Shown here: piece by piece, positions 1 through 64,000 of the stretch | Numbering within the stretch: position 1 is the stretch's first letter | How the letters are laid out: each line of letters begins with the position of its first letter | Virus record (IMG/VR): IMGVR_UViG_3300049629_001293 | Coordinates: 34,465-98,464 of that record | DNA: 64,000 nucleotides | Source: a virus | Taxonomy: Duplodnaviria; Caudoviricetes | Direction: 5' to 3' (one strand) | Made by a program: the position numbers and the translations under genes | Notes under the pieces: generated by a model | What the model was told of the DNA's origin: nothing | Databases searched by the model: none | The model's input: only the letters and a program-made list of their open reading frames with translations

Positions 1-293
1 GCATATTGTTTCCAATCCGACTCTGACAACCCTTTACGCTTAACAGCAACAATCGTATTACCATCGGCTTCTACAACCAAAACCTTCTCAATCCCTAATT
101 GACCCGCTTCCTCAAAGGTTCCATTCCCCGCACGGATAACGTCATTTTCATCAATAACAATGGAACGGCAAGCCCCAAACTGTTCTAAGGATTTGGAAAT
201 CACCTTAGCTGATAACGGCGTTCTTTTCCGTGCGTTATTAGGATCGGGTGTCAGACTTGAGATATTTGTTTCAGTAATTTTAGGTTTAGTCAT
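1..293 (-). CDS. ParB/Sulfiredoxin-like N-terminal domain protein (partial, runs off window start)
   Basis: Manual translation from ATG at 293: MTKPKITETNISSLTPDPNNARKRTPLSAKVISKSLEQFGACRSIVIDENDVIRAGNGTFEEA; the PxPxNAR...SL.QFG...IV.D....AGNG pattern is typical of phage ParB-like proteins. Confidence 0.75.
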   Translation of the reverse strand, partial: MTKPKITETNISSLTPDPNNARKRTPLSAKVISKSLEQFGACRSIVIDENDVIRAGNGTFEEAGQLGIEKVLVVEADGNTIVAVKRKGLSESDWKQY

Positions 294-466
294 GAGTTTT
301 TGTGATGATGTTTAATTTGTTAATTCTAATCTGGAATTATACTTGGATCAAGTTAATAACAGAAGCGGATTCAGGGGTTCGCTTCCGAGGATTCCGAGGT
401 GTCAATTTTAGGTCGGCAATATCAACTTGTTCGATTTTGGGTTTCGTCATAAATCAATAATATCTT

Positions 467-1213
467 ATGGTTGATTATGGTGTTCTGTCTATGTTAGCAT
501 CTAATTGTCCATTTCGGCACGACTCGGAAGGAGTTCGGAATACTTTGAACAAACCTGATAATACAAGACTAGACCTTTTGATCAAAGCTGTCGAAATTTT
601 AGTCGAGAATCCATACTTGTCCAACGTAAAAGTTGCCAAGTTAGTGGGGTGTGACGAAGGCTCTATTCGGCGATGGAAGAAGTTGGATATATGGAAAGAA
701 GAAGAGCAAAAAATATTAAAAATAAGAATGGAGGTAGCAGGAAATATATTATCAAATATCGTAAAAGGTAATCAGAGTGAGCAAAGAAACCAAAGTCATC
801 AGGATACTCAAAGTCATCAAAATACTCAAAGATATCAGAATACTCAAGGTGTTCGGGAGCAAAACGAGGATGTTAAAGATTTTGATCGGACTGACGTATT
901 TGAAACAAAGAGACGGATTCAGTATCAAGCCAACCTAGAGAAACAGCAAGACGACTTAAAGTTATTCCTAGAGGCAATCAAGGCAACGGGTGTCCAATCG
1001 CTAAAGTTAGCAAATAAAACTTATACCGAGTTAGGGAAAATGGATAACCCTGTCAAGGCTTGCCAGCAGGGGACAAAGGCAGGGGTTCATTTTCACGTCC
1101 GTACGGGGATGGACGCAGTAAAGGAAGTAGACCGACTCATTGAACGAATCTATCAAATAGATCGGGTTCTTGAGTATATGGAACAACAAATTGGGACAGA
1201 TGATTATGATTAA
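467..1213 (+). CDS. HTH DNA-binding protein, candidate terminase small subunit
   Basis: N-terminal HTH (LSNVKVAKLVGCDEGSIRRWKK), Q-rich 6-aa repeats, helical C-terminus; adjacent to a ParB-like gene. Confidence 0.4.
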   Translation: MVDYGVLSMLASNCPFRHDSEGVRNTLNKPDNTRLDLLIKAVEILVENPYLSNVKVAKLVGCDEGSIRRWKKLDIWKEEEQKILKIRMEVAGNILSNIVKGNQSEQRNQSHQDTQSHQNTQRYQNTQGVREQNEDVKDFDRTDVFETKRRIQYQANLEKQQDDLKLFLEAIKATGVQSLKLANKTYTELGKMDNPVKACQQGTKAGVHFHVRTGMDAVKEVDRLIERIYQIDRVLEYMEQQIGTDDYD

Positions 1214-1263
1214 CTTATATGGGACTACGTGTAACAGGCGAATCTACGGGAATGACAATACAA

Positions 1264-1293
1264 AAAAACACCCAATTAATACAGGGTGTTTTT
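1264..1293. terminator. Bidirectional intrinsic terminator
   Basis: AAAAACACCC-N10-GGGTGTTTTT between convergent genes. Confidence 0.65.
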
Positions 1294-1310
1294 GATTGAT
1301 AAGATAACTC

Positions 1311-1706
1311 TTAACTATCGGCGTTAAAACCATCTACAATCCCCATCAAATCAGGAATCAAAGATTGAATCTTTAAATATTTTTCCGATAAAGCCGCCTC
1401 CATTGCCTCCAGCCGTGCCTCTATGTCAGGGTCAATTGTCGGGGTTTGTCGTGCCTCTAGTTTGGCAATTCTGTCCAGCAGTTCAGCGTAGCTTGATTTG
1501 GGCTTTTCAACCTTCCTCTCTAGTTTTACCTCGCCATCGGTTAAGGTTTCAATCCCACTAATCAGGATATCTCTGATCGTTTTTGATTGGTCATAGTTAA
1601 CGCTCCCCCTGTTGTTAGGGGCTGTGGGGTAATGTTCCCGTCCGTAGGCTTCTATTGCAGTCAGAAGGTCGTCGGGACATCGGAAGTTAATCAGTCTGTT
1701 AGCCAT
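1311..1706 (-). CDS. Ribbon-helix-helix type regulator with coiled-coil tail
   Basis: N-terminal beta strand LINFRC followed by two helices (DDLLTAIEAY; SKTIRDILISGI); divergent from the early operon. Confidence 0.5.
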   Translation of the reverse strand: MANRLINFRCPDDLLTAIEAYGREHYPTAPNNRGSVNYDQSKTIRDILISGIETLTDGEVKLERKVEKPKSSYAELLDRIAKLEARQTPTIDPDIEARLEAMEAALSEKYLKIQSLIPDLMGIVDGFNADS

Positions 1707-1758
1707 AGGTTCTCTGTTTTACTTTGTGGGTTAAGTATAACACAACAATTGGGAATAT

Positions 1759-1854
1759 AGGACAAATAACAGGACACATAACAGGACACATAACAGGACA
1801 TATAACAGGACATATAACAGGACATATAACAGGACACATAACAGGACATATAAG
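1759..1854. repeat. 12-bp tandem repeat AGGACA(C/T)ATAAC x8
   Basis: Directly visible, period 12, in the divergent promoter region. Confidence 0.95.
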
Positions 1855-1906
1855 TAAAACATTATGTTTTATATCTTACCTATAGAAAAGTCTGATGTAA
1901 AACACC

Positions 1907-1935
1907 TTGACAAAGTAAAACAAATCGGTTATAGT
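1907..1935 (+). promoter_or_regulatory. Sigma70-type early promoter P1
   Basis: TTGACA-17 bp-TATAGT. Confidence 0.8.
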
Positions 1936-1993
1936 GTTATACATAGGGTAAAAAAAACCCTTAAACCACTACGGAACACGGAACCTTGAAATT

Positions 1994-2260
1994 ATGAATA
2001 ACCAAACAGAACGCTTCTTAACGTTTGCATCAGAAAAAATGGTGACAGTAGAAGGCTTCTACTACTGTTTCAACGATACCGGAATCGAGTTTATGCCCTC
2101 TGATAGTGAGTTATGGTTAACACTCACCTTTGAAGGGCAACTGGAAACCACCTATATCCAATACGAGGGGACTAAATCAATAGTCGAAGTCACTGAAAGA
2201 TTCCCAGAAGATGTAAAGGTTACTGAAATCATCAAATGGTTAAAATCGAAAATTAAATAA
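1994..2260 (+). CDS. Hypothetical early protein
   Basis: 88 aa ORF directly behind P1. Confidence 0.6.
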   Translation: MNNQTERFLTFASEKMVTVEGFYYCFNDTGIEFMPSDSELWLTLTFEGQLETTYIQYEGTKSIVEVTERFPEDVKVTEIIKWLKSKIK

Positions 2261-2357
2261 ATCCTAAAACCCCTCCCTAGAGGGGAGTTTCACCCACCTA
2301 TAACTCAACTGTCTTGCTTTTAAGTAAAACCTATAAGTAAGACTAATCTAAAACTAC

Positions 2358-2386
2358 TTGACATCTGTAAAGCATAGCTGTAAGAT
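2358..2386 (+). promoter_or_regulatory. Sigma70-type early promoter P2
   Basis: TTGACA-17 bp-TAAGAT. Confidence 0.7.
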
Positions 2387-2474
2387 GTAAGACATCAGAG
2401 TAAAACAACCAATACAGTTTAACTCTGATAACGCAACACAACACAACACAGTCACTACATATAAGGACAACACA

Positions 2475-3128
<654 letters not shown>

Positions 3129-3211
3129 GGACTTCTAACCTATCTGTAAGACTTATAAGTAAAACATATAGTAAAGTGTTTTGCTTATAAGTAAGACAAA
3201 TGTAAAACTAC

Positions 3212-3240
3212 TTGACAAAGTAAAACAAATTAGTTATACT
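3212..3240 (+). promoter_or_regulatory. Sigma70-type early promoter P3
   Basis: TTGACA-17 bp-TATACT, near-identical to P1. Confidence 0.8.
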
Positions 3241-3351
3241 GTTTTACATAGGGGTCAAGAAAACACCTCTTAAACACAACAGAGTCAGAAGGGCTACTTT
3301 CTCAGGGACGCCCAACCGACTCACCAAACCCTAGTTAAAGGATTCAATATC

Positions 3352-3777
3352 ATGGTAGCTCAAATTCAAGTCACAACGACAACCGAGATCATCTCAAGCT
3401 ATTACTCCGATTTTGACGGAATCACAATCGACACAATTTTAATGGCCCACCCAGACGGGTCAACAGAAATCCGATACGGTTGGACTGAATTAATGGAAAA
3501 CGGTGGCACAGTCCACTTTATCCGTACCGAGAAGGGGAGCGTCCTTAACGGGAATTGGGCAACGGTTCGCTCCAACAAATGGATGACAGCTTACAAAACT
3601 TTAAAACCCAAAACAACCCAAGCCCGACCCCAACCCGTGCAAATCCCCGTTATTCGTAGCTACGCAGGAAAAGCCTTTAGCTCAGGGCGAATCAAACCAA
3701 ACACGCCCGATTTTGATATTACAGAAGCACAAATGAATAAAATTTTGAGTGATGCCCGTCAATCACTCGGCTGGTAA
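3352..3777 (+). CDS. Hypothetical early protein
   Basis: 141 aa ORF with RBS AAGGA. Confidence 0.65.
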   Translation: MVAQIQVTTTTEIISSYYSDFDGITIDTILMAHPDGSTEIRYGWTELMENGGTVHFIRTEKGSVLNGNWATVRSNKWMTAYKTLKPKTTQARPQPVQIPVIRSYAGKAFSSGRIKPNTPDFDITEAQMNKILSDARQSLGW

Positions 3778-3845
3778 AAAACAATGGGGGTGAAATTCCC
3801 CCGACTTCCACAACTTAACCTTTATTCCCCTAGAACAAACAAACA

Positions 3846-4400
3846 ATGGACACTTTAGAGAAAATATTGAAATCTTTCGGCCAAACCTTTGATCAATACA
3901 TTGAACAGAAGCCTGTGTTCTCCAAAGGTTCAAAATCGGGAACCGTTGAGTATATTCCTTGGTTTAGCTTGTGCGATATTCTCGACACCTACGCCCCCGG
4001 CTGGGAATGGGAACTAAGCTGTGATTATCACGGGGATAGAACCGTTGTTATAGGAAAGCTCACAATTCATGGAAGCGATCGCAGTATCTCACGATCAGCA
4101 ACTGGAAACGAAGACAGCAATTGCGGGAGTTTTGGCGACCCATGCTCCAATGCTGAAGCCATGGCACTTCGCCGAGCTTGCGCTAAGTTTGGGATTGCTC
4201 GATATTTATGGGCAAAAGATGAAAAGCCTAAATCTAATCAGCAACCATCTAGCACTTTTAAGACCACACCACCACGCGAAAAAGGAACTATCAGCCGAGA
4301 GGAATGGTTAGCACGGCAGAAAAGATCGGAAGGGATTGATACGATGATTCATCAAACAATGCTAGATGAGCAACCGCGCTCAGATATGTTTGGCGATTAA
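3846..4400 (+). CDS. Rad52/Rad22 (Sak-like) single-strand annealing protein
   Basis: YIPW...LD.YAPGWEW...GKLTI.G...R.ATG...FGDP.SNAEAMALRRACAKFGIARYL motif. Confidence 0.85.
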   Translation: MDTLEKILKSFGQTFDQYIEQKPVFSKGSKSGTVEYIPWFSLCDILDTYAPGWEWELSCDYHGDRTVVIGKLTIHGSDRSISRSATGNEDSNCGSFGDPCSNAEAMALRRACAKFGIARYLWAKDEKPKSNQQPSSTFKTTPPREKGTISREEWLARQKRSEGIDTMIHQTMLDEQPRSDMFGD

Positions 4401-4476
4401 TTCCCCTAGAACAACCGAGACCTGAGCAAGTCTTTAAAAGGCTCAACAAACCATTATTTATTTAAGGTAAAAAAAA

Positions 4477-4707
4477 ATGAACAATAACTACATCGCCAGC
4501 GTCGAACCCTTAATCTTTGACACCTACGAAGAATTTAAAACCTGGATAGGGGAAGAGAGCAAAAGCCCTAGTTTTATTGCCCCAGCTATGATCGGATTTC
4601 CTTCTAAAAAGGAGAGCGATAAATTTATCTTAAATTACAAACCAGTCATAAGTTATGACTGTGGATCAGTCAAATACAACAAAATCTGGGGGAATCAATT
4701 CCTCTAG
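4477..4707 (+). CDS. Hypothetical protein
   Basis: 76 aa ORF in the early operon, RBS AAGG. Confidence 0.55.
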   Translation: MNNNYIASVEPLIFDTYEEFKTWIGEESKSPSFIAPAMIGFPSKKESDKFILNYKPVISYDCGSVKYNKIWGNQFL

Positions 4708-4772
4708 CCAATATCTGGGGGTGAAATTCCCCCAATTCAAACAATCAACCAAATCAACTAAAAGATTAAATC

Positions 4773-5129
4773 ATGGCAACAAATTCTCCCGCATCAAAAA
4801 TTAAATCTAAACTAAAAAAAATATTTCCTAATACTAAGTTTAGTGTAACAACACCAGATTATCGCTATACCAAAGTTCGTGTTAAATGGGATATGGAAAT
4901 CGGTAGCAGTCTAACTTGGAATGCAATCAAAGCTGTTACAGATAAATACAACACTCATCCAACAATTAATAATTCTGGTGTTGAGTTATTACCTAATTTC
5001 AGTAAAGAACGAAAAGATTGGACGTTAGAGTGTATCAAAAATCTTCCCGTTGAAGGTGAAGAAAAATATGATGAAATAAAAAGATACAACCACTACATCA
5101 AAAATGGTGTATGTAACAATTTAGATTAA
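4773..5129 (+). CDS. LPD29-like (large polyvalent protein domain) protein
   Basis: N-terminal ASKIKSKLKKIFPNTKFSV...VRVKW pattern. Confidence 0.6.
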   Translation: MATNSPASKIKSKLKKIFPNTKFSVTTPDYRYTKVRVKWDMEIGSSLTWNAIKAVTDKYNTHPTINNSGVELLPNFSKERKDWTLECIKNLPVEGEEKYDEIKRYNHYIKNGVCNNLD

Positions 5130-5159
5130 TAAACAAATCAACCAAAGGAAAAAAATATC

Positions 5160-5495
5160 ATGTTAGATAATTTAATTGTCGGTGGCAAATACACAATTCA
5201 TTTCATTTATGAACAGTTTTATAAAAAAACTGAAACGTTAGTTTTAAACTCGTTTCATTATGAAATATTTGAGATTAAAAAAACCGATTCAGGATTGCTA
5301 ATCAAATGCAAACGTAAAGGTCAATTTTACGAAACAGAGCTTAGTACCATCGGTCATTTCATAATTACAGAAAATTGGGTTAAGAATCCAAAGATTAATT
5401 GTGAAAAGCTCAGAGGTTTACCACTCAACGAGATTCTAAAAATCAAAATGAAAGAGATAGGTATTGAAGAATCTGATTTCTTGTACCAACAATAA
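5160..5495 (+). CDS. Hypothetical protein
   Basis: 111 aa ORF in the operon. Confidence 0.55.
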   Translation: MLDNLIVGGKYTIHFIYEQFYKKTETLVLNSFHYEIFEIKKTDSGLLIKCKRKGQFYETELSTIGHFIITENWVKNPKINCEKLRGLPLNEILKIKMKEIGIEESDFLYQQ

Positions 5496-5656
5496 ACCTT
5501 TATGGGAATTGGCGATCGCATAACTTCAACTCAACAGAAAGGAGGTGATGTTTAGACGAGGATCATCGGTCATCTGGTGTTTGTGTAAGTAAGACGAATC
5601 CGGGGTAGGAAAGACCCTTGAACTACCCTTTTTTTTAACAAATTAACAGGAGGATA

Positions 5657-5842
5657 ATGAGCGAATTTAAAGGATTTGTAGTCAAGAATAGTTTAGGTCA
5701 AGTTGTATTTTCAAGTTCAAGACACAGCGAAGCACGGAAGGAATGTGAAAGGTTAAACCTTCTAGGCAATGACAAGTTTTTTATTGAGGAAAACTGGAAA
5801 GGTACACCAGTTTCGGTTATTACAAGGACAAGGAGAACATGA
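5657..5842 (+). CDS. Hypothetical protein
   Basis: Strong RBS AGGAGG; ATGA overlap with the next gene. Confidence 0.6.
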   Translation: MSEFKGFVVKNSLGQVVFSSSRHSEARKECERLNLLGNDKFFIEENWKGTPVSVITRTRRT

Positions 5843-6129
5843 GAAAAACAATTACAACACAGACAATTTATGGACTAGGAAAAGCTCAAGCCACGGCTAG
5901 AAAATGGTTGGCAGTTAACCGACTTGATGATGATTATTGGGGGATAACTTATATTCCGTTTGGGGTACGTTTTCCTGGTTGGTTTGCTACAAAAAGAGAT
6001 GCGATCGCAGCGTCAAAAATAGCAAGGAGAATATTCCCTTATCCATTCAAAAATAACGAACACCTGATGCCAACAGAAGCGCAGTGGTTTGAATCCCTAG
6101 AAGACAATCAAATCAATTTTTATAGATAG
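5839..6129 (+). CDS. Hypothetical protein
   Basis: RBS AAGGAG, coupled to the previous gene. Confidence 0.6.
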   Translation: MRKTITTQTIYGLGKAQATARKWLAVNRLDDDYWGITYIPFGVRFPGWFATKRDAIAASKIARRIFPYPFKNNEHLMPTEAQWFESLEDNQINFYR

Positions 6130-6191
6130 GAGAAATCAATTGAGAGGGTTTAAACTCCCTCTCCTAAACTTCACCAATAGGACTAAAAACA

Positions 6192-6563
6192 ATGCAAAAA
6201 TCTACTTTTAAGATTGCCACAAAATTTTCGGATGCTACTCGCACCGAACCCAGAAAACCTATCGAATACACAGAAGTAAGTGGGTACGTCATCGGGAATT
6301 GGGGAATTACTAATCATGGGGCCGGGGATGGTTGGGTCGTCTACCATATTGTTAAGGGTTTGCGATTGTCCTATCTATGTTTTGAGTGGGATAACGCCGT
6401 CGTTGTTTTGCAGATGACCGTTAAATTATTTGGGGAAAACAACGACGGCGAACCGACCTCCGATAATTATAAAAAATCCTGTGATTGGGAGCGCGAAGCA
6501 CGCCTAATAGCGGCCCGCGATTGTCTTTATTTTGATGATGATTGCGATAGTGACGATGATTAA
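6192..6563 (+). CDS. Hypothetical protein with acidic tail
   Basis: 123 aa, last gene of the early operon. Confidence 0.6.
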   Translation: MQKSTFKIATKFSDATRTEPRKPIEYTEVSGYVIGNWGITNHGAGDGWVVYHIVKGLRLSYLCFEWDNAVVVLQMTVKLFGENNDGEPTSDNYKKSCDWEREARLIAARDCLYFDDDCDSDDD

Positions 6564-6589
6564 TTGATTTGATTGTCAAGAATAACCAA

Positions 6590-6624
6590 TAATCCCTAGG
6601 GGTCAAGCTAACCTCTAGGGATTA
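6590..6624. terminator. Terminator between the early operon and the convergent tape measure gene
   Basis: TAATCCCTAG...CTAGGGATTA stem followed by a T-rich tract. Confidence 0.65.
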
Positions 6625-6682
6625 GTTTTATTTTACGCTTGTAGCGATCGCATTCCCTACACTTCCCAGTAAGATAGCTCCA

Positions 6683-9600
6683 CTAATTACGGGAGAGATT
6701 AACCATTTGCTGAATAACATTTTCTAATCTTGGCTCCACTTGTTTCTTAATTGATTCCCCCACTTTTTGATCGCCGTTTACGGTAATTGGGATATTTATT
6801 GTTGGAGAGATTGTCGTCTGCCCTTTCTCTGTGGCTTGTTGCAACGCCCGTAAGAAGTCTGGGGGAATACTAGGGGATAAAACGGGAGACAGGGCAGAGG
6901 GAAGTTTGAGAGGATCTGTTAATTGAGGAGAAGGTGCTGATCCCCCTCCAAGTCCGCCAGTGAGTTTGTAGATTTCAGAAGATGCGCTACCTGTTGCACC
7001 AGAGAACTCCCCATCCCCTCTTATGCTCCGCATTGTTCCCTCTGCGGACATCCCTCCTGGCAATCTTCTGCTCCCTTTTAATCCACTTTCTCTGAGGGCT
7101 TGCTCTCCCGTCGCTGCGGCTCGACCCGTTAGATCGCTTACACTGTCCACTCCAAAACCATCAAGCACGCTGGCAGTAATATCTGTAAAACGCTGCCGTT
7201 TTAATGATCTGTTACTGGTGTTGTTGGCCAAGTCTACCTGTGCCGAGCGAATAGCCCCTTGACTACGGAATTCCAACGCTTCTCTCTGGAGTTTGAAAAC
7301 TTTTGACTGGTTAATGTCTTGTCTCCGTAATAAATCCAAGTTTTGCTCTTGGTAGCCAACGTTCTCTCCTGCTATATCTGCCGCTGTTTGCAGGTCGTCT
7401 AACTCTTCTGGGGTTGTTCTAGGATCTTTCTTGGCTGATTTAAGAGCATTATCAGCTTTTCTTTTTTCAACTTTCGCATCATTCAACGCCCTTCTAGCAG
7501 CTAGTTTGTCCCGTTCTATTTCAATATCTTTCATTAATTGTTGGGATATCAGGCTTTGTCTATCAAATTCAGCTTGTTGCATAGCTGATTTTAATTTAAT
7601 AGCCGAGATTAATTCAGCGAGTTGTTTTTTCTTCCGTTCAGAGCGTTCTCCTTGGACTAAAGCATCTAATTCCCCTGAGTAAAAGCTACTAGCCGCGTCA
7701 AACACCCCTTTTTGTGCGTCCTGTAATTCCGAACGCATTTGAAGGGCTTTATTGAGAATATCGAATTTCCGACTCTGATTATCTAGTTCGTTATTCTGGC
7801 GTTTAATAGTGTTCTCATAGGCCTGTGCTTCCTTGTTTAACCCTGCTTCGTATTTCCTTACGATTGCATCAATCAACTGCCCCTGAGCCTCAACCAACTG
7901 CAACTGGAGCTTAATTTTCTCGCTAGCATCCGTCTCTAAACTAATTTTGGTTTGTAATGTTCTAATGGCTTGCTGTGCTATTGTTAGATCATATTCTTCC
8001 CCGAAAATCTTCCCTTGGTTTAGCAGGGTTTTTAAGGCAATTATTTCCTTAGTATTCTTAATCTCGGTTTCGGCAATCTCTAATGCTGCCCAGGCTTCTC
8101 GTTCTTCCCTGGTAGCTTCCTCTAGGGACAGCCTTAATTTGGCTTGCTTATTGACATCTTTTTCTCGGCTAAGTTGAAATTCCAACTCCTGAACTTTATC
8201 GGTAGCACTTGAAGCCCCTTCTAGCTCCCTGAGTGCGTTACCACTACTAATCTGCTTTTCTATGCTTAATAATTGAGCATCATTCTCTTTGGCGATGTTC
8301 CCTAAAACGGTTTGAGTGTGGGCATCCCAGGCTTCCTTCTCGGTTTTCAACATCCCCAGGGATTGTTGGAGTTGTTCTTGTCTTAGCTTTCTGATTTCAG
8401 TTTGTCTATTAGCCTCTAGTCGTGGGTCTGAGAGTGCGGGTTGAGCTTTTTTTGCCTCTAGTTTTTTAAATGTGTTATTGTATTCAGACTCAAGAGTTTT
8501 GAGGTTGTTTTTAATATTTTCCTCGTCAACTAAGTTCCGATCACCTCCAAATTCATTAAACGACCTCTGAACTTCATTTTGTCTAATTAATTCAGCTTCT
8601 TTAACTAAATCAACAGTTTTTTTAAGTTGTTTTTCTAGTGTAGAAAGTTCTTGGTCGTAGCCATCCTTGATTGTTTTTTGACGCTGAACCTGGAGTTTTC
8701 CGATTTCGGCGTTGACAGCTTCTCGACCTTCTTTGTCAGTATCCGCTAACTTCTTTAATTTGTTCTGTTGTTGCCTGATTTGTTCATCTAACCCCTTGAT
8801 TTGTAATTGTGATTTTTGGCTATTGTAGTTTTCCTCCGTGGATAGTCCTTGAGCAAGATATCCCTCGATGATTGACTGTTGCTCCTGAAAGTTTTTAACC
8901 AGTTCCTCGTTTCGTTTAGATCGTTCCTCTGCAATGGCTTTAGTGATATCCGATTCTATTTTCTTAATTTCTTCCCCTGCTTTTCGGACTGCTTCAAGAT
9001 TTCCAAAGGATTGTTGTTCAGACTGAATCCGTTGTTGTGCTGCCTTGCGTTCCTCTAATTCCTTAATTGTTAGTTCGGTGGTTAATCTCTCTGATTCTCT
9101 AATTCCTATCTCCCCATTCTTTTGTTGAGACTCTATTTCGGCTTTTTGTTTTGCGATAGTATCGGATCGCTTTTTGCTTTCCTGCTCAATGACTTTAGTA
9201 ATTGTTTCCTGTGCTTTGCGTTGAACCTCTTGATCTAACCTTGTATCATGGGCTAATTGACGGAGTTTGCTAGTAACATCCCTATCAATCGTTTGCCCCA
9301 TTTCTAATAGAGCCATGTTAAACTCAATAACCTCGGACGCTTTTTTCTTGAATACCTCCTGATCTCCAGATGGTTTTAGAATTGCATCCATAGCTTCATT
9401 TGCTTTTTTCTTTAACTGTTCTAACGCTGTTCCTAATACCGTTAAATCTTTTGGGGCAATAACCACGTTAGAGGAGGCTTGGGCTAATGCCGTTTTTAAC
9501 TTTTCTAACTCGCCTATTTGAGATTGAATATTAGACTTGTTAGCATCCCCTTTAACCGTTCTTTCTTGTTCTTTTAATGCAGCTATCTGATCCTCGATAA

Positions 9601-11728
9601 GTCCAATTCTTAGCCGTGCCTGTGTTTGCAATTGCCGATTTTTCCTGTATTCTCCATCCGTTAATCTAATACCTAATTTATCAGCTTCCTGTTGCTTTTT
9701 CTGAGCCACAGACAGTTTCTCAAGGGATTCAATAGCCAAATCCCCGTATTCCTCTGTTCGGGTTGCTAGTTCGGTTGTTGCCTTCGTAGAATCGTTTAAG
9801 GATTGACTATAAAGAACGAGTCCAACCCCTCCCAAAACCGCAGCCACAGCCAATAAAGGTGCTAATAGTGCTGCGGTTGATAGTACCAATCCTTTTATTG
9901 CAACACCCAATCCTCCGACCGTCAAAGTCCCCGCAGCCGCAGCCGATGACAATCCCAACAATGAACTCGCGGCACTCCCAGCACTTGCAGCCATCCCAGC
10001 CAAACCAAGGGAACTTAATACCCCCGACAAAACAAAAAATGCCGTGGTGGCACTACTTACAACACCAGCCAATTGAATTTTAATGAAGGACAATATCGCA
10101 GGGATTAATTGGGCGCGGAAGGCGATCGCTAAACCAGTAACAACAACTGTTGAGGTAATTAAAGCGGACTGCCACGATCCAACCAGAATGTTGATAACCT
10201 CACCCAAACCCCCTGCAACCCCTCCGAGAACCTCCATCAAGGCTTTATTCTGAAGAATAAATGTGTCAATTGCCTTAAACGCAGCAAAGGCGACAACCGC
10301 AACCCCGACACTCTTGAGGACATTCCCCAGTGCGGCGGTTGCAGCCGTGATTAGGGTCACAGATCCGGGTATCAGTCGGAGATTGGCGAATAATCGCGCC
10401 GCTCCTGTTGCACTAAAAACAGAAGCTCCCCCTAAACTTGTGAATGCTGCTGCCAATCCCCACGCGTTCCTTGCTAATAACAGCAGTAGCTGTCCCACGC
10501 CCGGAAGGAGAATATTCCCCAAAACCCCGAAAGCGGAGGTAAGTAACTTGACCCCAAAAACGAGAGATTTAACCTGTAGAGCAACTACTAAAAACCCACC
10601 AGCTAGAGGTGCTATAGCCCCTGACAAAGCCGAAAATAGATTCAGTGCTGGACGCAATACCGCCATTGTGAATCCCAGCCCTTGATTCAGTGCCTCCAAT
10701 GCGTTCGCCAGAGAGGTAAACAAGAATAGGGGGACATCTTTAAAAACCGTCACTACATCCCCCAAGACGGTTTTAAAAATAGATTGAAAAGCTAGACCCG
10801 CGCGAAGGATCTGATCTGTAACCTTCCCTGATTCACCCACCAACATCTCAAGGTTCGTTTGTAAAAACTTATAGACTTCGTTTAGGGATTGAGTCAAAGG
10901 TGCTAATAGTTTTTCCCCCGATCTTTGTCCTATTAATTCAAACATTTCTTGAATGTTTGACGTTACTCCAGAAAAACTCTGTGCGGCTAATTTATTTCCA
11001 GCCCTAAACGCAGACAATCGTGTGGTTAATTCCTGAACTAAAGTCCCTTGAGCCTTCCACTTGGCAACCATCGTGTTAGTTATTCCTAACGATTTAGCCA
11101 AGATAGAATTCATGTCAATTGTTCCTAGGAAAATTGATTGAATCTCTTGTCTACTTTGATATAAAGGAACCTGTAATGTCCCCAAAGCAGCTGCAAAGTC
11201 AATGGTTAGACTCCGTGCATCGCTTAGGGTAGCCCCGATAGGTGTAGCTCCTTGTGCGACCTGTTGAAATATTGGGATTAATTCCTTTGACGTGACCCCA
11301 ACTAGATCAATAGAATCAATCCTTAACTGTCTAATCTGATCATTTATAGGTTGATTGAGAGCTAAGATAGCCTGGGTGGGATCTTTAATCTCAAACCCAT
11401 TACTAATAATTTTTGAAGTTGCTGCCATCGTTGATGCGACCGATAGCAACTGCCCTTGTAGTTCGACAGTTTGTCCAATCAACAATTTAAACGGGCCGTT
11501 AGAAACCAACCCTCGAAGCGTTGACATCCCCTGCCCAAAGAATCCAATAACTGAGGTCGTCTGAACAATTGAGCTTGTCACTCCCCCAAAAGATTCACGG
11601 AATAAATCAAAAACCTGCAAAGGCTGACGCAGACCGAGGAGGCTTTCCCCTAGATCCCTGATTACATCGACAGCCTGGCTGGCGTTTGCTGTAATCGTAA
11701 TAGTAGTCCCGCCAAATCCTGCCACCAT
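6683..11728 (-). CDS. Tail tape measure protein
   Basis: 1681 aa; N-terminal tape-measure region, central hydrophobic Ala/Gly/Leu-rich stretch, long coiled coil, C-terminal TISPTINIPITVNG motif. Confidence 0.85.
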   Translation of the reverse strand: MVAGFGGTTITITANASQAVDVIRDLGESLLGLRQPLQVFDLFRESFGGVTSSIVQTTSVIGFFGQGMSTLRGLVSNGPFKLLIGQTVELQGQLLSVASTMAATSKIISNGFEIKDPTQAILALNQPINDQIRQLRIDSIDLVGVTSKELIPIFQQVAQGATPIGATLSDARSLTIDFAAALGTLQVPLYQSRQEIQSIFLGTIDMNSILAKSLGITNTMVAKWKAQGTLVQELTTRLSAFRAGNKLAAQSFSGVTSNIQEMFELIGQRSGEKLLAPLTQSLNEVYKFLQTNLEMLVGESGKVTDQILRAGLAFQSIFKTVLGDVVTVFKDVPLFLFTSLANALEALNQGLGFTMAVLRPALNLFSALSGAIAPLAGGFLVVALQVKSLVFGVKLLTSAFGVLGNILLPGVGQLLLLLARNAWGLAAAFTSLGGASVFSATGAARLFANLRLIPGSVTLITAATAALGNVLKSVGVAVVAFAAFKAIDTFILQNKALMEVLGGVAGGLGEVINILVGSWQSALITSTVVVTGLAIAFRAQLIPAILSFIKIQLAGVVSSATTAFFVLSGVLSSLGLAGMAASAGSAASSLLGLSSAAAAGTLTVGGLGVAIKGLVLSTAALLAPLLAVAAVLGGVGLVLYSQSLNDSTKATTELATRTEEYGDLAIESLEKLSVAQKKQQEADKLGIRLTDGEYRKNRQLQTQARLRIGLIEDQIAALKEQERTVKGDANKSNIQSQIGELEKLKTALAQASSNVVIAPKDLTVLGTALEQLKKKANEAMDAILKPSGDQEVFKKKASEVIEFNMALLEMGQTIDRDVTSKLRQLAHDTRLDQEVQRKAQETITKVIEQESKKRSDTIAKQKAEIESQQKNGEIGIRESERLTTELTIKELEERKAAQQRIQSEQQSFGNLEAVRKAGEEIKKIESDITKAIAEERSKRNEELVKNFQEQQSIIEGYLAQGLSTEENYNSQKSQLQIKGLDEQIRQQQNKLKKLADTDKEGREAVNAEIGKLQVQRQKTIKDGYDQELSTLEKQLKKTVDLVKEAELIRQNEVQRSFNEFGGDRNLVDEENIKNNLKTLESEYNNTFKKLEAKKAQPALSDPRLEANRQTEIRKLRQEQLQQSLGMLKTEKEAWDAHTQTVLGNIAKENDAQLLSIEKQISSGNALRELEGASSATDKVQELEFQLSREKDVNKQAKLRLSLEEATREEREAWAALEIAETEIKNTKEIIALKTLLNQGKIFGEEYDLTIAQQAIRTLQTKISLETDASEKIKLQLQLVEAQGQLIDAIVRKYEAGLNKEAQAYENTIKRQNNELDNQSRKFDILNKALQMRSELQDAQKGVFDAASSFYSGELDALVQGERSERKKKQLAELISAIKLKSAMQQAEFDRQSLISQQLMKDIEIERDKLAARRALNDAKVEKRKADNALKSAKKDPRTTPEELDDLQTAADIAGENVGYQEQNLDLLRRQDINQSKVFKLQREALEFRSQGAIRSAQVDLANNTSNRSLKRQRFTDITASVLDGFGVDSVSDLTGRAAATGEQALRESGLKGSRRLPGGMSAEGTMRSIRGDGEFSGATGSASSEIYKLTGGLGGGSAPSPQLTDPLKLPSALSPVLSPSIPPDFLRALQQATEKGQTTISPTINIPITVNGDQKVGESIKKQVEPRLENVIQQMVNLSRN

Positions 11729-11877
11729 CTAAAAATCCCCCTTTTCCTTGCTATGATTAAGAGACAGTTTTAATTAAATACTACGCATTGGTTTAATTGC
11801 ATTGGTTTAATTGAATTGTAACAATAAAACCCCAAGAATACCTGGGGCTTTATTGTTCTCCCTACTTGTTAGGGAAA

Positions 11878-12402
11878 TTAATTGATTGGAAACGAAGACA
11901 TCTCAGCGTTTAATTGCTCTATCTGCTGTTTGATTTCCCGAAACCGTGATTCATTCAAGGACGAGGCGTTATGGACATTCCCCTTAACAGACACTTGAAT
12001 CCCCCCTAATAGTAAAGCAATCTTCTGATCTCCAAATTGCTTCCCAATCTGGTCTGCGGCTTGTTTCAATAGGGCAATCTTTTCTAGGATTTCAGTGGAG
12101 GATCTTTCTTCTGAAGGGAGAGCTTCAACTGCGGCAATCCGTTTGTCAATAACCGCCACTACTAATTTTGCCACAAAATCGACAATTTGATAGGTGTCAA
12201 TCAATGGGTAAACATATCCCTCTGAGGAGTAGAAGAAATGTTCGGGGATTGAGGGACAGACAGCTTTTAAGGTGTTGCTAATTTTATTAAGCGACTCCGC
12301 GCTAGTGAATCCATCTTTTGTGCCTTCTATAGCCCAATTCAACATAAAATCCACAGGTTTTTCCAGGGGATACTCAACACCGTCCAATACAATAGAAGCC
12401 AT
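11878..12402 (-). CDS. Hypothetical protein, possible tail assembly chaperone
   Basis: 174 aa, immediately upstream of the tape measure gene; positional inference only. Confidence 0.35.
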   Translation of the reverse strand: MASIVLDGVEYPLEKPVDFMLNWAIEGTKDGFTSAESLNKISNTLKAVCPSIPEHFFYSSEGYVYPLIDTYQIVDFVAKLVVAVIDKRIAAVEALPSEERSSTEILEKIALLKQAADQIGKQFGDQKIALLLGGIQVSVKGNVHNASSLNESRFREIKQQIEQLNAEMSSFPIN

Positions 12403-12525
12403 ACATTTTAATCCTATAATTTCTTAACTATTCTATCAAAAAATTAGTATTATTGGAAAATTCAAACAATTCACCAGAGAGGATGTGAAATTAGTGGGGC
12501 GTTTATTCTGATTGACCTATTAATT

Positions 12526-14085
12526 TCAGTTCCCTTGCCTAACTACAGAATAGATAAAATCAAACATTTCTGGATCGTTCTTAGCTAGGTAAATAGGGTT
12601 CCTGTGCATTAATTCTAATCCCATTGATAAAACCTCTGTATTATACATATTACTCCCGTACACTTTCCCCATGTAAGGATGTATCCATTTATCAACCTTG
12701 GTAACTTCGTAATCTTCGTAATTAAGTGGATGTACATCTTTTAATTTTACTATCTCCTCTCCGGCAGTTCTTCTATTATAAAAATTAAGCACCTCTTTGT
12801 GTATTAAAGGGGAACGATCCTCTATCCAATGCCCAGCTTCATGTATTAATGTTGCTTTCTCCGTGGTTCCCATGTCAATAGTCCCCGTTGGCCAGCAACA
12901 GCTTCTTTGTCCTTGTTTTATTTCACGGATAGACAATGTACTGGTTAACCCTGGAATTTCAATCATTCGAGAAAGTTCTTCTATCCCATCCTGATATTCT
13001 TTTTTTCTCTTTTTATCTAAAACTGTATTGTTAGTATTGATTTTTGTGGGATTATCCACATAGATTAATTTTCTGGCTTCTTGAAGAATTGCCTTAATTC
13101 TTTCGTTCGTCTTGGCTCCAGTGTAGTATTCAATGTTTTCATTTGTTAAAAATTGAGCTATAACCTTTTTAGGTAAAAATCGGGGTACGGGAGGGGAATT
13201 GTTTAAGTCTTCCTGTAATTTTAATAACTGCGCTCTTTTCCCTTGTGCTTCGATCATCAATGCGTCTCGTCTTCCCTTCCGTTGTTCCAATAAAATATCT
13301 AATTCTGCATCTTTAGCCTCTTTCTCCTTTCTTTCTTTCTCCCATTTCGCTCTAATCTGATCTGCTTTTATTCTAAGTTGTTCTGATATTGTTCTGAACT
13401 TCTCATCTACCTCATTAGCTTTTTTGAGACGTTCTTGTTCCTCTAGCATTACCTGTTTCTGTTTTTCTGATTTCTTTACTTCATATTCTTTCCTTTTTCT
13501 TTGTACTTCCTCCCAGTCCTTTATTAACAAGGGTTCTGTTATTTTCTTGAGTTCATCAGCTTTTTTAAGAAATTCTTTTTCTTCTTCGGGTAAAATACCT
13601 GGTTTCGTTGATCGTCTTAAATATTTTGCTCGTAATTCGTTTAATTTAAAAAGCCTTTCCTGAGAAAAATCGTCCTGAGCATTGGCTCTGCAACTTTTCT
13701 TGATATTGATACAAATACTTCCACAATTATAGGAAGTTGGCTTTACACACTGGGCTTTCTCCCTTTTCGCTCCCCCTGCATCAATTCGGTAAGAATAACC
13801 TGCTGAGAAGTCTTCCCAATTCTTTAAATCAACACCCCGACTATCAATTCTAGGGGTGAATGGTTTATAAACAACCGACTTCCTGTTTATCTCAAAGGAA
13901 AACACACGAGATCTGGTTAAGTCCTTAAACCGCCCTGTTATCTTTTCATTCTCCAGGGTTCCAGGATCGAAATCTAGCACAATGACCGGAGCATTATAGG
14001 CAAATGACATTGACAGAATTTGACCTATTGCCAATCTCATCTGAGCTTCGGAAGGTGCCATGTTAGGGGCAAAAGATTGAACCAT
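12526..14085 (-). CDS. Paralogous effector A: shared N module + Cys4 motif + coiled coil + HExxH metallopeptidase
   Basis: PSEAQMRLAIGQILS..FAYNAPV module, CVKPTSYNCGSICINIKKSC, LIHEAGHWIE...TEVLSMGLE. Confidence 0.75.
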   Translation of the reverse strand: MVQSFAPNMAPSEAQMRLAIGQILSMSFAYNAPVIVLDFDPGTLENEKITGRFKDLTRSRVFSFEINRKSVVYKPFTPRIDSRGVDLKNWEDFSAGYSYRIDAGGAKREKAQCVKPTSYNCGSICINIKKSCRANAQDDFSQERLFKLNELRAKYLRRSTKPGILPEEEKEFLKKADELKKITEPLLIKDWEEVQRKRKEYEVKKSEKQKQVMLEEQERLKKANEVDEKFRTISEQLRIKADQIRAKWEKERKEKEAKDAELDILLEQRKGRRDALMIEAQGKRAQLLKLQEDLNNSPPVPRFLPKKVIAQFLTNENIEYYTGAKTNERIKAILQEARKLIYVDNPTKINTNNTVLDKKRKKEYQDGIEELSRMIEIPGLTSTLSIREIKQGQRSCCWPTGTIDMGTTEKATLIHEAGHWIEDRSPLIHKEVLNFYNRRTAGEEIVKLKDVHPLNYEDYEVTKVDKWIHPYMGKVYGSNMYNTEVLSMGLELMHRNPIYLAKNDPEMFDFIYSVVRQGN

Positions 14086-14093
14086 GATTCTAC

Positions 14094-14393
14094 TTAATAA
14101 ACAATTTCAGACTCATCAACCACTTTCCCGTTAATTACCAAAGGAGGAGGAGCAATAGGTTGATCCATCACTGTCCCGTCAAAAGTCTTCGCCAGTTCTG
14201 TTGCAATCAACCAATCGGGGTCGGGAGTTGCAGGGGAATTAAGCCAGAAGAAAGGCGAGTCAGGGTCTATGGCTGCCAATTTCTCCATTGCTAATACATT
14301 GTTCAGGATCGAGGCATAATGGGGCGTTGAGGATGTCCAAACTCCATTCTCAATAACTGCCACTACACCGTTGATTTTGACGCGATAAGCCAT
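14094..14393 (-). CDS. Small acidic/Pro-rich protein, possible partner or inhibitor of the peptidase effectors
   Basis: 99 aa, tightly coupled between two peptidase paralogs. Confidence 0.45.
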   Translation of the reverse strand: MAYRVKINGVVAVIENGVWTSSTPHYASILNNVLAMEKLAAIDPDSPFFWLNSPATPDPDWLIATELAKTFDGTVMDQPIAPPPLVINGKVVDESEIVY

Positions 14394-14394
14394 G

Positions 14395-15561
14395 TTAACC
14401 TCTTCTAACTACCGAATAAATAAAATCAAACATATCGGGGTCTTGTTTAGCGAGTGCGACTGGATTCCTATACATTAATTCTAAACCCATTGAGAGAATT
14501 TCCGTTGACTCGTCAGGATAAACTTTTCCCATATAAGGACGCATCCATTTATCAACCTTTGTTATTTCAGTATCTCTATACGATTTGATTCCGGTTGCGT
14601 CTCGCATTTTGACCGCTTTTTCTCCCTTTGTCCTGCGATTGTAAAATTCTACAACTTCTTTCTTTATTTCTGGGACGGAGTATTCTATCCAGTGACTTAA
14701 TTCGTGAATAACTGTACCAGGGTCATCATTCCCCATTGACACGGTTTTATCTGCATTATTATAATAACTTCTCTTATCTCCCTCTGGCAAGCCTTTGACA
14801 TTAACCTTACTCGTTAAACCAGGAATTGACACCATTAAAGACAGTGATTGAATCCCCTCATCCCATCGGGATTTATTCTTTTTATCTTTTACTTTAACAT
14901 TAAGATTTGTAGGTAAGTTGACTTGAACTAATTTCCTGACTTCACTTGAAAACCTTTTGAAGTCTTCTGATGCAGCCTCTAATTCTCTTAATTTACCTTC
15001 ACTTAAAATATCAGCCAATGGCGGATTCGTTTTTAATAGTTTATCAATTTCTTTCTTTGTTCTTTTTATTAATTTAGCTAAGTATTTCTCTGGCTTTCCA
15101 TCGTCAATAGCCTTTATAATAGCACTACCTTTGTGTTTAGAAGGATCAAATTTAGATATAAAATCCTCTGACATTTTATCTAATCGTCCCCTAACTTCTT
15201 TCGCTTCTTCTAATAACCTAACTTTTCTTTGTTCTGGGGTTTCTGGTTTATTTATTGGTTTCTCTTTAGCAAGCAAGGGAATGTCGGGGGTGAAATCATT
15301 GATTGACTTTAAGTTGTCGACACCAGGAGGAATAATAGGATTGGATTTAATAGCCTTTTCTTTTGCAGACCTTCTACTAACGGCGGTAACGTAATCAATT
15401 CCTATCGCTTTTAGCTTCTCAAGCCTATCCTTTGACCTAGAATCATTCGGAACTATCCTGCAATTTTTCTTAACATTAATGCAAGATAGACCACAATTAT
15501 AGGAAGTAGTCTTTACACATTGAGCTTTCTTTTCCCTCTTGTCTTCTCTATATTTAATCAT
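14395..15561 (-). CDS. Paralogous effector B: Cys4 motif + HExxH metallopeptidase (no N module)
   Basis: YREDK, CVKTTSYNCGLSCINVKKNC, VIHELSHWIE...TEILSMGLE. Confidence 0.75.
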   Translation of the reverse strand: MIKYREDKREKKAQCVKTTSYNCGLSCINVKKNCRIVPNDSRSKDRLEKLKAIGIDYVTAVSRRSAKEKAIKSNPIIPPGVDNLKSINDFTPDIPLLAKEKPINKPETPEQRKVRLLEEAKEVRGRLDKMSEDFISKFDPSKHKGSAIIKAIDDGKPEKYLAKLIKRTKKEIDKLLKTNPPLADILSEGKLRELEAASEDFKRFSSEVRKLVQVNLPTNLNVKVKDKKNKSRWDEGIQSLSLMVSIPGLTSKVNVKGLPEGDKRSYYNNADKTVSMGNDDPGTVIHELSHWIEYSVPEIKKEVVEFYNRRTKGEKAVKMRDATGIKSYRDTEITKVDKWMRPYMGKVYPDESTEILSMGLELMYRNPVALAKQDPDMFDFIYSVVRRG

Positions 15562-16658
15562 TTTCTCCTCACAACACTATAAATAAAATCAAACATTTCA
15601 GGATCATTCTTGGCTAGATATACCGGATTCCTATACATTAATTCCATCCCCATTGATAATATTTCAGAAGCATTTTTATATTCTTTGCCCATATAAGGAT
15701 TTAACCATTTATCAACTTTTGTAACCTCATCATCTCTATAGTTCTTGTTTCCTGTAACTTCGCTCATCTTAACGGTTTTTTCCCCTGCCGTTCGCTTTTC
15801 GTAAAAAGATTCAACTTCTTCTCTAATCCCTGGCACTTTCTCCTCTAGCCAATGACTCATCTCGTGAACTACAACAGCAGGGTCAGGATTCCCCATATAA
15901 ACATTATTTGTTTTCGGTTTGTAATAGCTTCTCCCTTTTCTTTCTGGCGGAGCATTAACTATATTAACTGGAGCATCCAGCCCTGGAATTGAGATCATTT
16001 TTTGGAATACCTCAACACCTTTTTGATGGGATCTAGGATTTCCGGTTTTGACGGATGAATTCAACTTAGTTGGACTATCCACTTCTACCAATTTTCTAGC
16101 CTTCTCTAAAAAAGCCTGAGCTTCTTTGTTCGAGGTATTAAACACTCTCTCCGCCCTTGCTGATAGCCTCTCAGCCTCTTGTGGGTCTTCTTGCGACAAA
16201 CCCTTGATTTTCTTACTGTAAAGAAGTTTATTCTTTTTAAGTTGCCGAACGGGGTTCTCCGATTCAAGTAACGAGGCAGTCCCTTTCTTCGTAACAGATG
16301 TTTCGCTAACGCCCTCGTATAATTTCAGCAGTTCCTCTCGCTTGCTTGCAGCCTCCGCTTTTAGTCGTGCTTTCCTGCGAGCTTGATTGATAATCTTCCT
16401 GTCCACTGCCAACTCGGACGCTTCTGTTTTTCTGGCTTTTTCTACCACGCCAACCAATTCATCGGCCGCGGCTTTTTGCCTTAAAGACCTTGCTGACTTC
16501 GATTTTGATTGAGCATAGAATTGAGAGATTTGTTTTAACCTCTGAAGACGCGATCGCCCAAAAGATTCAGAAGGGACTTGCCGGCAATTTTTAGAGACGT
16601 TAATACAGGCGTTGCCACAGTTATAGGATGTTGGCTTTTCGCATTTGGGCTTCTTCAT
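15558..16658 (-). CDS. Paralogous effector C: Cys4 motif + HExxH metallopeptidase (no N module)
   Basis: CEKPTSYNCGNACINVSKNC, VVHEMSHWLE...SEILSMGME. Confidence 0.75.
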   Translation of the reverse strand: MKKPKCEKPTSYNCGNACINVSKNCRQVPSESFGRSRLQRLKQISQFYAQSKSKSARSLRQKAAADELVGVVEKARKTEASELAVDRKIINQARRKARLKAEAASKREELLKLYEGVSETSVTKKGTASLLESENPVRQLKKNKLLYSKKIKGLSQEDPQEAERLSARAERVFNTSNKEAQAFLEKARKLVEVDSPTKLNSSVKTGNPRSHQKGVEVFQKMISIPGLDAPVNIVNAPPERKGRSYYKPKTNNVYMGNPDPAVVVHEMSHWLEEKVPGIREEVESFYEKRTAGEKTVKMSEVTGNKNYRDDEVTKVDKWLNPYMGKEYKNASEILSMGMELMYRNPVYLAKNDPEMFDFIYSVVRRK

Positions 16659-16773
16659 TTCAGAACATCACCATTAAGTTTATTGGGTTACTTTTTTGTA
16701 TTGATTTTTCTTCGAGATAAAGCATAATTAATAGTAGGAATTAACTATGTTTTATTTGGGATTGAGTCGTCGC

Positions 16774-18189
16774 TTAAATTTCTTCTACTTCGACATATAT
16801 TGTGCCATCTTTTTTTGTGACATTCTTAACCTTATGTTTTGCACTTTTTGGTACAACAACTTCGGACACCCACTCATAACCCTCTGGGGTAAGGTTTTGA
16901 ATAGATGCACCCGTTTTATTTATCGCCTTAAGCACAACACGTTGTCCAGCATCACCGGCTCCTCTAAAACCAGCAAATTTTTCGGCAGTCTTGGGATCGG
17001 TAGTCCATGAAGCATGGGCACCTTGATTGTCTAATACCCCATCTTTGTCCCCTTTTAGCCAATTCATAGCTTCATCTTCTGAATCAAAATTCATCCCCCT
17101 CTGTATCTCTCCCTTGTATGGGGTCGAATTTGCAAGATATTTAGAAATTAAATTTGCTCCTACGTTTGGTCTATTTTCTTTTTGTGATCTTCTAATTGCT
17201 TCGGAATTATAAACCCACGATCTGACATATTTAACAGTCGCCTTAGCCTCGCCTTCTGTTATTTCAATTCCTTTCTTCCTGGCCATCTCATAGTATTCTT
17301 GTGGGTTTTTAGGTGTACTTTCATGAGTCCCATCACCAATCAAATTTGTTGGCTCAGGCTTCTTGGTCTCTGGTTCAGGTTTTTTAGTTTCTTCCTTTGG
17401 TTTAGATGCTTCTTTCTTTGGTTTAGATGCTTCTTTCTCTGGAGATTGAGTGGAACTTGGCGCTGTCGTTTTTTGGGATTTTATGTAGTTAGCAACACCA
17501 TCTTTTATTTTTGATAATTGAGTGCCACTAACCCCGGCTTTCGTTGCAGCTTCTTCTAGTTTAAGAACACTAACTCCTGCTTTCTTTGCCAAACCTTCTA
17601 TCTGAGCAATGGAAAGAGTTTTTGCTTTTTCTTTCGTCTGTTTTTCTGCTGGTTTTTTCGTTTCAGCATTAGGATCTGTTTTAGCTGTTTTAGTTACTTC
17701 TGATGCCTTGGGTTTTTCTGTTACTTTGGTTGTTTTTGCATAATCCTTCCCTACTTCCTTTAATTTACTAAGCCTCTCCTGTGAATTACTATCTTCCGTG
17801 CTGGATTTGCAGTTATTCTTAATATTGATACAGGCTTTCCCACAATTATACGCTGTCGGTTTAACACACTGTGGCTTCTTATTACCTCCTATCCCCGCAT
17901 CTACCCGATAGGAGTAGCCACTAGAGAATTCCTCCCAGTCATCTACGCTATCCATCCGTCCTGGGGTGTAAGGTTTAAAAGTGACTGATTGCCCTTTGAT
18001 ATTAAATGAAAAAATACGGGGACGGGTTGCATCCTTGAATTTGCCTTCAAACTCCCCTTGATCATTTACCGAAAAATCCAATATCACCACCGGAGCATTA
18101 TAGGCAAATGGTTGAGACAGAGTTTGGGCGATCGCCAACTTCATCTGTGGCTCGGTTGGCGTGGCATCTTTTCTAGTCGTTGAACTCAT
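16774..18189 (-). CDS. Paralogous effector D: N module + Cys4 + ADP-ribosyltransferase (R-S-E clade)
   Basis: YKGEIQRG (R), HASWTTD (S), WVSEVVV (E). Confidence 0.7.
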   Translation of the reverse strand: MSSTTRKDATPTEPQMKLAIAQTLSQPFAYNAPVVILDFSVNDQGEFEGKFKDATRPRIFSFNIKGQSVTFKPYTPGRMDSVDDWEEFSSGYSYRVDAGIGGNKKPQCVKPTAYNCGKACINIKNNCKSSTEDSNSQERLSKLKEVGKDYAKTTKVTEKPKASEVTKTAKTDPNAETKKPAEKQTKEKAKTLSIAQIEGLAKKAGVSVLKLEEAATKAGVSGTQLSKIKDGVANYIKSQKTTAPSSTQSPEKEASKPKKEASKPKEETKKPEPETKKPEPTNLIGDGTHESTPKNPQEYYEMARKKGIEITEGEAKATVKYVRSWVYNSEAIRRSQKENRPNVGANLISKYLANSTPYKGEIQRGMNFDSEDEAMNWLKGDKDGVLDNQGAHASWTTDPKTAEKFAGFRGAGDAGQRVVLKAINKTGASIQNLTPEGYEWVSEVVVPKSAKHKVKNVTKKDGTIYVEVEEI

Positions 18190-18200
18190 GGTTAAATCTC

Positions 18201-20150
18201 CTATACTTCCTCAGCTTCAACAATAATCCGTCCGTTTTCTTCCTTGACACTTTTAACTCGATGGCGAGTGTCTTTTAGCACCATAACTTCGTCTTCTTCT
18301 TTGATCCTGCTCAAATTCCTAATAGACACACCTGATTTATTAATGGTTTTAATGACGACGGGATACCTTTTTTCCTCAATAAAGAAATCGTCCGAAAAAT
18401 TCTTTGCTGTTTTAAGGCTAGATGACCAAGAGGCGTGAGCACCTTGATTATCTAGCACCCCATCCTTGTCGCCTTTAGTCCAGTTTAAAGCCTCCTCTTT
18501 GGTTGCAAAATGAATCCCTCGGTAAACTTCGCCTTCGTATGGGGTTGAGTTCCTGACATAATTAGAAATCCGATTGGCATCCTCGTTTTCTTCCCCTGCT
18601 TTTTGATCGACTCGGATGTCAGTGGCATCCCTTGTCCATTTATAGATGGCTGTAGTGGTGGCTGCTGCCTCCTTCTTAGAAATATTTACTCCTGCTTTTT
18701 CCAGTGCTTCACGATACTCATCGGGGGTTGAGGGCATGGATTCGTGGTCGCCCTTCCCTACTAAATTAAGGTTTTTAGGTTTTTCTTCGGGTTGTTTAAC
18801 CGCCTTTTCCTCGGATTCTTTTTGGGTTTTAGTTATTTCTGGTGATGGTTCAGGCATTTTCTTTTCCTTGTTAGGAGAAACTTCTTCTGTCTCAACGATC
18901 AAAACACCATCTTCGTACACAACCTTTTTAACCCGATGGCGAGTGTCTTTGATGACCACTACCTCATCTTCCGTATCAAAGGTGCTTAAATTTTTGATAG
19001 AGGCACCTGACTTATTAATTGTTTTGATAATGATAGGTTGTGATGTCTCATCGAACGCATTGTCAACAGCAAATTCTCTCGCTTTATCCCAATTAGAAGT
19101 CCAAGATGCGTGGGCATTTTGATTGTCCAATATTCCGTCTTTGTCTCCTTTTGCCCACTCCAGTGCTTCTTCTGTTGATTCAAGGGAGATACCTCGGTAG
19201 ATTTCACCTTTGAATGGCGTTGAACTCTTGACGTAATCAGTGATCCGGTCGGCAACGAGGCTGTATTTCCCTGCTTTTTGAGATTCTCTAATATAAGAGG
19301 CATCTTCTGTCCACTCTTTAACGGCTCCGGTAATCTTTATAGCATCGTCATAAGAGATGGGATTACCCGATGCTTTCATTGCTTCAAAGTACCCGTATGC
19401 GTCGCCAGGAACGGACTCATGATCCCCCTTCCCTACTAAATTAAGAGGCTTGGGTTCGTTTTCAGGTTCTTTAAGGGTTTCTGTTTGATCTTCACTCTTT
19501 ACAGCTATTTTAGCAGCTTTCTTCCCTTCTTCAAAGTCAGATTCTTTCCCTTTTTTGCTAGGGGGAATTTCCTTTATTGTTTCTGGGATTTTATCTATTT
19601 CTGGTGGTTTTTCTACCTCTTTCTTGGTTTTTGTAGTTGATTTAGGATTGGATTTCTTGGCTTCTTTAGCGTAATCAATACCAGCAGCTTTCAATTTCTC
19701 TAAACGATCCTTTGACTGAGCGTCATCGGGGTTTGATTTACAATTATTATTAATATTTATACAGGCTTTCCCGCAATTATATGCGGTGGGTTTAACGCAT
19801 TGGGGTTTCTTTTTGTCTCCTGCCTTGCCTTTTGCTTTAGCCGTTTTAGCCTTGGCATCAAAACGGAAGGAATAGCCTAATGAGAACTCCTCCCATTGTT
19901 CTACTGCATCGCCCGAATCCATCCGTCCTGGGGTATAAGGTTTGAAGTTAACGGTATTTCCATCTAACTCAAAATCAAACACCCTCGGACGGGCAGAATC
20001 CTTAAATCTCCCAGATATTTTACCCGTGTCATCTACCTTAAAGTCCAGCACGTCCACTGGGGCGTTATAGGCAAAAGGAAGAGCAAGAGTCTGGGCGATC
20101 GCTGCTTGCATTTGTACTTTTGTTGGGGCTGTTTTAGTCTCTATGCTCAT
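18201..20150 (-). CDS. Paralogous effector E: N module + Cys4 + two tandem ADP-ribosyltransferase domains
   Basis: GEIYRG/ASWTSN/TEDEVVV and GEVYRG/ASWSSS/EEDEVMV. Confidence 0.75.
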   Translation of the reverse strand: MSIETKTAPTKVQMQAAIAQTLALPFAYNAPVDVLDFKVDDTGKISGRFKDSARPRVFDFELDGNTVNFKPYTPGRMDSGDAVEQWEEFSLGYSFRFDAKAKTAKAKGKAGDKKKPQCVKPTAYNCGKACININNNCKSNPDDAQSKDRLEKLKAAGIDYAKEAKKSNPKSTTKTKKEVEKPPEIDKIPETIKEIPPSKKGKESDFEEGKKAAKIAVKSEDQTETLKEPENEPKPLNLVGKGDHESVPGDAYGYFEAMKASGNPISYDDAIKITGAVKEWTEDASYIRESQKAGKYSLVADRITDYVKSSTPFKGEIYRGISLESTEEALEWAKGDKDGILDNQNAHASWTSNWDKAREFAVDNAFDETSQPIIIKTINKSGASIKNLSTFDTEDEVVVIKDTRHRVKKVVYEDGVLIVETEEVSPNKEKKMPEPSPEITKTQKESEEKAVKQPEEKPKNLNLVGKGDHESMPSTPDEYREALEKAGVNISKKEAAATTTAIYKWTRDATDIRVDQKAGEENEDANRISNYVRNSTPYEGEVYRGIHFATKEEALNWTKGDKDGVLDNQGAHASWSSSLKTAKNFSDDFFIEEKRYPVVIKTINKSGVSIRNLSRIKEEDEVMVLKDTRHRVKSVKEENGRIIVEAEEV

Positions 20151-20251
20151 GTTTTTGCTCTTCCTTTTGCTTTAGAAGTATTTATACAAGAATTGCCGCA
20201 ATCGCAAGAAGTGGGTTTAACACATTTAGGTTTTTCGCTTTTGACCCACAT
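20147..20251 (-). CDS. 34-aa mini-ORF consisting mainly of the family's Cys motif
   Basis: Manual translation MWVKSEKPKCVKPTSCDCGNSCINTSKAKGRAKT*; starts 1 nt after the upstream stop codon and ends in an ATGA overlap. Confidence 0.55.
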   Translation of the reverse strand: MWVKSEKPKCVKPTSCDCGNSCINTSKAKGRAKT

Positions 20252-20252
20252 A

Positions 20253-21611
20253 CTATTTAGTTACTTGAGCAAAAGACCTCATTTTGCCCGCCGCGTTTTG
20301 GATTCCGTCGCCATATCTTTTATTGATATCAGAACCAGGAGGATATTCCCCTCTGCCTACGCCATTAAGAGTAAACAAATCATTCTCGTGTAAGTCAAGC
20401 ATGGCTCTATTAAAATCACCCCGACCAACCTTATCCCCCATTGCGTCACGGATCTTGTATATAGGGACAAGACCTCCATGATTCCCTTCTTTGTCTATGT
20501 CTTTCAATAGTGTAGATATCTCTTTCTGTATTTCTTTTTGATCAGACATCTGCCCTGGTTTGCGCTTAAATTCTTGTTTTGCTTTTTCAATAGCTTTTGT
20601 GTCTTTTATAACAAAAGATTGACGATTCCTGTTGAACATATCGGTAATTCCGTCCGAAGGATCAAATTGTCCGTCTGGATTCATATCCTCTTTTTTTAAC
20701 GTTCCAGTTTCTAGTTCGATTCCCTCGTCATCTGTACCTGCCTTTAGTGTCCATTTATCAAAGTCTTCTTTACTCACCCTGTCTTTTAATTCATGTCTCA
20801 TTTGTGCTATGTTTACTCGATCTCCTTGTCCTAACTCAAACGCAACCCTAGCTGCTTCTTTGACAATCTCCTTTTTAAAGGTGTCATAATCCTTTATTGG
20901 TTCGTCACTATAAAAGGGATTTGCCTTGGATTTAGGACTAGATTTAGCTTTGGGTTTAACTTCGGGCTTTGGCTCGATCTTGGCTTCTGGTTCTGCCGTT
21001 TTCTTTGTTGCCAATTTTTGACCAGTAGGCTTTTTACTCTCTGCTTTAGGCTTGGTTTGGGGCTTTTCTACAGTCGTTTTTGCTGTTTTCGCGTAATCTT
21101 TCCCAATTCCTTCTAACTTTTTAAGCCTGTCTTTTATTGTGGGATCATTGGTTTTGATTTTGCAGGTTTTCATGATGTTGATGCAAGCTGCACCACAATT
21201 GTAAGCTGTCGGCTTAACGCATTGAGGCTTTTTTTTGCCACCTACTCCCGCATCAACACGGAAGCCATACCCTGCTGAAAATGCCTCCCATTCTTGGACA
21301 TCTTCCTCTGATTCTAAGCTGTCCATTTTGCCAGGTTTATAAGGCTTATAGGCTACGGACTCCCCATCTAGGGTAAAGGAAAACACCCGTGGACGTGCCG
21401 CATCTTTAAATACTCCGGTAATATTGCCATTCTCGGCAACATCAAATTTAAGCACAACAACTGGGGCGTTATAAACAAAATCCATTGACAAGGTTTGGGC
21501 AATAAGTAACCTCATTTGAGCTTCGGTTGGTGCAGTACCTCCGCCACCATCCCCAACTAATACTTCATCTTCGTCAACACGGAACAAAGAACTTGGTTTT
21601 GTTTTTAACAT
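20253..21611 (-). CDS. Paralogous effector F: N module + Cys4 + two tandem helical (winged-helix-like) domains
   Basis: Repeats RVNIAQMRHELKDRVSKEDFDK and LVPIYKIRDAMGDKVGRGDFNR. Confidence 0.6.
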   Translation of the reverse strand: MLKTKPSSLFRVDEDEVLVGDGGGGTAPTEAQMRLLIAQTLSMDFVYNAPVVVLKFDVAENGNITGVFKDAARPRVFSFTLDGESVAYKPYKPGKMDSLESEEDVQEWEAFSAGYGFRVDAGVGGKKKPQCVKPTAYNCGAACINIMKTCKIKTNDPTIKDRLKKLEGIGKDYAKTAKTTVEKPQTKPKAESKKPTGQKLATKKTAEPEAKIEPKPEVKPKAKSSPKSKANPFYSDEPIKDYDTFKKEIVKEAARVAFELGQGDRVNIAQMRHELKDRVSKEDFDKWTLKAGTDDEGIELETGTLKKEDMNPDGQFDPSDGITDMFNRNRQSFVIKDTKAIEKAKQEFKRKPGQMSDQKEIQKEISTLLKDIDKEGNHGGLVPIYKIRDAMGDKVGRGDFNRAMLDLHENDLFTLNGVGRGEYPPGSDINKRYGDGIQNAAGKMRSFAQVTK

Positions 21612-21632
21612 GATTTTACCTTTTATAAATAG

Positions 21633-21702
21633 AAACCTTGTGAGTTAATCACAAGTAAAAACCTTGTGAGTCAATCACAAGTAAAAACCTTGTGAGCTAA
21701 TC
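21633..21702. repeat. 26-bp tandem repeat (~2.7 copies) duplicating a gene 3' end; each unit is palindromic
   Basis: AAACCTTGTGAG(T/C)NAATCACAAGTAA units, with internal CTTGTGA/TCACAAG. Confidence 0.85.
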
Positions 21703-22094
21703 TTCTCAACTAACTCCATGTCCCACGTTACGATATTTTTAGTTAGTGAGACTAAGTTACAAACAACTCCATCGGGAGGGTAAAATGTGGTGTCTGCTCC
21801 GACAATATAGTCAACCCCCTCACCCTTCAATTGTTCTTCTAAATAACGCCGTGAAATCCCTTTGACGGAATAGGATTTAGTTATTCCCTCCACTGAGCTT
21901 AGATTTTCAATCCCTTCCTTACTTGGGAATTGATCTTGAATAACCGGAGATGGGGTAATCTCCAGATACTCGTAATCATTGCCCAATCTTGTGCGAACGA
22001 CAAGGCTTCGAATATTGGGATTGCCAAATCCCCCCGCGAGAGGGGAGATCCGGTCTCTTAGGGCTATCATTTGCTCAACAAAGGATTGACTCAT
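21675..22094 (-). CDS. Putative head-closure/neck protein
   Basis: 139 aa beta-rich ORF downstream of the DUF4054 adaptor; positional inference. Confidence 0.4.
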   Translation of the reverse strand: MSQSFVEQMIALRDRISPLAGGFGNPNIRSLVVRTRLGNDYEYLEITPSPVIQDQFPSKEGIENLSSVEGITKSYSVKGISRRYLEEQLKGEGVDYIVGADTTFYPPDGVVCNLVSLTKNIVTWDMELVEKISSQGFYL

Positions 22095-22351
22095 TTCTTC
22101 TCTTTGGGAGTATAAGCAGCCTGTGGGTGGTCTGGCTTGTCTAACTTCTTATTGATTTCCTGTAACTCAACATAAATTGCTGCCATTGCTTGCAGTTCTG
22201 GCGAGGCGGGAGCCGCTATTCCAGCAGAAGTAACTCGACCATTATCAACGGTGAAATCAGGGAACTGTACTTTCATAAAACTAAAATAGGGGGAGTGAAG
22301 ATAGTATTGCGGAGGTGGATATATTGCCTCCCGTAAGTTGTCAAAGACCAA
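22091..22351 (-). CDS. Hypothetical protein (true start probably the internal Met near 22276)
   Basis: Coupled to both neighbours by overlaps. Confidence 0.45.
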   Translation of the reverse strand: MVFDNLREAIYPPPQYYLHSPYFSFMKVQFPDFTVDNGRVTSAGIAAPASPELQAMAAIYVELQEINKKLDKPDHPQAAYTPKEKK

Positions 22352-22608
22352 TCGTTCTCGGAGCCAGAAGGGGTAGAACTTCCTGGCCCGGATGCGATTC
22401 CCGTGACACTAGAGGCAATATCCGCCTGTTGAAACCAATCAATGCTGATTCGATGGGCAGCAATCAACATAATTCCATCCGTTCTCTTGGGATCAGCCCA
22501 ACCAGCACAGTAATTATTCTCGGCAAAGTTTAAACTGTATTGAATCACAGAAGATTCGACTACAGCGAACTGAGGATAAACCGCTAAAAAATCGGAAGGG
22601 AGAACCAT
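22273..22608 (-). CDS. DUF4054 family head-tail adaptor
   Basis: FL..YPQF N-terminus, L.AAH, W..TTYGRQY..LR signature. Confidence 0.8.
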   Translation of the reverse strand: MVLPSDFLAVYPQFAVVESSVIQYSLNFAENNYCAGWADPKRTDGIMLIAAHRISIDWFQQADIASSVTGIASGPGSSTPSGSENDWSLTTYGRQYIHLRNTIFTPPILVL

Positions 22609-22611
22609 TTA

Positions 22612-23091
22612 TTACCCACGGATGTTCATAGTATTAACCGATTTGATATTCTTGACTTGCTCCGCTATTGCCTTAGAAATAGCGGGACGATCTTCTCTTT
22701 TCTCGGATCGTTCTAGCCAATCAATATCACTAGAATTGCGAATTAGATCTAGGGCATCTTTTTCAATATAATCAAGGGTTGTTTCAGTAGGAAACTTCCC
22801 TTCCTCTAGGGTGGGAGAGATTACTCTGAATGCTCCGCAATTAACAAGTTGCAATCCGAGGGGATGCCGAACAATATAGTCATAGTCCTCGTCGGGAAGC
22901 TCCAAATTAGTCCCAGGCAGAATCCAACTCCCCCGTGTTTCCACCGCATCCAACGAGGTTTTTTTGGTTCCCCCACGAGTAATAGGACGGGAGAAACGGA
23001 TCGGCGAAGTGATAGCCTCCACTGATATTCCATAGGGAATGCGTGGATTATGAGGATTTAGCTTTGGGTCAAAGATGATAGTTTTAGACAT
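22612..23091 (-). CDS. Head-associated hypothetical protein
   Basis: Directly after the capsid gene; ILPGTN motif and a C-terminal helical E.R.AI.KAI segment. Confidence 0.5.
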   Translation of the reverse strand: MSKTIIFDPKLNPHNPRIPYGISVEAITSPIRFSRPITRGGTKKTSLDAVETRGSWILPGTNLELPDEDYDYIVRHPLGLQLVNCGAFRVISPTLEEGKFPTETTLDYIEKDALDLIRNSSDIDWLERSEKREDRPAISKAIAEQVKNIKSVNTMNIRG

Positions 23092-23093
23092 TT

Positions 23094-24047
23094 TTATTCG
23101 GGTAATACTACAATGTGCATGGAGAATGGGCGTTTGAGGTCAATTCCCCCAAACTTAAACTTGGCACCACGCCAGAAAGAATCAACACCAATGGGACGAG
23201 TATCAGTCCACTTTAATGGTTGATAAATCTTAGCAGAGACTTTTTTGGGATCTCGACGGAAAGCCTGAATAAAGCGGGTAGGAGCCAAACCAATCGACTC
23301 TAAATATTCGGGAGCCATCTCGGACACCACACCGACTTCTTTGATGTTGGAGTTGACTTTTAAGAAGTGTTCTAACACCGTGCGATCTAAGGCAGATGTA
23401 CCAATTTGAATGATATCCGAGGAGAGGTGTTCGTAAGTTTCCGAATCCATCAGCAAAGTGTCAGGCTTCTCTCGGTTATTGGTCAACCGAGTCGGGGCAT
23501 TCACACAATCATTCAACACACTCAGCTTTTGTTGAGATGTTGCAGACCCGTTTAAAGGGAAGGGAGCATAAGACCGCAGGGCTTGGGGGTGATTCAAAAA
23601 ACCTGGCATCCCTGTTTCTAAATCTCCGTTTGCCACCAACTGATTGATTTTTTGTTGTGCGGCTTCTTGAATTGTCCAGATTTTGTCCTCCTCAATGCTC
23701 TCGCCCATTCGACTGACAGCCGCGATATCATCCTCGGAAACGCTATAACCTTGTCCCCATTTATGGATCGGCATCTTCATCTCGCCATAGACCAGTTCCA
23801 CTTCGGGAAGGTCTGTGGTGTAGTTTCGGATTAATTTGAACTGCCCGACGTGACGGAGCCACCGATATCCCCAGGTTTTTGCCCAGGGCTTGTTTTGGAT
23901 GTTGAGAGGGCAAATGACTCCAGCAGCGAAAGGATAGTCCGCAAGATCGAACTCCTTATCTACTTGAGCTTCTAAGTCCATCAGGGTGCCAAAGAACGTC
24001 CCGATTTCATCAGCATCCAACCTTGTAGTCCCGGAAAAGTTCATCAT
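23094..24047 (-). CDS. Major capsid protein (DUF2184, HK97/encapsulin-like fold)
   Basis: 317 aa; DLP.V, G.GY.VS.DDI, GD...GMPGFLNHP, E.PDTLL, GG....RP motifs; follows the DUF2213 and decoration genes. Confidence 0.85.
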   Translation of the reverse strand: MMNFSGTTRLDADEIGTFFGTLMDLEAQVDKEFDLADYPFAAGVICPLNIQNKPWAKTWGYRWLRHVGQFKLIRNYTTDLPEVELVYGEMKMPIHKWGQGYSVSEDDIAAVSRMGESIEEDKIWTIQEAAQQKINQLVANGDLETGMPGFLNHPQALRSYAPFPLNGSATSQQKLSVLNDCVNAPTRLTNNREKPDTLLMDSETYEHLSSDIIQIGTSALDRTVLEHFLKVNSNIKEVGVVSEMAPEYLESIGLAPTRFIQAFRRDPKKVSAKIYQPLKWTDTRPIGVDSFWRGAKFKFGGIDLKRPFSMHIVVLPE

Positions 24048-24066
24048 AGTTTAAGTTCTTTCTATA

Positions 24067-24897
24067 TTAAGGAACATTGAAGCCGATTAAAACGCACACC
24101 GCGCCAGTGCTAGTGACCACAGGGGAACATTTGAACTCAGCCTTCGCGGAGATATTAATTGTACCACTTGTCACTTTTGTTGCTTTCCCCTCGTGTCCCG
24201 CAGCAACAGAGACGTAGACGGCATCATTGATTGTGATATCCGTCTCAACACATTCAACCCAGATCCCTGACGATTCCCCTGTCCGGTCAACCACGTCCAT
24301 CACATCCTGATAGGGGTAAGTTGTCCCACTATAGTTTGCACCTTGATAAATCAAAGGTTGCATTTCGATGTCTTTGACGATTCGAGTAATCCCTAAGATT
24401 ACGTCAGTGGTAGCAGTAGGAAGTCCTGCAACTTTGGGGTCGGTTTCGGTGTTTGCTCTGGCAACAAACCGACCGAATGGTACGGGGAGAGGAATAATCA
24501 TCGCCGTGGTTACAGTTGCCGTTAAACTAGCACCAGTAACTACCAGGATGTTCTCGATACCATATTCCAGTGCCGTGAATAGCACGTTATTCCCACTAAC
24601 ACTTGCAATCCCCCGTCGCCCAAAAGCAGGGTTTACTCGGATTGCATTCAATAAACCAGCTTGCAGTTCCGCTTGAGTGGCACTAGCATCGGTTGTAAAA
24701 CGTGCCGTGCCTAGTCCGTTGTTTAACCTGACGGTATATACAGTGCTAGAAGCAGGGGAGGCAGGAATCGCCAGAGTCCAGACCTCTTTAACAGCATTCT
24801 TTATAGAAACAAGGGCTTTGACTCTCGGAAAATTAATAGATCCCTCGCCCATGCCAGGAGTCGCCCGATCAAATTGAAGATTGTAGTTGTACCGCAT
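24067..24897 (-). CDS. Capsid decoration/cement protein with an inserted Ig-like domain
   Basis: PFGRFV...LP......GI...Y....V...GIWV...VYV pattern; sits between protease and capsid genes. Confidence 0.65.
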   Translation of the reverse strand: MRYNYNLQFDRATPGMGEGSINFPRVKALVSIKNAVKEVWTLAIPASPASSTVYTVRLNNGLGTARFTTDASATQAELQAGLLNAIRVNPAFGRRGIASVSGNNVLFTALEYGIENILVVTGASLTATVTTAMIIPLPVPFGRFVARANTETDPKVAGLPTATTDVILGITRIVKDIEMQPLIYQGANYSGTTYPYQDVMDVVDRTGESSGIWVECVETDITINDAVYVSVAAGHEGKATKVTSGTINISAKAEFKCSPVVTSTGAVCVLIGFNVP

Positions 24898-26432
24898 TAT
24901 CTAGTAACCCCCATGCGTGTTTTTCCTATCGTTAAAGGCTGCTTATAGGCGTGCACCCGTCGTCTTTCCCCTTCGGTGAGTTCATCTCCGTAGGTAGATT
25001 GAGCAGGTCTTTTGAGCATCGAATCAAGGCGATGGGAGAACTCCTCTGAGTCTCCATCGTCTCCATCGTCTCTATCTTCTTCCTCCTCGTCATCCCCTTC
25101 TTCTTTATCACCTGGATCGGTGGGGGAAGAATCGTAATTCTCCTGAACGTAGGCAAAAACCCCGTCTACATAAGAATCGGATCGGAACGTCAAGTCCATA
25201 TTGGGTTCGATTTCAGCTAACAAAGTGCGTTTGATGTCGCTAGTAGAGAAGCTACTATCAAACCGAGCGTCAGAGAACCCTGGCAACAAACTGTCGGCTT
25301 CCTTCCATATCGCCAAAAGATCCCCGACCGAATCACCCCGACAAGCACTCTCATCTTCGTCGTTGCTATCAACACGAGGCTTGGACTTTTTTTTCTTTTT
25401 GGAAGTCGTAGTTTCTTCTTCCTCTGCAACATCCCATTCTTCCATCATTTCTTCTTCTTCATTGTCCTCCTCTTCCATCATTTCTTCATCTTCGGGAACG
25501 GGAGGCATCATTTTCTTTTTGCCTCCATCAACGCGGACGTACTGCCCCATGTCATTCCGGTAATAACCTAATTCACCAAGGACATTATCGGCATTGTCTA
25601 CGATGATCTCTAGGTTATCTAACCGGAACTGGTAATTTTCCCGTGCGGCTTCTAGCTTCCGGTTCTCCCGACTCGTAGTATCAAACCGTGTAACAAGCGA
25701 ATCGTGGCGTTCCTTTAATTCTTTCAATTCACGGAATCGAGTACCGCTAATGGAAGCGAAAGATTCAGGGATTCCTGAATACTCAACTCCATCGCATCTA
25801 ACTATTGCCATACGCTGTTCATTATCTCCATTATCATTGGTTTTGTTAGGGTTACTAGGGTTTTCGATGACTTGCCCTGCGACAGCTTGTCCAATCCCCG
25901 CAGCACTATCTAATCGGAGGCGAACATCTCCCCCTGCCCTTCCTCGGCTCGTCAAAGCCAAATGGTTGGCACGGACATTAATCTGTTCCCTGTCATAGTG
26001 TTGCCCATTCCACACCCCTTCCCCTTGCTTGATGTCGCAGGTATATCCAGCAGATAGTTGTTCCTTTTCCCTTGCATCAATTAGGGCGATCGCCTTAGCA
26101 TCAAAAAACGACACCAAGCCTTTGATCACCCCTTCAGTCTTGTCATAATAAGCAGAAGAATCAGTCATCCCTACCGTGTAATCCTTGTAGCTTTCGCTAT
26201 TAAGAAGTCCAACATAGGGATGTTCTATCACCAGGGGGAGGAGTTTGAAACTCTCTACTGTGGCCAGTTCTGCATTGGTTTCCGGTCTCCTGAGTTCGTG
26301 GACTATGGAGCCATCAGGCTGACGATACTCCAACACCCCGTCACAACAAAAAGACCCCTCACAATGGAGACGACCATCCTCAGTTCTTATTACCCTAAAT
26401 TTAGTTGGAGCATCGAGCCTGATTTCAACCAT
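24897..26432 (-). CDS. DUF2213 prohead protease/scaffold fusion
   Basis: GVLEY...ELR.PE, HP, QLSAGY.C, YD..Q.N...NHLAL..RGRAG..VRL.LDS; acidic scaffold-like tail. Confidence 0.9.
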   Translation of the reverse strand: MVEIRLDAPTKFRVIRTEDGRLHCEGSFCCDGVLEYRQPDGSIVHELRRPETNAELATVESFKLLPLVIEHPYVGLLNSESYKDYTVGMTDSSAYYDKTEGVIKGLVSFFDAKAIALIDAREKEQLSAGYTCDIKQGEGVWNGQHYDREQINVRANHLALTSRGRAGGDVRLRLDSAAGIGQAVAGQVIENPSNPNKTNDNGDNEQRMAIVRCDGVEYSGIPESFASISGTRFRELKELKERHDSLVTRFDTTSRENRKLEAARENYQFRLDNLEIIVDNADNVLGELGYYRNDMGQYVRVDGGKKKMMPPVPEDEEMMEEEDNEEEEMMEEWDVAEEEETTTSKKKKKSKPRVDSNDEDESACRGDSVGDLLAIWKEADSLLPGFSDARFDSSFSTSDIKRTLLAEIEPNMDLTFRSDSYVDGVFAYVQENYDSSPTDPGDKEEGDDEEEEDRDDGDDGDSEEFSHRLDSMLKRPAQSTYGDELTEGERRRVHAYKQPLTIGKTRMGVTR

Positions 26433-26505
26433 TTCTCAATACAAAAAACAAATAATTCTTTTTAAAGAATAACGCACCCTATCAGTCATTTAAAGAGGGT
26501 GCAAA

Positions 26506-26529
26506 AAAATAATTTCTATACAAGAAAAT
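26506..26529 (-). promoter_or_regulatory. 24-bp element, copy 1, upstream of the head operon
   Basis: AAAATAATTTCTATACAAGAAAAT, identical at 30139-30162. Confidence 0.55.
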
Positions 26530-26564
26530 AGACTAAAATTAAATCAATGATTTAGATATAAATA

Positions 26565-26939
26565 ATGACTATTACAAAAAGAGAGTATCCTTCTAAGAAA
26601 ACGTTAGGATCTGGTGCATTGGCTCCCTATCGCGCTCTCGGTCGGTCAATTCGACGAGATCTTATAAATGCAAATCTTGGAATGATGGAATTTAGCGAGA
26701 AAAGTGGGTGGGATTGGCAGACAATTCGACGGATTTTAATGGGGGAGCGGCGGACGGATTTTATAGAACTGTTGATTATCGCTTCGTTAATTTCTGAGGA
26801 TCAATCGGAAACGGAAAGACTGATCCTCACCTGGACGAAGGAAACTTTGAAAATCATCGAGGAAGGAATCCCCCAAGAAATTAACCCAGGTCTTGTTGAT
26901 AATCTTGTCGAGATTAACGAAGAGATCCCTTTAGAATAG
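26565..26939 (+). CDS. XRE-family HTH protein
   Basis: LGMMEFSEKSGWDWQTIRRILMGERRTDFIEL. Confidence 0.65.
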   Translation: MTITKREYPSKKTLGSGALAPYRALGRSIRRDLINANLGMMEFSEKSGWDWQTIRRILMGERRTDFIELLIIASLISEDQSETERLILTWTKETLKIIEEGIPQEINPGLVDNLVEINEEIPLE

Positions 26940-27333
26940 CAATAATCTCCTGACGATTCCGTTGGCTTACTCCTAAAAATTGACGTTTAGGCATTTTCTT
27001 AGTGCCTTTTTGTAAATAGGAGCCATAGGGCAATGGAGTCCCTACCTCAACCCTTCCTTTTTCAATCCGATATCGAATAGAAGATCGCAACAATCCTTGG
27101 CGTTGTAGTATTTGCATAATAAAACCCCGACTAGCCTTGTATTTAAGGGTTGATGGGGCTAGGTGTTCCCATTTCTCCCCATAAGGACTCTGTTCCTTCT
27201 GGAAGTTCTCATCGGTTGATGCCACCATGAACTGCCCAACTTTATGCAGTTCAGGTGTGAGGTTCTGAAACTTTCTGATTAATTTATTGAGGTAATTTTG
27301 GACTTGGTTAGCAACGAATTTTAGGGATAGCAT
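26914..27333 (-). CDS. Phage virion morphogenesis protein (Mu gpG / Phage_tail_S-like)
   Basis: NF..EQSP.G.KW..L.PST...ILQ..G.LR.SI...VGT...YG..LQ.GT.KMP.R.FLG. Confidence 0.85.
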   Translation of the reverse strand: MLSLKFVANQVQNYLNKLIRKFQNLTPELHKVGQFMVASTDENFQKEQSPYGEKWEHLAPSTLKYKASRGFIMQILQRQGLLRSSIRYRIEKGRVEVGTPLPYGSYLQKGTKKMPKRQFLGVSQRNRQEIIAILKGSLR

Positions 27334-27530
27334 AGGGTTAAAAGTAAAATATATCCTAATTTTAATATAAAAAAGGAAGGCTTTAACACCTCCTCCATCT
27401 TACCGTTTCAGTTACCCTCTGCACCCTCAAAACCCTCTTTTAATATTGTTTTGACTTTTGACTGTTTTCTGTCTTTTGGGTAGCTAACCGATTCTTGTCT
27501 TCAAGTAGACGATTATACGCTACAACCTCA

Positions 27531-29168
27531 TCAAGAACTCGGTTTTTTTCCAAATCGGTAAGTTTTTTGTAGTTCATCTAGTACCTGTTCATATACTTCT
27601 TTTATTATTTTAGCAGAACCTTTTTGATTATTGGCTAATTTTTCTGCTGCTTGATTCAAAAGTGTCGAAACTTTTCCTGTTAGCATTTTTTCTTGATCAA
27701 ATGCCCCTAGTGCTTTTTCTGCAATATCAGCAATTTCACTTGACTCCTCTACGTTGATTTTATTTCCTGCTTTGGCTAAATCTGAGGCAGCTTTTGACTT
27801 CCCAACAGTTGAGAATAAACGCTTTTCCCTTTGCAACTGTCTTTTTATAGCAGATTGAATCTGGGCTTTTTCAATAGCCAAAGAGCGAGATTCAGGGGAA
27901 AATCCCAACAAATCAAATAAGCCACCCTGAGATTCGGTTATTGTTGGGGCATTTGTTACCATATCGGACAATTCCTCTATAGTGTCATTAGTGATCTTTT
28001 TACCTTTTTTCTCTTCTTTCTCCACTAACTCTAGTAAGTCTTGTTGTTGGCGGTGATCTTTTATTTTAGAACCAATTACAACAGCCCTTTGTTCGGGGAT
28101 TTGACCCTGTACCACTCTATTAAATAGAGAGTCACTTAGACTAGCTAAAGCCAGCCCGTCCTCAGCTATTTTCTCCCTCATGGGTACGCCTTTTTTCTCT
28201 AGGTCTTGTTTTGTTAAACCAGAATCTCTAAAGAATTTAGCTGCATCCTGAGCATTGCCTCGACCTTCTGCGATATTTGTTAATGCACCAATAGCACGGG
28301 CTTCTTCTGGAGATTTAGCATCAATTAATTTTACGGTGACGGATTCAGCATTTAGTTTTTTAGCTAATGCAAGTCGGTTGTGACCGTTCACGACATAAAC
28401 ACCGCCATCTTTGGGATCTTGCCAAACTTGAAGGATGCCACCCAGGTTAGAATCCCACGTTTTAACTCCCGACAAACTCCCGACTTCTCCCGACTTGGTT
28501 TGCTCTCCAATGATCTTGTATTGAAATCTTTTAGGGTCAACCTGGATTTTACTGGGGTCGGCTTCTGCTATTCCTGAAGACAAGACTTGATCCGCCCCCA
28601 ACCGAGAAGCAGCATCATCCCACTTTCCTGCTGGTTTCGGTGTCAGCTTGTTATTCTCCTGCCTCTTAGCCGGATCATCCTGAGCCTCCTTAAACCCTCC
28701 CGCCATAGCTTTAACTTTGTCCAGCTTTTCCTGGGAAGGTTTATCAGGGGGGTCTGACTTGCAGTTCTTATTTAAGCTAATACAAGCCTTCCCGCAGTTA
28801 TAGGAAGTATTGCCACACTTAGGTTTTTCCTTCCTAACGGTCTTAGCTACATCGAATCGGTAGCAATACCCCTTTGAGTAGTCTTCCCACGCCACGGGGT
28901 CAACGTCGAGGCTGTCGGTTCGTTTCCAGGTAAACGGTTTGAAGGCAATGGAATCCCCAATCTCAAACTCAAAAACACGGGATCTAATGGCGTCCTTAAA
29001 CCGTCCTTTGATGATGTTTTTGTTGCCTACTTCAAAATCCAGAACGATAACCGGAGAGTTGTAGGCAAATGGCATCGACAAGACTTGAGAAATACCAAGT
29101 TTCATCTGCACTTCTGTTGGGGCAGCATCAAAGCTAGGGGGATTTTGACGGTTTAAGGTAGTGACCAT
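27531..29168 (-). CDS. Paralogous effector G: N module + Cys4 + ParB-like domain
   Basis: PTEVQMKLGISQVLSMPFAYNSPV module, CGNTSYNCGKACISLNKNC, VDPKRFQYK...YVVNGHNRLALAK. Confidence 0.7.
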   Translation of the reverse strand: MVTTLNRQNPPSFDAAPTEVQMKLGISQVLSMPFAYNSPVIVLDFEVGNKNIIKGRFKDAIRSRVFEFEIGDSIAFKPFTWKRTDSLDVDPVAWEDYSKGYCYRFDVAKTVRKEKPKCGNTSYNCGKACISLNKNCKSDPPDKPSQEKLDKVKAMAGGFKEAQDDPAKRQENNKLTPKPAGKWDDAASRLGADQVLSSGIAEADPSKIQVDPKRFQYKIIGEQTKSGEVGSLSGVKTWDSNLGGILQVWQDPKDGGVYVVNGHNRLALAKKLNAESVTVKLIDAKSPEEARAIGALTNIAEGRGNAQDAAKFFRDSGLTKQDLEKKGVPMREKIAEDGLALASLSDSLFNRVVQGQIPEQRAVVIGSKIKDHRQQQDLLELVEKEEKKGKKITNDTIEELSDMVTNAPTITESQGGLFDLLGFSPESRSLAIEKAQIQSAIKRQLQREKRLFSTVGKSKAASDLAKAGNKINVEESSEIADIAEKALGAFDQEKMLTGKVSTLLNQAAEKLANNQKGSAKIIKEVYEQVLDELQKTYRFGKKPSS

Positions 29169-29220
29169 TGTTTTTGAGAATAGATTTACCGAGTCTTTCT
29201 GTACGGGTGCAGGTCGGGGT

Positions 29221-29445
29221 TTACCAGTCTTCCGGCCCTTGAGCTACAAAACGTTTGGCACGTTCGCGTTTTTCATCTTCTGTCAAATCGTCATAGCTTT
29301 TTTTTGGATATTTCTTAGCCATTCTTTTATCAAATTCCTGCAATGTCTCCCCTTCCCCTAAAGCATCCTCATCTTCGGATACAACAGCAGGAGGAACGGT
29401 TTTAATTTTCTTTTGTCCTTCAACAGCAGTTTTTTTGGCTTTCAT
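29221..29445 (-). CDS. Small charged hypothetical protein
   Basis: 74 aa ORF upstream of effector G. Confidence 0.45.
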   Translation of the reverse strand: MKAKKTAVEGQKKIKTVPPAVVSEDEDALGEGETLQEFDKRMAKKYPKKSYDDLTEDEKRERAKRFVAQGPEDW

Positions 29446-29495
29446 AATTGATTTTCGTTTTTAATGCTAATAGGTCTATTATACTTTGTTTTTGC

Positions 29496-29590
29496 TTAAT
29501 TAAGTTTACTTCTACCAATATCAAAATGTGCTTGGGCGATCGCTAACTTCACCCGGATTTCTGTTGGCGGAGCATCGAATCTTAATTTTG
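29496..29590 (-). pseudogene. Relic of the effector N module
   Basis: Manual translation ...KLRFDAPPTEIRVKLAIAQAHFDIGRSKLN*, no in-frame ATG; matches SFDAAPTEVQMKLGISQ. Confidence 0.6.
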
Positions 29591-29672
29591 TCCATAAAGT
29601 ACAGATGTCATCTTTTATACATAAATCTTAGGGGTTACTACCTAAGCCTTGATTGACTTAGATAGTATAAAA

Positions 29673-30065
29673 TTAAATGTAAACACGGGAAGCAAACTCT
29701 AGCTCAATCGTGTCAAACAAGGTTTTCCCTGACACGGTAATTGGGGCAGTGGGTGTCACTTTTCGCAAGTAAGCACTATAAATAATATAGTTTGCAAAAG
29801 CCATGTTCGCACCGACTGGCTGATTGTCGATTAATTTTTGGACGTTTTGGGTTCTTTCGGATTCAAACGTATCAAGATCATCGTCAACAGCACCCTGAAT
29901 TGTTAGCGTCACGGATTTCTTTACAAGAGGGATAACCGCTATATCTCCCCCTTGATTTAATTTAACCTCAAGAGTTTCGTCGTCCCCGAACGAGATGTCT
30001 TCAGGCTTGAAGGCGTAATCCTTCCCGGCTCTTGTAATCTTGAAAAAACTAACAGGAATTGGCAT
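29673..30065 (-). CDS. Putative tail structural protein (tube/distal-tail-like)
   Basis: Beta-rich ~130 aa protein starting MPIPV; preceded by the shared 24-bp element. Confidence 0.35.
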   Translation of the reverse strand: MPIPVSFFKITRAGKDYAFKPEDISFGDDETLEVKLNQGGDIAVIPLVKKSVTLTIQGAVDDDLDTFESERTQNVQKLIDNQPVGANMAFANYIIYSAYLRKVTPTAPITVSGKTLFDTIELEFASRVYI

Positions 30066-30138
30066 GATAAAACCCTTCTGATCAGAAGTTATCACTATAA
30101 TTTTAAGGTTGGATTCTTATAGATCAACGGGACTTTGT

Positions 30139-30162
30139 AAAATAATTTCTATACAAGAAAAT
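30139..30162 (-). promoter_or_regulatory. 24-bp element, copy 2
   Basis: Identical to 26506-26529, with the same 74-bp offset from the downstream ATG. Confidence 0.55.
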
Positions 30163-30750
30163 CACACCTTTTTTATTTCATTGATTTCTTAGTGAATAGA
30201 AGGGAGGCAGCCCGTTTCAGTGGGCCTGGGTATCCTTATGCCAAATCCTTACACATCAAGCCATTGTGAGGCTATTGTATCGTTCTACATTGGATACTGA
30301 GTCATCCATATAAAAGGACGGGGTTTTAAAGAAATATTCCAGGGATTCTCAAAAAGGGAGATGCAAATAGTCTGGTTTTACCATTCCCGACTACCTGATC
30401 TTTATTCAAAATCTGTCCAAATTTACCCTGAGCTACCTTCGCCCGATCTCACTTCTCCCTCAAGGTTGACTCCATTTTTTTTGGTGTGACAGGTCATATC
30501 AAAATAAATTGTTTGGTGAGGTGAGATTTTTTTGCCCTTAAAAATTCAGTGTGATCGGACACAACAGTTGCTATATACCCATACCCCAATACAACTCAGT
30601 AACTACATAGCGTTATAACCATATAGCTACTTGGTTATTTAGTAAAACATTCAAAAAATTGCTGTAATCTTTATGGGGGGCTTTATCTAGCCATTATAAA
30701 GGAATTCTTAAAATGGTATCAGGTTATGATACAAACAACGAGATAATGGC

Positions 30751-30825
30751 TGTCACACCAAAACATAATAGAAGATTAATACAAAACACTGTGATAAAAA
30801 TTCAGTGTGATCAAATTCAGTGTGA
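30751..30825 (+). repeat. 75-bp inverted repeat, left copy (contains TTCAGTGTGA sub-repeats)
   Basis: 70/75 identical by manual alignment to the reverse complement of 55437-55511. Confidence 0.85.
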
Positions 30826-30967
30826 TCACAGGTTAAGGTTATATTTTGGAAAGACAAATATACAGGGTCACTAAAATGAGTGTGTAGCCTTTAAAGAAGA
30901 ACACTCTCCTCCAGTAGATATAATGGCGGATTTTTTTTGAGGGAGGGAGGGGCCGGATTTTGCTATA

Positions 30968-31378
30968 ATGAAAACCCAGAGAGAAAGAATCTTTCAGGGG
31001 TGTCCCACAATCAAAAATAAAATCATGCCCCCGTCTCTAATCTCATCAAATCCACCGTGTCCGCATTGTGGATCTCTAAACCTGGAAGAGCAGAAAACCA
31101 AACCCCCTTACTACAAGAAACTGGTCTGCTTGGATTGTGACCAATTTGTGCGGTGGATACCTCGTCCACAGGGAGTTGAGAAAACCCAGGAGGTACTCAA
31201 CCAACTAGAATCAATTGAGAGGGCAAAACTAAGCCCGTGGCAGCGTGAGTTTGTAGAGAAGATGATAGAAGTATGCAACGAAGCATTAGAGGCGGAGAAA
31301 GCCGTAAAATTGACCCCTCGACAAATTGATCAAATTGCCGAGTTATCCTTCCGAGTGGATTCTATGTTGAGAAGATAG
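30968..31378 (+). CDS. Zn-ribbon protein
   Basis: CPHC...CLDC motif. Confidence 0.6.
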   Translation: MKTQRERIFQGCPTIKNKIMPPSLISSNPPCPHCGSLNLEEQKTKPPYYKKLVCLDCDQFVRWIPRPQGVEKTQEVLNQLESIERAKLSPWQREFVEKMIEVCNEALEAEKAVKLTPRQIDQIAELSFRVDSMLRR

Positions 31379-31626
31379 CTACTAAGTCGCAAATCTTGAT
31401 AAGCGGCGATCGCTAAATCTATCTAAAAACACGGGACAACGATTAGTTTTGGTAGTGTCATCCAAGTGCCAATTGTTACCGAGTTACCTTGACCCATACA
31501 TAGATTTACGTAGCCCGTAAATCTGGAACTGACAAAGATTTCTTGTGACGGTTTAGACAACTTAGTCAACCCTAGTAAAATAAAATAGGTTGGCTAATTT
31601 GTATTCAGAAACTAATTAATTTTAAA

Positions 31627-33621
31627 CTAATCTAATTGAGCTTGGACATTGATTCTATTTGCCAGATCTGTTAATATCTTTCCTTGATAAACTTCGTCAA
31701 CTTCCTCTGAGTCTTCTATATCTTGGCGATATTGGTTTAACTCCGTAGGATCGCACTTCTCTACTCCCCCAAAACGATCTAATCCGGCATGGTAGTAATA
31801 GCAATCGCGTACTTCTTTTGGGGAATCAAAACCCAAAAAATACTTTGTTTCGTCAATCTCCCCTGTTGCTGTGTTAAGTTGCCGAACCTTCCAGAGACTT
31901 GGTGAGTTCGGGTTTTTGATGTAAACGTCGATTGCTTTCGCGTCCTCCGCGTGTCCGTAGCTGCGTCTAATATGCCCATACCCTGCCTTCATTGTTTTGT
32001 TATAGCGAAGATCCCCTTTGTCGTGAGTGACCCCAATAGATAGCCCGTGCCAATTAAGAACCCGTTTTATTGGGGTGTAAGCAGCACTGTCCATTTGAGT
32101 TATAGGTTCTTCTTCAACAGGAGCAGGTTCTTCGGTGGGTGGGGCAGCTTCCTCTCCTCCTAACGCCCCCAGATCAAAACCACCGAGGGAGTTTGCTTGT
32201 TCTTCTGCTTTCTTCTTGGCTTCTTCCCATGCTTTTTGATCAATGTTAAATTCTGGCCACCAATCGGAGTTAGAAGGTACTGTCCGAGCTTCGTTGGGCG
32301 TAATAAATCCGGCTTGAATCCCTGAAGCTAAGGCTTGAATATCAGATAAGCGTCCAGAGCGAAGATCCTCAATGGTCATTCTCAAAATTGAGGGATACTG
32401 CCTTTGATAGTCGTCGGGGATTTTGCCTTTTGTGGGGCCGTCTTTGGCTAAGAAGATATAGCGATCAAGAATAGCCGCACTAGGATCTAAATTCTCTCCC
32501 TGGTACTCTGCTACCGAGTTAGCGTAGTTTATTTGGGTTTCCTTGCCATCACGCCCCAACCCACCAGGGCTTTCCCCCCAAACTATCGTGTGAGGCATTC
32601 CAGAGGCCCCCGTGACCCCATCCTTTTGTACTTGCACAAGTGAATCCATCCCTGCGAGGGGACGGGCGTTCCAGTTGAATTGTTCACGGGAGTCATGGAG
32701 AACCATGCCATATAAATCAAACATTAATCGAATTGATTTCATGGTTTGCTTAATAGCTGCAATACTTTCTTCATCAGATGCCATCATCAGTTCCCGTAGT
32801 CCTTCAAAAGAATGCTGTAAAACCGATTGGGTTTTAATCAATTCGCCTACTGCATTGAGTCCATTTGTATAGTTTTTGTAATACTTCCAAACCTCGTCAA
32901 AGACACTCAACCCCCATCCATTATTGTAAGAAATCATCCAATCATCAGGCATTAATGCCCCATTAAACCGAAGGATTCGAGACCGATGAATAAGGCGATC
33001 ATCCTGCTTAGAGTTTGTTTCGTTAAACAGTAATTTTTGTTTTATTTGTTGGTCAATTGTTAGGATTTCATAATGTTCAATATCATCAAGGTCAAATATA
33101 CTCGCAGCCGTTCTCATCGAAGGAGCAACTTGCCATCGGTGACGAACAATTAACCCAGAAATTGATTTAATCTTGCCTTCGTTAACAGGTTCGGAATAAT
33201 GTCTCCCGTCATTAATCTTGAGAATAATAACTGTCCCGCCGTGAGAACGAGAGAACTGTAAGGCTTTTCTAAATTGTGATCTAGTTTTTAGTTTTTCGTG
33301 ATAAGCATAGTAATCGCGGACTAATTTAGAACCCACCTTACTAGAGAAATCATCCCCCAAGGATAACTGCCACATCTTTTGGGTTGACGAAGATGGAAGG
33401 CTCCACGCTATCCGCTTTAAGATCGCGTCCGCCAAGCAATTCTCGACCTGTTGTTGGGAGAAAGGTTGGATTCTTCCCGTTACAGGGAGAGGATTTCGCA
33501 TCGAATTTGCGTCGGCACTCTCCGCCAACGCTTGCATCATGACGCGAGAGTCTTCCCGATAACGGTTCGCAATCTCTGTGGTGGTTTCTTTTTTTGTTGT
33601 CTCGGATGATTGGGCAGTCAT
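31627..33621 (-). CDS. Portal protein (DUF1073 family) with a C-terminal inorganic-pyrophosphatase-like domain
   Basis: SR.HGG, IHRSRILRFNG, GWGLSV, GASGMP.T..WGESPGGL, G.ITPNEAR; C-terminal YGHI...DVYI...VRQ...GEIDETK..LGFDS. Confidence 0.85.
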   Translation of the reverse strand: MTAQSSETTKKETTTEIANRYREDSRVMMQALAESADANSMRNPLPVTGRIQPFSQQQVENCLADAILKRIAWSLPSSSTQKMWQLSLGDDFSSKVGSKLVRDYYAYHEKLKTRSQFRKALQFSRSHGGTVIILKINDGRHYSEPVNEGKIKSISGLIVRHRWQVAPSMRTAASIFDLDDIEHYEILTIDQQIKQKLLFNETNSKQDDRLIHRSRILRFNGALMPDDWMISYNNGWGLSVFDEVWKYYKNYTNGLNAVGELIKTQSVLQHSFEGLRELMMASDEESIAAIKQTMKSIRLMFDLYGMVLHDSREQFNWNARPLAGMDSLVQVQKDGVTGASGMPHTIVWGESPGGLGRDGKETQINYANSVAEYQGENLDPSAAILDRYIFLAKDGPTKGKIPDDYQRQYPSILRMTIEDLRSGRLSDIQALASGIQAGFITPNEARTVPSNSDWWPEFNIDQKAWEEAKKKAEEQANSLGGFDLGALGGEEAAPPTEEPAPVEEEPITQMDSAAYTPIKRVLNWHGLSIGVTHDKGDLRYNKTMKAGYGHIRRSYGHAEDAKAIDVYIKNPNSPSLWKVRQLNTATGEIDETKYFLGFDSPKEVRDCYYYHAGLDRFGGVEKCDPTELNQYRQDIEDSEEVDEVYQGKILTDLANRINVQAQLD

Positions 33622-33715
33622 TTTATATTAAAGTTATTGGTATTTTTTCTTGCAGAATTATCTTCAATTTTAAGGCATAATTATAATATTGTTAATTTAT
33701 ATTTAATCTCAAAAC

Positions 33716-34372
33716 ATGACTTCTTCAATTGGCTCAATCAGCTATCCCGCTTCCCAACCCGACCTGACAGTGACAATCCCCTTCAAAAAGGTGCGGAAAC
33801 AAATTACCGAAGGGGGAGTAGTAAAAGATGTGTTAGAAGCCTGGGCAGATTTTGGTGGTGCGGTATCTCAAGTAAATACCATCACCATCACAGCAGGGAG
33901 TACGGGAAATGACTACTTGATAGGCATCAGTGATGGGACAAACGACGCTATTGTCTCCTATGTTCAACAATCGGGAGATACTGCCACCGTAATTGCAGCA
34001 AGACTTTTAGAGGAGATTAATGGGGTTCCTTCCGCATCTGCTTTGGTTTCGGGAACGGCATCGGCCAACGTTTTAACCCTTACCTCTGACTTACCTGGGG
34101 TAACAATTACTTACGATGTAAGTGGGTCTACCACACCCGGAAATATTGTTGTGGCTCAAACTACAGCAGCTTCGGGAACCGCAAAAATGCGAAAAATAGG
34201 AGAGATAAAAACGTACTTTATTCTCCCTGTTGGTGGGCGGAATATTGCCGTGGTTTCACAAGTCGTTTTTTATGATGGTGCGAATCCTCCTGTTATTGTA
34301 CGGACAGGCGCCGAATCTAGCGCAAATCACCCCACAAGTATGGAGGCGATCTCCGCTTCTGTTAATGGGTAA
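33716..34372 (+). CDS. Virion structural protein (Ig-like / sheath-insertion-like domain)
   Basis: Thr/Ala/Ser/Gly-rich; GDTATVIAARL...IN motif, similar to the insertion in the decoration protein. Confidence 0.5.
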   Translation: MTSSIGSISYPASQPDLTVTIPFKKVRKQITEGGVVKDVLEAWADFGGAVSQVNTITITAGSTGNDYLIGISDGTNDAIVSYVQQSGDTATVIAARLLEEINGVPSASALVSGTASANVLTLTSDLPGVTITYDVSGSTTPGNIVVAQTTAASGTAKMRKIGEIKTYFILPVGGRNIAVVSQVVFYDGANPPVIVRTGAESSANHPTSMEAISASVNG

Positions 34373-35006
34373 AGTTTGCCGAGCTTGGGTAAAAGAATCA
34401 GGAGGCGAGTTGTACACCCCTCCTGATTTGGTGCTACCTTCTTCCATCAAGGTTGACGAAGAAAAAATCGAATTAAAATTAGCTGGTCATCCATTAGTTG
34501 CGGCATTGTGCAGAAAAAAACGATGGGCAATTACTCCCGAATTTCCAGACTTTACGCTCTTAGAGGCGAGGCTATCGGGGAATAGTGGGCAATTATCCCT
34601 CTCTGGTAATGCTTCAAAATACGATATTAAAATCCCTAAGCCAGATAGCGAGGCGATCGCTTATTACTTCCCAAACGCCGATAATAAATCGCCTCTAACA
34701 GTAGAATTAGTGGACAGGATTACGGGTCAATCTCAAATCGTGGTTGAAGAAGGTGGGAAAATCTATGCTTCTCCTAATCTTTCTGGGCAAACTGTAAAAA
34801 TTAGAACGCAGGTGATTTACCATGAAGCGACACAAGAGCTACAGGAACCCATAGAAAAGTTAGATGCTCATCTTGTCTTCAAAGAAGGGGAATCCTTAGA
34901 TCGAAGATGGCGATATTTGGAGTTAAAACAATGTGAATTCGAGCCATTGTTTGGCAATAGAATCAAGTTAGTTAATTGGCAAGGTAGTCGGGAGGAGTGG
35001 CTTTAA
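34230..35006 (+). CDS. Hypothetical protein (true start probably the Met near 34365)
   Basis: ORF within the tail gene cluster. Confidence 0.5.
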   Translation: MVGGILPWFHKSFFMMVRILLLLYGQAPNLAQITPQVWRRSPLLLMGKVCRAWVKESGGELYTPPDLVLPSSIKVDEEKIELKLAGHPLVAALCRKKRWAITPEFPDFTLLEARLSGNSGQLSLSGNASKYDIKIPKPDSEAIAYYFPNADNKSPLTVELVDRITGQSQIVVEEGGKIYASPNLSGQTVKIRTQVIYHEATQELQEPIEKLDAHLVFKEGESLDRRWRYLELKQCEFEPLFGNRIKLVNWQGSREEWL

Positions 35007-35656
35007 TGTTACACTTCCGATTAAATTATCAGACTGGGGATTTCGTCTTGGTTTTCCCTGTGCCTATTAGAGAGTCTAGGAAACTATCTGCATATCTTTT
35101 AGACTTACGAAAGTCCATTGCAGGGCTTCACATTTACCCAGAGGAAATGGATGATTACCTTTTCCCTCGGTTTCGTTATCATTATTTAAAAATAGCCCAT
35201 TTTTTTGAATTTGATCCTGACCAATTAACTCAAGAATCACGCCATCATTTTTTTATAGCAACGGAGCCAATCACCTATCGTGGGCAGCTAATCCCAGGTT
35301 TAAGTTTACTAGAACAATTATTAGGTTATAAATATCCCGAAGAGGGAACAGACCCCAAGGTACTTCCCCAGGAACCTATTACAACGGGAGATTTAGCACT
35401 TGATATTATCGCGGATGCTATCTTAATATTTAAAGTGGGAGGACTTGAGAATCATTACTCTTTAGACGATCTGGCAAAGCTGTGTAAACAAGCAAATGAT
35501 AGACTAAAACAGGCGGAGGAGTTAGCAAAAGGGGAAACAACGGGTGGGGATGAAAACTTGGAAAACGAACCACTGGAGGATGATTTTGTTAAGGATAGGT
35601 CTAGGTTGTATAACTGGTTAATTAATTTAGGGGTAACTGTTCCTATGGAGTTTTAG
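34997..35656 (+). CDS. Hypothetical protein
   Basis: 219 aa, overlaps the previous gene. Confidence 0.55.
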   Translation: MALMLHFRLNYQTGDFVLVFPVPIRESRKLSAYLLDLRKSIAGLHIYPEEMDDYLFPRFRYHYLKIAHFFEFDPDQLTQESRHHFFIATEPITYRGQLIPGLSLLEQLLGYKYPEEGTDPKVLPQEPITTGDLALDIIADAILIFKVGGLENHYSLDDLAKLCKQANDRLKQAEELAKGETTGGDENLENEPLEDDFVKDRSRLYNWLINLGVTVPMEF

Positions 35657-35744
35657 GTACGGAGTTTTAAAATGGAAAGAATTGTTATATATCGTGAAAC
35701 CAGACCATCTCCAAAAAAGGGACGTATAAAAATTAAAATCACAA

Positions 35745-37373
35745 TTGGTTACACAGGGAGGATGGGTGACAAAACAAAGACAACATAGTGGCTATCCTTC
35801 GATCTTGGATAAGTTAGGATTTGTGGGGCAAAGTATCGCAAACTGGAACCCCTGGGAACCCAAGAGTGAACCGCAAAAAATGGCTCTGTCTTCTCCTGCT
35901 GACATTATCGGGTTTGGAGGGAGTGCAGGTGGGGGGAAAACCGCAATTATTCAGATTATGGCGGTGACACAACACCGGAAATCAATTGTTTTCCGACGAG
36001 AGTATCCTCGATTGCTGGATATTATCGAAAAATCACGACTACTGTTGCGGGGTAGTGGCGCTACTTACAACAGCAACGAAAAGCTATGGAGGAAGATACC
36101 AGGAGGGAGAACTCTAAAGTTTGGCGCAGCACAGCATGAAAGTGATATTGAAAATTGGCGAGGGATTGAGCATGATCTCAAGGCAATAGACGAGGTGACA
36201 GAGTTCTCCCTTGAGCAATTCCTCTTTTTAACGGGTTGGTGCAGAAGTCCAGATCCCCATCAGAAATGTAGGGTAATTTTTACTTTTAACCCACCTAGCC
36301 AGGTAAGTGGGCGATGGATTATTGGGTATCTTGCTCCCTGGCTTGATCCAAAATACGAATCTCAAACAGGGAGACACCTTGCCGAACCGGGTGAGTTACG
36401 TTGGTTCGTGGGGGTGAATGGGAAAGACCAAGAAGTAGATGTTGATAGCTTTTATCTCACGATTGGCAAGGAAATCCACGAGGTTTCTTCTCTTGATCCT
36501 GTAAAGGTTGAAGGAAAACTCTATTATCCCAAACCCAAGAAGATCAGAATCGGAGATGAAGACTTAGAACCTCGTTCCCGCACATTTATTCGCGCGACAC
36601 TAGACGATAATCCCTTCCTGAGAGATTCAGGGTATAGAGGGGTACTACAATCTCTCCCTGAACCTTTGCGATCGCAACTTCTCTATGGTGATATGACTAT
36701 CGAGCCAGAGTCAGACCCCTATCAAGTTATTCCTGGGGATTGGGTCACTTTGGCAATGCAGCGATGGGTTGACTATCCTCAAGTCTTAAAAATGTCCCAT
36801 ATTGGCGTGGATGTGGCACGGGGTGGGATAGATAAGACAGTATTGGCTTTACGATGGGACAACTGGCTAGATAAACTCAGGGAATTTGATGGAAGCCAGA
36901 CCCCAGACAGCAATATTGTCGCACAGCAGATTGCCTCCTGCATAGCAAACACTGGAGTAAAGGTACAAATTGACGTAATTGGTGTGGGTGCTGCGGTTCA
37001 CGATACCTGCCGGGGGATGAAAATGCACGTTATTCCCTTGAAAGGAAGTGAAGCCGCGAAGGATGGAAACGGCGAGTATTTAAAGGACAAAAGTGGGCTC
37101 TTAACCTTTGCCAATATGCGGACTTATTGGTATTGGAATCTGCGAGACTTATTAGATCCCAAGAATCAAATCCCGATCTCCTTACCTCCCGACGATCAAT
37201 TAAAAGAAGAACTCTGTGCCTTCCGGTGGTGGGAAAGCGGGAAAACAATCATGATTACCAAAAAAGATGATATTAAAAGCATTATCGGGCGATCGCCTAA
37301 CCTAGCCGATGCGGTATGCTATGCGTTCGCCAAAACTTACCGAGAAGGATTAGCCGATTGGATGAAAAAATAG
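35745..37373 (+). CDS. terL: Terminase large subunit
   Basis: Walker A GGSAGGGKT, Walker B AIDEVTEF, TFNP, nuclease motifs IGVDVARGG.D and RSPNLADA. Confidence 0.92.
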   Translation: MVTQGGWVTKQRQHSGYPSILDKLGFVGQSIANWNPWEPKSEPQKMALSSPADIIGFGGSAGGGKTAIIQIMAVTQHRKSIVFRREYPRLLDIIEKSRLLLRGSGATYNSNEKLWRKIPGGRTLKFGAAQHESDIENWRGIEHDLKAIDEVTEFSLEQFLFLTGWCRSPDPHQKCRVIFTFNPPSQVSGRWIIGYLAPWLDPKYESQTGRHLAEPGELRWFVGVNGKDQEVDVDSFYLTIGKEIHEVSSLDPVKVEGKLYYPKPKKIRIGDEDLEPRSRTFIRATLDDNPFLRDSGYRGVLQSLPEPLRSQLLYGDMTIEPESDPYQVIPGDWVTLAMQRWVDYPQVLKMSHIGVDVARGGIDKTVLALRWDNWLDKLREFDGSQTPDSNIVAQQIASCIANTGVKVQIDVIGVGAAVHDTCRGMKMHVIPLKGSEAAKDGNGEYLKDKSGLLTFANMRTYWYWNLRDLLDPKNQIPISLPPDDQLKEELCAFRWWESGKTIMITKKDDIKSIIGRSPNLADAVCYAFAKTYREGLADWMKK

Positions 37374-37375
37374 GT

Positions 37376-37792
37376 TCATAACCCAATAAAACAGTCAATT
37401 TGAAACGTGGAGATTGCTACCCAAAGCCGAGAAGAAGTCTGTTGCACCGTTGTAGCGTTAACCTCTCCTTTTAGCTGTACCTTTGCAGTTGAAAGCTCTA
37501 GCGCTCTAACAACCTCCTCGTTAATGGAGAATATCCCGTGTCTGGCATAGATAGCCTCGGTTGCCTTTTCGATCTCCGCATTTAAACGGGAGCTACAACC
37601 CATCGAAATCATCACGTTCCCCGTGAGAGATCCTAGATCGGATGTGTACCAATCTATCGCACCCGTCCGTTCCCCTACCATTAAGTCCCGCCCAAAGTCG
37701 AGGTCTTTTAAATAGAATGCTTTAAGAAATGCTTGTTCAACTTGAGGGACAAACAATTCTATGGTCTGTTTTAATTCTTGGCGATAATTCAT
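37376..37792 (-). CDS. Hypothetical protein, possible tail completion protein
   Basis: 138 aa alpha/beta ORF. Confidence 0.35.
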   Translation of the reverse strand: MNYRQELKQTIELFVPQVEQAFLKAFYLKDLDFGRDLMVGERTGAIDWYTSDLGSLTGNVMISMGCSSRLNAEIEKATEAIYARHGIFSINEEVVRALELSTAKVQLKGEVNATTVQQTSSRLWVAISTFQIDCFIGL

Positions 37793-38542
37793 GCAATAAT
37801 ATTGTTATTAGTCTTTAATTTTATGTTCACCCTCTCTAATTCTAACCTACCTGAAACAATCCTGAGTCCATTCAATCTATTGGCTCCTATTTTGTCTGCA
37901 CAAGGAAGTCAGGTATTAGCTCCTTTGTTTCAAACTAAAACATTTCATAAATATCCTGGCGTTAACCCTTCCCCAATAGAGCTAACAACCCCTGATGCCA
38001 TCTTTACCCTCTATAAAATAGACCTGCCTTTTTTAGCCGTCTTGCGAGTCGGGATAAACAATTTCATTCAAACTACTAACCCAGATAAATTGACTGGGCA
38101 AAGATTCTATTTAGAGAATACCACCGTCTATTTTGCGACCAATACCGTCCCCGATAGTATTAATTTAACCGTACAATTTAACGCGCCTATCCCCAGGGTA
38201 ATATGTGAGTTGATAGTATCTGTTCCCTTGGGAATGATTGTATCTCAAGTTTTAAATAGAGGTGTCCCTCTTAGTTTTGGACAAGTAGGAGAGCGAATTG
38301 TGATCGATTGCTCTGATTCCTGCTGCCGGATTAGAGGAGGGGAAACTTTAGAGATGACAGGGCAATATACCGCACCCCAGAAGTTAATTGGTCAACTCAA
38401 CGTCTTTGATATTGGGGAGGACTTAGGGTTTATCGACTATGTAGAATGGAGAGGTAGACGGTTTGTTGAACCGCAGGGGGAATTTGCTCCTGGTCAGTTT
38501 TTCTGGGATGAGGCCATTCAATCTTTGAAATTAATCACTTAA
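37778..38542 (+). CDS. Putative tail/baseplate protein (start probably the Met near 37823)
   Basis: Beta-rich ORF heading the tail operon. Confidence 0.45.
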   Translation: MAIIHAIILLLVFNFMFTLSNSNLPETILSPFNLLAPILSAQGSQVLAPLFQTKTFHKYPGVNPSPIELTTPDAIFTLYKIDLPFLAVLRVGINNFIQTTNPDKLTGQRFYLENTTVYFATNTVPDSINLTVQFNAPIPRVICELIVSVPLGMIVSQVLNRGVPLSFGQVGERIVIDCSDSCCRIRGGETLEMTGQYTAPQKLIGQLNVFDIGEDLGFIDYVEWRGRRFVEPQGEFAPGQFFWDEAIQSLKLIT

Positions 38543-38546
38543 TATT

Positions 38547-40883
38547 ATGCCTATTGTTTCCCGTCGATTGTTTAAAAATAACATTGTCAAAAACCCTCCT
38601 AGCCTTCCAGTTCCGATAAAACTGGGATCATTAACTGTTACAAAGAGCTTCCAAGATCATCCCAGTGCCTCAATTACCTATGAAGGGATTTTAGAAGAGG
38701 ATATTAGCAGTTACGAACAGGTTTATGAACCTTCTAGGAGTACAAGAATCAGTATAGACGGGATTCCATTTAGGGTCGCTCCCGATGGAGGCTATAGCTA
38801 TGAAAGAACTGGATATTTATATAAAGGAACCAAAAAAATAAATGTTTATACTGTCTCAATTAACCTAGAAGGCTGGTGGAAGGTTTATTGTTCACGGTCG
38901 GTGAAAATTAAGCCTTTGGTTAATAGGGCTACAGGGACATTATCAGCAAGTCGGTTGGCATCCAAAGTAGGTGTCAATCTGTCTGGCGGGTTTGACATCT
39001 TCCTCGATGAAGTTGGTGAAGACTCCGTGATGTCTCTGGATGATGTATTGGAGGAATATGCCTTAGTAAAGGGCTGTTACGTCCATTATGGGCAGTTTGT
39101 TGCGTTAAAAGACATCAATTCCGGATCTTCTTATAGTTTTAGTTGGGAAGAACAACTAGCGGACGGTTCTAACCAGCTAGGAGTTGCACCCTATTACAAT
39201 GGAGCCGCGTTAACCTGGACTCCAAGGGAAAGCAACAAAGAGCAAGTTGACCCGAATGCACCCCCCGAATTCAAGGAAAAAGAACCCGAAATTAAAACTG
39301 AATATGAATATGACCAAGACGTAACAAACCCACCAAGAGGAACATCCATTCTAAGGAGTTTAGATAGCAACTTAGACCAATCTGGCCCCAAGAAAGTTAA
39401 GAGGACAACCTACTCAATTGACGGACAAACAGACAGAGAGGTTATTGAAACATGGGGGTTTGCTTATTACTTAAAAGATTTTGTGGAAACGCCCTATGGA
39501 TTGATAATTTATAATCCGGCAAACTTCTGGAAGCTAATCGAATATCAGGAAACTCGTTATTATTATCAGGAGGTGGTTTCACCGATTTACACACTTGCTA
39601 AACCTCAAAACACACAAGAAATAAAGTATGAATTAGTTGTGCATCCAGATTATGAAGATTATGTAGAAAGTGTGGGGTTTGATGGGATTAAGTTTAAGGC
39701 TTCAAAGGCTAAATATTTAACAAGTATTGTCACGTCTGGATGGAAATTAAGCCGATTTCAACAAGAAGAAATAGGAGGAGACACCGATACCCGTGAGATG
39801 GAAGGTGGCAGTCCGTGGTTTAATGTCGTTAGATTTAGAAGGATAAACAGGTGGGATGAAACTAAGTTTTATCTAAAATCAATGCGCGCAGACTATGAAC
39901 AGGATGCAGTTCCCTACAGCATTGAGTGGGTTTTTTGGGATGAAATGGACGAGCAGATGCAGCGAATGATGTTCTCAAAAGTTACACCCCCAGTAGAGGG
40001 TTCTAATAAAAGGTTGAAAGTGGGCTTAATTACTGCCGACATGGATTTTGTAGAGCCAATGCTGGTGTGGACAGAATCTAGGCAAGCGTCTTCGATTGCA
40101 ACAATGGCTCACCCTGACTCAACCGAAGAAGATCCCCTCCCCGCTTTGGTGGCGGGTGAGGAGAGTTATTATCAATCAATTTGGACTAAAAAGAACGACG
40201 AATATTCAACCGAGAAGATAGTGGAATTAACCGCATCGGGAGCCGGGTTTGTGGATGGGGTTGAGAATATTCGATATCGAGAGATTCAAGGGAGGCCACC
40301 AGAAGCTCAATACAGGAAAACAACATGGGAGCAACAACAACCAAAAGCCACAACAACACTTACAATAACAAAGAGCACCGTAAAACGATACTTTGTCTAT
40401 TCTGATTCAATCCCTGAGTGGGCATCAGAAGGGGGAGAAAGTCTAAGTTTTGGGGCTGCCTCTACACTTAGTCAAGCAGAAAAAGCTGCCAAAACTCAAC
40501 TTACAATTAACACCCTTCAAAGTACCCAAGAAACCCGGACAGTTAGCTGGCACTTCCCGAACATTGAAGGGGGAGATTTTTGCACTTTCAGTGGGGATAG
40601 ATTTCGGGGGAGTTTTAGGGTGTTGTCGGCTTCCTACACACTGGAATACGACGGAAGCCAAAATGCCTATGGATTAGATCCAATCTGCAAAACGGACGGC
40701 ACGAAGTTGACACTGGGATTGTGGGAAAGTCGCTCTATTCGTGTTGAGACAAGAAAAGATATTGTTCCGTCTAGCGAAGGTTCGGATAACAACCAAGGAG
40801 AAGATCCAAAAGTAGACAATAATGCCACTATAATTACTTTAGGAGGGGTTTTGCCCTCAACTGTCCCCGGTCGGAGAAATTAA
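38547..40883 (+). CDS. Putative baseplate hub / tail tip protein
   Basis: 778 aa; C-terminal A..AAK..L...R.V.W..P.I..GD...G.FRV....YT hub-like pattern. Confidence 0.5.
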   Translation: MPIVSRRLFKNNIVKNPPSLPVPIKLGSLTVTKSFQDHPSASITYEGILEEDISSYEQVYEPSRSTRISIDGIPFRVAPDGGYSYERTGYLYKGTKKINVYTVSINLEGWWKVYCSRSVKIKPLVNRATGTLSASRLASKVGVNLSGGFDIFLDEVGEDSVMSLDDVLEEYALVKGCYVHYGQFVALKDINSGSSYSFSWEEQLADGSNQLGVAPYYNGAALTWTPRESNKEQVDPNAPPEFKEKEPEIKTEYEYDQDVTNPPRGTSILRSLDSNLDQSGPKKVKRTTYSIDGQTDREVIETWGFAYYLKDFVETPYGLIIYNPANFWKLIEYQETRYYYQEVVSPIYTLAKPQNTQEIKYELVVHPDYEDYVESVGFDGIKFKASKAKYLTSIVTSGWKLSRFQQEEIGGDTDTREMEGGSPWFNVVRFRRINRWDETKFYLKSMRADYEQDAVPYSIEWVFWDEMDEQMQRMMFSKVTPPVEGSNKRLKVGLITADMDFVEPMLVWTESRQASSIATMAHPDSTEEDPLPALVAGEESYYQSIWTKKNDEYSTEKIVELTASGAGFVDGVENIRYREIQGRPPEAQYRKTTWEQQQPKATTTLTITKSTVKRYFVYSDSIPEWASEGGESLSFGAASTLSQAEKAAKTQLTINTLQSTQETRTVSWHFPNIEGGDFCTFSGDRFRGSFRVLSASYTLEYDGSQNAYGLDPICKTDGTKLTLGLWESRSIRVETRKDIVPSSEGSDNNQGEDPKVDNNATIITLGGVLPSTVPGRRN

Positions 40884-40885
40884 GA

Positions 40886-41059
40886 ATGTCATCCCCAAAA
40901 GAAAGAGAATTAGCAGCTAAATTACTTAAAATATTATCTGATGGACAACCAACTTGGAATGTTTCAGGAAGTTCCATTACGGGCAGATATAGAGGGAAAA
41001 CAGTAACAGCAACAAACCAGACCAGAACATTAAGGGAGTCAGTAGCATGGCGACGGTAA
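40886..41059 (+). CDS. Small hypothetical protein (57 aa)
   Basis: Manual translation MSSPKERELAAKLLKILSDGQPTWNVSG...AWRR*, fills the operon gap. Confidence 0.45.
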   Translation: MSSPKERELAAKLLKILSDGQPTWNVSGSSITGRYRGKTVTATNQTRTLRESVAWRR

Positions 41060-41253
41060 ATCAAATCGCATCTCAGACTTTAAGTAGATTAAATGGTCTT
41101 AACAAGTCAGTGTTAATTGGCAAGGCTTACCCCCTAGGGAATAGTGGATCTGTATTCTCTGGGATGGGTAAAAGTTTTGTAGCTAAAGGGGTGGTTACTG
41201 GTAATGCGATCGCCTTTAAACACAATGGAAAATGGCAAGTTGTACAAGGTTAA
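41047..41253 (+). CDS. Small hypothetical tail-associated protein
   Basis: 68 aa, RBS GGGAG. Confidence 0.5.
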   Translation: MATVNQIASQTLSRLNGLNKSVLIGKAYPLGNSGSVFSGMGKSFVAKGVVTGNAIAFKHNGKWQVVQG

Positions 41254-41301
41254 ATGAGTACAAGGTTAAATGAGTACAAGGTTAAATGAGTACAAGGTTA
41301 A
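41242..41301. repeat. 16-bp tandem repeat GTACAAGGTTAAATGA x~4
   Basis: Directly visible; duplicates the 3' end of the preceding gene. Confidence 0.9.
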
Positions 41302-41304
41302 AAT

Positions 41305-43032
41305 ATGCTAACTTATGCTGGTATTCCCTCTCAAATTCCTGCTCCGGTTGTCTCGGTAATTTCGGGAAGCCTAACGGGTTCGGTAGCAGGATCTCTATAT
41401 TGGCAGATGCGGAACCGCCAAGGATTTAACCTGTATTCCCCACCAACAGCCATTAGTTTAACAACAGGTCAAGGCGTGACTGTAATTGTGCCTGACTGTA
41501 ATTGTGATGGGTATGATCCGGTCTCCTATGTGTTGTCATTCTCCCCGACAAATACCTATTTAGCTGCTTACGTGATCGCTACTTACTCGGCTTCAGACAC
41601 TTTACCTGGGACGCTAACAATTAACAAAAATGAATATTTTGTCACTCAAAGAAGTGTGGCAAATACATCCCAAATCCCTGCCAACAAAATCAATGGAATG
41701 CGGGTTTACGTTGACGAATGGGGGGAAATCAGAGAATGGCAAGACGGTCAATGGTTAAAAGTTTATCCCCAGGAATTCCAAACTTTAATTACATCGACTC
41801 GCTCGGTAAACGGCTGTGATAGGTTGCTTTCTGAGTTCACGGATGAGCAAAAAGAAATTATTATCCGTCCCGATTATGCGGTTGACAGAAGTTACTCGGA
41901 ACCCGTCAAGTTTTGGCTCAGGAATGAAACAACATCTCCCTATTTTGCAGGGAGATCCATATCAGTAGGGATATCGTGGGGAGATACGGACTTAACTGAT
42001 CTGTTTTTTGGTGCGGGTGCGGTCAATTTGACATTTTTAGGATACGTTAACTTAACTAATGGATCTCTGGACACCTCCGCGTCAGGCGGTGGGGAGATGA
42101 CGGGAATTAATCAAAGAATTACTTATACCAACAACAATTCGGGATTGATCTTAGAGAAAGATTTACCACCAGGATATGCCTATCTAGTTGCTGTCGAGAT
42201 TCAGGTTGACGTGGCAAGTTTAGGGGGGAGAGTAGCCGAGAACGCCCAGATAGAGGTCAGCTTGTCAATTGGGGAACGGGTTGGCTACTATTCGGGTGTA
42301 GCTGCAATCATTGGCAATTTAATTAGTGCGGGGTTGGATCTACGTCGAATTGTCCCTGATACCGGTTTAAGCGCGATCGCCTTATCGGGATCGGGAATTG
42401 TCAATGGGCGATCATTTATTGGAGTAGGAGAGCGTGGGGTCTTTGGTTTAGTTGCCAACACTGCCAATCAAATCGTTACTATTAACGGGAATGGGACTTG
42501 TTTCGCAGTTTCGGGGTTAGGAACAGGTCAAGTATTGAGGGCTAAAGTTGGGACATTAAATGGTTGTGGAAAAGCAATTGTAGCAGGGAGTGTAACGTTA
42601 AGCCCTTCAACACAATTAGAGATTAAACTAACGCATCCCACAAATATCAGATCCGACTATCTTGATGTTATTGCAGGAAATTCAAAAGGGAATTTCAATG
42701 CAACAGATATATGGATCTGGATAGGGGGAAATAAGTTTAGCACTCCAGTGCAGCTAGGCGAAGCAACTCAAACTATTGTCTTAACTGGATCAGGAGGAGA
42801 GGCAACTACTGTTCCTGATTCGGAACTGGGATTGTACAGCCCTGTAATTAACTCTGTAGCTGCCGTCAGTGGGGCTTCAGGCTTTGCTAGTGGGAATTAT
42901 TTGATCACAGTCGCATATTACTACACAAACACTGTGACAGCCATTTCTCACCAAGGGATTTTAGAGATGGATTCTGATATTTTGAGTTTTATTGAAAACT
43001 CGGCTAAAAAATATGCCTTAGTCTTGGGATAA
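41305..43032 (+). CDS. Tail/baseplate structural protein
   Basis: 575 aa, Gly/Ser/Thr/Val-rich beta protein upstream of the fibre gene. Confidence 0.55.
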   Translation: MLTYAGIPSQIPAPVVSVISGSLTGSVAGSLYWQMRNRQGFNLYSPPTAISLTTGQGVTVIVPDCNCDGYDPVSYVLSFSPTNTYLAAYVIATYSASDTLPGTLTINKNEYFVTQRSVANTSQIPANKINGMRVYVDEWGEIREWQDGQWLKVYPQEFQTLITSTRSVNGCDRLLSEFTDEQKEIIIRPDYAVDRSYSEPVKFWLRNETTSPYFAGRSISVGISWGDTDLTDLFFGAGAVNLTFLGYVNLTNGSLDTSASGGGEMTGINQRITYTNNNSGLILEKDLPPGYAYLVAVEIQVDVASLGGRVAENAQIEVSLSIGERVGYYSGVAAIIGNLISAGLDLRRIVPDTGLSAIALSGSGIVNGRSFIGVGERGVFGLVANTANQIVTINGNGTCFAVSGLGTGQVLRAKVGTLNGCGKAIVAGSVTLSPSTQLEIKLTHPTNIRSDYLDVIAGNSKGNFNATDIWIWIGGNKFSTPVQLGEATQTIVLTGSGGEATTVPDSELGLYSPVINSVAAVSGASGFASGNYLITVAYYYTNTVTAISHQGILEMDSDILSFIENSAKKYALVLG

Positions 43033-43137
43033 TTTTAAAAATTATGCTTTTAGTCCTAGGGTGAATTTTCTTAAATTAAAAATGCAATCAATAAAAGAGG
43101 GGTTAAAATTAATTATAAATCCTTCTATTTTTGAAAG

Positions 43138-43593
43138 ATGCCTGATATTAGTACACAGCAAACGGAGGCGGCTGCTTTAATTAAAGAGCAAATAGAAGCC
43201 CTGGAGAACCCGGCACAGACACTTCCCTACTGGGAGATTTATCGTGCTATCTCAAACGACGGGGGATCTGCGGATGTTTCCACACTTGCCAAAGAAGCAA
43301 CACTTGGTGCGATCAACGCCAAACTTCCATCTTTATCAAGTGGTAGAGTCCCAGTCTCTTTACCAACAATAACCGCCGAGTTAGATTGTAGATTGCTAAC
43401 AACAAATACAACAATTGCAACTGGTAGTTATTTCATTTATTTAAAGGTACTCGTAGGGGATGTAACTATTAATGGCTTGACGTTTTCATCCGGTGAAAAT
43501 CTAAACTTTGAGGCCATTAATAATGTTTTGTATCCTGCTGTTGAGTTGGTAATTCCTAGTGGTAAATCAGTCCGATTGGTGAGAGGATATTAA
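43138..43593 (+). CDS. Tail-associated hypothetical protein
   Basis: 151 aa; LAKEATL.AI.AKLPSL..GRVPVS motif typical of phage fibre-like proteins. Confidence 0.5.
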   Translation: MPDISTQQTEAAALIKEQIEALENPAQTLPYWEIYRAISNDGGSADVSTLAKEATLGAINAKLPSLSSGRVPVSLPTITAELDCRLLTTNTTIATGSYFIYLKVLVGDVTINGLTFSSGENLNFEAINNVLYPAVELVIPSGKSVRLVRGY

Positions 43594-43594
43594 A

Positions 43595-45151
43595 ATGGGA
43601 ATGTTTTCGGATATTGATTATTCTTTGATTGTTTTGCAATTAGAGAAAGCAATGGCTAATGGTGTGGCTACCTTGGATTCAAATACCAAGGTTCCTAAAG
43701 CTCAGATTAGTTTAACCGCTTCTGATGTTGGTGCGATCGCGTCTACTGGTAACGAAGTTTTAACAAGTTTAAACGCCGCGTCTGGCACAATTTCATCTGG
43801 GCTTTTACCGTCTTATGTTGATGATGTCCTGAATTATACAAACCTTGCCGGGTTCCCAGGTACGGGTGAAACTGGAAAGATTTACGTTGCAGAAGATTCC
43901 AATAAAGTTTACCGATGGTCGGGTTCTGTTTATGTTGAGATATCGAGTTCTGCTACTGCGGGAGAGGCTTTAAAACTAAGCACGCCACGGACAATTACAA
44001 CAACGGGGGATGCTAGTTATTCAGTATCTTTTGATGGTTCAGCCAATGTTACAAGTGCGATAACACTGGCAACGGTCAATAGTAATGTTGGTTCTTTCGG
44101 TAGTGCTAGTTCAATTCCTGCTATTACTGTCAATGCTAAGGGTCAAGTAACTGCGGTTTCAACTAACAGTATCGGGAATGAATTAATTGCTATTCAATCG
44201 CTATCCGACACCCCAGGATTCCTAAAAAAAACAGGGAATGGGACTTATTCTATTGATATTAATTCCTATCTTTCATTGGCAGGTGGGACTATCACGGGGG
44301 ACTTGGTTTCAACTAGCGCAACGGCATCAACCTCTCCTACTACGGGTGCGATTCGTGGTGCTAGTTTAGGGATTACGGGTGCTATTTTTGCGGGTACTGT
44401 TAGTGCCAATTCTTATAATTTGATTCCTATTGGGAGAGGAGGGGGGAGTTTAGGCACAAATACAATAACAGGAGTTAGTGTGCTCCAGGCCAATACCACA
44501 GGTATTGGTATGGCAGGTTTTGGAACTGGGGCTTTACAAAGTAACACCACAGGGAATTATTCAACGGCAGTTGGAGTTAGTGCGCTTTTCAGCAATATTA
44601 CAGGGAGTAGTTTAACTGCCGCTGGACTTAATACGCTTCGTTCTAATACTACAGGGAATAATTCGTCTGCTTTTGGCGTTGGGGCTTTAGAAAATAACAC
44701 TACAGGGAATAATTTAACTGCCTCTGGAGTTGGTGCGCTTTTCAGCAATATAACAGGGAGTAATTTGGCAGGTTTTGGAGTTAGTGCAGGACGTTACATC
44801 GCTGACGGGATTACGGGATTAACTGTCTCAAATAACTCCTGCTTCTTTGGCGTGAACACCAAAGGAACCCAGAATGCAACAAATGAGCAAGTTTTTGGCT
44901 ACAACGCCACCGGAAACGGCTCAAACACCGTAACAATTGGTGATATTGAAATCACCAATAACTTTTTCAGAGGTGCTTTATCTTTGAATGCAACCCAGGT
45001 TGTTTCTACCAGAAGAACCGGATGGACTGCACCAACTGGAACACCAACTCGCACAACCTTTACAACGTCAACTGTTACCCTGGAAGGGTTAGCAGAAAGG
45101 GTAAAGGCGTTGATTGATGATTTAATTACACACGGATTAATAGGAGCATAA
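43595..45151 (+). CDS. Tail fibre / receptor-binding protein
   Basis: ANGVATLDS, LPSYVDDV..Y...FP.TGETGKIY, 14-aa G..AL.SNTTG..N.A repeats, C-terminal L...L..HGLI. Confidence 0.8.
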   Translation: MGMFSDIDYSLIVLQLEKAMANGVATLDSNTKVPKAQISLTASDVGAIASTGNEVLTSLNAASGTISSGLLPSYVDDVLNYTNLAGFPGTGETGKIYVAEDSNKVYRWSGSVYVEISSSATAGEALKLSTPRTITTTGDASYSVSFDGSANVTSAITLATVNSNVGSFGSASSIPAITVNAKGQVTAVSTNSIGNELIAIQSLSDTPGFLKKTGNGTYSIDINSYLSLAGGTITGDLVSTSATASTSPTTGAIRGASLGITGAIFAGTVSANSYNLIPIGRGGGSLGTNTITGVSVLQANTTGIGMAGFGTGALQSNTTGNYSTAVGVSALFSNITGSSLTAAGLNTLRSNTTGNNSSAFGVGALENNTTGNNLTASGVGALFSNITGSNLAGFGVSAGRYIADGITGLTVSNNSCFFGVNTKGTQNATNEQVFGYNATGNGSNTVTIGDIEITNNFFRGALSLNATQVVSTRRTGWTAPTGTPTRTTFTTSTVTLEGLAERVKALIDDLITHGLIGA

Positions 45152-45153
45152 TC

Positions 45154-45486
45154 ATGACTATTGAAAAAAAAGACCATTTTTTTGTATTACAAAGCCAACA
45201 GATTCCTGTGAGTGGGATTTTATTGGATGTTGTAATTGAACTGTGCCACCAGTATTCAATTGTCAATCTTGAGACTGGAGAAGTATTAGGAACAAGCCCA
45301 GGTGAAGGTATCTTAAATTTGGGAACACCCAATGAATTAGAAGTCGAGTTTCCTGGATTTTCAGAGCGGATGGAATGGATAAAAATTGCTTTGGTTACTA
45401 AGGCAATGGGAATAATAGCCACCAGAAAAGCGGCAGAACTAGCTGCAATTGAAGCGTCAAAAAACAACCCAACACCAATAGAATGA
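45154..45486 (+). CDS. Hypothetical protein (possible fibre chaperone)
   Basis: Directly after the fibre gene. Confidence 0.4.
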   Translation: MTIEKKDHFFVLQSQQIPVSGILLDVVIELCHQYSIVNLETGEVLGTSPGEGILNLGTPNELEVEFPGFSERMEWIKIALVTKAMGIIATRKAAELAAIEASKNNPTPIE

Positions 45487-45842
45487 TATCAATATCAATT
45501 TTCTCACTCCCGTTTAATCAATCCGGTTATGCCTTCCTGCTTTTCTTTGCCGGACTGATTTCTATTATTAATGGATTTTCCTTGATATTTGATAACCGAA
45601 AGTTGAATCAATACTTGTCATCTACTCTGTTGATAAATAACGGATTGATGTTATTGTTTGACAGCTTTAACAAGATAGGTTATGACAAGTTTGATAATAT
45701 GAAAATATCAACTTTAATAATTCAAATTATTATAAGTTTTTTATCGCTATTCCTTGTATTGGGGCATCACTATGAACGTAGCAAAAAACTCAAAGAGCGA
45801 AAAAAAGAGGGTGAGTCTTACGATTTTAGAAAGAGGGGGTAA
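45483..45842 (+). CDS. Membrane protein (holin-like candidate)
   Basis: About 3 hydrophobic segments and a basic C-terminal tail. Confidence 0.45.
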   Translation: MISISIFSLPFNQSGYAFLLFFAGLISIINGFSLIFDNRKLNQYLSSTLLINNGLMLLFDSFNKIGYDKFDNMKISTLIIQIIISFLSLFLVLGHHYERSKKLKERKKEGESYDFRKRG

Positions 45843-46284
45843 ATATTGCAATATGCCACGCCCTGTTTTTAGAATTAAATATATAGTTCAGGCATTATTT
45901 TTTAATCATCATTTCCTGATGATGATTCTGGTCGGATTGTTTGGAATGATTTTTACCCCATTAGAAACATCTATTAGATGGATAAATGAGAGTATTGATT
46001 TTTTAAACGCTATCACCCTTGGGGTGGGGATTGGCGGGATAATTTGTTGGTGTTTCGTCTACAAGTTCAAGAAAGAGTTTAGTAGTGAAATTAGCTCCTC
46101 TGTTTGGACTGCTTGCTATATTCTTTTAAATATCTGCCACATCCTTTCAGTATTGTTTATAGTAGTTTTCTTTTTGTCTGTAGGAATCAAGCAAAATGGC
46201 AGTATATCTTCCTTAGCTTGCGGGGTGTTTTCTTCAATGCTTGCAGAGATTATGTTATCAATTAAATATGCCTACAAAAGTTAA
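45754..46284 (+). CDS. Multi-pass membrane protein
   Basis: About 4 hydrophobic segments; start probably the Met near 45853. Confidence 0.5.
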   Translation: MYWGITMNVAKNSKSEKKRVSLTILERGGKYCNMPRPVFRIKYIVQALFFNHHFLMMILVGLFGMIFTPLETSIRWINESIDFLNAITLGVGIGGIICWCFVYKFKKEFSSEISSSVWTACYILLNICHILSVLFIVVFFLSVGIKQNGSISSLACGVFSSMLAEIMLSIKYAYKS

Positions 46285-46301
46285 TTACCCTCGTAATCAA
46301 A

Positions 46302-55571: not shown

Positions 55572-56180
55572 ATGACAAACACCACCCCTTTATTTGTAGC
55601 TTTTGAAGGAATTGATGGCTCTGGAAAAACAGAGCAACTTGGACAAGTGGCAAAACATCTGACGGAACATTCGGGCTTGAAGATTTTAAACACCAGGGAA
55701 CCTTGGGGGGATGATGCACGGATTAGGATAAAAAACACAGATTTACCCCCATTGGATCAGATCCAGTTGATTGCCGAGGATAGAAAAGCTCATTGCAATT
55801 GGCTTAGAGAAGTTTGGGGCGACTATGACCTGATCCTTTGTGACCGATTCACAGCCTCCACGTTAGCCTACCAGGGCTATGGAGAAGGGCTTGAGATAGA
55901 AGGCTTGATAAGGGTAAATGAAACGGCCACACAGGGCTTAAAACCCGACCTCGTTCTATTGTTAGACTGCCCCGTAAACGTCTCGGTCAATCGGCTGAAT
56001 AGATCCCTTGATAAAATAGAAAAAAATATCCATTTTCTAAACAGAGTGCGGTTCGGGTACTTGGCTCTCGCCCATCGGTTTAATTATCAAATCATTGATG
56101 CAAGCAAAAACAAGGGCAATGTTTTTACCGATGTCCTAATATCCTTATCAAAGCTAATGAAGTCGTCATGGGGTGACTAA
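55572..56180 (+). CDS. tmk: Thymidylate kinase
   Basis: FEGIDGSGKT, TREP, DRF..STLAYQG, PDL.LLLD. Confidence 0.93.
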   Translation: MTNTTPLFVAFEGIDGSGKTEQLGQVAKHLTEHSGLKILNTREPWGDDARIRIKNTDLPPLDQIQLIAEDRKAHCNWLREVWGDYDLILCDRFTASTLAYQGYGEGLEIEGLIRVNETATQGLKPDLVLLLDCPVNVSVNRLNRSLDKIEKNIHFLNRVRFGYLALAHRFNYQIIDASKNKGNVFTDVLISLSKLMKSSWGD

Positions 56181-56188
56181 CACCCGAT

Positions 56189-56428
56189 ATGGTGATTATT
56201 TTCGATCTACAAATTCGGGCGGCTGTGGCGAGATTAGAGAATAGACCCCTTGATGCAATTGAAAGAAATATCTTGTTTTTGGAGAGGGTGCGATGGGGAT
56301 ATTTGGACATTGCCAAAAGATACAAATACCACCTTATTAATTCCAATCAGTCATCTGAGTTGGTGTTTAACAAGGTGGTAAATCGGGTGTTGCGGGCCTT
56401 GGAAATTGAGAGTTTAGTTAAGATATAA
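56189..56428 (+). CDS. Diverged duplicate of the thymidylate kinase C-terminal third (possible pseudogene)
   Basis: (LTPD)MVIIFDL...RL..RPLDAIERNILFLERVRWGYL aligns with tmk KPDLVLLLD...SLDKIEKNIHFLNRVRFGYL. Confidence 0.65.
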   Translation: MVIIFDLQIRAAVARLENRPLDAIERNILFLERVRWGYLDIAKRYKYHLINSNQSSELVFNKVVNRVLRALEIESLVKI

Positions 56429-56469
56429 ATAAAGTAGGGTTGCAAAATACCCTGCTTTATGTTTAAACT

Positions 56470-56811
56470 TTAGTTGATGAAAATTTGCTTGTTGATTAAT
56501 AGAACGCTTTGAGCCGTTAACACAGGGGATTCATCGTTTTTAAACACAAATGAGTTGTATTTATAAGGGTTGTAAGTAACGGCTTGATTGCAGTTTTTCA
56601 CTGCGTCAGTCAACGTTCCAACAACGTAAGCATGGACATTTTTGCGTTGCTCTCTGATAACCCGTTGCCGTCCGGCTTCAGAAACTTTGAACGTACCATT
56701 GGTTAATTTAACTTCTGTTTCGTGGGCTATAACCCGCCCCTTATTTTCGCCCTCTAATGCGACGACTGAAAACATCTTTTTATGAAGATTGAAATAGACT
56801 TTAACTTTCAT
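56470..56811 (-). CDS. Conserved phage hypothetical protein
   Basis: VYFNLHK..FSV...GRVIAH...F.VSEAGRQRV.RE.RKNVHA.V.G...V.YNPYK motif. Confidence 0.7.
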   Translation of the reverse strand: MKVKVYFNLHKKMFSVVALEGENKGRVIAHETEVKLTNGTFKVSEAGRQRVIREQRKNVHAYVVGTLTDAVKNCNQAVTYNPYKYNSFVFKNDESPVLTAQSVLLINKQIFIN

Positions 56812-56903
56812 GGTATATTCCTTAAATTAATTGAAAATGATTGACTTGAGAGCAAGTAGGGTGGCTGCCTTACTTGCTTAACTTTTAACCTTCTACATTT
56901 ATA

Positions 56904-56932
56904 ACTGTACCCCAGTTATTTTAAAATGTCAA
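56904..56932 (-). promoter_or_regulatory. Sigma70-type promoter
   Basis: TTGACA-17 bp-TACAGT; spacer resembles that of the 54252 promoter. Confidence 0.6.
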
Positions 56933-56937
56933 CCCCC

Positions 56938-57150
56938 TCACTCAACTTTTTTGTAAAGAATTATGTCGCCGGTTGTGATCGCCTCCAAAAATTCAGTCCA
57001 TGCGGGTTCTGCTGATTCCCGTCTCCAATAACGATAACCCATGCCGATGACGAGGGTTTTTAATTTTTCCCTATCTTCTGGCTTGAGTCTGGCTTTGATT
57101 TCTTGTCTGTGTTCGTGGGGCCTCATAAAAAATCCTATATAACTATCCAC
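56938..57150 (-). CDS. Small DNA-binding-like hypothetical protein
   Basis: EIKARLKPEDREKLK, RHH-like start. Confidence 0.45.
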   Translation of the reverse strand: MDSYIGFFMRPHEHRQEIKARLKPEDREKLKTLVIGMGYRYWRRESAEPAWTEFLEAITTGDIILYKKVE

Positions 57151-57579
57151 CAGTTATAACAGATTTATTTCCAGATGGTAAATAATTCTGGCAACGACGG
57201 GCGGTGGATCGTGGATCTAAAAAAGCCGAATCCCTTACAGAATCCGGCTTTTACCTCTAGCTGTTTTCGATAAAACATCAACCTTGAATTTGTCCATTAG
57301 TCTCCTACTCTTTTGTGCATCTTCAGTCAAGAAATAAGATAATCATTAACTGTCAACAGTGTCAGGGATTTGAGTGGAATAGTTTGATCTTTAAAGCATT
57401 TAAAATTAAGTAATCGTAAAGAATTGATCATAATTTTTGTTGTTTGATGTATTTCTATTATTATATAATGATCTACACTTTAAAGCAAGGTGTGGGCTAG
57501 TGTCAAAAGAAATAAATCTTTTAACAACACTGCATGAAGCAGACGTTCACCCACGATCAAATTATAATATAGTCAGCTA

Positions 57580-57694
57580 GTATCAAATTAGTCAAGAAAC
57601 AATGCAATCGTTAACTACCAGGATTACCGCCAACAATAATCGCGTTGGCTTCATACTGGTATCAAATTAGTCAAGAAACAATGCAATCGTTAAC
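57580..57694. CRISPR. Mini CRISPR-like unit: two identical 36-bp repeats and one 43-bp spacer
   Basis: GTATCAAATTAGTCAAGAAACAATGCAATCGTTAAC at 57580 and 57659; no cas genes in the window. Confidence 0.35.
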
Positions 57695-57776
57695 TGGTAA
57701 ACCTTGATTCTTGACTATTTACATTGTACACGAATAACGCAAAAAAAAACAAGTTTATTTATGTATTTTTAAAAGG

Positions 57777-58190
57777 TCAAGAGCAATCGTCAACCTTGAT
57801 AATCTCAATCTCAACACAAAGGGCTTTCAATCTCTCAAAAGCCACCACCGGATCGGCTTCAAAATCAACCGGACTAGATCCGGTCATCGGAGCGTCAGAC
57901 ACCGCCCCCAATGGCTCAAAGGCACGGGATTTGTTATTCCAAAAAAACACCCTGTTAATATGTCGCTCTATTGCTTCCGGTGTTTCGAGAAAACAGTAGA
58001 TTAGTCCTGCGACAATAGCCTGCCTGACATCGGTTCTGAATCGCCTTTTGTCAAGTTTAATTGTCCATAATTCAGATAAAAGTTCCTCATCTGTTTGTGC
58101 ATCATACCAGAGACACTCACAAGAGAATGTGTGGAGGTCGTTGGCATGAATTTTTTGGGCGGGTTGAAATCCTTTTTTAGTTGTCTTCAT
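57777..58190 (-). CDS. Hypothetical protein
   Basis: 137 aa, overlaps the methyltransferase stop. Confidence 0.55.
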   Translation of the reverse strand: MKTTKKGFQPAQKIHANDLHTFSCECLWYDAQTDEELLSELWTIKLDKRRFRTDVRQAIVAGLIYCFLETPEAIERHINRVFFWNNKSRAFEPLGAVSDAPMTGSSPVDFEADPVVAFERLKALCVEIEIIKVDDCS

Positions 58191-59223
58191 AAAGATTAAT
58201 TGATTTTAAGATTGCCAGACCTAACTCTTTCGCCAACAACGGCGGCACGGCATTTCCGATGATTTGTTGGGCTAAAGATTTGGATTCTGGGAATTTGTAA
58301 TCATCGGGAAAAGTTTGCAGCCGTGCCGTCGCTTTTTGACTAATCCGTTTGATTTGACTTCCCTGTACGATGTCCGCCCAATGGGTACTTACACCCGCCA
58401 TAGCTCGAATTGTTGGACAAGGCTTGTTTTGTGGAGTCGGTAAAATATTCTTGATACAGGCTCCCGCACGGGGGATTAATAGGATAGGAGAATGAGAATT
58501 ACAGTGGCCGGATACAATTGTAAAACTTGGATCGTCTACAGTTCGGACTGTAGCCCGTCTAATGAGTTGTTTACCAATATCAATCAAGGCTTTTTCTGGC
58601 AAATATCCCAGTTCATTCAATCGCTTAATCTGCCAGTCCGCAAGCTCACAGTCCTGCATTTCTGGGATTAAATCACTAATGGCTTGATACCATCCCTTTT
58701 TAGGTTTTGATTCAGGAAAATAAGGGAGGGGTTCTGAATTTTTAACTGCCCACATAATCAACCGTTTCCGGTTTTGCGGAACCCCGTGATCCGCCGCGTC
58801 TAAAATTAACCAATGATAGCGATATCCGTTACGGATCAATGATTGTAGGATTTTCTCAAAAGTTGGTGATTTTGAATATCCTGGGACGTTTTCGAGAATC
58901 ACCCATCGAGGGGATAATGAGGCAATATAATCACAACAATAAAGCCCCGCATCTTTATCTTTGTGGTCAGGAATATCACCCCGCCGTGCGTTGCTGTATT
59001 GTTGGCATGGGGGACTCATCCAAAGCAGATCAACAGGTTCTAAATGGCGAGGACTAGCTGACCCGACACATTGATTAATTATCTTGGTATTCGGGAAATT
59101 TTGTTGCGCTACTTCTGCAATTTTAGGATCTCTTTCAATTCCCCATAAAGACTTAAACCCTGCGGCCTCTAATCCTTTGCCAGCCCCACCACCGCCCATA
59201 AATAATTCACCGCAAGTGTACAT
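58177..59223 (-). CDS. DNA (cytosine-5) methyltransferase, orphan
   Basis: Motif I ELFMGGGG, IV SPPCQ, VI ENV, VIII QNRKR, X IIGNAVPP. Confidence 0.92.
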   Translation of the reverse strand: MYTCGELFMGGGGAGKGLEAAGFKSLWGIERDPKIAEVAQQNFPNTKIINQCVGSASPRHLEPVDLLWMSPPCQQYSNARRGDIPDHKDKDAGLYCCDYIASLSPRWVILENVPGYSKSPTFEKILQSLIRNGYRYHWLILDAADHGVPQNRKRLIMWAVKNSEPLPYFPESKPKKGWYQAISDLIPEMQDCELADWQIKRLNELGYLPEKALIDIGKQLIRRATVRTVDDPSFTIVSGHCNSHSPILLIPRAGACIKNILPTPQNKPCPTIRAMAGVSTHWADIVQGSQIKRISQKATARLQTFPDDYKFPESKSLAQQIIGNAVPPLLAKELGLAILKSINLYEDN

Positions 59224-59225
59224 AT

Positions 59226-59549
59226 CTATATTCCAGTGAGTTTATTTTGCATCCCAGGAGCGAGTAGAATCACCTGAGCGTATCTAAGAGCGATACCTTT
59301 ATCTTGATACTGGCGATAAAGTTGGTCGAAGAACTTTCGGTTTTTACCAAGTAAAAACCCTCTGATACTTTTTAGAGATAAGGAATATACCCAGTCTCGA
59401 TAGGATTCGCTATTAACTATAAGAAATTCTTTTTTCCATCGGGAAACCGTGTCTTCTGGGATATTTAGTTCCATTGCTATTTTGTTTTGCTTCACCCCTT
59501 TTTTCAAAAGCTCTAGGGCTTTCTGTTTTGTCTCTGCGGGATAGGTCAA
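59226..59549 (-). CDS. HTH DNA-binding protein
   Basis: KQKALELLKKGVKQNKIAMELNIPEDTVSRWKK. Confidence 0.7.
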   Translation of the reverse strand: MTYPAETKQKALELLKKGVKQNKIAMELNIPEDTVSRWKKEFLIVNSESYRDWVYSLSLKSIRGFLLGKNRKFFDQLYRQYQDKGIALRYAQVILLAPGMQNKLTGI

Positions 59550-59635
59550 ATTCCCTCCTTCTTTATGCTATGGTGGTTTAATGAATCTATCACTGAGAGT
59601 AATAGATTTTTATTCACAAGTCAAGAGGATGTTTT

Positions 59636-59917
59636 ATGATTCCTAGTGTTCCTTACGATCGCGTTGCCTCAATATCCTGGGATAAGCAAGCAGGAGAGAG
59701 GCTGAAGAAGCTGCGGAACAATAAACGGTATTCTCGTGGCTGCTTGGCAAGACTTACCCAAGATTGCGACCAAAGGTTATCCGAGGCTTATATCCAAAAG
59801 GTTGAGGACGGGAGGGCAAAAACAATCCGACGCGCGAAGCTAGAAACGTTATTATCCCTACTGGATTCGGATATCCAGGCTGTTTTCCCTGGCGGAGACA
59901 ATAAAAAGTTTTCCTAG
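59636..59917 (+). CDS. XRE-family HTH regulator
   Basis: GERLKKLR....SRG.LA........LSEAYIQKVEDGR. Confidence 0.75.
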   Translation: MIPSVPYDRVASISWDKQAGERLKKLRNNKRYSRGCLARLTQDCDQRLSEAYIQKVEDGRAKTIRRAKLETLLSLLDSDIQAVFPGGDNKKFS

Positions 59918-59976
59918 CCGCTTGACTTTTATTACTGCAAGTAGTAAATTGGTAATAAGCACTGGATAACAAAATT

Positions 59977-60369
59977 ATGATCGCACAGCAGCCAAAGACG
60001 TTTGAGTCGGAAGAAGATTTTGAGGAAGTGGAGATAGGAGTGGTAGACCTCCTTCCAACGCCTTTAAAAAAAAAGGAAAAAGACAGTATTTCAATCTCTA
60101 TAGAGGACTTGAAATCATGGCTGGCTTGTGGCATCCTGCCTAAGACAGCCTATGTTTATCTGATGCTTCTGATTAAGTTTGATGGAAATACGAATGTGGA
60201 CATCAGGGCGCTTGCCAACTCTCTGAGTTGCGCTGTCTCAATCGACGAAGAGAAAACAAAGATAATAAATTTCAGTGAGGAAGAAACTCTTTCTGAAATT
60301 GCAAAACTGAATAAAAAAGGTGCGCTGTCTATTAAGCAAACAGCAATCCAATTGCATCTAAATTTATAG
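59977..60369 (+). CDS. Hypothetical (winged-helix-like) protein
   Basis: 130 aa ORF in the replication operon. Confidence 0.5.
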   Translation: MIAQQPKTFESEEDFEEVEIGVVDLLPTPLKKKEKDSISISIEDLKSWLACGILPKTAYVYLMLLIKFDGNTNVDIRALANSLSCAVSIDEEKTKIINFSEEETLSEIAKLNKKGALSIKQTAIQLHLNL

Positions 60370-60458
60370 GCTTGTGTTCCCCCACGGCTTCACGGTGCGA
60401 TAGTGAGGCAGTGGGGAGGCGTAATCTCCCAATCAACGTAAACATTCTGTAAAAAAAT

Positions 60459-61472
60459 ATGACAAGTAATTCAATGCCCGAAGTTATTGTTGTTAACTTC
60501 GACGATGACGACAAGTTTGGAGTCCTCTACGCCAAGGATTATGTTCCTGGGTACAATGAGATCGGGATTAGCGATCTCTCTGACGAAGATTTTGATGACG
60601 ATGTTCTGCTTTTAACTTGTTTAGAACTGTTGGCTAACGGGACAAAAGGGACAAAATACGACACTGAAAAGGTCTTGTCGGTTAAAGCAACCGATTCGGG
60701 AATAATCGACCGGATCTACACACCCGCACTTTTTTCTACAGAAGGAGGCGAAGGCTTGGTTATCCGTGCCGGAGCAAACTTATTCCCCGTGACTCAAAAC
60801 GGACGCACTTTCACTTGCGGAGAAATGCAAGGGGAAATCGAAAGCTACTCGGTTAAGTACGGGGACAAAGAGTACAAAGTCCCTCGGATTGATTTTGTCG
60901 CACCAAAAGGAGGCTTGATTTTCTCCCTCCGTGTCTTTGGTAAAGATGAGACGGTGAACGGGGATTCCCTTAAGCACCGTGCGCGAGCCGGTGGGGCGAT
61001 CGCTGGCTACCTTCGGGAAGCCAAAGGGGGAAACTACCAGGTGGTAAAACCCACCGAACTGCCAGAGGGGGAATACTTGGTGACTGGGATTGATCAAAAA
61101 GAACACCCTGAATATGGTACAGGGTATTTTGTTGCCCTCGACGGTGGAAAGGCTTTATATGCCAACTTCGGCATGAAGAAGCAGCTTAAATCCTCGTTCA
61201 ACAGCTTCTCGAATTGCTTAAAAGGTGGTCGTCCAGTAACCCTGATTATCGCCAACATCCGAGAAGGTAATAACAAAAAGATGACTTGTGACGCGGTGTT
61301 CCGCAATCGCGCACCCCACACCTCAAATATGTTTAAGCAGGGGTTTGTGGCAAAAGAACTCCATGGGGCGGCCGTGGATTCTACAGAAACTTCCCGTCCT
61401 AAAGAGAAAGGAATGAAATCGGCAGAGCCAGATAAGACAGAAGGTGGTCAATACGATCCTCTGCCTTTCTAA
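60459..61472 (+). CDS. Hypothetical protein, candidate ssDNA-binding protein
   Basis: Beta-rich core, disordered tail ending YDPLPF; upstream of dnaN. Confidence 0.45.
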   Translation: MTSNSMPEVIVVNFDDDDKFGVLYAKDYVPGYNEIGISDLSDEDFDDDVLLLTCLELLANGTKGTKYDTEKVLSVKATDSGIIDRIYTPALFSTEGGEGLVIRAGANLFPVTQNGRTFTCGEMQGEIESYSVKYGDKEYKVPRIDFVAPKGGLIFSLRVFGKDETVNGDSLKHRARAGGAIAGYLREAKGGNYQVVKPTELPEGEYLVTGIDQKEHPEYGTGYFVALDGGKALYANFGMKKQLKSSFNSFSNCLKGGRPVTLIIANIREGNNKKMTCDAVFRNRAPHTSNMFKQGFVAKELHGAAVDSTETSRPKEKGMKSAEPDKTEGGQYDPLPF

Positions 61473-61572
61473 CGATTTCTATTGATACCTATCAGGAATT
61501 GAAACTAATCAACTAAATCAAACCGGGATAAATAAATCTCGGTTTGATTCAACCTACAAATTCACTAAACCA

Positions 61573-62793
61573 ATGAAATTGACTGTAGATACAAAAGCCT
61601 TGTCCGATGCCCTTGATTGGGCAAACAAGGCGATTCCTCAAAAGCCTAATCATCCCATCCTGGCTAACTTCAAAATTGAAGCGGGTGATAGCAATTTAGA
61701 GGTTACGGGGTTTGACCTCTCAATGGCTATTAAAGCCACGGTAGAAGCAAATGTTGACAGATGTGGCAGTGTTACGATTCCTGCCAAGTTGTTCACGGAG
61801 ACAATCAAACACCTCCCCAACGGAGAGCTAACACTTGAAGTGGACAACGAGACAAATGACGTTAAGATAATTTCCAGTGGCAAATACAACTTGCGGGGAT
61901 TAAGCACAGAAGAATACCCCGAAATCCCCTTGCTTGAAGCTAACAATAGCCTTGAGATTTCGGTAGAGAATCTTCTTCAAGGAAGTAAAACAATCTCCAC
62001 CGTGTCTACTGATGAAACAAAACAACAATTATGTGGGGTTGATCTAAAGTTCTCAGATAAGGGAATCAAGTTCGCAGCAACAAACGGACACTTGTTGATG
62101 GTAATTGAAGTCGAAAACGAGGATTTTGAAGGGGATGAATCGGAAGTTCAGGAGATTATCATTCCTGGTCGGGCTTTCCGAGAGGTTAAAAAGATGATCA
62201 CAAAATTCAAAGAGAAAGGGGATGATGATACTCCCGTTTTGGTTGGATTTGATGACCGGATTATTATTTTTTCCTATAAGAATCAGCAAGTCCAATGCCG
62301 GAAATTAGACGGGGCTTTCCCCACTTACGAACAGCTAATCCCTAAAAACCACGCCACTTTGGTAACGGTTGATCGGCGAACCTTTATTGGTTCCCTGGAA
62401 CGGATGGAGATAATTGCAAAACAGAAAAATCACATCGTGTGTTGCGACTTTGATGCCGAAGCACAGCAAATTAAACTATCGGTAGAAGCCGCCGACGTAG
62501 GCAAAGCAGAGGAGTATATCCCTGCACAAATATCAGTCAAGGAGCCTGTTGCATCCGATGACGACGAAAACGATGACGGGGATGATGAAGAATCCTTTGC
62601 CACGATAAACGCAGTTAAAGAGCCAATTACAGTCGCTTTCAACTGCGCTTATATCATTGAGGGCTTGGAAGAAATGGAAACCAGTGAAGTCCAAATAAAG
62701 ATCCAAGAGTCTACCATCGCACCAATTATCATCTCGCCATTAGGGGGAATTAAGATGACATTTCTTCTAATGCCAGTCAATCTTCGGAAGTAA
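61573..62793 (+). CDS. dnaN: DNA polymerase III beta sliding clamp
   Basis: HPILAN, LEVTGFDL, G.VTIPAKLF, STDETKQ.L.GV, AATNGH, G.FPTYEQLIP, AFN..Y, FLLMPV. Confidence 0.95.
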   Translation: MKLTVDTKALSDALDWANKAIPQKPNHPILANFKIEAGDSNLEVTGFDLSMAIKATVEANVDRCGSVTIPAKLFTETIKHLPNGELTLEVDNETNDVKIISSGKYNLRGLSTEEYPEIPLLEANNSLEISVENLLQGSKTISTVSTDETKQQLCGVDLKFSDKGIKFAATNGHLLMVIEVENEDFEGDESEVQEIIIPGRAFREVKKMITKFKEKGDDDTPVLVGFDDRIIIFSYKNQQVQCRKLDGAFPTYEQLIPKNHATLVTVDRRTFIGSLERMEIIAKQKNHIVCCDFDAEAQQIKLSVEAADVGKAEEYIPAQISVKEPVASDDDENDDGDDEESFATINAVKEPITVAFNCAYIIEGLEEMETSEVQIKIQESTIAPIIISPLGGIKMTFLLMPVNLRK

Positions 62794-62849
62794 AGCCAAA
62801 ATATAGATACAATCCTCCTCATCTGGGGAGGACTTAGATAGAGAAAACA

Positions 62850-63086
62850 ATGGCAAACAAAAGATATAGTCACCCATATCTAACCAAGGATTTTCTAACA
62901 CGGAATCCTTTTAATTATTGCCTAAACTGCGGAGGGATCTTGGGAAATATTAGACCGGATTTGAAGAATGCAAGACAGGTTTGGCTCGTCCCTTGGGGGT
63001 CAAACAAGGTCGTGTTAAACGGCTACACCCATATTATTTGCCCACATCAAAGAGATCAACAAAATGACTCAATTAATGTCCGCTAA
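62850..63086 (+). CDS. Small Cys-containing hypothetical protein
   Basis: CLNC...H.IC. Confidence 0.45.
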   Translation: MANKRYSHPYLTKDFLTRNPFNYCLNCGGILGNIRPDLKNARQVWLVPWGSNKVVLNGYTHIICPHQRDQQNDSINVR

Positions 63087-64000
63087 CCCGATTTTTAATC
63101 CAAACGGAAACGACGATGTTGCCCACAGAACGATTTGGTTTGGGGAAACCACAAACTTAATGCAATTGAATGATGTCCGCTATTCTTGGGCGGTTGGTTT
63201 GTATAAGCAAATGAGAGAGAACTTCTGGGTCGCCGAGCGCTTGGATATTACCCAGGACGTGACAGATTACGCGAACCTAACTCTCAATGAACGCAATGTT
63301 TATGATGGGATTTTAAGCTATTTAACGTTCTTGGATTCCATTCAAACCTGTAATATTCCCCACCTTAAAAGTTGCGTCACAGCCCCAGAAATCAGCCTGT
63401 GCATGGCAGAGCAAAACTCCCAGGAGGCGTTACACTCCCAGTCTTATTCGTACATGATCGAAACGATTATTCCATCGGATCGAAGAACATCTGTTTATGA
63501 GTTTTGGAGAACAGATAAAGTCTTGCGCGATCGCTGTGAATTTATTGCAGGAATTTATCAGAACTTCATGGATAATTCCACGCCAGAGAATTATTTTGTC
63601 GCTTTGTTAGCCGATTATATGTTAGAGGGGATTTACTTCTACAATGGTTTTATCGCTTACTACAATTTCGCTTCCCGTCAATTAATGCCGGGATCTGCTG
63701 ATATCTTCAAAATGATTAACCGTGACGAATTAAGTCATGTTCGGTTATTCCAGAAATTGATTCCTGAAGCTATGCAATTGTTTCCTCATTCCGTTGACCA
63801 GATTTACGAAATGTTTGGCACGGCTGTCGAGCATGAGTGTAAATGGACTAATCATATTGTGGGAAATAATATTTTAGGAATCACGGAATATAGTACGGAA
63901 CAATACACCAAATATCTAGCCAATATTCGGTTACGTTCTATCGGTTTAGAGCCCCTTTATCCCGATAAAAAGTACAGTAAAAGTCCCTATACCCATTTAG
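63064..64000 (+). CDS. nrdB: Ribonucleotide reductase class I beta subunit (partial, runs off window end)
   Basis: Manual translation: MRENFW..E..D.TQD, LTFLDSIQ, QEALHSQSY, LEGIYFYNGF, INRDELSHV diiron/tyrosyl motifs. Confidence 0.93.
   Translation, partial: MTQLMSANPIFNPNGNDDVAHRTIWFGETTNLMQLNDVRYSWAVGLYKQMRENFWVAERLDITQDVTDYANLTLNERNVYDGILSYLTFLDSIQTCNIPHLKSCVTAPEISLCMAEQNSQEALHSQSYSYMIETIIPSDRRTSVYEFWRTDKVLRDRCEFIAGIYQNFMDNSTPENYFVALLADYMLEGIYFYNGFIAYYNFASRQLMPGSADIFKMINRDELSHVRLFQKLIPEAMQLFPHSVDQIYEMFGTAVEHECKWTNHIVGNNILGITEYSTEQYTKYLANIRLRSIGLEPLYPDKKYSKSPYTHL

Follow-up and report, generated by a model that had tools for sequence, protein, structure and literature searches.

Gene content and genomic context

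The window analysed here, a stretch of 64,000 nucleotides, comes from a lake cyanophage with a complete 98-kb genome (98,464 bp) that is kin to Planktothrix phage PaV-LD. It carries seven genes of one family, which lie among the head genes and on one strand, as a preliminary description of the window had held; that strand is the minus strand. The seven open reading frames of that description were found at the coordinates it gave, and its start coordinates are 3' ends because the genes run on the minus strand. The family genes and two relics are as follows:

12526..14085, minus strand: family gene, 519 aa; N module, Cys4 element (residues 113-132), coiled-coil region and HExxH domain (HEAGH at 415)
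14395..15561, minus strand: family gene, 388 aa; Cys4 element at 15-34 and HExxH domain, without N module
15558..16658, minus strand: family gene, 366 aa; Cys4 element at 6-25 and HExxH domain
16774..18189, minus strand: family gene, 471 aa; N module, Cys4 element (108-127), K/P/E linker and one ART unit
18201..20150, minus strand: family gene, 649 aa; N module, Cys4 element (118-137) and two ART units (Pfam PF01129)
~20135..20248, minus strand: broken Cys4 relic in the spacer between two family genes, with internal stops and no start codon
20253..21611, minus strand: family gene, 452 aa; N module, Cys4 element (131-150), Lys/Pro-rich linker and predicted tandem winged-helix domain (245-452)
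27531..29168, minus strand: family gene, 545 aa; N module, Cys4 element (118-136) and ParB-like/PHROG-21-like C-terminus
~29532..29576, minus strand: relic of an N-module start in a spacer (..APPTEIRVKLAIAQ.., then unrelated sequence and a stop)

In 14395..15561, the orthologue of PaV-LD ORF081R, the sole trace of the N module is a YREDK remnant of the module's end. The stop of 15558..16658 overlaps the start of the next gene by 4 nt. Gene 16774..18189, whose linker contains a double AKKAGV repeat, has no counterpart in PaV-LD in the gene comparison, and the cargo of 20253..21611 is the most conserved of the cargos and is present too in a distant locus (L043). In the region of the relic near 29532, which explains why the preliminary description ended at 29590, PaV-LD carries a second full family gene. 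The neighbouring genes that define the context are:

6683..11728, minus strand: 1681-aa protein matching the annotated tape measure protein of PaV-LD
23094..24047, minus strand: major capsid protein (PF09950)
24897..26432, minus strand: DUF2213 prohead protease/scaffold
26914..27333, minus strand: Mu G-like virion morphogenesis protein (PF05069)
31627..33621, minus strand: portal (Phage_portal_3) with a C-terminal InPase domain

Six of the seven family genes are flanked by the head-completion genes on one side and, on the other, by the tape-measure gene, which bounds the main cluster. The seventh, 27531..29168, lies between the portal and the Mu G-like gene, a slot that we take to be that of Mu F (Mu order portal - F - G - I - T); PF04233, the MuF domain, gave no match at E≤1 in the entire 98-kb genome. 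The DUF2213 protein is strongly acidic, with a net charge of -45 and two acidic tracts. In distant viral loci the family genes directly follow the portal and the portal-InPase/Mu G-like/DUF2213/PF09950 context is kept, and phage CL131 likewise keeps a head-gene context around its remote homologues. The link to DUF2213/PF09950 head modules that had been anticipated is thus seen in three divergent phage lineages.

A constant leader in front of variable cargo

The N module, described beforehand as common to five genes, aligns over ~100 aa with 47-62% identity to the module of 16774-18189, and the leader alignment of the five genes has 46 invariant columns. Run against all six frames of the window, a profile of the five modules matched exactly these five genes (E 9e-54 to 3e-51), and the same five came up again in a scan of the 98,464-bp genome, which together with the alignment bears the description out. 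The motif scan likewise recovered the expected cysteine pattern in all seven genes, as C-x7-C-x3-C-x6-C in six and C-x6-C-x3-C-x6-C in 27531-29168. A conserved helix comes after the Cys4 element, and two genes (14395-15561 and 15558-16658) begin at that element. The leaders extend as follows:

17695..18189, minus strand: modelled leader of 16774-18189, with N module, disordered RxDA spacer, Cys4 knuckle and basic helix
13576-14085, 19626-20150, 21042-21611 and 28644-29168, minus strand: equivalent leaders
15346-15543 and 16470-16658, minus strand: Cys4-only leaders

In the AF2 model of the 16774-18189 leader (pLDDT 82, pTM 0.74), the N module is predicted as a helix, four strands and a second helix followed by disordered residues 95-103, and the Cys4 part as three short Cys-bearing strands and a helix at 134-157. 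The net charge of the Cys4 and helix segment is +4 to +10 in 7/7 genes. The R and D of the RxDA motif are at least 90% conserved, and a low-confidence spacer comes next. Lys/Glu/Pro-rich linkers, previously assigned to all seven genes, were confirmed in four of them. Neither the N module nor the Cys4 element matched Pfam at E≤10, NCBIfam or, in a profile search, PDB sequences; the leader model found no PDB fold at E≤1e-3 with Foldseek, a best Z of 4.1 with VIA-align, and no usable match in the ESM Atlas. The N module therefore belongs to no named family among these resources, as had been suspected, and the sole family-level matches of the leader are PHROGs 16619 and 33618, which hold relatives of PaV-LD proteins.

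Three mutually homologous cargo domains (in 12526-14085, 14395-15561 and 15558-16658) contain HExxH, each with a conserved downstream E..SMG.E. Their earlier reading as peptidase-like holds for the motif in all three; Pfam matches stay below significance (Tox-MPTase3 E 0.039, MPTase-PolyVal E 0.21), and PDB sequences gave no match. As to the ART and double-ART assignments, 18201-20150 matches the Pfam ART family PF01129 at 26.1 bits (curated cut-off 22.3), and the C-terminus of 16774-18189 aligns with its two ART units. The three units share YRG/QRG, ASW(T/S)(T/S) and a Glu that is conserved within E-D-E or S-E, which presumably are the R, S-x-S and ExE-like motifs of an R-S-E type ART.

The cargo of 20253-21611, once called a tandem helical domain, is indeed tandem, and the AF2 model (pLDDT 83) with its structure matches resolves it further as a predicted tandem winged helix, an assignment new to this analysis. 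Its top VIA-align match was 9f2a_C (Z 8.8, rmsd 1.6, 63 residues; Z 8-9 is moderate by the tool's own scale), and among the rows listed most were winged-helix proteins (Rpa2, ORC, MCM, histone H1/H5). Foldseek also places tandem winged-helix proteins (ESCRT-II, SelB) among its top rows, though at E≥0.03. For the C-terminus of 27531-29168, the ParB-like reading has a motif and relatives behind it but no Pfam match: the ParB-like piece 27531-28613 gave none even at E≤10. The C-terminus matches PHROG 21, the C-part of portal fusions, at E 1.9e-56; relatives P0078 and P0111, which have other C-termini, carry ParB_N, and a Nodularia phage protein with the same leader fold bears the name ParB/Sulfiredoxin.

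Exchange of cargo

Identical or nearly identical leaders stand in front of unlike cargo, and natural recombinants occur, so the claim of a constant N-terminus with interchangeable C-termini is well founded. The 20253-type N module (97-100% identity) precedes a winged helix, an AQ-ART or an ARTx3 cargo in relatives; with the 27531-type module at 99%, ART-ART replaces the ParB-like region, and with the 16774-type module at 99% the cargo is ART-ART-GNAT. Close relatives include ART+GNAT and ART+winged-helix combinations, and cargo sets differ across all 10 loci compared. Similarity between 27531-29168 and PaV-LD ORF061R ends at window position 28633, at about residue 178. The joints and loose ends of contigs described here were taken from assemblies rather than raw reads. 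In the assembly of run X11, a DNA contig fuses 17929 to 19888 so that one N module runs into another in the same frame, and the recombinant joint has a depth of 307 versus 62-80 for the window's arrangement. Other contigs split from the window at 13678, 17807 and 28753, that is, 1-4 residues past the last Cys. Contigs of two RNA libraries cover family genes, which hints at transcription, although RNA-library contigs may contain DNA.

Relatives and virion evidence

An exhaustive leader profile search of 1.84 billion representative proteins (E≤1e-3) returned 187 matches. Among the 150 of these that were listed, the module is N-terminal in 113 and internal in 24, and 13 have the Cys4 element only; in 18 of the 150, long relatives, the Cys4 element is repeated 2-4 times. 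The Cys4 element, rather than the N module, is thus the part that recurs inside long polyvalent relatives, and the length of distant relatives, which have several Cys4 elements, goes up to 1,975 aa. ORFs with the N module only also occur, e.g., PaV-LD ORF083R, and in some relatives the leader is fused behind InPase. A Pfam scan of 122 of the 150 matches listed, in two batches, found domains in 17 of 60 and 9 of 62 relatives, namely InPase (9), ART, GNAT, ParB_N, LPD1, DUF676/lipase, LRAT, Pkinase, DnaJ and pentapeptide, which bears out the kinship with polyvalent-protein domains that had been put forward.

The family proteins are probably virion cargo that reaches the host with the particle. 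In CL131, four proteins (gp044, gp045, gp047, gp048) contain the Cys4 element, and two of them, gp045 and gp048, the N module as well (local profile, domain E 1.4e-9 for gp045 and 1.8e-16 for gp048). Foldseek on BFVD supports this homology (E 4.5e-6 and 1.6e-3), which is remote, BLASTP of 20253-21611 against gp045 giving only E 0.008. SI Table 5 of PMC6293099 lists PSMs from LC-MS/MS of CsCl-purified CL131 virions for all four (gp044 9, gp045 123, gp047 24, gp048 175), alongside 86 for the major capsid protein. In PaV-LD, the deposited labels are 'virion structural protein' for ORF081R (Cys4 and HExxH) and 'minor virion protein' for ORF085R (Cys4 and ART). The proposed virion location has therefore gained indirect experimental backing from the CL131 homologues and the PaV-LD labels. 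The same evidence speaks against the N module as the necessary loading tag, since ORF081R, ORF085R, gp044 and gp047 have the Cys4 element only; the earlier interpretation holds only in part, as proteins that lack the N module seem to be in the virion as well.

Interpretation and alternatives

We consider it fairly likely that this PaV-LD-like siphophage keeps its polyvalent effectors 'unbundled' in the seven genes, as an arsenal loaded into the virion via the leader. The evidence establishes the family, its domain layout, the exchange of cargo, the setting among head genes and the occurrence of remote homologues in virions; the loading and ejection steps are an inference. Each protein consists of a constant leader (a predicted alpha/beta N module in five, a spacer, and a basic Cys4 knuckle with a long helix in seven), behind which a Lys/Glu/Pro-rich linker (in four genes) and the variable cargo follow. 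The leader would be the shared element that takes the proteins into the assembling virion, beside the portal and scaffold and without a recognisable MuF; some part of it would serve as the loading signal, and its partner may be the portal/InPase, the acidic scaffold or DNA. Cleavage at RxDA is a conjecture. At infection, the proteins would exit with the DNA and act on host targets, presumably for host takeover, and new cargo combinations would arise through homologous recombination within the leader and crossovers just past the Cys4 codons. A more specific version, which we advance tentatively and at less than even confidence, is that the ~170-aa leader is an unnamed portable loading and co-ejection signal replacing MuF in this cyanophage lineage, with the Cys4 element tethering the cargo to DNA or acidic scaffold and its codons acting as the cargo-swap crossover site.

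It is possible, if rather doubtful, that the true virion determinant is the putative Zn knuckle, i.e., the basic Cys4 element with its helix as a tether to packaged DNA or acidic scaffold, and that the N module does otherwise, by docking a subset of the proteins to the portal/InPase, masking the enzyme, or serving as a propeptide removed at RxDA. The presence of the Cys4 element in all seven genes against the N module in five, the Cys4-only members labelled or detected as virion proteins, the repeats inside long relatives, the positive charge of the segment, and the conserved R and D before a low-confidence spacer all agree with such a division. However, the N module is the best-conserved part of the leader, it is N-terminal in most relatives listed, and N-only ORFs exist. 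It seems unlikely to us that the proteins are components of the tail or ejection apparatus, carried with the tail lumen and tape measure protein, or inside them, instead of in the head. One member occupies the portal/Mu-G slot, family genes directly follow the portal in distant phages, the leader is fused behind InPase, itself a portal-fused domain, and the leader model has no match among solved structures, those of tail proteins included (best Z 4.1), whereas gene order would suit the tail: the main cluster adjoins the tape-measure gene, and CL131 gp044-048 likewise precede the TMP gp049. In addition, CL131 gp045 has a hydrophobic Gly/Ala segment resembling membrane-inserting ejection proteins, and the gp047 record notes similarity to a tape-measure-domain protein.

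Two further readings dispense with the virion cargo altogether or assign it another purpose. That these are unpackaged late enzymes of the cytoplasm, for example peptidases for maturation or enzymes that modify proteins of phage or host, with the leader as an oligomerisation or regulatory domain, would agree with the orientation shared with late genes and with HExxH domains able to process other proteins; it is improbable given the CL131 virion LC-MS/MS, the PaV-LD virion labels and a domain repertoire typical of virion-delivered polyvalent proteins as described in PMC5512222. Classical polymorphic toxins that serve competition between bacteria, of the MuF-toxin/prophage type with immunity genes, share the constant N-terminus with variable C-terminal enzymes, and ART and metallopeptidase cargos are common among toxin domains. 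Yet the genome has no MuF domain (E≤1), the cargos are not each followed by a small conserved partner gene, the genes reside in a complete phage genome of 98 kb rather than a bacterial locus, and the cargos include a winged-helix domain and GNAT, which makes this reading very improbable.

Comparison with known systems

Virion-delivered effectors decide the first minutes of infection, and to our knowledge few loading signals are known, namely the T4 capsid-targeting sequence and MuF or portal fusions. In the present family, a defined and conserved leader comes with ~10 natural cargo types, and recombinants mark the exchange points. The T4 capsid-targeting sequence is an N-terminal peptide of ~10 residues that directs packaging and is cut off by the prohead protease; in contrast, the family leader is a predicted folded domain of ~100 aa plus a Cys4 knuckle, and its cargo is exchanged between relatives. 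The Dar antirestriction proteins of phage P1 are encoded by several separate genes, and their products are head-loaded and injected. By description they are alike in being separately encoded proteins, one of them ParB-like; we know of no shared leader for Dar proteins. DdrB-ParB is named in PMC5512222, the introduction of which also gives T4 Alt, a packaged ART, and other T4 proteins as injected with the DNA.

The MuF-anchored effectors and MuF toxins (PMC5512222, PMC9503650) are described as having, like the family, a constant head-associated N-terminal part with many alternative C-terminal enzymes. They differ in that PF04233 was not found in this genome and the family is multi-copy within one phage, and the leader profile showed no similarity to the CL131 MuF region (hhalign probability 0.1%). 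The polyvalent proteins, as presented by Iyer et al. 2017 (PMC5512222), have the same repertoire (zincin-like peptidase, ART, GNAT, ParB, InPase, LPD1, kinase) and, like the family, are encoded beside portal and head genes with predicted delivery alongside the DNA. Both the repertoire and the head-gene context are found here, in the Pfam domains of relatives, the portal InPase and the flanking head genes, and the long relatives with 2-4 Cys4 elements are true polyvalent proteins. The window genes differ in that the arsenal is split over seven genes, each with its own leader copy. The class has at least two different effector domains per polypeptide; each window gene has one cargo type (one gene with two ART copies), and close relatives combine ART with GNAT or with a winged helix. 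In the main text of PMC5512222 the words 'cysteine' and 'ribbon' are absent, and every mention of 'zinc' concerns a peptidase. According to the same paper, polyvalent proteins are scarce in cyanobacteria; the present results place arsenals of the polyvalent type in phages of filamentous cyanobacteria that form blooms (Planktothrix, Aphanizomenon and probably Nodularia). The ART, GNAT, peptidase and winged-helix cargos are candidates for taking over the host, which is of ecological importance, or for countering its defences.

A likeness known from purified virions is CL131 gp044-gp048, which share the Cys4 element, likewise sit between the head genes and the tape measure gene, and were detected in the particle (PMC6293099). 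The listing in that paper gives the gp044-gp048 proteins as hypothetical structural, with no shared module noted there. Several virion proteins annotated as 'hypothetical' in PaV-LD and CL131 now gain a reading. The CL131 cargos differ from those of the window, consisting of lipase-like domains and of a repeat rich in Ala and Lys that comes with a hydrophobic segment.

A constant leader among the head genes

The seven genes belong to one multi-copy family whose leader is constant, and they are situated in the head module of a phage whose record of 98,464 bp (the window being bases 34,465-98,464) was rated complete by CheckV. The window is kin to the Planktothrix phage PaV-LD (~88% nucleotide identity over 60% of 12,000-30,000), and its family genes all lie on the minus strand, in the same orientation as the head genes.

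Gene order down the minus strand of the window, from portal to tape measure
31627-33621, minus: portal with C-terminal InPase domain (PF18823), first in order
27531-29168, minus: family gene, between the portal and the Mu G-like gene
26914-27333, minus: Mu G-like morphogenesis gene
24897-26432, minus: DUF2213 protease/scaffold
Between the DUF2213 gene and the major capsid gene, minus: XM1-gp53-like protein
23094-24047, minus: major capsid protein (MCP), PF09950
Between the major capsid gene and the six-gene family cluster, minus: DUF4054 protein and two small genes
21611 down to 12526, minus: six family genes (20253-21611, 18201-20150, 16774-18189, 15558-16658, 14395-15561, 12526-14085)
Between the family cluster and the tape-measure match, minus: 174-aa ORF
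After the 174-aa ORF, minus: 1681-aa protein matching the annotated PaV-LD tape measure protein

The preliminary description attributed a common N module to five of these genes, and they do share it. Measured against the 16774-18189 copy, the others are 47-62% identical, and the leader alignment has 46 invariant columns; a profile of the N module picks out these five ORFs and no others, both in the window (E 9e-54 to 3e-51) and in the whole genome. The Cys4 motif C-x7-C-x3-C-x6-C is present in all seven proteins, with a first spacing of x6 in 27531-29168, and is followed by a conserved helix; the 53-residue segment of motif and helix carries a net charge of +4 to +10 in seven of seven. We call the N module and the Cys4 element with its helix the leader, and the variable C-terminal part the cargo. 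The 14395-15561 protein opens with a remnant of the N-module end (YREDK aligned to YRxDA), and that of 15558-16658 starts four residues ahead of the first Cys. Paralogous leaders are 60-80% identical in DNA, and relics of leaders persist in spacers: a broken Cys4 with stops at ~20135-20248 and an N-module start at ~29532-29576. The place corresponding to the latter holds, in PaV-LD, a second family gene that is complete. PaV-LD ORF083R (103 aa; locus L001 5655-5966) is an N module alone, and N-only proteins of ~100-130 aa also occur among the representatives (P0112, P0113, P0115); these may be fission products or fragments.

Among the neighbouring genes, the DUF2213 protease/scaffold has a net charge of -45 and two poly-acidic tracts with a short Lys run between them; in sequencing run X16 an 18-nt deletion variant lies within it at 25060. 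Relatives of the portal at 65-71% identity also end in InPase, and one partial relative is named 'anti-CBASS Acb1 family protein' by one source. Just upstream of the 20253-21611 start, overlapping the end of the preceding gene, three tandem 26-nt units (21627-21704; 81-100% alike) may be a regulatory site.

As had been supposed, the N module is not a named family: the leader had no match in Pfam even at E<=10, in NCBIfam or in the PDB by sequence-profile search, and no usable match in the ESM Atlas. Its AF2 model (alignment of 44 sequences; pLDDT 82, pTM 0.74) comprises a helix at 13-24, four strands within 34-73 and a helix at 82-90, then a low-confidence stretch at 95-103 directly after the conserved RxDA; in the Cys4 part the cysteines sit on three short strands (113-130), followed by a long helix (134-157). 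Because Foldseek returned nothing from the PDB at E<=1e-3 and VIA-align reached at best Z 4.1, its top rows being generic alpha+beta proteins (VirB8/TrwG, cystatin-like), the leader is assigned to no known fold, which is no proof of a new one. Foldseek on BFVD ties the model to proteins from two Nodularia phages, including one that bears the name ParB/Sulfiredoxin.

Relatives and cargo exchange

A word-based search aimed at longer proteins gave 93 matches of 290-943 aa, with precomputed Pfam domains GNAT, ART, ADPrib_exo_Tox and ParBc, and an exhaustive profile search of 1.84 billion representatives yielded 187 relatives at E<=1e-3, of which 102 reach E<=1e-10 and 37 reach E<=1e-30. Among the best 150 of the 187, the module is N-terminal in 113 and internal in 24, the Cys4 part alone matched in 13, and at least two Cys4 motifs occur in 18. 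The Pfam scan covered 122 of these 150, the short ones and those already examined being left out, and found domains in 17 of 60 and 9 of 62; InPase stands directly ahead of the N module in nine, and the others include ART, GNAT, ParB_N, LPD1, DUF676/lipase, LRAT, protein kinase, DnaJ and pentapeptide repeats. By these sequence matches, the domain set is that of polyvalent proteins. P0217, with Ig domains, is probably a false match.

When the leader and two distant relatives were run by tblastn against 50,697 phage records, PaV-LD was the sole match. In genome contigs, a first profile search found no family locus, and a second retrieved phage-like contigs alone, binned into unrelated MAGs. Those at loci L048-L052 carry the phage family and were binned into Acetobacteraceae and Gammaproteobacteria MAGs; they are most likely mis-binned phage contigs.

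The cargos of the window bear out the earlier assignments in part. The double ART of 18201-20150 was confirmed as two ART units (Pfam PF01129, 26.1 bits against a cut-off of 22.3); the C-terminus of 16774-18189, assigned as one ART, aligns with those units with the motifs kept. Three HExxH C-termini are present and mutually homologous, giving Pfam metallopeptidase-family hints below threshold only. The 'tandem helical domain' of 20253-21611 reads in the AF2 model (pLDDT 83, pTM 0.80) as a tandem winged helix, a prediction that we hold at a moderate level of confidence. Its second half best matches 9f2a_C (Z 8.8, rmsd 1.6 over 63 residues), further matches among those listed are mostly winged-helix domains, the first half has the same order of secondary structure, and Foldseek placed tandem winged-helix proteins among its top rows, below significance. 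The C-terminus of 27531-29168, putatively ParB-like, has its match in the C-terminal region of a PHROG that groups portal fusion proteins. Between leader and ART in 16774-18189 (residues ~190-255; 17430-17620) lies a double 'AKKAGV..L.E' helix-turn-like repeat, which accompanies ART cargo in relatives and may be a small SAP/Rho-N-like DNA-binding element.

The cargo behind the leader is exchangeable. When relatives were assigned types from the window N module closest to theirs and from BLAST against the window cargo domains, C-termini varied between relatives as the preliminary description proposed, near-identical N modules carrying different cargos. A 20253-type module is joined at 100% identity to the winged helix (many proteins) or to AQ-repeat+ART (P0013), and at 97% to three ARTs (P0022); a 27531-type module at 99% to ART-ART (P0096) in place of the ParB-like region; a 16774-type module at 99% to ART-ART-GNAT (P0002-P0004); and 18201-type modules to ART-ART, GNAT alone, ART-GNAT, three ARTs or ART+winged helix. 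Ten loci were compared, namely the window, PaV-LD and 8 of 45 fetched viral loci chosen for many family ORFs or for distance; their cargo sets all differ and their gene order is the same. Between window and PaV-LD, DNA similarity spans the leaders and ends at the leader end, for example at 28633 (about residue 178) in 27531-29168, and 16774-18189 has no counterpart. The interval from the Mu G-like gene to the 27531-29168 leader measures 1.3 kb in the window (27353-28632) and ~7.4 kb in PaV-LD (L001 17692-25105), where a KilA-like gene lies within it alongside a second gene of the family.

Virion association in other phages

Co-occurrence with DUF2213 heads extends to distant phages. A 110-kb viral contig (L043/L046) encodes DUF2213, a PF09950 MCP and a Phage_portal_3 portal, with N+Cys4+ART, InPase+N+Cys4 and N+Cys4+HExxH genes directly after the portal and an N+Cys4+winged-helix gene nearby; a 152-kb contig (L045/L047) is similarly arranged. 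Head genes also adjoin the family in the Aphanizomenon phage CL131, in which gp044 (Cys4), gp045 (N-like+Cys4), gp047 (Cys4) and gp048 lie between head genes and tape measure; gp048 (1811 aa) has four Cys4, one full leader and lipase-like domains. The CL131 portal is a 1393-aa portal+InPase+MuF fusion, and an N-like stretch behind its InPase is weakly indicated (E 0.004 with the local HMM; E 0.026 with hhalign, at a probability of 1.9%).

These remote homologues occur in virions: according to PMC6293099, LC-MS/MS on CsCl-purified CL131 particles detected all four, which are basic (pI 9.1-9.7).

CL131 virion proteins by LC-MS/MS (PMC6293099, SI Table 5)
gp044: 9 PSMs, coverage 46%
gp045: 123 PSMs, coverage 56%
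gp047: 24 PSMs, coverage 38%
gp048: 175 PSMs, coverage 55%
MCP gp040: 86 PSMs, coverage 83%

In PaV-LD, ORF081R (Cys4+HExxH), the orthologue of 14395-15561, was deposited by its authors as 'virion structural protein' and ORF085R (Cys4+ART) as 'minor virion protein'. Structural proteins are not mentioned in the accessible part of PMC9096620, and PMC10286775 mentions the identification of 13 in a phage of similar genome size. In CL131, gp045 (L044 39949-41310) is the virion protein richest in PSMs per residue; behind its leader come a hydrophobic Gly/Ala stretch and long repeats rich in Ala/Lys/Glu (pI 9.7), a make-up reminiscent of internal proteins that associate with DNA or of ejection proteins that insert into membranes. 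A role as major tail protein, considered for its abundance and position, was set aside in view of the Ala/Lys-rich helical repeat with its hydrophobic segment.

Proposed role of the leader

The leader would bring each protein into the assembling particle. Several features point to the portal region as docking site, since 27531-29168 occupies what we take to be the slot of Mu F in the gene order of Mu-like head modules, family genes directly follow the portal in distant phages, and InPase, which ends the portal of the window phage, is also fused directly ahead of the leader in nine relatives. Alternatively, because the Cys4-helix is strongly basic whereas the scaffold is extremely acidic, the Cys4-helix might engage scaffold or DNA electrostatically. 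The earlier notion of the N module as a capsid-loading tag is here widened to the leader as a whole: since virion proteins apparently include Cys4-only members, the Cys4 element is at least as likely as the N module to be the essential part. The conserved RxDA and the disordered spacer behind it in the model may form a putative processing site. Cargos would act after ejection: the ARTs might modify host proteins, like T4 Alt, DNA would be the target of the winged-helix and ParB-like proteins, and the HExxH domains could process partners or cut host proteins, two options that PMC5512222 discusses for polyvalent proteins.

Constant-N/variable-C effectors are already known from MuF and portal fusions. 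No MuF is recognisable anywhere in the genome of the window phage; on this present evidence and a profile-profile comparison with the CL131 MuF region, MuF homology of the leader was rejected. Packaging of ARTs encoded beside head genes is an earlier proposal (PMC9503650), and PMC5512222, the founding polyvalent-protein paper, notes a paucity of such proteins in cyanobacteria; its main text contains neither 'cysteine' nor 'ribbon' and uses 'zinc' for the peptidase each time. No description of the leader module was found in the open-access literature searched, including the accessible parts of both papers. New here are an unnamed leader in 187 representative proteins, its multi-copy deployment with one cargo per gene, the Cys4 element recurring as punctuation in the long polyvalent relatives, direct signs that cassettes are exchanged through the leader, and cyanophages as home of the family.

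Traces in natural populations

The stretch is present in 20 of 24 listed sequencing runs (six on record as RNA), and contigs of four runs were compared with it. In the DNA run X11, one contig of depth 307 joins 17929 to 19888, with matching sides of 123 and 268 bases, against a depth of 62-80 for the window-like arrangement; the joint falls in frame at the equivalent conserved WEEFS position of two N modules. Other contigs match a leader and then turn to unlike sequence at 13678 (X15), 17807 (X11) and 28753 (X15 and X11), which is 4, 1 and 3 residues past the last Cys in three different genes. As these are assemblies and not raw reads, such joints and ends are good hints and no proof of shuffling; other joints, with sides <31 nt or undefined intervening sequence, were set aside. 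Two RNA libraries have contigs over family genes (e.g., 17894-20157 in X15, with 23 differences), for which DNA carry-over is possible. In the RNA library X16, summed contig depth reaches ~27,000 at 11800-12413, against tens to about 2,000 elsewhere, and dozens of contigs are joined at ~11893 to unrelated sequence; this peak could mark the end of an abundant RNA, or else be an artefact of the library.

Follow-up and report, generated by a model that had tools for sequence, protein, structure and literature searches.

R-x-D-small sites in head and cargo proteins of a cyanophage: a probable recognition motif of its DUF2213 head-maturation protease

Organization of the head region

The analysed window, a stretch of 64,000 nucleotides, comprises the head region of a 98-kb phage related to Planktothrix phage PaV-LD; the phage carrying the motif described here is a cyanophage. 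It encodes a portal, a major capsid protein, a minor capsid or cement-type protein, a head-maturation protease fused to a scaffold (DUF2213 domain, residues about 11-172; scaffold, residues about 205-511) and the cargo proteins A to G (Table 1). The Pfam InPase match of the portal covers residues 509-632. The effB orthologue of PaV-LD, ORF081R, was labeled "virion structural protein" by its depositors.

According to the original prediction, a motif of Arg, any residue, Asp and then a small residue (R-x-D-[S/A], hereafter R-x-D-small) recurs in these proteins and is a candidate cleavage code of a prohead protease, whose cuts after Asp would release Cys4-effector fragments inside the head. Every motif string listed there was found in the translations. 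The protease-scaffold protein contains all eleven named sites (IRLDA 5, LRLDS 173, ERHDS 242, TRFDT 249, FRLDN 270, VRVDG 300, PRVDS 353, CRGDS 365, ARFDS 390, FRSDS 417 and HRLDS 468) and three further ones (VRCDG 212, YRNDM 292, DRDDG 454); 13 of the 14 R-x-D sites start at residue 173 or later. The capsid has TTRLDAD, with R at residue 9. In the cargo proteins, sites are located ahead of the N-module (RKDA in effD, RVDE in effF, SFDA in effG), past it (RMDS in effD and effE, RIDS in effA, RTDS in effG; effF has KMDS there) and some 20 residues beyond that (RVDA, RIDA, RFDA, RFDV), with the Cys4 motif following 10-20 residues later. The N-terminus of effB, expected to start with YRED, reads MIKYREDK. 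No leader and no R-x-D upstream of Cys4 were found in effC, and the translation of the minor capsid or cement-type protein contains 0 R-x-D sites.

Table 1. Genes, candidate sites and Cys4 motifs of the head region (positions in the window; residues of the respective protein).
Feature	Position	Strand	Remarks
Cargo protein A (effA): N-module, Cys4, coiled coil, HExxH domain	12526-14085	-	PHROGs 33618, 16619
effA RIDS, 79-82, past N-module	13840-13851	-	
effA RIDA, 100-103, 10 residues ahead of Cys4	13777-13788	-	
effA Cys4, 113-132	13690-13749	-	
Cargo protein B (effB): without N-module; REDK 5-8, Cys4 15-34, HExxH domain	14395-15561	-	
Cargo protein C (effC): starts MKKPKC, Cys4 6-25, HExxH domain	15558-16658	-	
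Cargo protein D (effD): N-module, Cys4, one ART-like domain	16774-18189	-	PHROG 16619 E 7e-104
effD RKDA, 6-9, ahead of N-module	18163-18174	-	
effD RMDS, 78-81, start of disordered linker	17947-17958	-	D80 invariant, S81 nearly so, in 15 N-modules
effD RVDA, 95-98, 10 residues ahead of Cys4	17896-17907	-	R95, D97 invariant in 15 N-modules
effD Cys4, 108-127	17809-17868	-	four Cys and G117 invariant
Cargo protein E (effE): N-module, Cys4, two ART domains	18201-20150	-	Pfam PF01129 ART E 6e-6, 26.1 bits, cut-off 22.3
effE RMDS, 76-79	19914-19925	-	
effE RFDA, 96-99	19854-19865	-	
effE Cys4	19740-19799	-	
Cargo protein F (effF): N-module, Cys4, unknown C-terminal domain	20253-21611	-	
effF RVDE, 11-14	21570-21581	-	
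effF KMDS, 95-98	21318-21329	-	
effF RVDA, 118-121	21249-21260	-	
effF Cys4	21162-21221	-	
Major capsid protein	23094-24047	-	Pfam PF09950 E 9e-27; PHROG 264
Capsid RLDA, 9-12	24012-24023	-	homologous R/K-x-D-[A/S] at relatives' capsid N-termini
Minor capsid or cement-type protein	24067-24897	-	Pfam PF23982 (XM1 gp53 minor capsid) E 2e-12
Head-maturation protease fused to scaffold, 511 aa	24897-26432	-	Pfam PF09979 E 6e-29; PHROG 530 "head maturation protease" E 3e-71; fold search with an AlphaFold model
RLDA, 5-8, disordered N-terminal tail	26409-26420	-	D7 nearly invariant family-wide; pLDDT 30 for residues 1-10
His71, candidate catalytic residue	26220-26222	-	invariant, 39 DUF2213 sequences
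Ser127, candidate nucleophile	26052-26054	-	invariant, 39 sequences
His157, candidate third triad residue	25962-25964	-	invariant, 39 sequences
RLDS, 173-176, candidate protease/scaffold self-release site	25905-25916	-	D175 invariant in 39 sequences; 177-204 after it disordered
RCDG, 212-215, predicted beta-turn	25788-25799	-	D214 nearly invariant; strands 208-213, 216-222
RHDS, 242-245, within long scaffold helix	25698-25709	-	
RFDT, 249-252	25677-25688	-	RFDA in PaV-LD
RLDN, 270-273	25614-25625	-	D272 nearly invariant across DUF2213 family
RNDM, 292-295	25548-25559	-	
RVDG, 300-303	25524-25535	-	
RVDS, 353-356, disordered acidic/basic linker	25365-25376	-	pLDDT < 50 for 306-364
RGDS, 365-368	25329-25340	-	R, D, S constant; flanks differ (ACRGDS, DYRGDS, NYRGDS)
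RFDS, 390-393, between two predicted helices	25254-25265	-	
RSDS, 417-420	25173-25184	-	
RDDG, 454-457, acidic low-complexity run	25062-25073	-	unconserved even in close relatives
RLDS, 468-471	25020-25031	-	
Cargo protein G (effG): N-module, Cys4, C-terminal domain	27531-29168	-	C-terminal domain matches PHROG 21, E 2e-56
effG SFDA, 12-15	29124-29135	-	
effG RTDS, 83-86	28911-28922	-	
effG RFDV, 104-107	28848-28859	-	
effG Cys4	28761-28817	-	
Portal protein, C-terminal InPase-like domain	31627-33621	-	Pfam PF06381 E 4e-46; PF18823 E 3e-26
Portal REDS, 22-25, candidate N-terminal trimming site	33547-33558	-	aligns with RNDG (L041), KTDS (Rtp), RADS (L028), RHDV (L027)
Portal QMDS, 509-512, start of InPase-like domain, weak candidate	32086-32097	-	PaV-LD alone keeps QMDS; aligned PB1 residues GMEP
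Portal RQDI, 632-635, after InPase-like domain, weak candidate	31717-31728	-	RQDA in PaV-LD; no wider support

Frequency of the motif

In the protease-scaffold protein, R-x-D occurs 14 times (3.9 expected) and R-x-D-[S/A] 8 times (0.5-0.6 expected). Neither count was matched by any of 500 composition-preserving shuffles, and among the 400 possible gapped residue pairs R-x-D holds the top rank here (z 5.1). In the whole genome (150 ORFs with 29,536 aa, called by a crude purpose-made ORF caller), R-x-D-[S/A] was found 26 times versus 9.9 expected. The comparison of head and non-head proteins proposed as a check gave 8 versus 0.5 for the protease-scaffold protein and 12 versus 2.1 for ten other head and cargo proteins, but no excess in the remaining 139 ORFs (6 versus 7.8). 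Ten of the 12 sites in the second group come from five paralogous N-modules, at two homologous positions in each, and are, therefore, not independent events. Counted whole, neither the portal (2 R-x-D versus 2.7-2.8 expected) nor any single cargo protein shows an excess of R-x-D; in these proteins, the placement of the sites is unusual, not their number.

The motif was also analyzed in 18 DUF2213 homologues with 32-62% identity, which contain 198 R-x-D (56.8 expected) and 124 R-x-D-[S/A] (9.0 expected). R-x-D is the most enriched of the 400 gapped pairs here as well, and 500 shuffles did not match the R-x-D-[S/A] count in any homologue taken singly. Asp is followed by S in 81, A in 43 and G in 27 of the 198 cases (151/198 being S, A or G), and motif density is preserved down to 32% identity. 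In DUF2213 proteins of cultured phages, a basic residue, any residue, Asp and a small residue (basic-x-D-small) occur 12 times in TLS and 7 times in Rtp (1.1 expected in each), 7 times in B054 (1.2 expected), 6 times in S-CBS4 (1.1 expected) and 6 times in CL131 (1.3 expected). R-x-D was absent from 5 of 19 distant DUF2213 proteins examined.

Since the motif was defined after sight of the sequence, and the portal and the single cargo proteins lack an overall excess, one might suspect that it recurs by chance in proteins rich in Arg and Asp. This reading is refuted by the shuffles of the protease-scaffold protein and its homologues, by the ranking among 400 pairs, which involves no prior choice, and by the count at expectation in the rest of the genome; its probability is practically nil. 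The recurrent motif is thus confirmed as real and far above chance.

Conservation of the sites in scaffold, capsid and portal

At 13 of the 14 sites of the protease-scaffold protein, R and D are kept across 17 distinct sequences (22 close relatives), while the flanks vary. Site 353, for instance, has constant R and D in different surroundings (KPRVDSND, KPRADGDD, KSRADGDD). Sites 173 and 353 adjoin or fall in predicted disordered linkers. RDDG at 454-457 is probably not a site, judging from the alignment.

An N-terminal R/K-x-D-[A/S] was detected in the capsid proteins of PaV-LD, CL131, L036, L038, L040, G001, G003, G005, L023, L027 and Rtp. In L023 and L027, the site comes after leaders of 32 and 37 residues, directly ahead of the conserved start AEDAS..FARELD, and the leaders preceding R-x-D-A in distant relatives span 4 to 37 residues. 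For the phage studied here, a maturation cut after D11 is predicted, which would take off an 11-residue leader. The preserved density, the small residue following Asp and the retention of the capsid site despite differing leader lengths support the view that the motif acts as a selected site. In the portal, YREDS (R22), QMDS and YRQD (R632) are all present as originally predicted; however, QMDS and YRQD find no support outside the close clade.

DUF2213 as a protease cutting after Asp

The AlphaFold model covers DUF2213 residues 11-170 with pLDDT > 90. A fold search with this model gave herpesvirus assemblins (EBV 1o6e, E 1e-3, probability 1.00) and T4 gp21 as the best solved folds. His71, Ser127, His157 and R165 are invariant among 39 family members. 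The predicted fold and the invariant residues make DUF2213 credible as a protease.

Cutting after Asp has been shown to occur in the DUF2213 family, in a distant member, KPP12. The mature N-terminus of the capsid protein of this PB1-like phage, which also has a DUF2213 protease, was determined by Edman degradation as S65, directly after ...FRSGSAMD (D64) (PMC3474789). AMDS is also found in the KPP12 DUF2213 scaffold and in the PB1 portal. As P3 is occupied by Ala and not by Arg, this cut supports Asp at P1 for the family, but not Arg. The KPP12 scaffold contains 0 basic-x-D-small (1.0 expected), and no alignment of the KPP12 capsid with the capsid studied here was obtained at the cut site. In Pa193, the capsid was modeled from residue 66 and the portal from residue 94, and LC-MS peptides were absent ahead of residue 94.

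For Pa193, the DUF2213 protein was described by the authors as scaffolding, and those of the XM1 study suggested another protease. Further, three HExxH proteins are encoded beside the head genes. DUF2213 might accordingly be only a scaffold, the sites being cut by an HExxH cargo peptidase (effA, effB, effC) or a host protease. We consider this very unlikely: the DUF2213 protein is the sole annotated protease in the head-gene regions examined of PB1 and KPP12, and yet the KPP12 capsid is cut after Asp; motif density tracks DUF2213 proteins across phages whose hosts differ widely; and the predicted fold resembles assemblin and gp21, with invariant His, Ser and His.

D7, D175, D214 and D272 are invariant or nearly so across the whole DUF2213 family, a helix of 65 residues is predicted to enclose sites 242, 249 and 270, and a beta-turn is predicted at site 212. 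Therefore, a structural role would also fit: R-x-D could stay uncut and serve a structural or binding function in the scaffold and in the N-terminal capsid and portal arms (e.g., as a salt bridge or capsid contact). According to the model, RCDG at 212-215 may indeed have a structural role instead of being cut, and a scaffold fragment of Pa193 remains bound inside the mature capsid, of which the authors were unable to say whether it was cut. Nevertheless, a structural role for the motif as a whole is quite improbable. Many sites are in disordered linkers and keep R, D and the small residue while their surroundings vary; this tetrapeptide turns up in settings unrelated to one another (scaffold, leaders of capsid and portal, cargo linkers, polyprotein joints); and cleavage of the KPP12 capsid does follow the Asp of a motif common to its scaffold. 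It would also be left unexplained why Cys4 modules lack the motif exactly when they stand at the N-terminus of their own protein.

The assemblin/gp21-like fold, the KPP12 cut and the conservation of the motif lend indirect support to the reading as a prohead-protease cleavage code. We conclude that R-x-D-small is probably the recognition motif of the phage's own DUF2213 head-maturation protease, with the cut after Asp.

Cargo proteins and the Cys4 motif

Cys4 motifs were surveyed in 52 representatives, taken from 150 proteins listed among 362 profile matches. R/K-x-D was found at most 20 residues upstream of Cys4 in 121 of 142 motifs in these representatives of the matches listed (background 14.8%). 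Of the 51 modules found in eight genomes or loci with DUF2213, 46 have R/K-x-D at most 25 residues upstream, compared to 0 of 20 in G002, a complete phage without DUF2213 (Fisher p 2e-13, for cases that are not phylogenetically independent and with one DUF2213-negative genome). The G002 modules mostly start at residue 4-10 of their own protein. In giant proteins, the motif stands ahead of every internal Cys4, which would be expected at polyprotein joints. The proposed release of Cys4-effector fragments is thus indirectly supported by the difference between DUF2213-bearing phages and G002.

Among the matches listed, most family members show little variation in the distance between Asp and the first Cys (mode 3-6 residues, 121 motifs in 52 diverse proteins), and K, F or R, not a small residue, follows Asp in 40 of 121 cases. 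Therefore, R-x-D could belong to the Cys4 module itself, for example as an N-terminal cap or strand, and remain uncut in the cargo, with the N-modules retained. The motif is found even with only 15-25 residues ahead of it, in favor of this explanation. Against the cleavage reading, effC has no site, and that of effB is R-E-D-K. In the clade studied here, however, the gap from Asp to Cys is 10-20 residues and consists of variable, basic, low-complexity sequence predicted to be disordered; in effD, pLDDT is < 50 over residues 78-108, right behind a confident alpha+beta domain. All 20 G002 modules lack the motif, and the module, therefore, does not need it. Moreover, R/K-x-D-S forms an additional site in five cargo proteins, some 20 residues upstream of the first, and the motif recurs at the internal Cys4 of the giant proteins. 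An integral part of Cys4 is thus an unlikely explanation.

Proposed maturation pathway

If R-x-D-small is the recognition motif of the DUF2213 protease, the prohead would be assembled from capsid protein with its 11-residue leader, portal, protease-scaffold fusion and cargo enzymes. The protease would release itself from the scaffold at LRLD175/S, and the scaffold would be cut at about ten more sites into short peptides leaving the shell. The capsid would be trimmed after D11 and the portal probably after D24. From five cargo proteins, an N-terminal module of about 100 residues would be cut off in the disordered linker, at R-x-D/S and also at R-x-D/A. Mature cargo would consist of a short basic tail and the Cys4 knuckle, followed by the enzyme domain (ADP-ribosyltransferase, HExxH peptidase or unknown). 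We infer the cutting at these particular sites, DUF2213 as the cutter, and the location of the cargo inside the head with its subsequent ejection. The N-module would presumably serve in capsid targeting or in keeping the enzyme silent.

As a separate observation, P0193, an N-module protein distinct from effG, has a Pfam ParBc match.

The head region and its DUF2213 protein

Head maturation directed by a motif is textbook knowledge in T4 and in giant phages of the phiKZ type. T1-like and PB1-like phages, as well as many phages of cyanobacteria and the gut, have DUF2213 as their protease-scaffold. A cleavage rule for this protein would make it possible to predict from sequence where mature capsid, portal and cargo proteins start and end, could guide mass-spectrometry searches and would explain missing cryo-EM densities of therapeutic PB1-like phages. 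It would also mark the enzymes which a bloom-controlling cyanophage brings into its host, here three ADP-ribosyltransferase (ART) domains and three HExxH peptidases. In a far from exhaustive literature search for DUF2213, COG3566 and prohead protease cleavage sites, no stated DUF2213 cleavage rule was found in the excerpts retrieved.

The window is part of one virus record of 98,464 bases. Using Pfam and PHROGs, a head module was identified at 12526-33621, with every gene on the minus strand. The Planktothrix phage PaV-LD aligns with 61% of the queried stretch (12000-34000) at 88.6% nucleotide identity.

Features of the head region and neighboring genes, with coordinates in the window
Feature	Coordinates	Strand	Evidence
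Portal with C-terminal InPase-like domain	31627-33621	-	Pfam PF06381, 157.9 bits (cut-off 33.8)
InPase-like domain, portal residues 509-664	31627-32097		Pfam PF18823, E 3e-26
DUF2213 "head maturation protease", 511 aa	24897-26432	-	Pfam PF09979, 101.6 bits (cut-off 22), E 6e-29, residues 16-173; PHROG 530, E 3e-71
Linker after LRLDS, residues ~178-200	25830-25900		pentapeptide repeat GQAVA / GQAIA
XM1-gp53-type minor capsid protein	24067-24897	-	Pfam/PHROGs
Major capsid protein	23094-24047	-	Pfam PF09950, 94.4 bits (cut-off 26.8)
effA-effG, seven further head-region genes (cargo)	within 12526-33621	-	common Cys4 motif C-x6-7-C-G-x2-C-I-x6-C
effE	18201-20150	-	two tandem ART-like domains
Tape-measure-like protein, 1,681 aa	6683-11728		

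The tape-measure-like gene directly follows the cargo genes, which contrasts with the abstract of PMC10343443, where PaV-LD is called "tail-less"; in the interval from the head-completion genes to the tape measure, no major tail tube gene was recognized.

DUF2213 was matched in 636 of 50,697 phage records. In the protein of the window, only the first ~175 residues match the family profile, and the remainder is scaffold-like, with a long helix and acidic and basic linkers. An AlphaFold model built from 39 sequences has a pLDDT above 90 for residues 11-170, and when this predicted model was compared with the PDB using Foldseek, the top 10 rows were all herpesvirus proteases (EBV, pseudorabies virus, KSHV, HCMV) or T4 gp21 (5jbl), the best match having an E-value of 1e-3 and a probability of 1.00, with TM scores of 0.33-0.42 on target length. 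The model thus indicates that the DUF2213 domain shares an assemblin-like fold of the herpesvirus S21 / T4 gp21 type. The alignment of these 39 sequences has no variation at His71, Ser127, His157 or Arg165, the His/Ser/His set being a candidate catalytic triad. Asp175 of the site LRLD|S, just after the protease domain, is invariant as well, and Asp7, Asp214 and Asp272 are nearly so.

R-x-D is enriched and conserved in the protease-scaffold

The original prediction was that R-x-D-[S/A] recurs in protease, capsid, portal and cargo as a cleavage code of the head protease, and every string it quoted is present in the translations at the place given. In the protease-scaffold, R-x-D occurs 14 times with 3.9 expected from composition and R-x-D-[S/A] 8 times with 0.5-0.6 expected; none of 500 shuffles reached either count. 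As a motif chosen by eye is biased, all 400 a-x-b residue pairs were scored, and R-x-D ranked first (z 5.1). Across 150 ORFs from a crude ORF calling over the whole genome, 26 R-x-D-[S/A] sites compare with 9.9 expected. In the proposed comparison of head with non-head proteins, the protease-scaffold accounts for 8 of these sites. Ten further head and cargo proteins together have 12, with 2.1 expected, although 10 of these 12 represent two homologous positions in five paralogous N-terminal modules (N-modules, see below). The remaining 139 ORFs contain 6, with 7.8 expected. Neither the portal as a whole nor any single cargo protein has an R-x-D excess; portal and cargo sites stand out by their position, not their number.

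Conservation was assessed in a close set of 20 IMG/VR loci (85-100% protein identity), PaV-LD and the window, comprising 17 distinct protease-scaffold sequences. At 13 of the 14 sites both R and D are kept in all 17 while their neighbors change, e.g., KPRVDSND / KPRADGDD / KSRADGDD or ACRGDS / DYRGDS / NYRGDS; site 14 (DRDDG, in an acidic run) is not kept. Among 18 sequences at 32-62% identity, R-x-D was counted 198 times (56.8 expected) and R-x-D-[S/A] 124 times (9.0 expected), the excess being significant in every one of the 18 singly and R-x-D again topping the 400 pairs (z 18.8). In these 198 sites, Asp is most often followed by Ser (81), then by Ala (43), Gly (27) and Asp (17).

Further away, the excess is weaker, with 37 R-x-D against 8.3 expected in 19 more distant DUF2213 proteins, five of which have no R-x-D at all. 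In DUF2213 proteins of cultured phages of unrelated hosts, the pattern basic-x-Asp-small is enriched in TLS gp33 (12 versus 1.1 expected), Rtp (7 versus 1.1), Listeria phage B054 (7 versus 1.2), S-CBS4 (6 versus 1.1) and CL131 (6 versus 1.3), and not in the scaffold of the PB1-like phage KPP12 (0 versus 1.0). This pattern suggests that what the family has in common is Asp with a small residue after it, Arg at P3 apparently being a preference of certain lineages. A general.D[SA] rule was dropped as too unspecific, being only about 2-fold enriched (274 versus 139 in the clade).

In the model, the site at 173-176 borders a disordered stretch (177-204), and the site at 353 falls within a second one (306-364). 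A 65-residue helix holds sites 242, 249 and 270, and site 212, at a beta-turn, may well be structural rather than cut. The pentapeptide repeat in the linker directly after LRLDS varies from ~2 to ~10 copies among relatives which are otherwise 93-100% identical (loci L003-L010), and linker length is therefore hypervariable. In a large group of DUF2213 proteins (P0046-P0119) a NUDIX domain (PF00293) is fused to the protein, sometimes together with PF14815; the protease-scaffold chain can itself bear an enzyme passenger.

A recurrent site at the N-terminus of capsid and portal proteins

The capsid protein of the window starts MMNFSGTTRLDADEIGTFF. Similar sites were found near the N-terminus in many relatives, including three viral contigs with Cys4 modules (G001, G003, G005), on which the capsid proteins start I-R-[LM]-D-A-P-T.

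N-terminal context of the proposed capsid site in relatives of the window phage
Phage or locus	Context
PaV-LD	identical to window
CL131	EIRMDAPT
L036	TSRLDAEE
L038	ELRTDSPG
L040	QTRADALN
G003	QIRLDAPT
G001	EIRMDAPT
G005	EIRLDAPT
Rtp	IKFDAEQ

In a distant group of uncultured phages, TRFDSAEDA and MRFDSAEDA stand behind leaders of 32 and 37 residues and directly before the conserved beginning of the capsid fold; another phage of the group has MNFDAAEDA, without Arg. A sequence check of TLS gp36 revealed KND|AS at residues 30-33. A site which stays constant behind leaders of 4 to 37 residues looks like the pattern of a maturation cut. Misfits among relatives are S-CBS4 (RMDE) and L041 (RKDDA), and nothing convincing was seen at the N-terminus of the B054 capsid protein.

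Published data on these capsids were sought as well. A literature search with the Rtp N-terminal strings found nothing relevant, the paper on the T1-like phage Sfin-1 is without processing data, and the accessible part of the Pam3 paper does not give the capsid N-terminus. In the XM1 paper, as far as its text was available, 30 N-terminal capsid residues are described as unseen. Mass spectrometry of CL131 virions allowed complete tryptic peptides only and therefore could not have seen cut ends of this kind.

In the portal, the N-terminal REDS aligns with RNDG, KTDS, RADS and RHDV of four other portals. Two internal sites had been proposed in addition, QMDS and YRQD, which do bracket the InPase-like domain. 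However, they are kept only in PaV-LD, and PB1 has GMEP at the position of QMDS; on these alignments, both are unsupported as cleavage sites. The PB1 and Pa193 portals have a tail homologous to the C-terminal domain of the window portal, and the excerpted Pa193 data give no cryo-EM density for residues 529-765.

Cleavage after Asp in a PB1-like phage

The PB1-like phages KPP12, PB1 and Pa193 carry a protease-scaffold fusion of the same Pfam family as the window phage. The "scaffolding protein" gp24 of Pa193 is a DUF2213 protein (PDB 9b40 chain G matches residues 46-168 of the window protein, E 6e-10). According to the available text of the Pa193 paper, the capsid protein was modelled from residue 66 and the portal from residue 94, LC-MS yielded no peptides ahead of residue 94, and the authors were unable to tell whether gp24 is cut. 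The PB1 translations contain SAMD|SNFTAP at capsid residues 61-70, VAMDSA at portal residues 73-78 and RAMDSA in the scaffold.

The KPP12 paper was located by searching the literature with the string following Asp in the PB1 capsid; its figure 1 legend gives an Edman N-terminus for the major structural protein ORF23 (PMC3474789). The peptide maps to the KPP12 record from residue 65 of this protein onward, directly after FRSGSAMD, and the KPP12 DUF2213 protein contains RAMDSAEV. This is direct evidence that, in a DUF2213-bearing phage, capsid cleavage follows Asp within a tetrapeptide common to capsid and scaffold. It supports Asp at P1 (the residue before the cut) and Ser at P1', and is without bearing on Arg. 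Neither the Pa193 nor the KPP12 paper, in the portions available, ties the capsid cut to DUF2213 or states a motif.

PB1-like phages have in common with the window phage the protease family, a capsid cut after Asp and before Ser (proposed in the window phage) and one tetrapeptide in capsid, scaffold and portal. They differ in that the motif is A-M-D-S, without Arg, and the capsid leader has 64 residues, compared with a predicted 11 in the window phage. A Cys4 cargo set was not seen within the stretch of PB1-like genomes examined.

Cargo proteins carry the motif ahead of a Cys4 knuckle

Five of the seven cargo proteins effA-effG carry a common N-module of ~100 residues ahead of the Cys4 motif, followed by differing bodies: HExxH motifs are found in effA, effB and effC, effD has one ART-like domain and effE two, effF has a domain of unknown type, and the C-terminal domain of effG matches PHROG 21; Pfam ParBc is carried by a different N-module protein (P0193). 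In a Pfam scan of the cargo bodies, nothing was above cut-off save the ART match in effE (26.1 bits, cut-off 22.3). The tandem ART-like domains of effE read G-D-H-E-S ... Y-R-G ... H-A-S-W ... E-D-E-V, and its relatives join a GNAT domain to one ART domain or to two in a single chain. The location of the cargo in the head is putative and taken solely from the depositors' labels of two PaV-LD orthologs, ORF081R and ORF085R ("virion structural protein" and "minor virion protein"). Recognizable effector enzyme domains do appear in a late-gene context, as in polyvalent or packaged phage effectors.

The N-module seems to be confined to relatives of Planktothrix phages (86 proteins, none below 52% identity in the aligned part), where it is fused to ART, GNAT (PF13673), ParB-type (PF02195), HExxH and unknown bodies. 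Its model has a confident helix and four-stranded sheet at residues 8-77 (pLDDT 83-89); a fold search gave only non-specific alpha+beta matches below a meaningful level (best Z 6.1, cystatin-like and others). Residues 78-108, after the fold, have a pLDDT below 50 and contain both R-x-D sites. When 15 modules were aligned, invariance outside the fold was restricted to D80 of the first site, R95 and D97 of the second, and the four Cys. The module may direct cargo to the prohead in the manner of T4 leaders, or it may silence toxic enzymes.

As in T4-type capsid-targeted cargo, the N-terminal leader ends in the motif: in five of the seven cargo proteins, two R/K-x-D-[S/A/V] sites follow the N-module, and in six clade genomes or loci R/K-x-D lies at most 25 residues upstream of 29 of 31 Cys4 motifs (background 22%), the two exceptions being proteins which begin MKKP[KQ]C. 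CL131 gp048 (1,811 aa) has four Cys4 motifs with R-x-D before each. A profile of the Cys4 region, with the upstream part left out, retrieved 362 representative proteins among 1.84 billion, many with 3-7 Cys4 copies and lengths of up to 3,641 aa. From the best 150 of these 362 matches, 52 proteins were fetched, and R/K-x-D was present at most 20 residues upstream of 121 of their 142 Cys4 motifs (background 14.8%). P3 is Arg in 109 of the 121, and Asp is most often followed by Ala (52), Lys (20), Ser (13), Phe (10) or Arg (10). The gap from Asp to Cys is mostly 3-6 residues, and this narrow spacing across most of the wider family keeps alive an alternative to cleavage, namely that R-x-D is part of the Cys4 module itself.

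The precomputed annotations include no Pfam model for the giant Cys4 proteins. Many units of these proteins (P0207-P0311) have a repeated hydrolase-like G-H-S-x-G-G motif, and in many a transmembrane-like Ala/Gly-rich stretch comes right after the knuckle. In L041, a relative at 33% identity, two proteins (6402-8198 and 13489-14061 of that locus) have a common leader P-x-D/E-F-V-x-G-Y-A-D-x-M-R-x-D-[A/S], which differs from the N-module and stands before a degenerate Cys motif. Judged from this locus, the leader type is replaceable and the terminal R-x-D retained.

Phages with and without DUF2213

A DNA pattern scan of viral contigs gave 17 matches in 15 stretches; 8 of the matches, in 7 stretches on 5 contigs, proved to be genuine Cys4 modules. 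Three of the five contigs carry DUF2213 (G001, G003, G005), and one is a 24%-complete fragment. G002 is a complete genome of 118.6 kb with terminal repeats, in which DUF2213 was not found by either the Pfam profile or a custom family profile. There was no Peptidase_S78 match in G002 either; the Peptidase_S77 profile was without a match there, as it was everywhere when run as a control. The motif precedes 6 of 7 Cys4 modules in G003, 6 of 7 in G001 and 5 of 6 in G005. In G002, none of 20 modules (19 proteins) has it, and 14 modules begin at residue 4-10 of their own protein, with the pattern M-x-x-x-K-C. Pooled with the clade set, the motif is present in 46 of 51 modules of DUF2213-bearing phages versus 0 of 20 in G002 (Fisher p 2e-13, for related genomes and one negative lineage only).

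On the simplest reading, the Cys4 knuckle would act at a free N-terminus. An Asp-specific protease would make this end by cutting, and a phage without the protease would encode it directly. In the widest form of this cleavage reading, which we consider evenly balanced between right and wrong, DUF2213 would be a very large family of Asp-specific head proteases whose P3 drifts by lineage (Arg in cyanophages, Lys in T1-like and Ala-Met in PB1-like phages), and the Cys4 knuckle a widespread N-terminal "handle" of packaged phage enzymes which needs a free mature N-terminus. With the protease, cargo could be encoded either with a removable module in front or as a giant polyprotein whose Cys4-headed units, up to seven, are cut apart in the head; without it, each unit would have a separate gene starting at the knuckle. 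If true, the motif would reveal, directly from sequence, which mature cargo the virions of thousands of uncultured phages contain.

Comparison with known maturation systems

T4 gp21 breaks the scaffold down to small peptides, shortens the capsid protein and strips the N-terminal leaders off packaged proteins, one of which is an ADP-ribosyltransferase. Like the enzyme proposed here, gp21 is an assemblin-type head protease recognizing a P3-x-P1(acidic) motif. The accessible text of PMC12991175 gives this motif as I/L-x-E, i.e., with Glu rather than Asp at P1 and Leu or Ile rather than Arg at P3. Further, the protease of the window phage is fused to the scaffold and belongs to PF09979 instead of PF03420, the leader proposed to be removed is a folded module of ~75 residues plus linker instead of a peptide of 10-20 residues, and mature cargo would begin with the Cys4 knuckle. 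For phiKZ gp175 and SPN3US gp245, the available part of PMC10052503 describes the removal, at a short motif, of N-terminal propeptides 20 to 254 residues long from many head and ejection proteins, the longer ones through several cuts, with Ser preferred at P1' and cuts following Glu, e.g., site E-124 in gp54. In contrast to DUF2213, these proteases are not scaffold-fused and belong to a different family, in phages of another size class. On this comparison, the logic of the proposed scheme is that of T4 gp21 and phiKZ/SPN3US, in that a short P3-x-P1(acidic) motif marks the cuts, the scaffold is shredded and cargo loses its leaders; family, P1 Asp, scaffold fusion and Cys4-headed cargo are all different.

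Herpesvirus assemblins have a His/Ser/His triad, sit at the N-terminus of the scaffold protein and release themselves by a cut just after the protease domain. They are the best structural matches to the DUF2213 model, albeit with a sequence identity of only 12-16%, and the invariant D175 site lies at the place equivalent to the release site. However, herpesvirus sites are Ala|Ser, whereas the cut proposed here follows Asp.

The polyvalent proteins of Iyer et al. (2017; PMC5512222) are, in the text available, described as variable enzyme domains (ART, ParB-like, metallopeptidase) among late genes, thought to be packaged and processed. A term search of that paper found neither "cysteine" nor "Planktothrix", and the excerpts retrieved do not mention an R-x-D motif. 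Unlike the scheme proposed here, the accessible text has polyvalent proteins processing themselves by built-in metallopeptidase domains.
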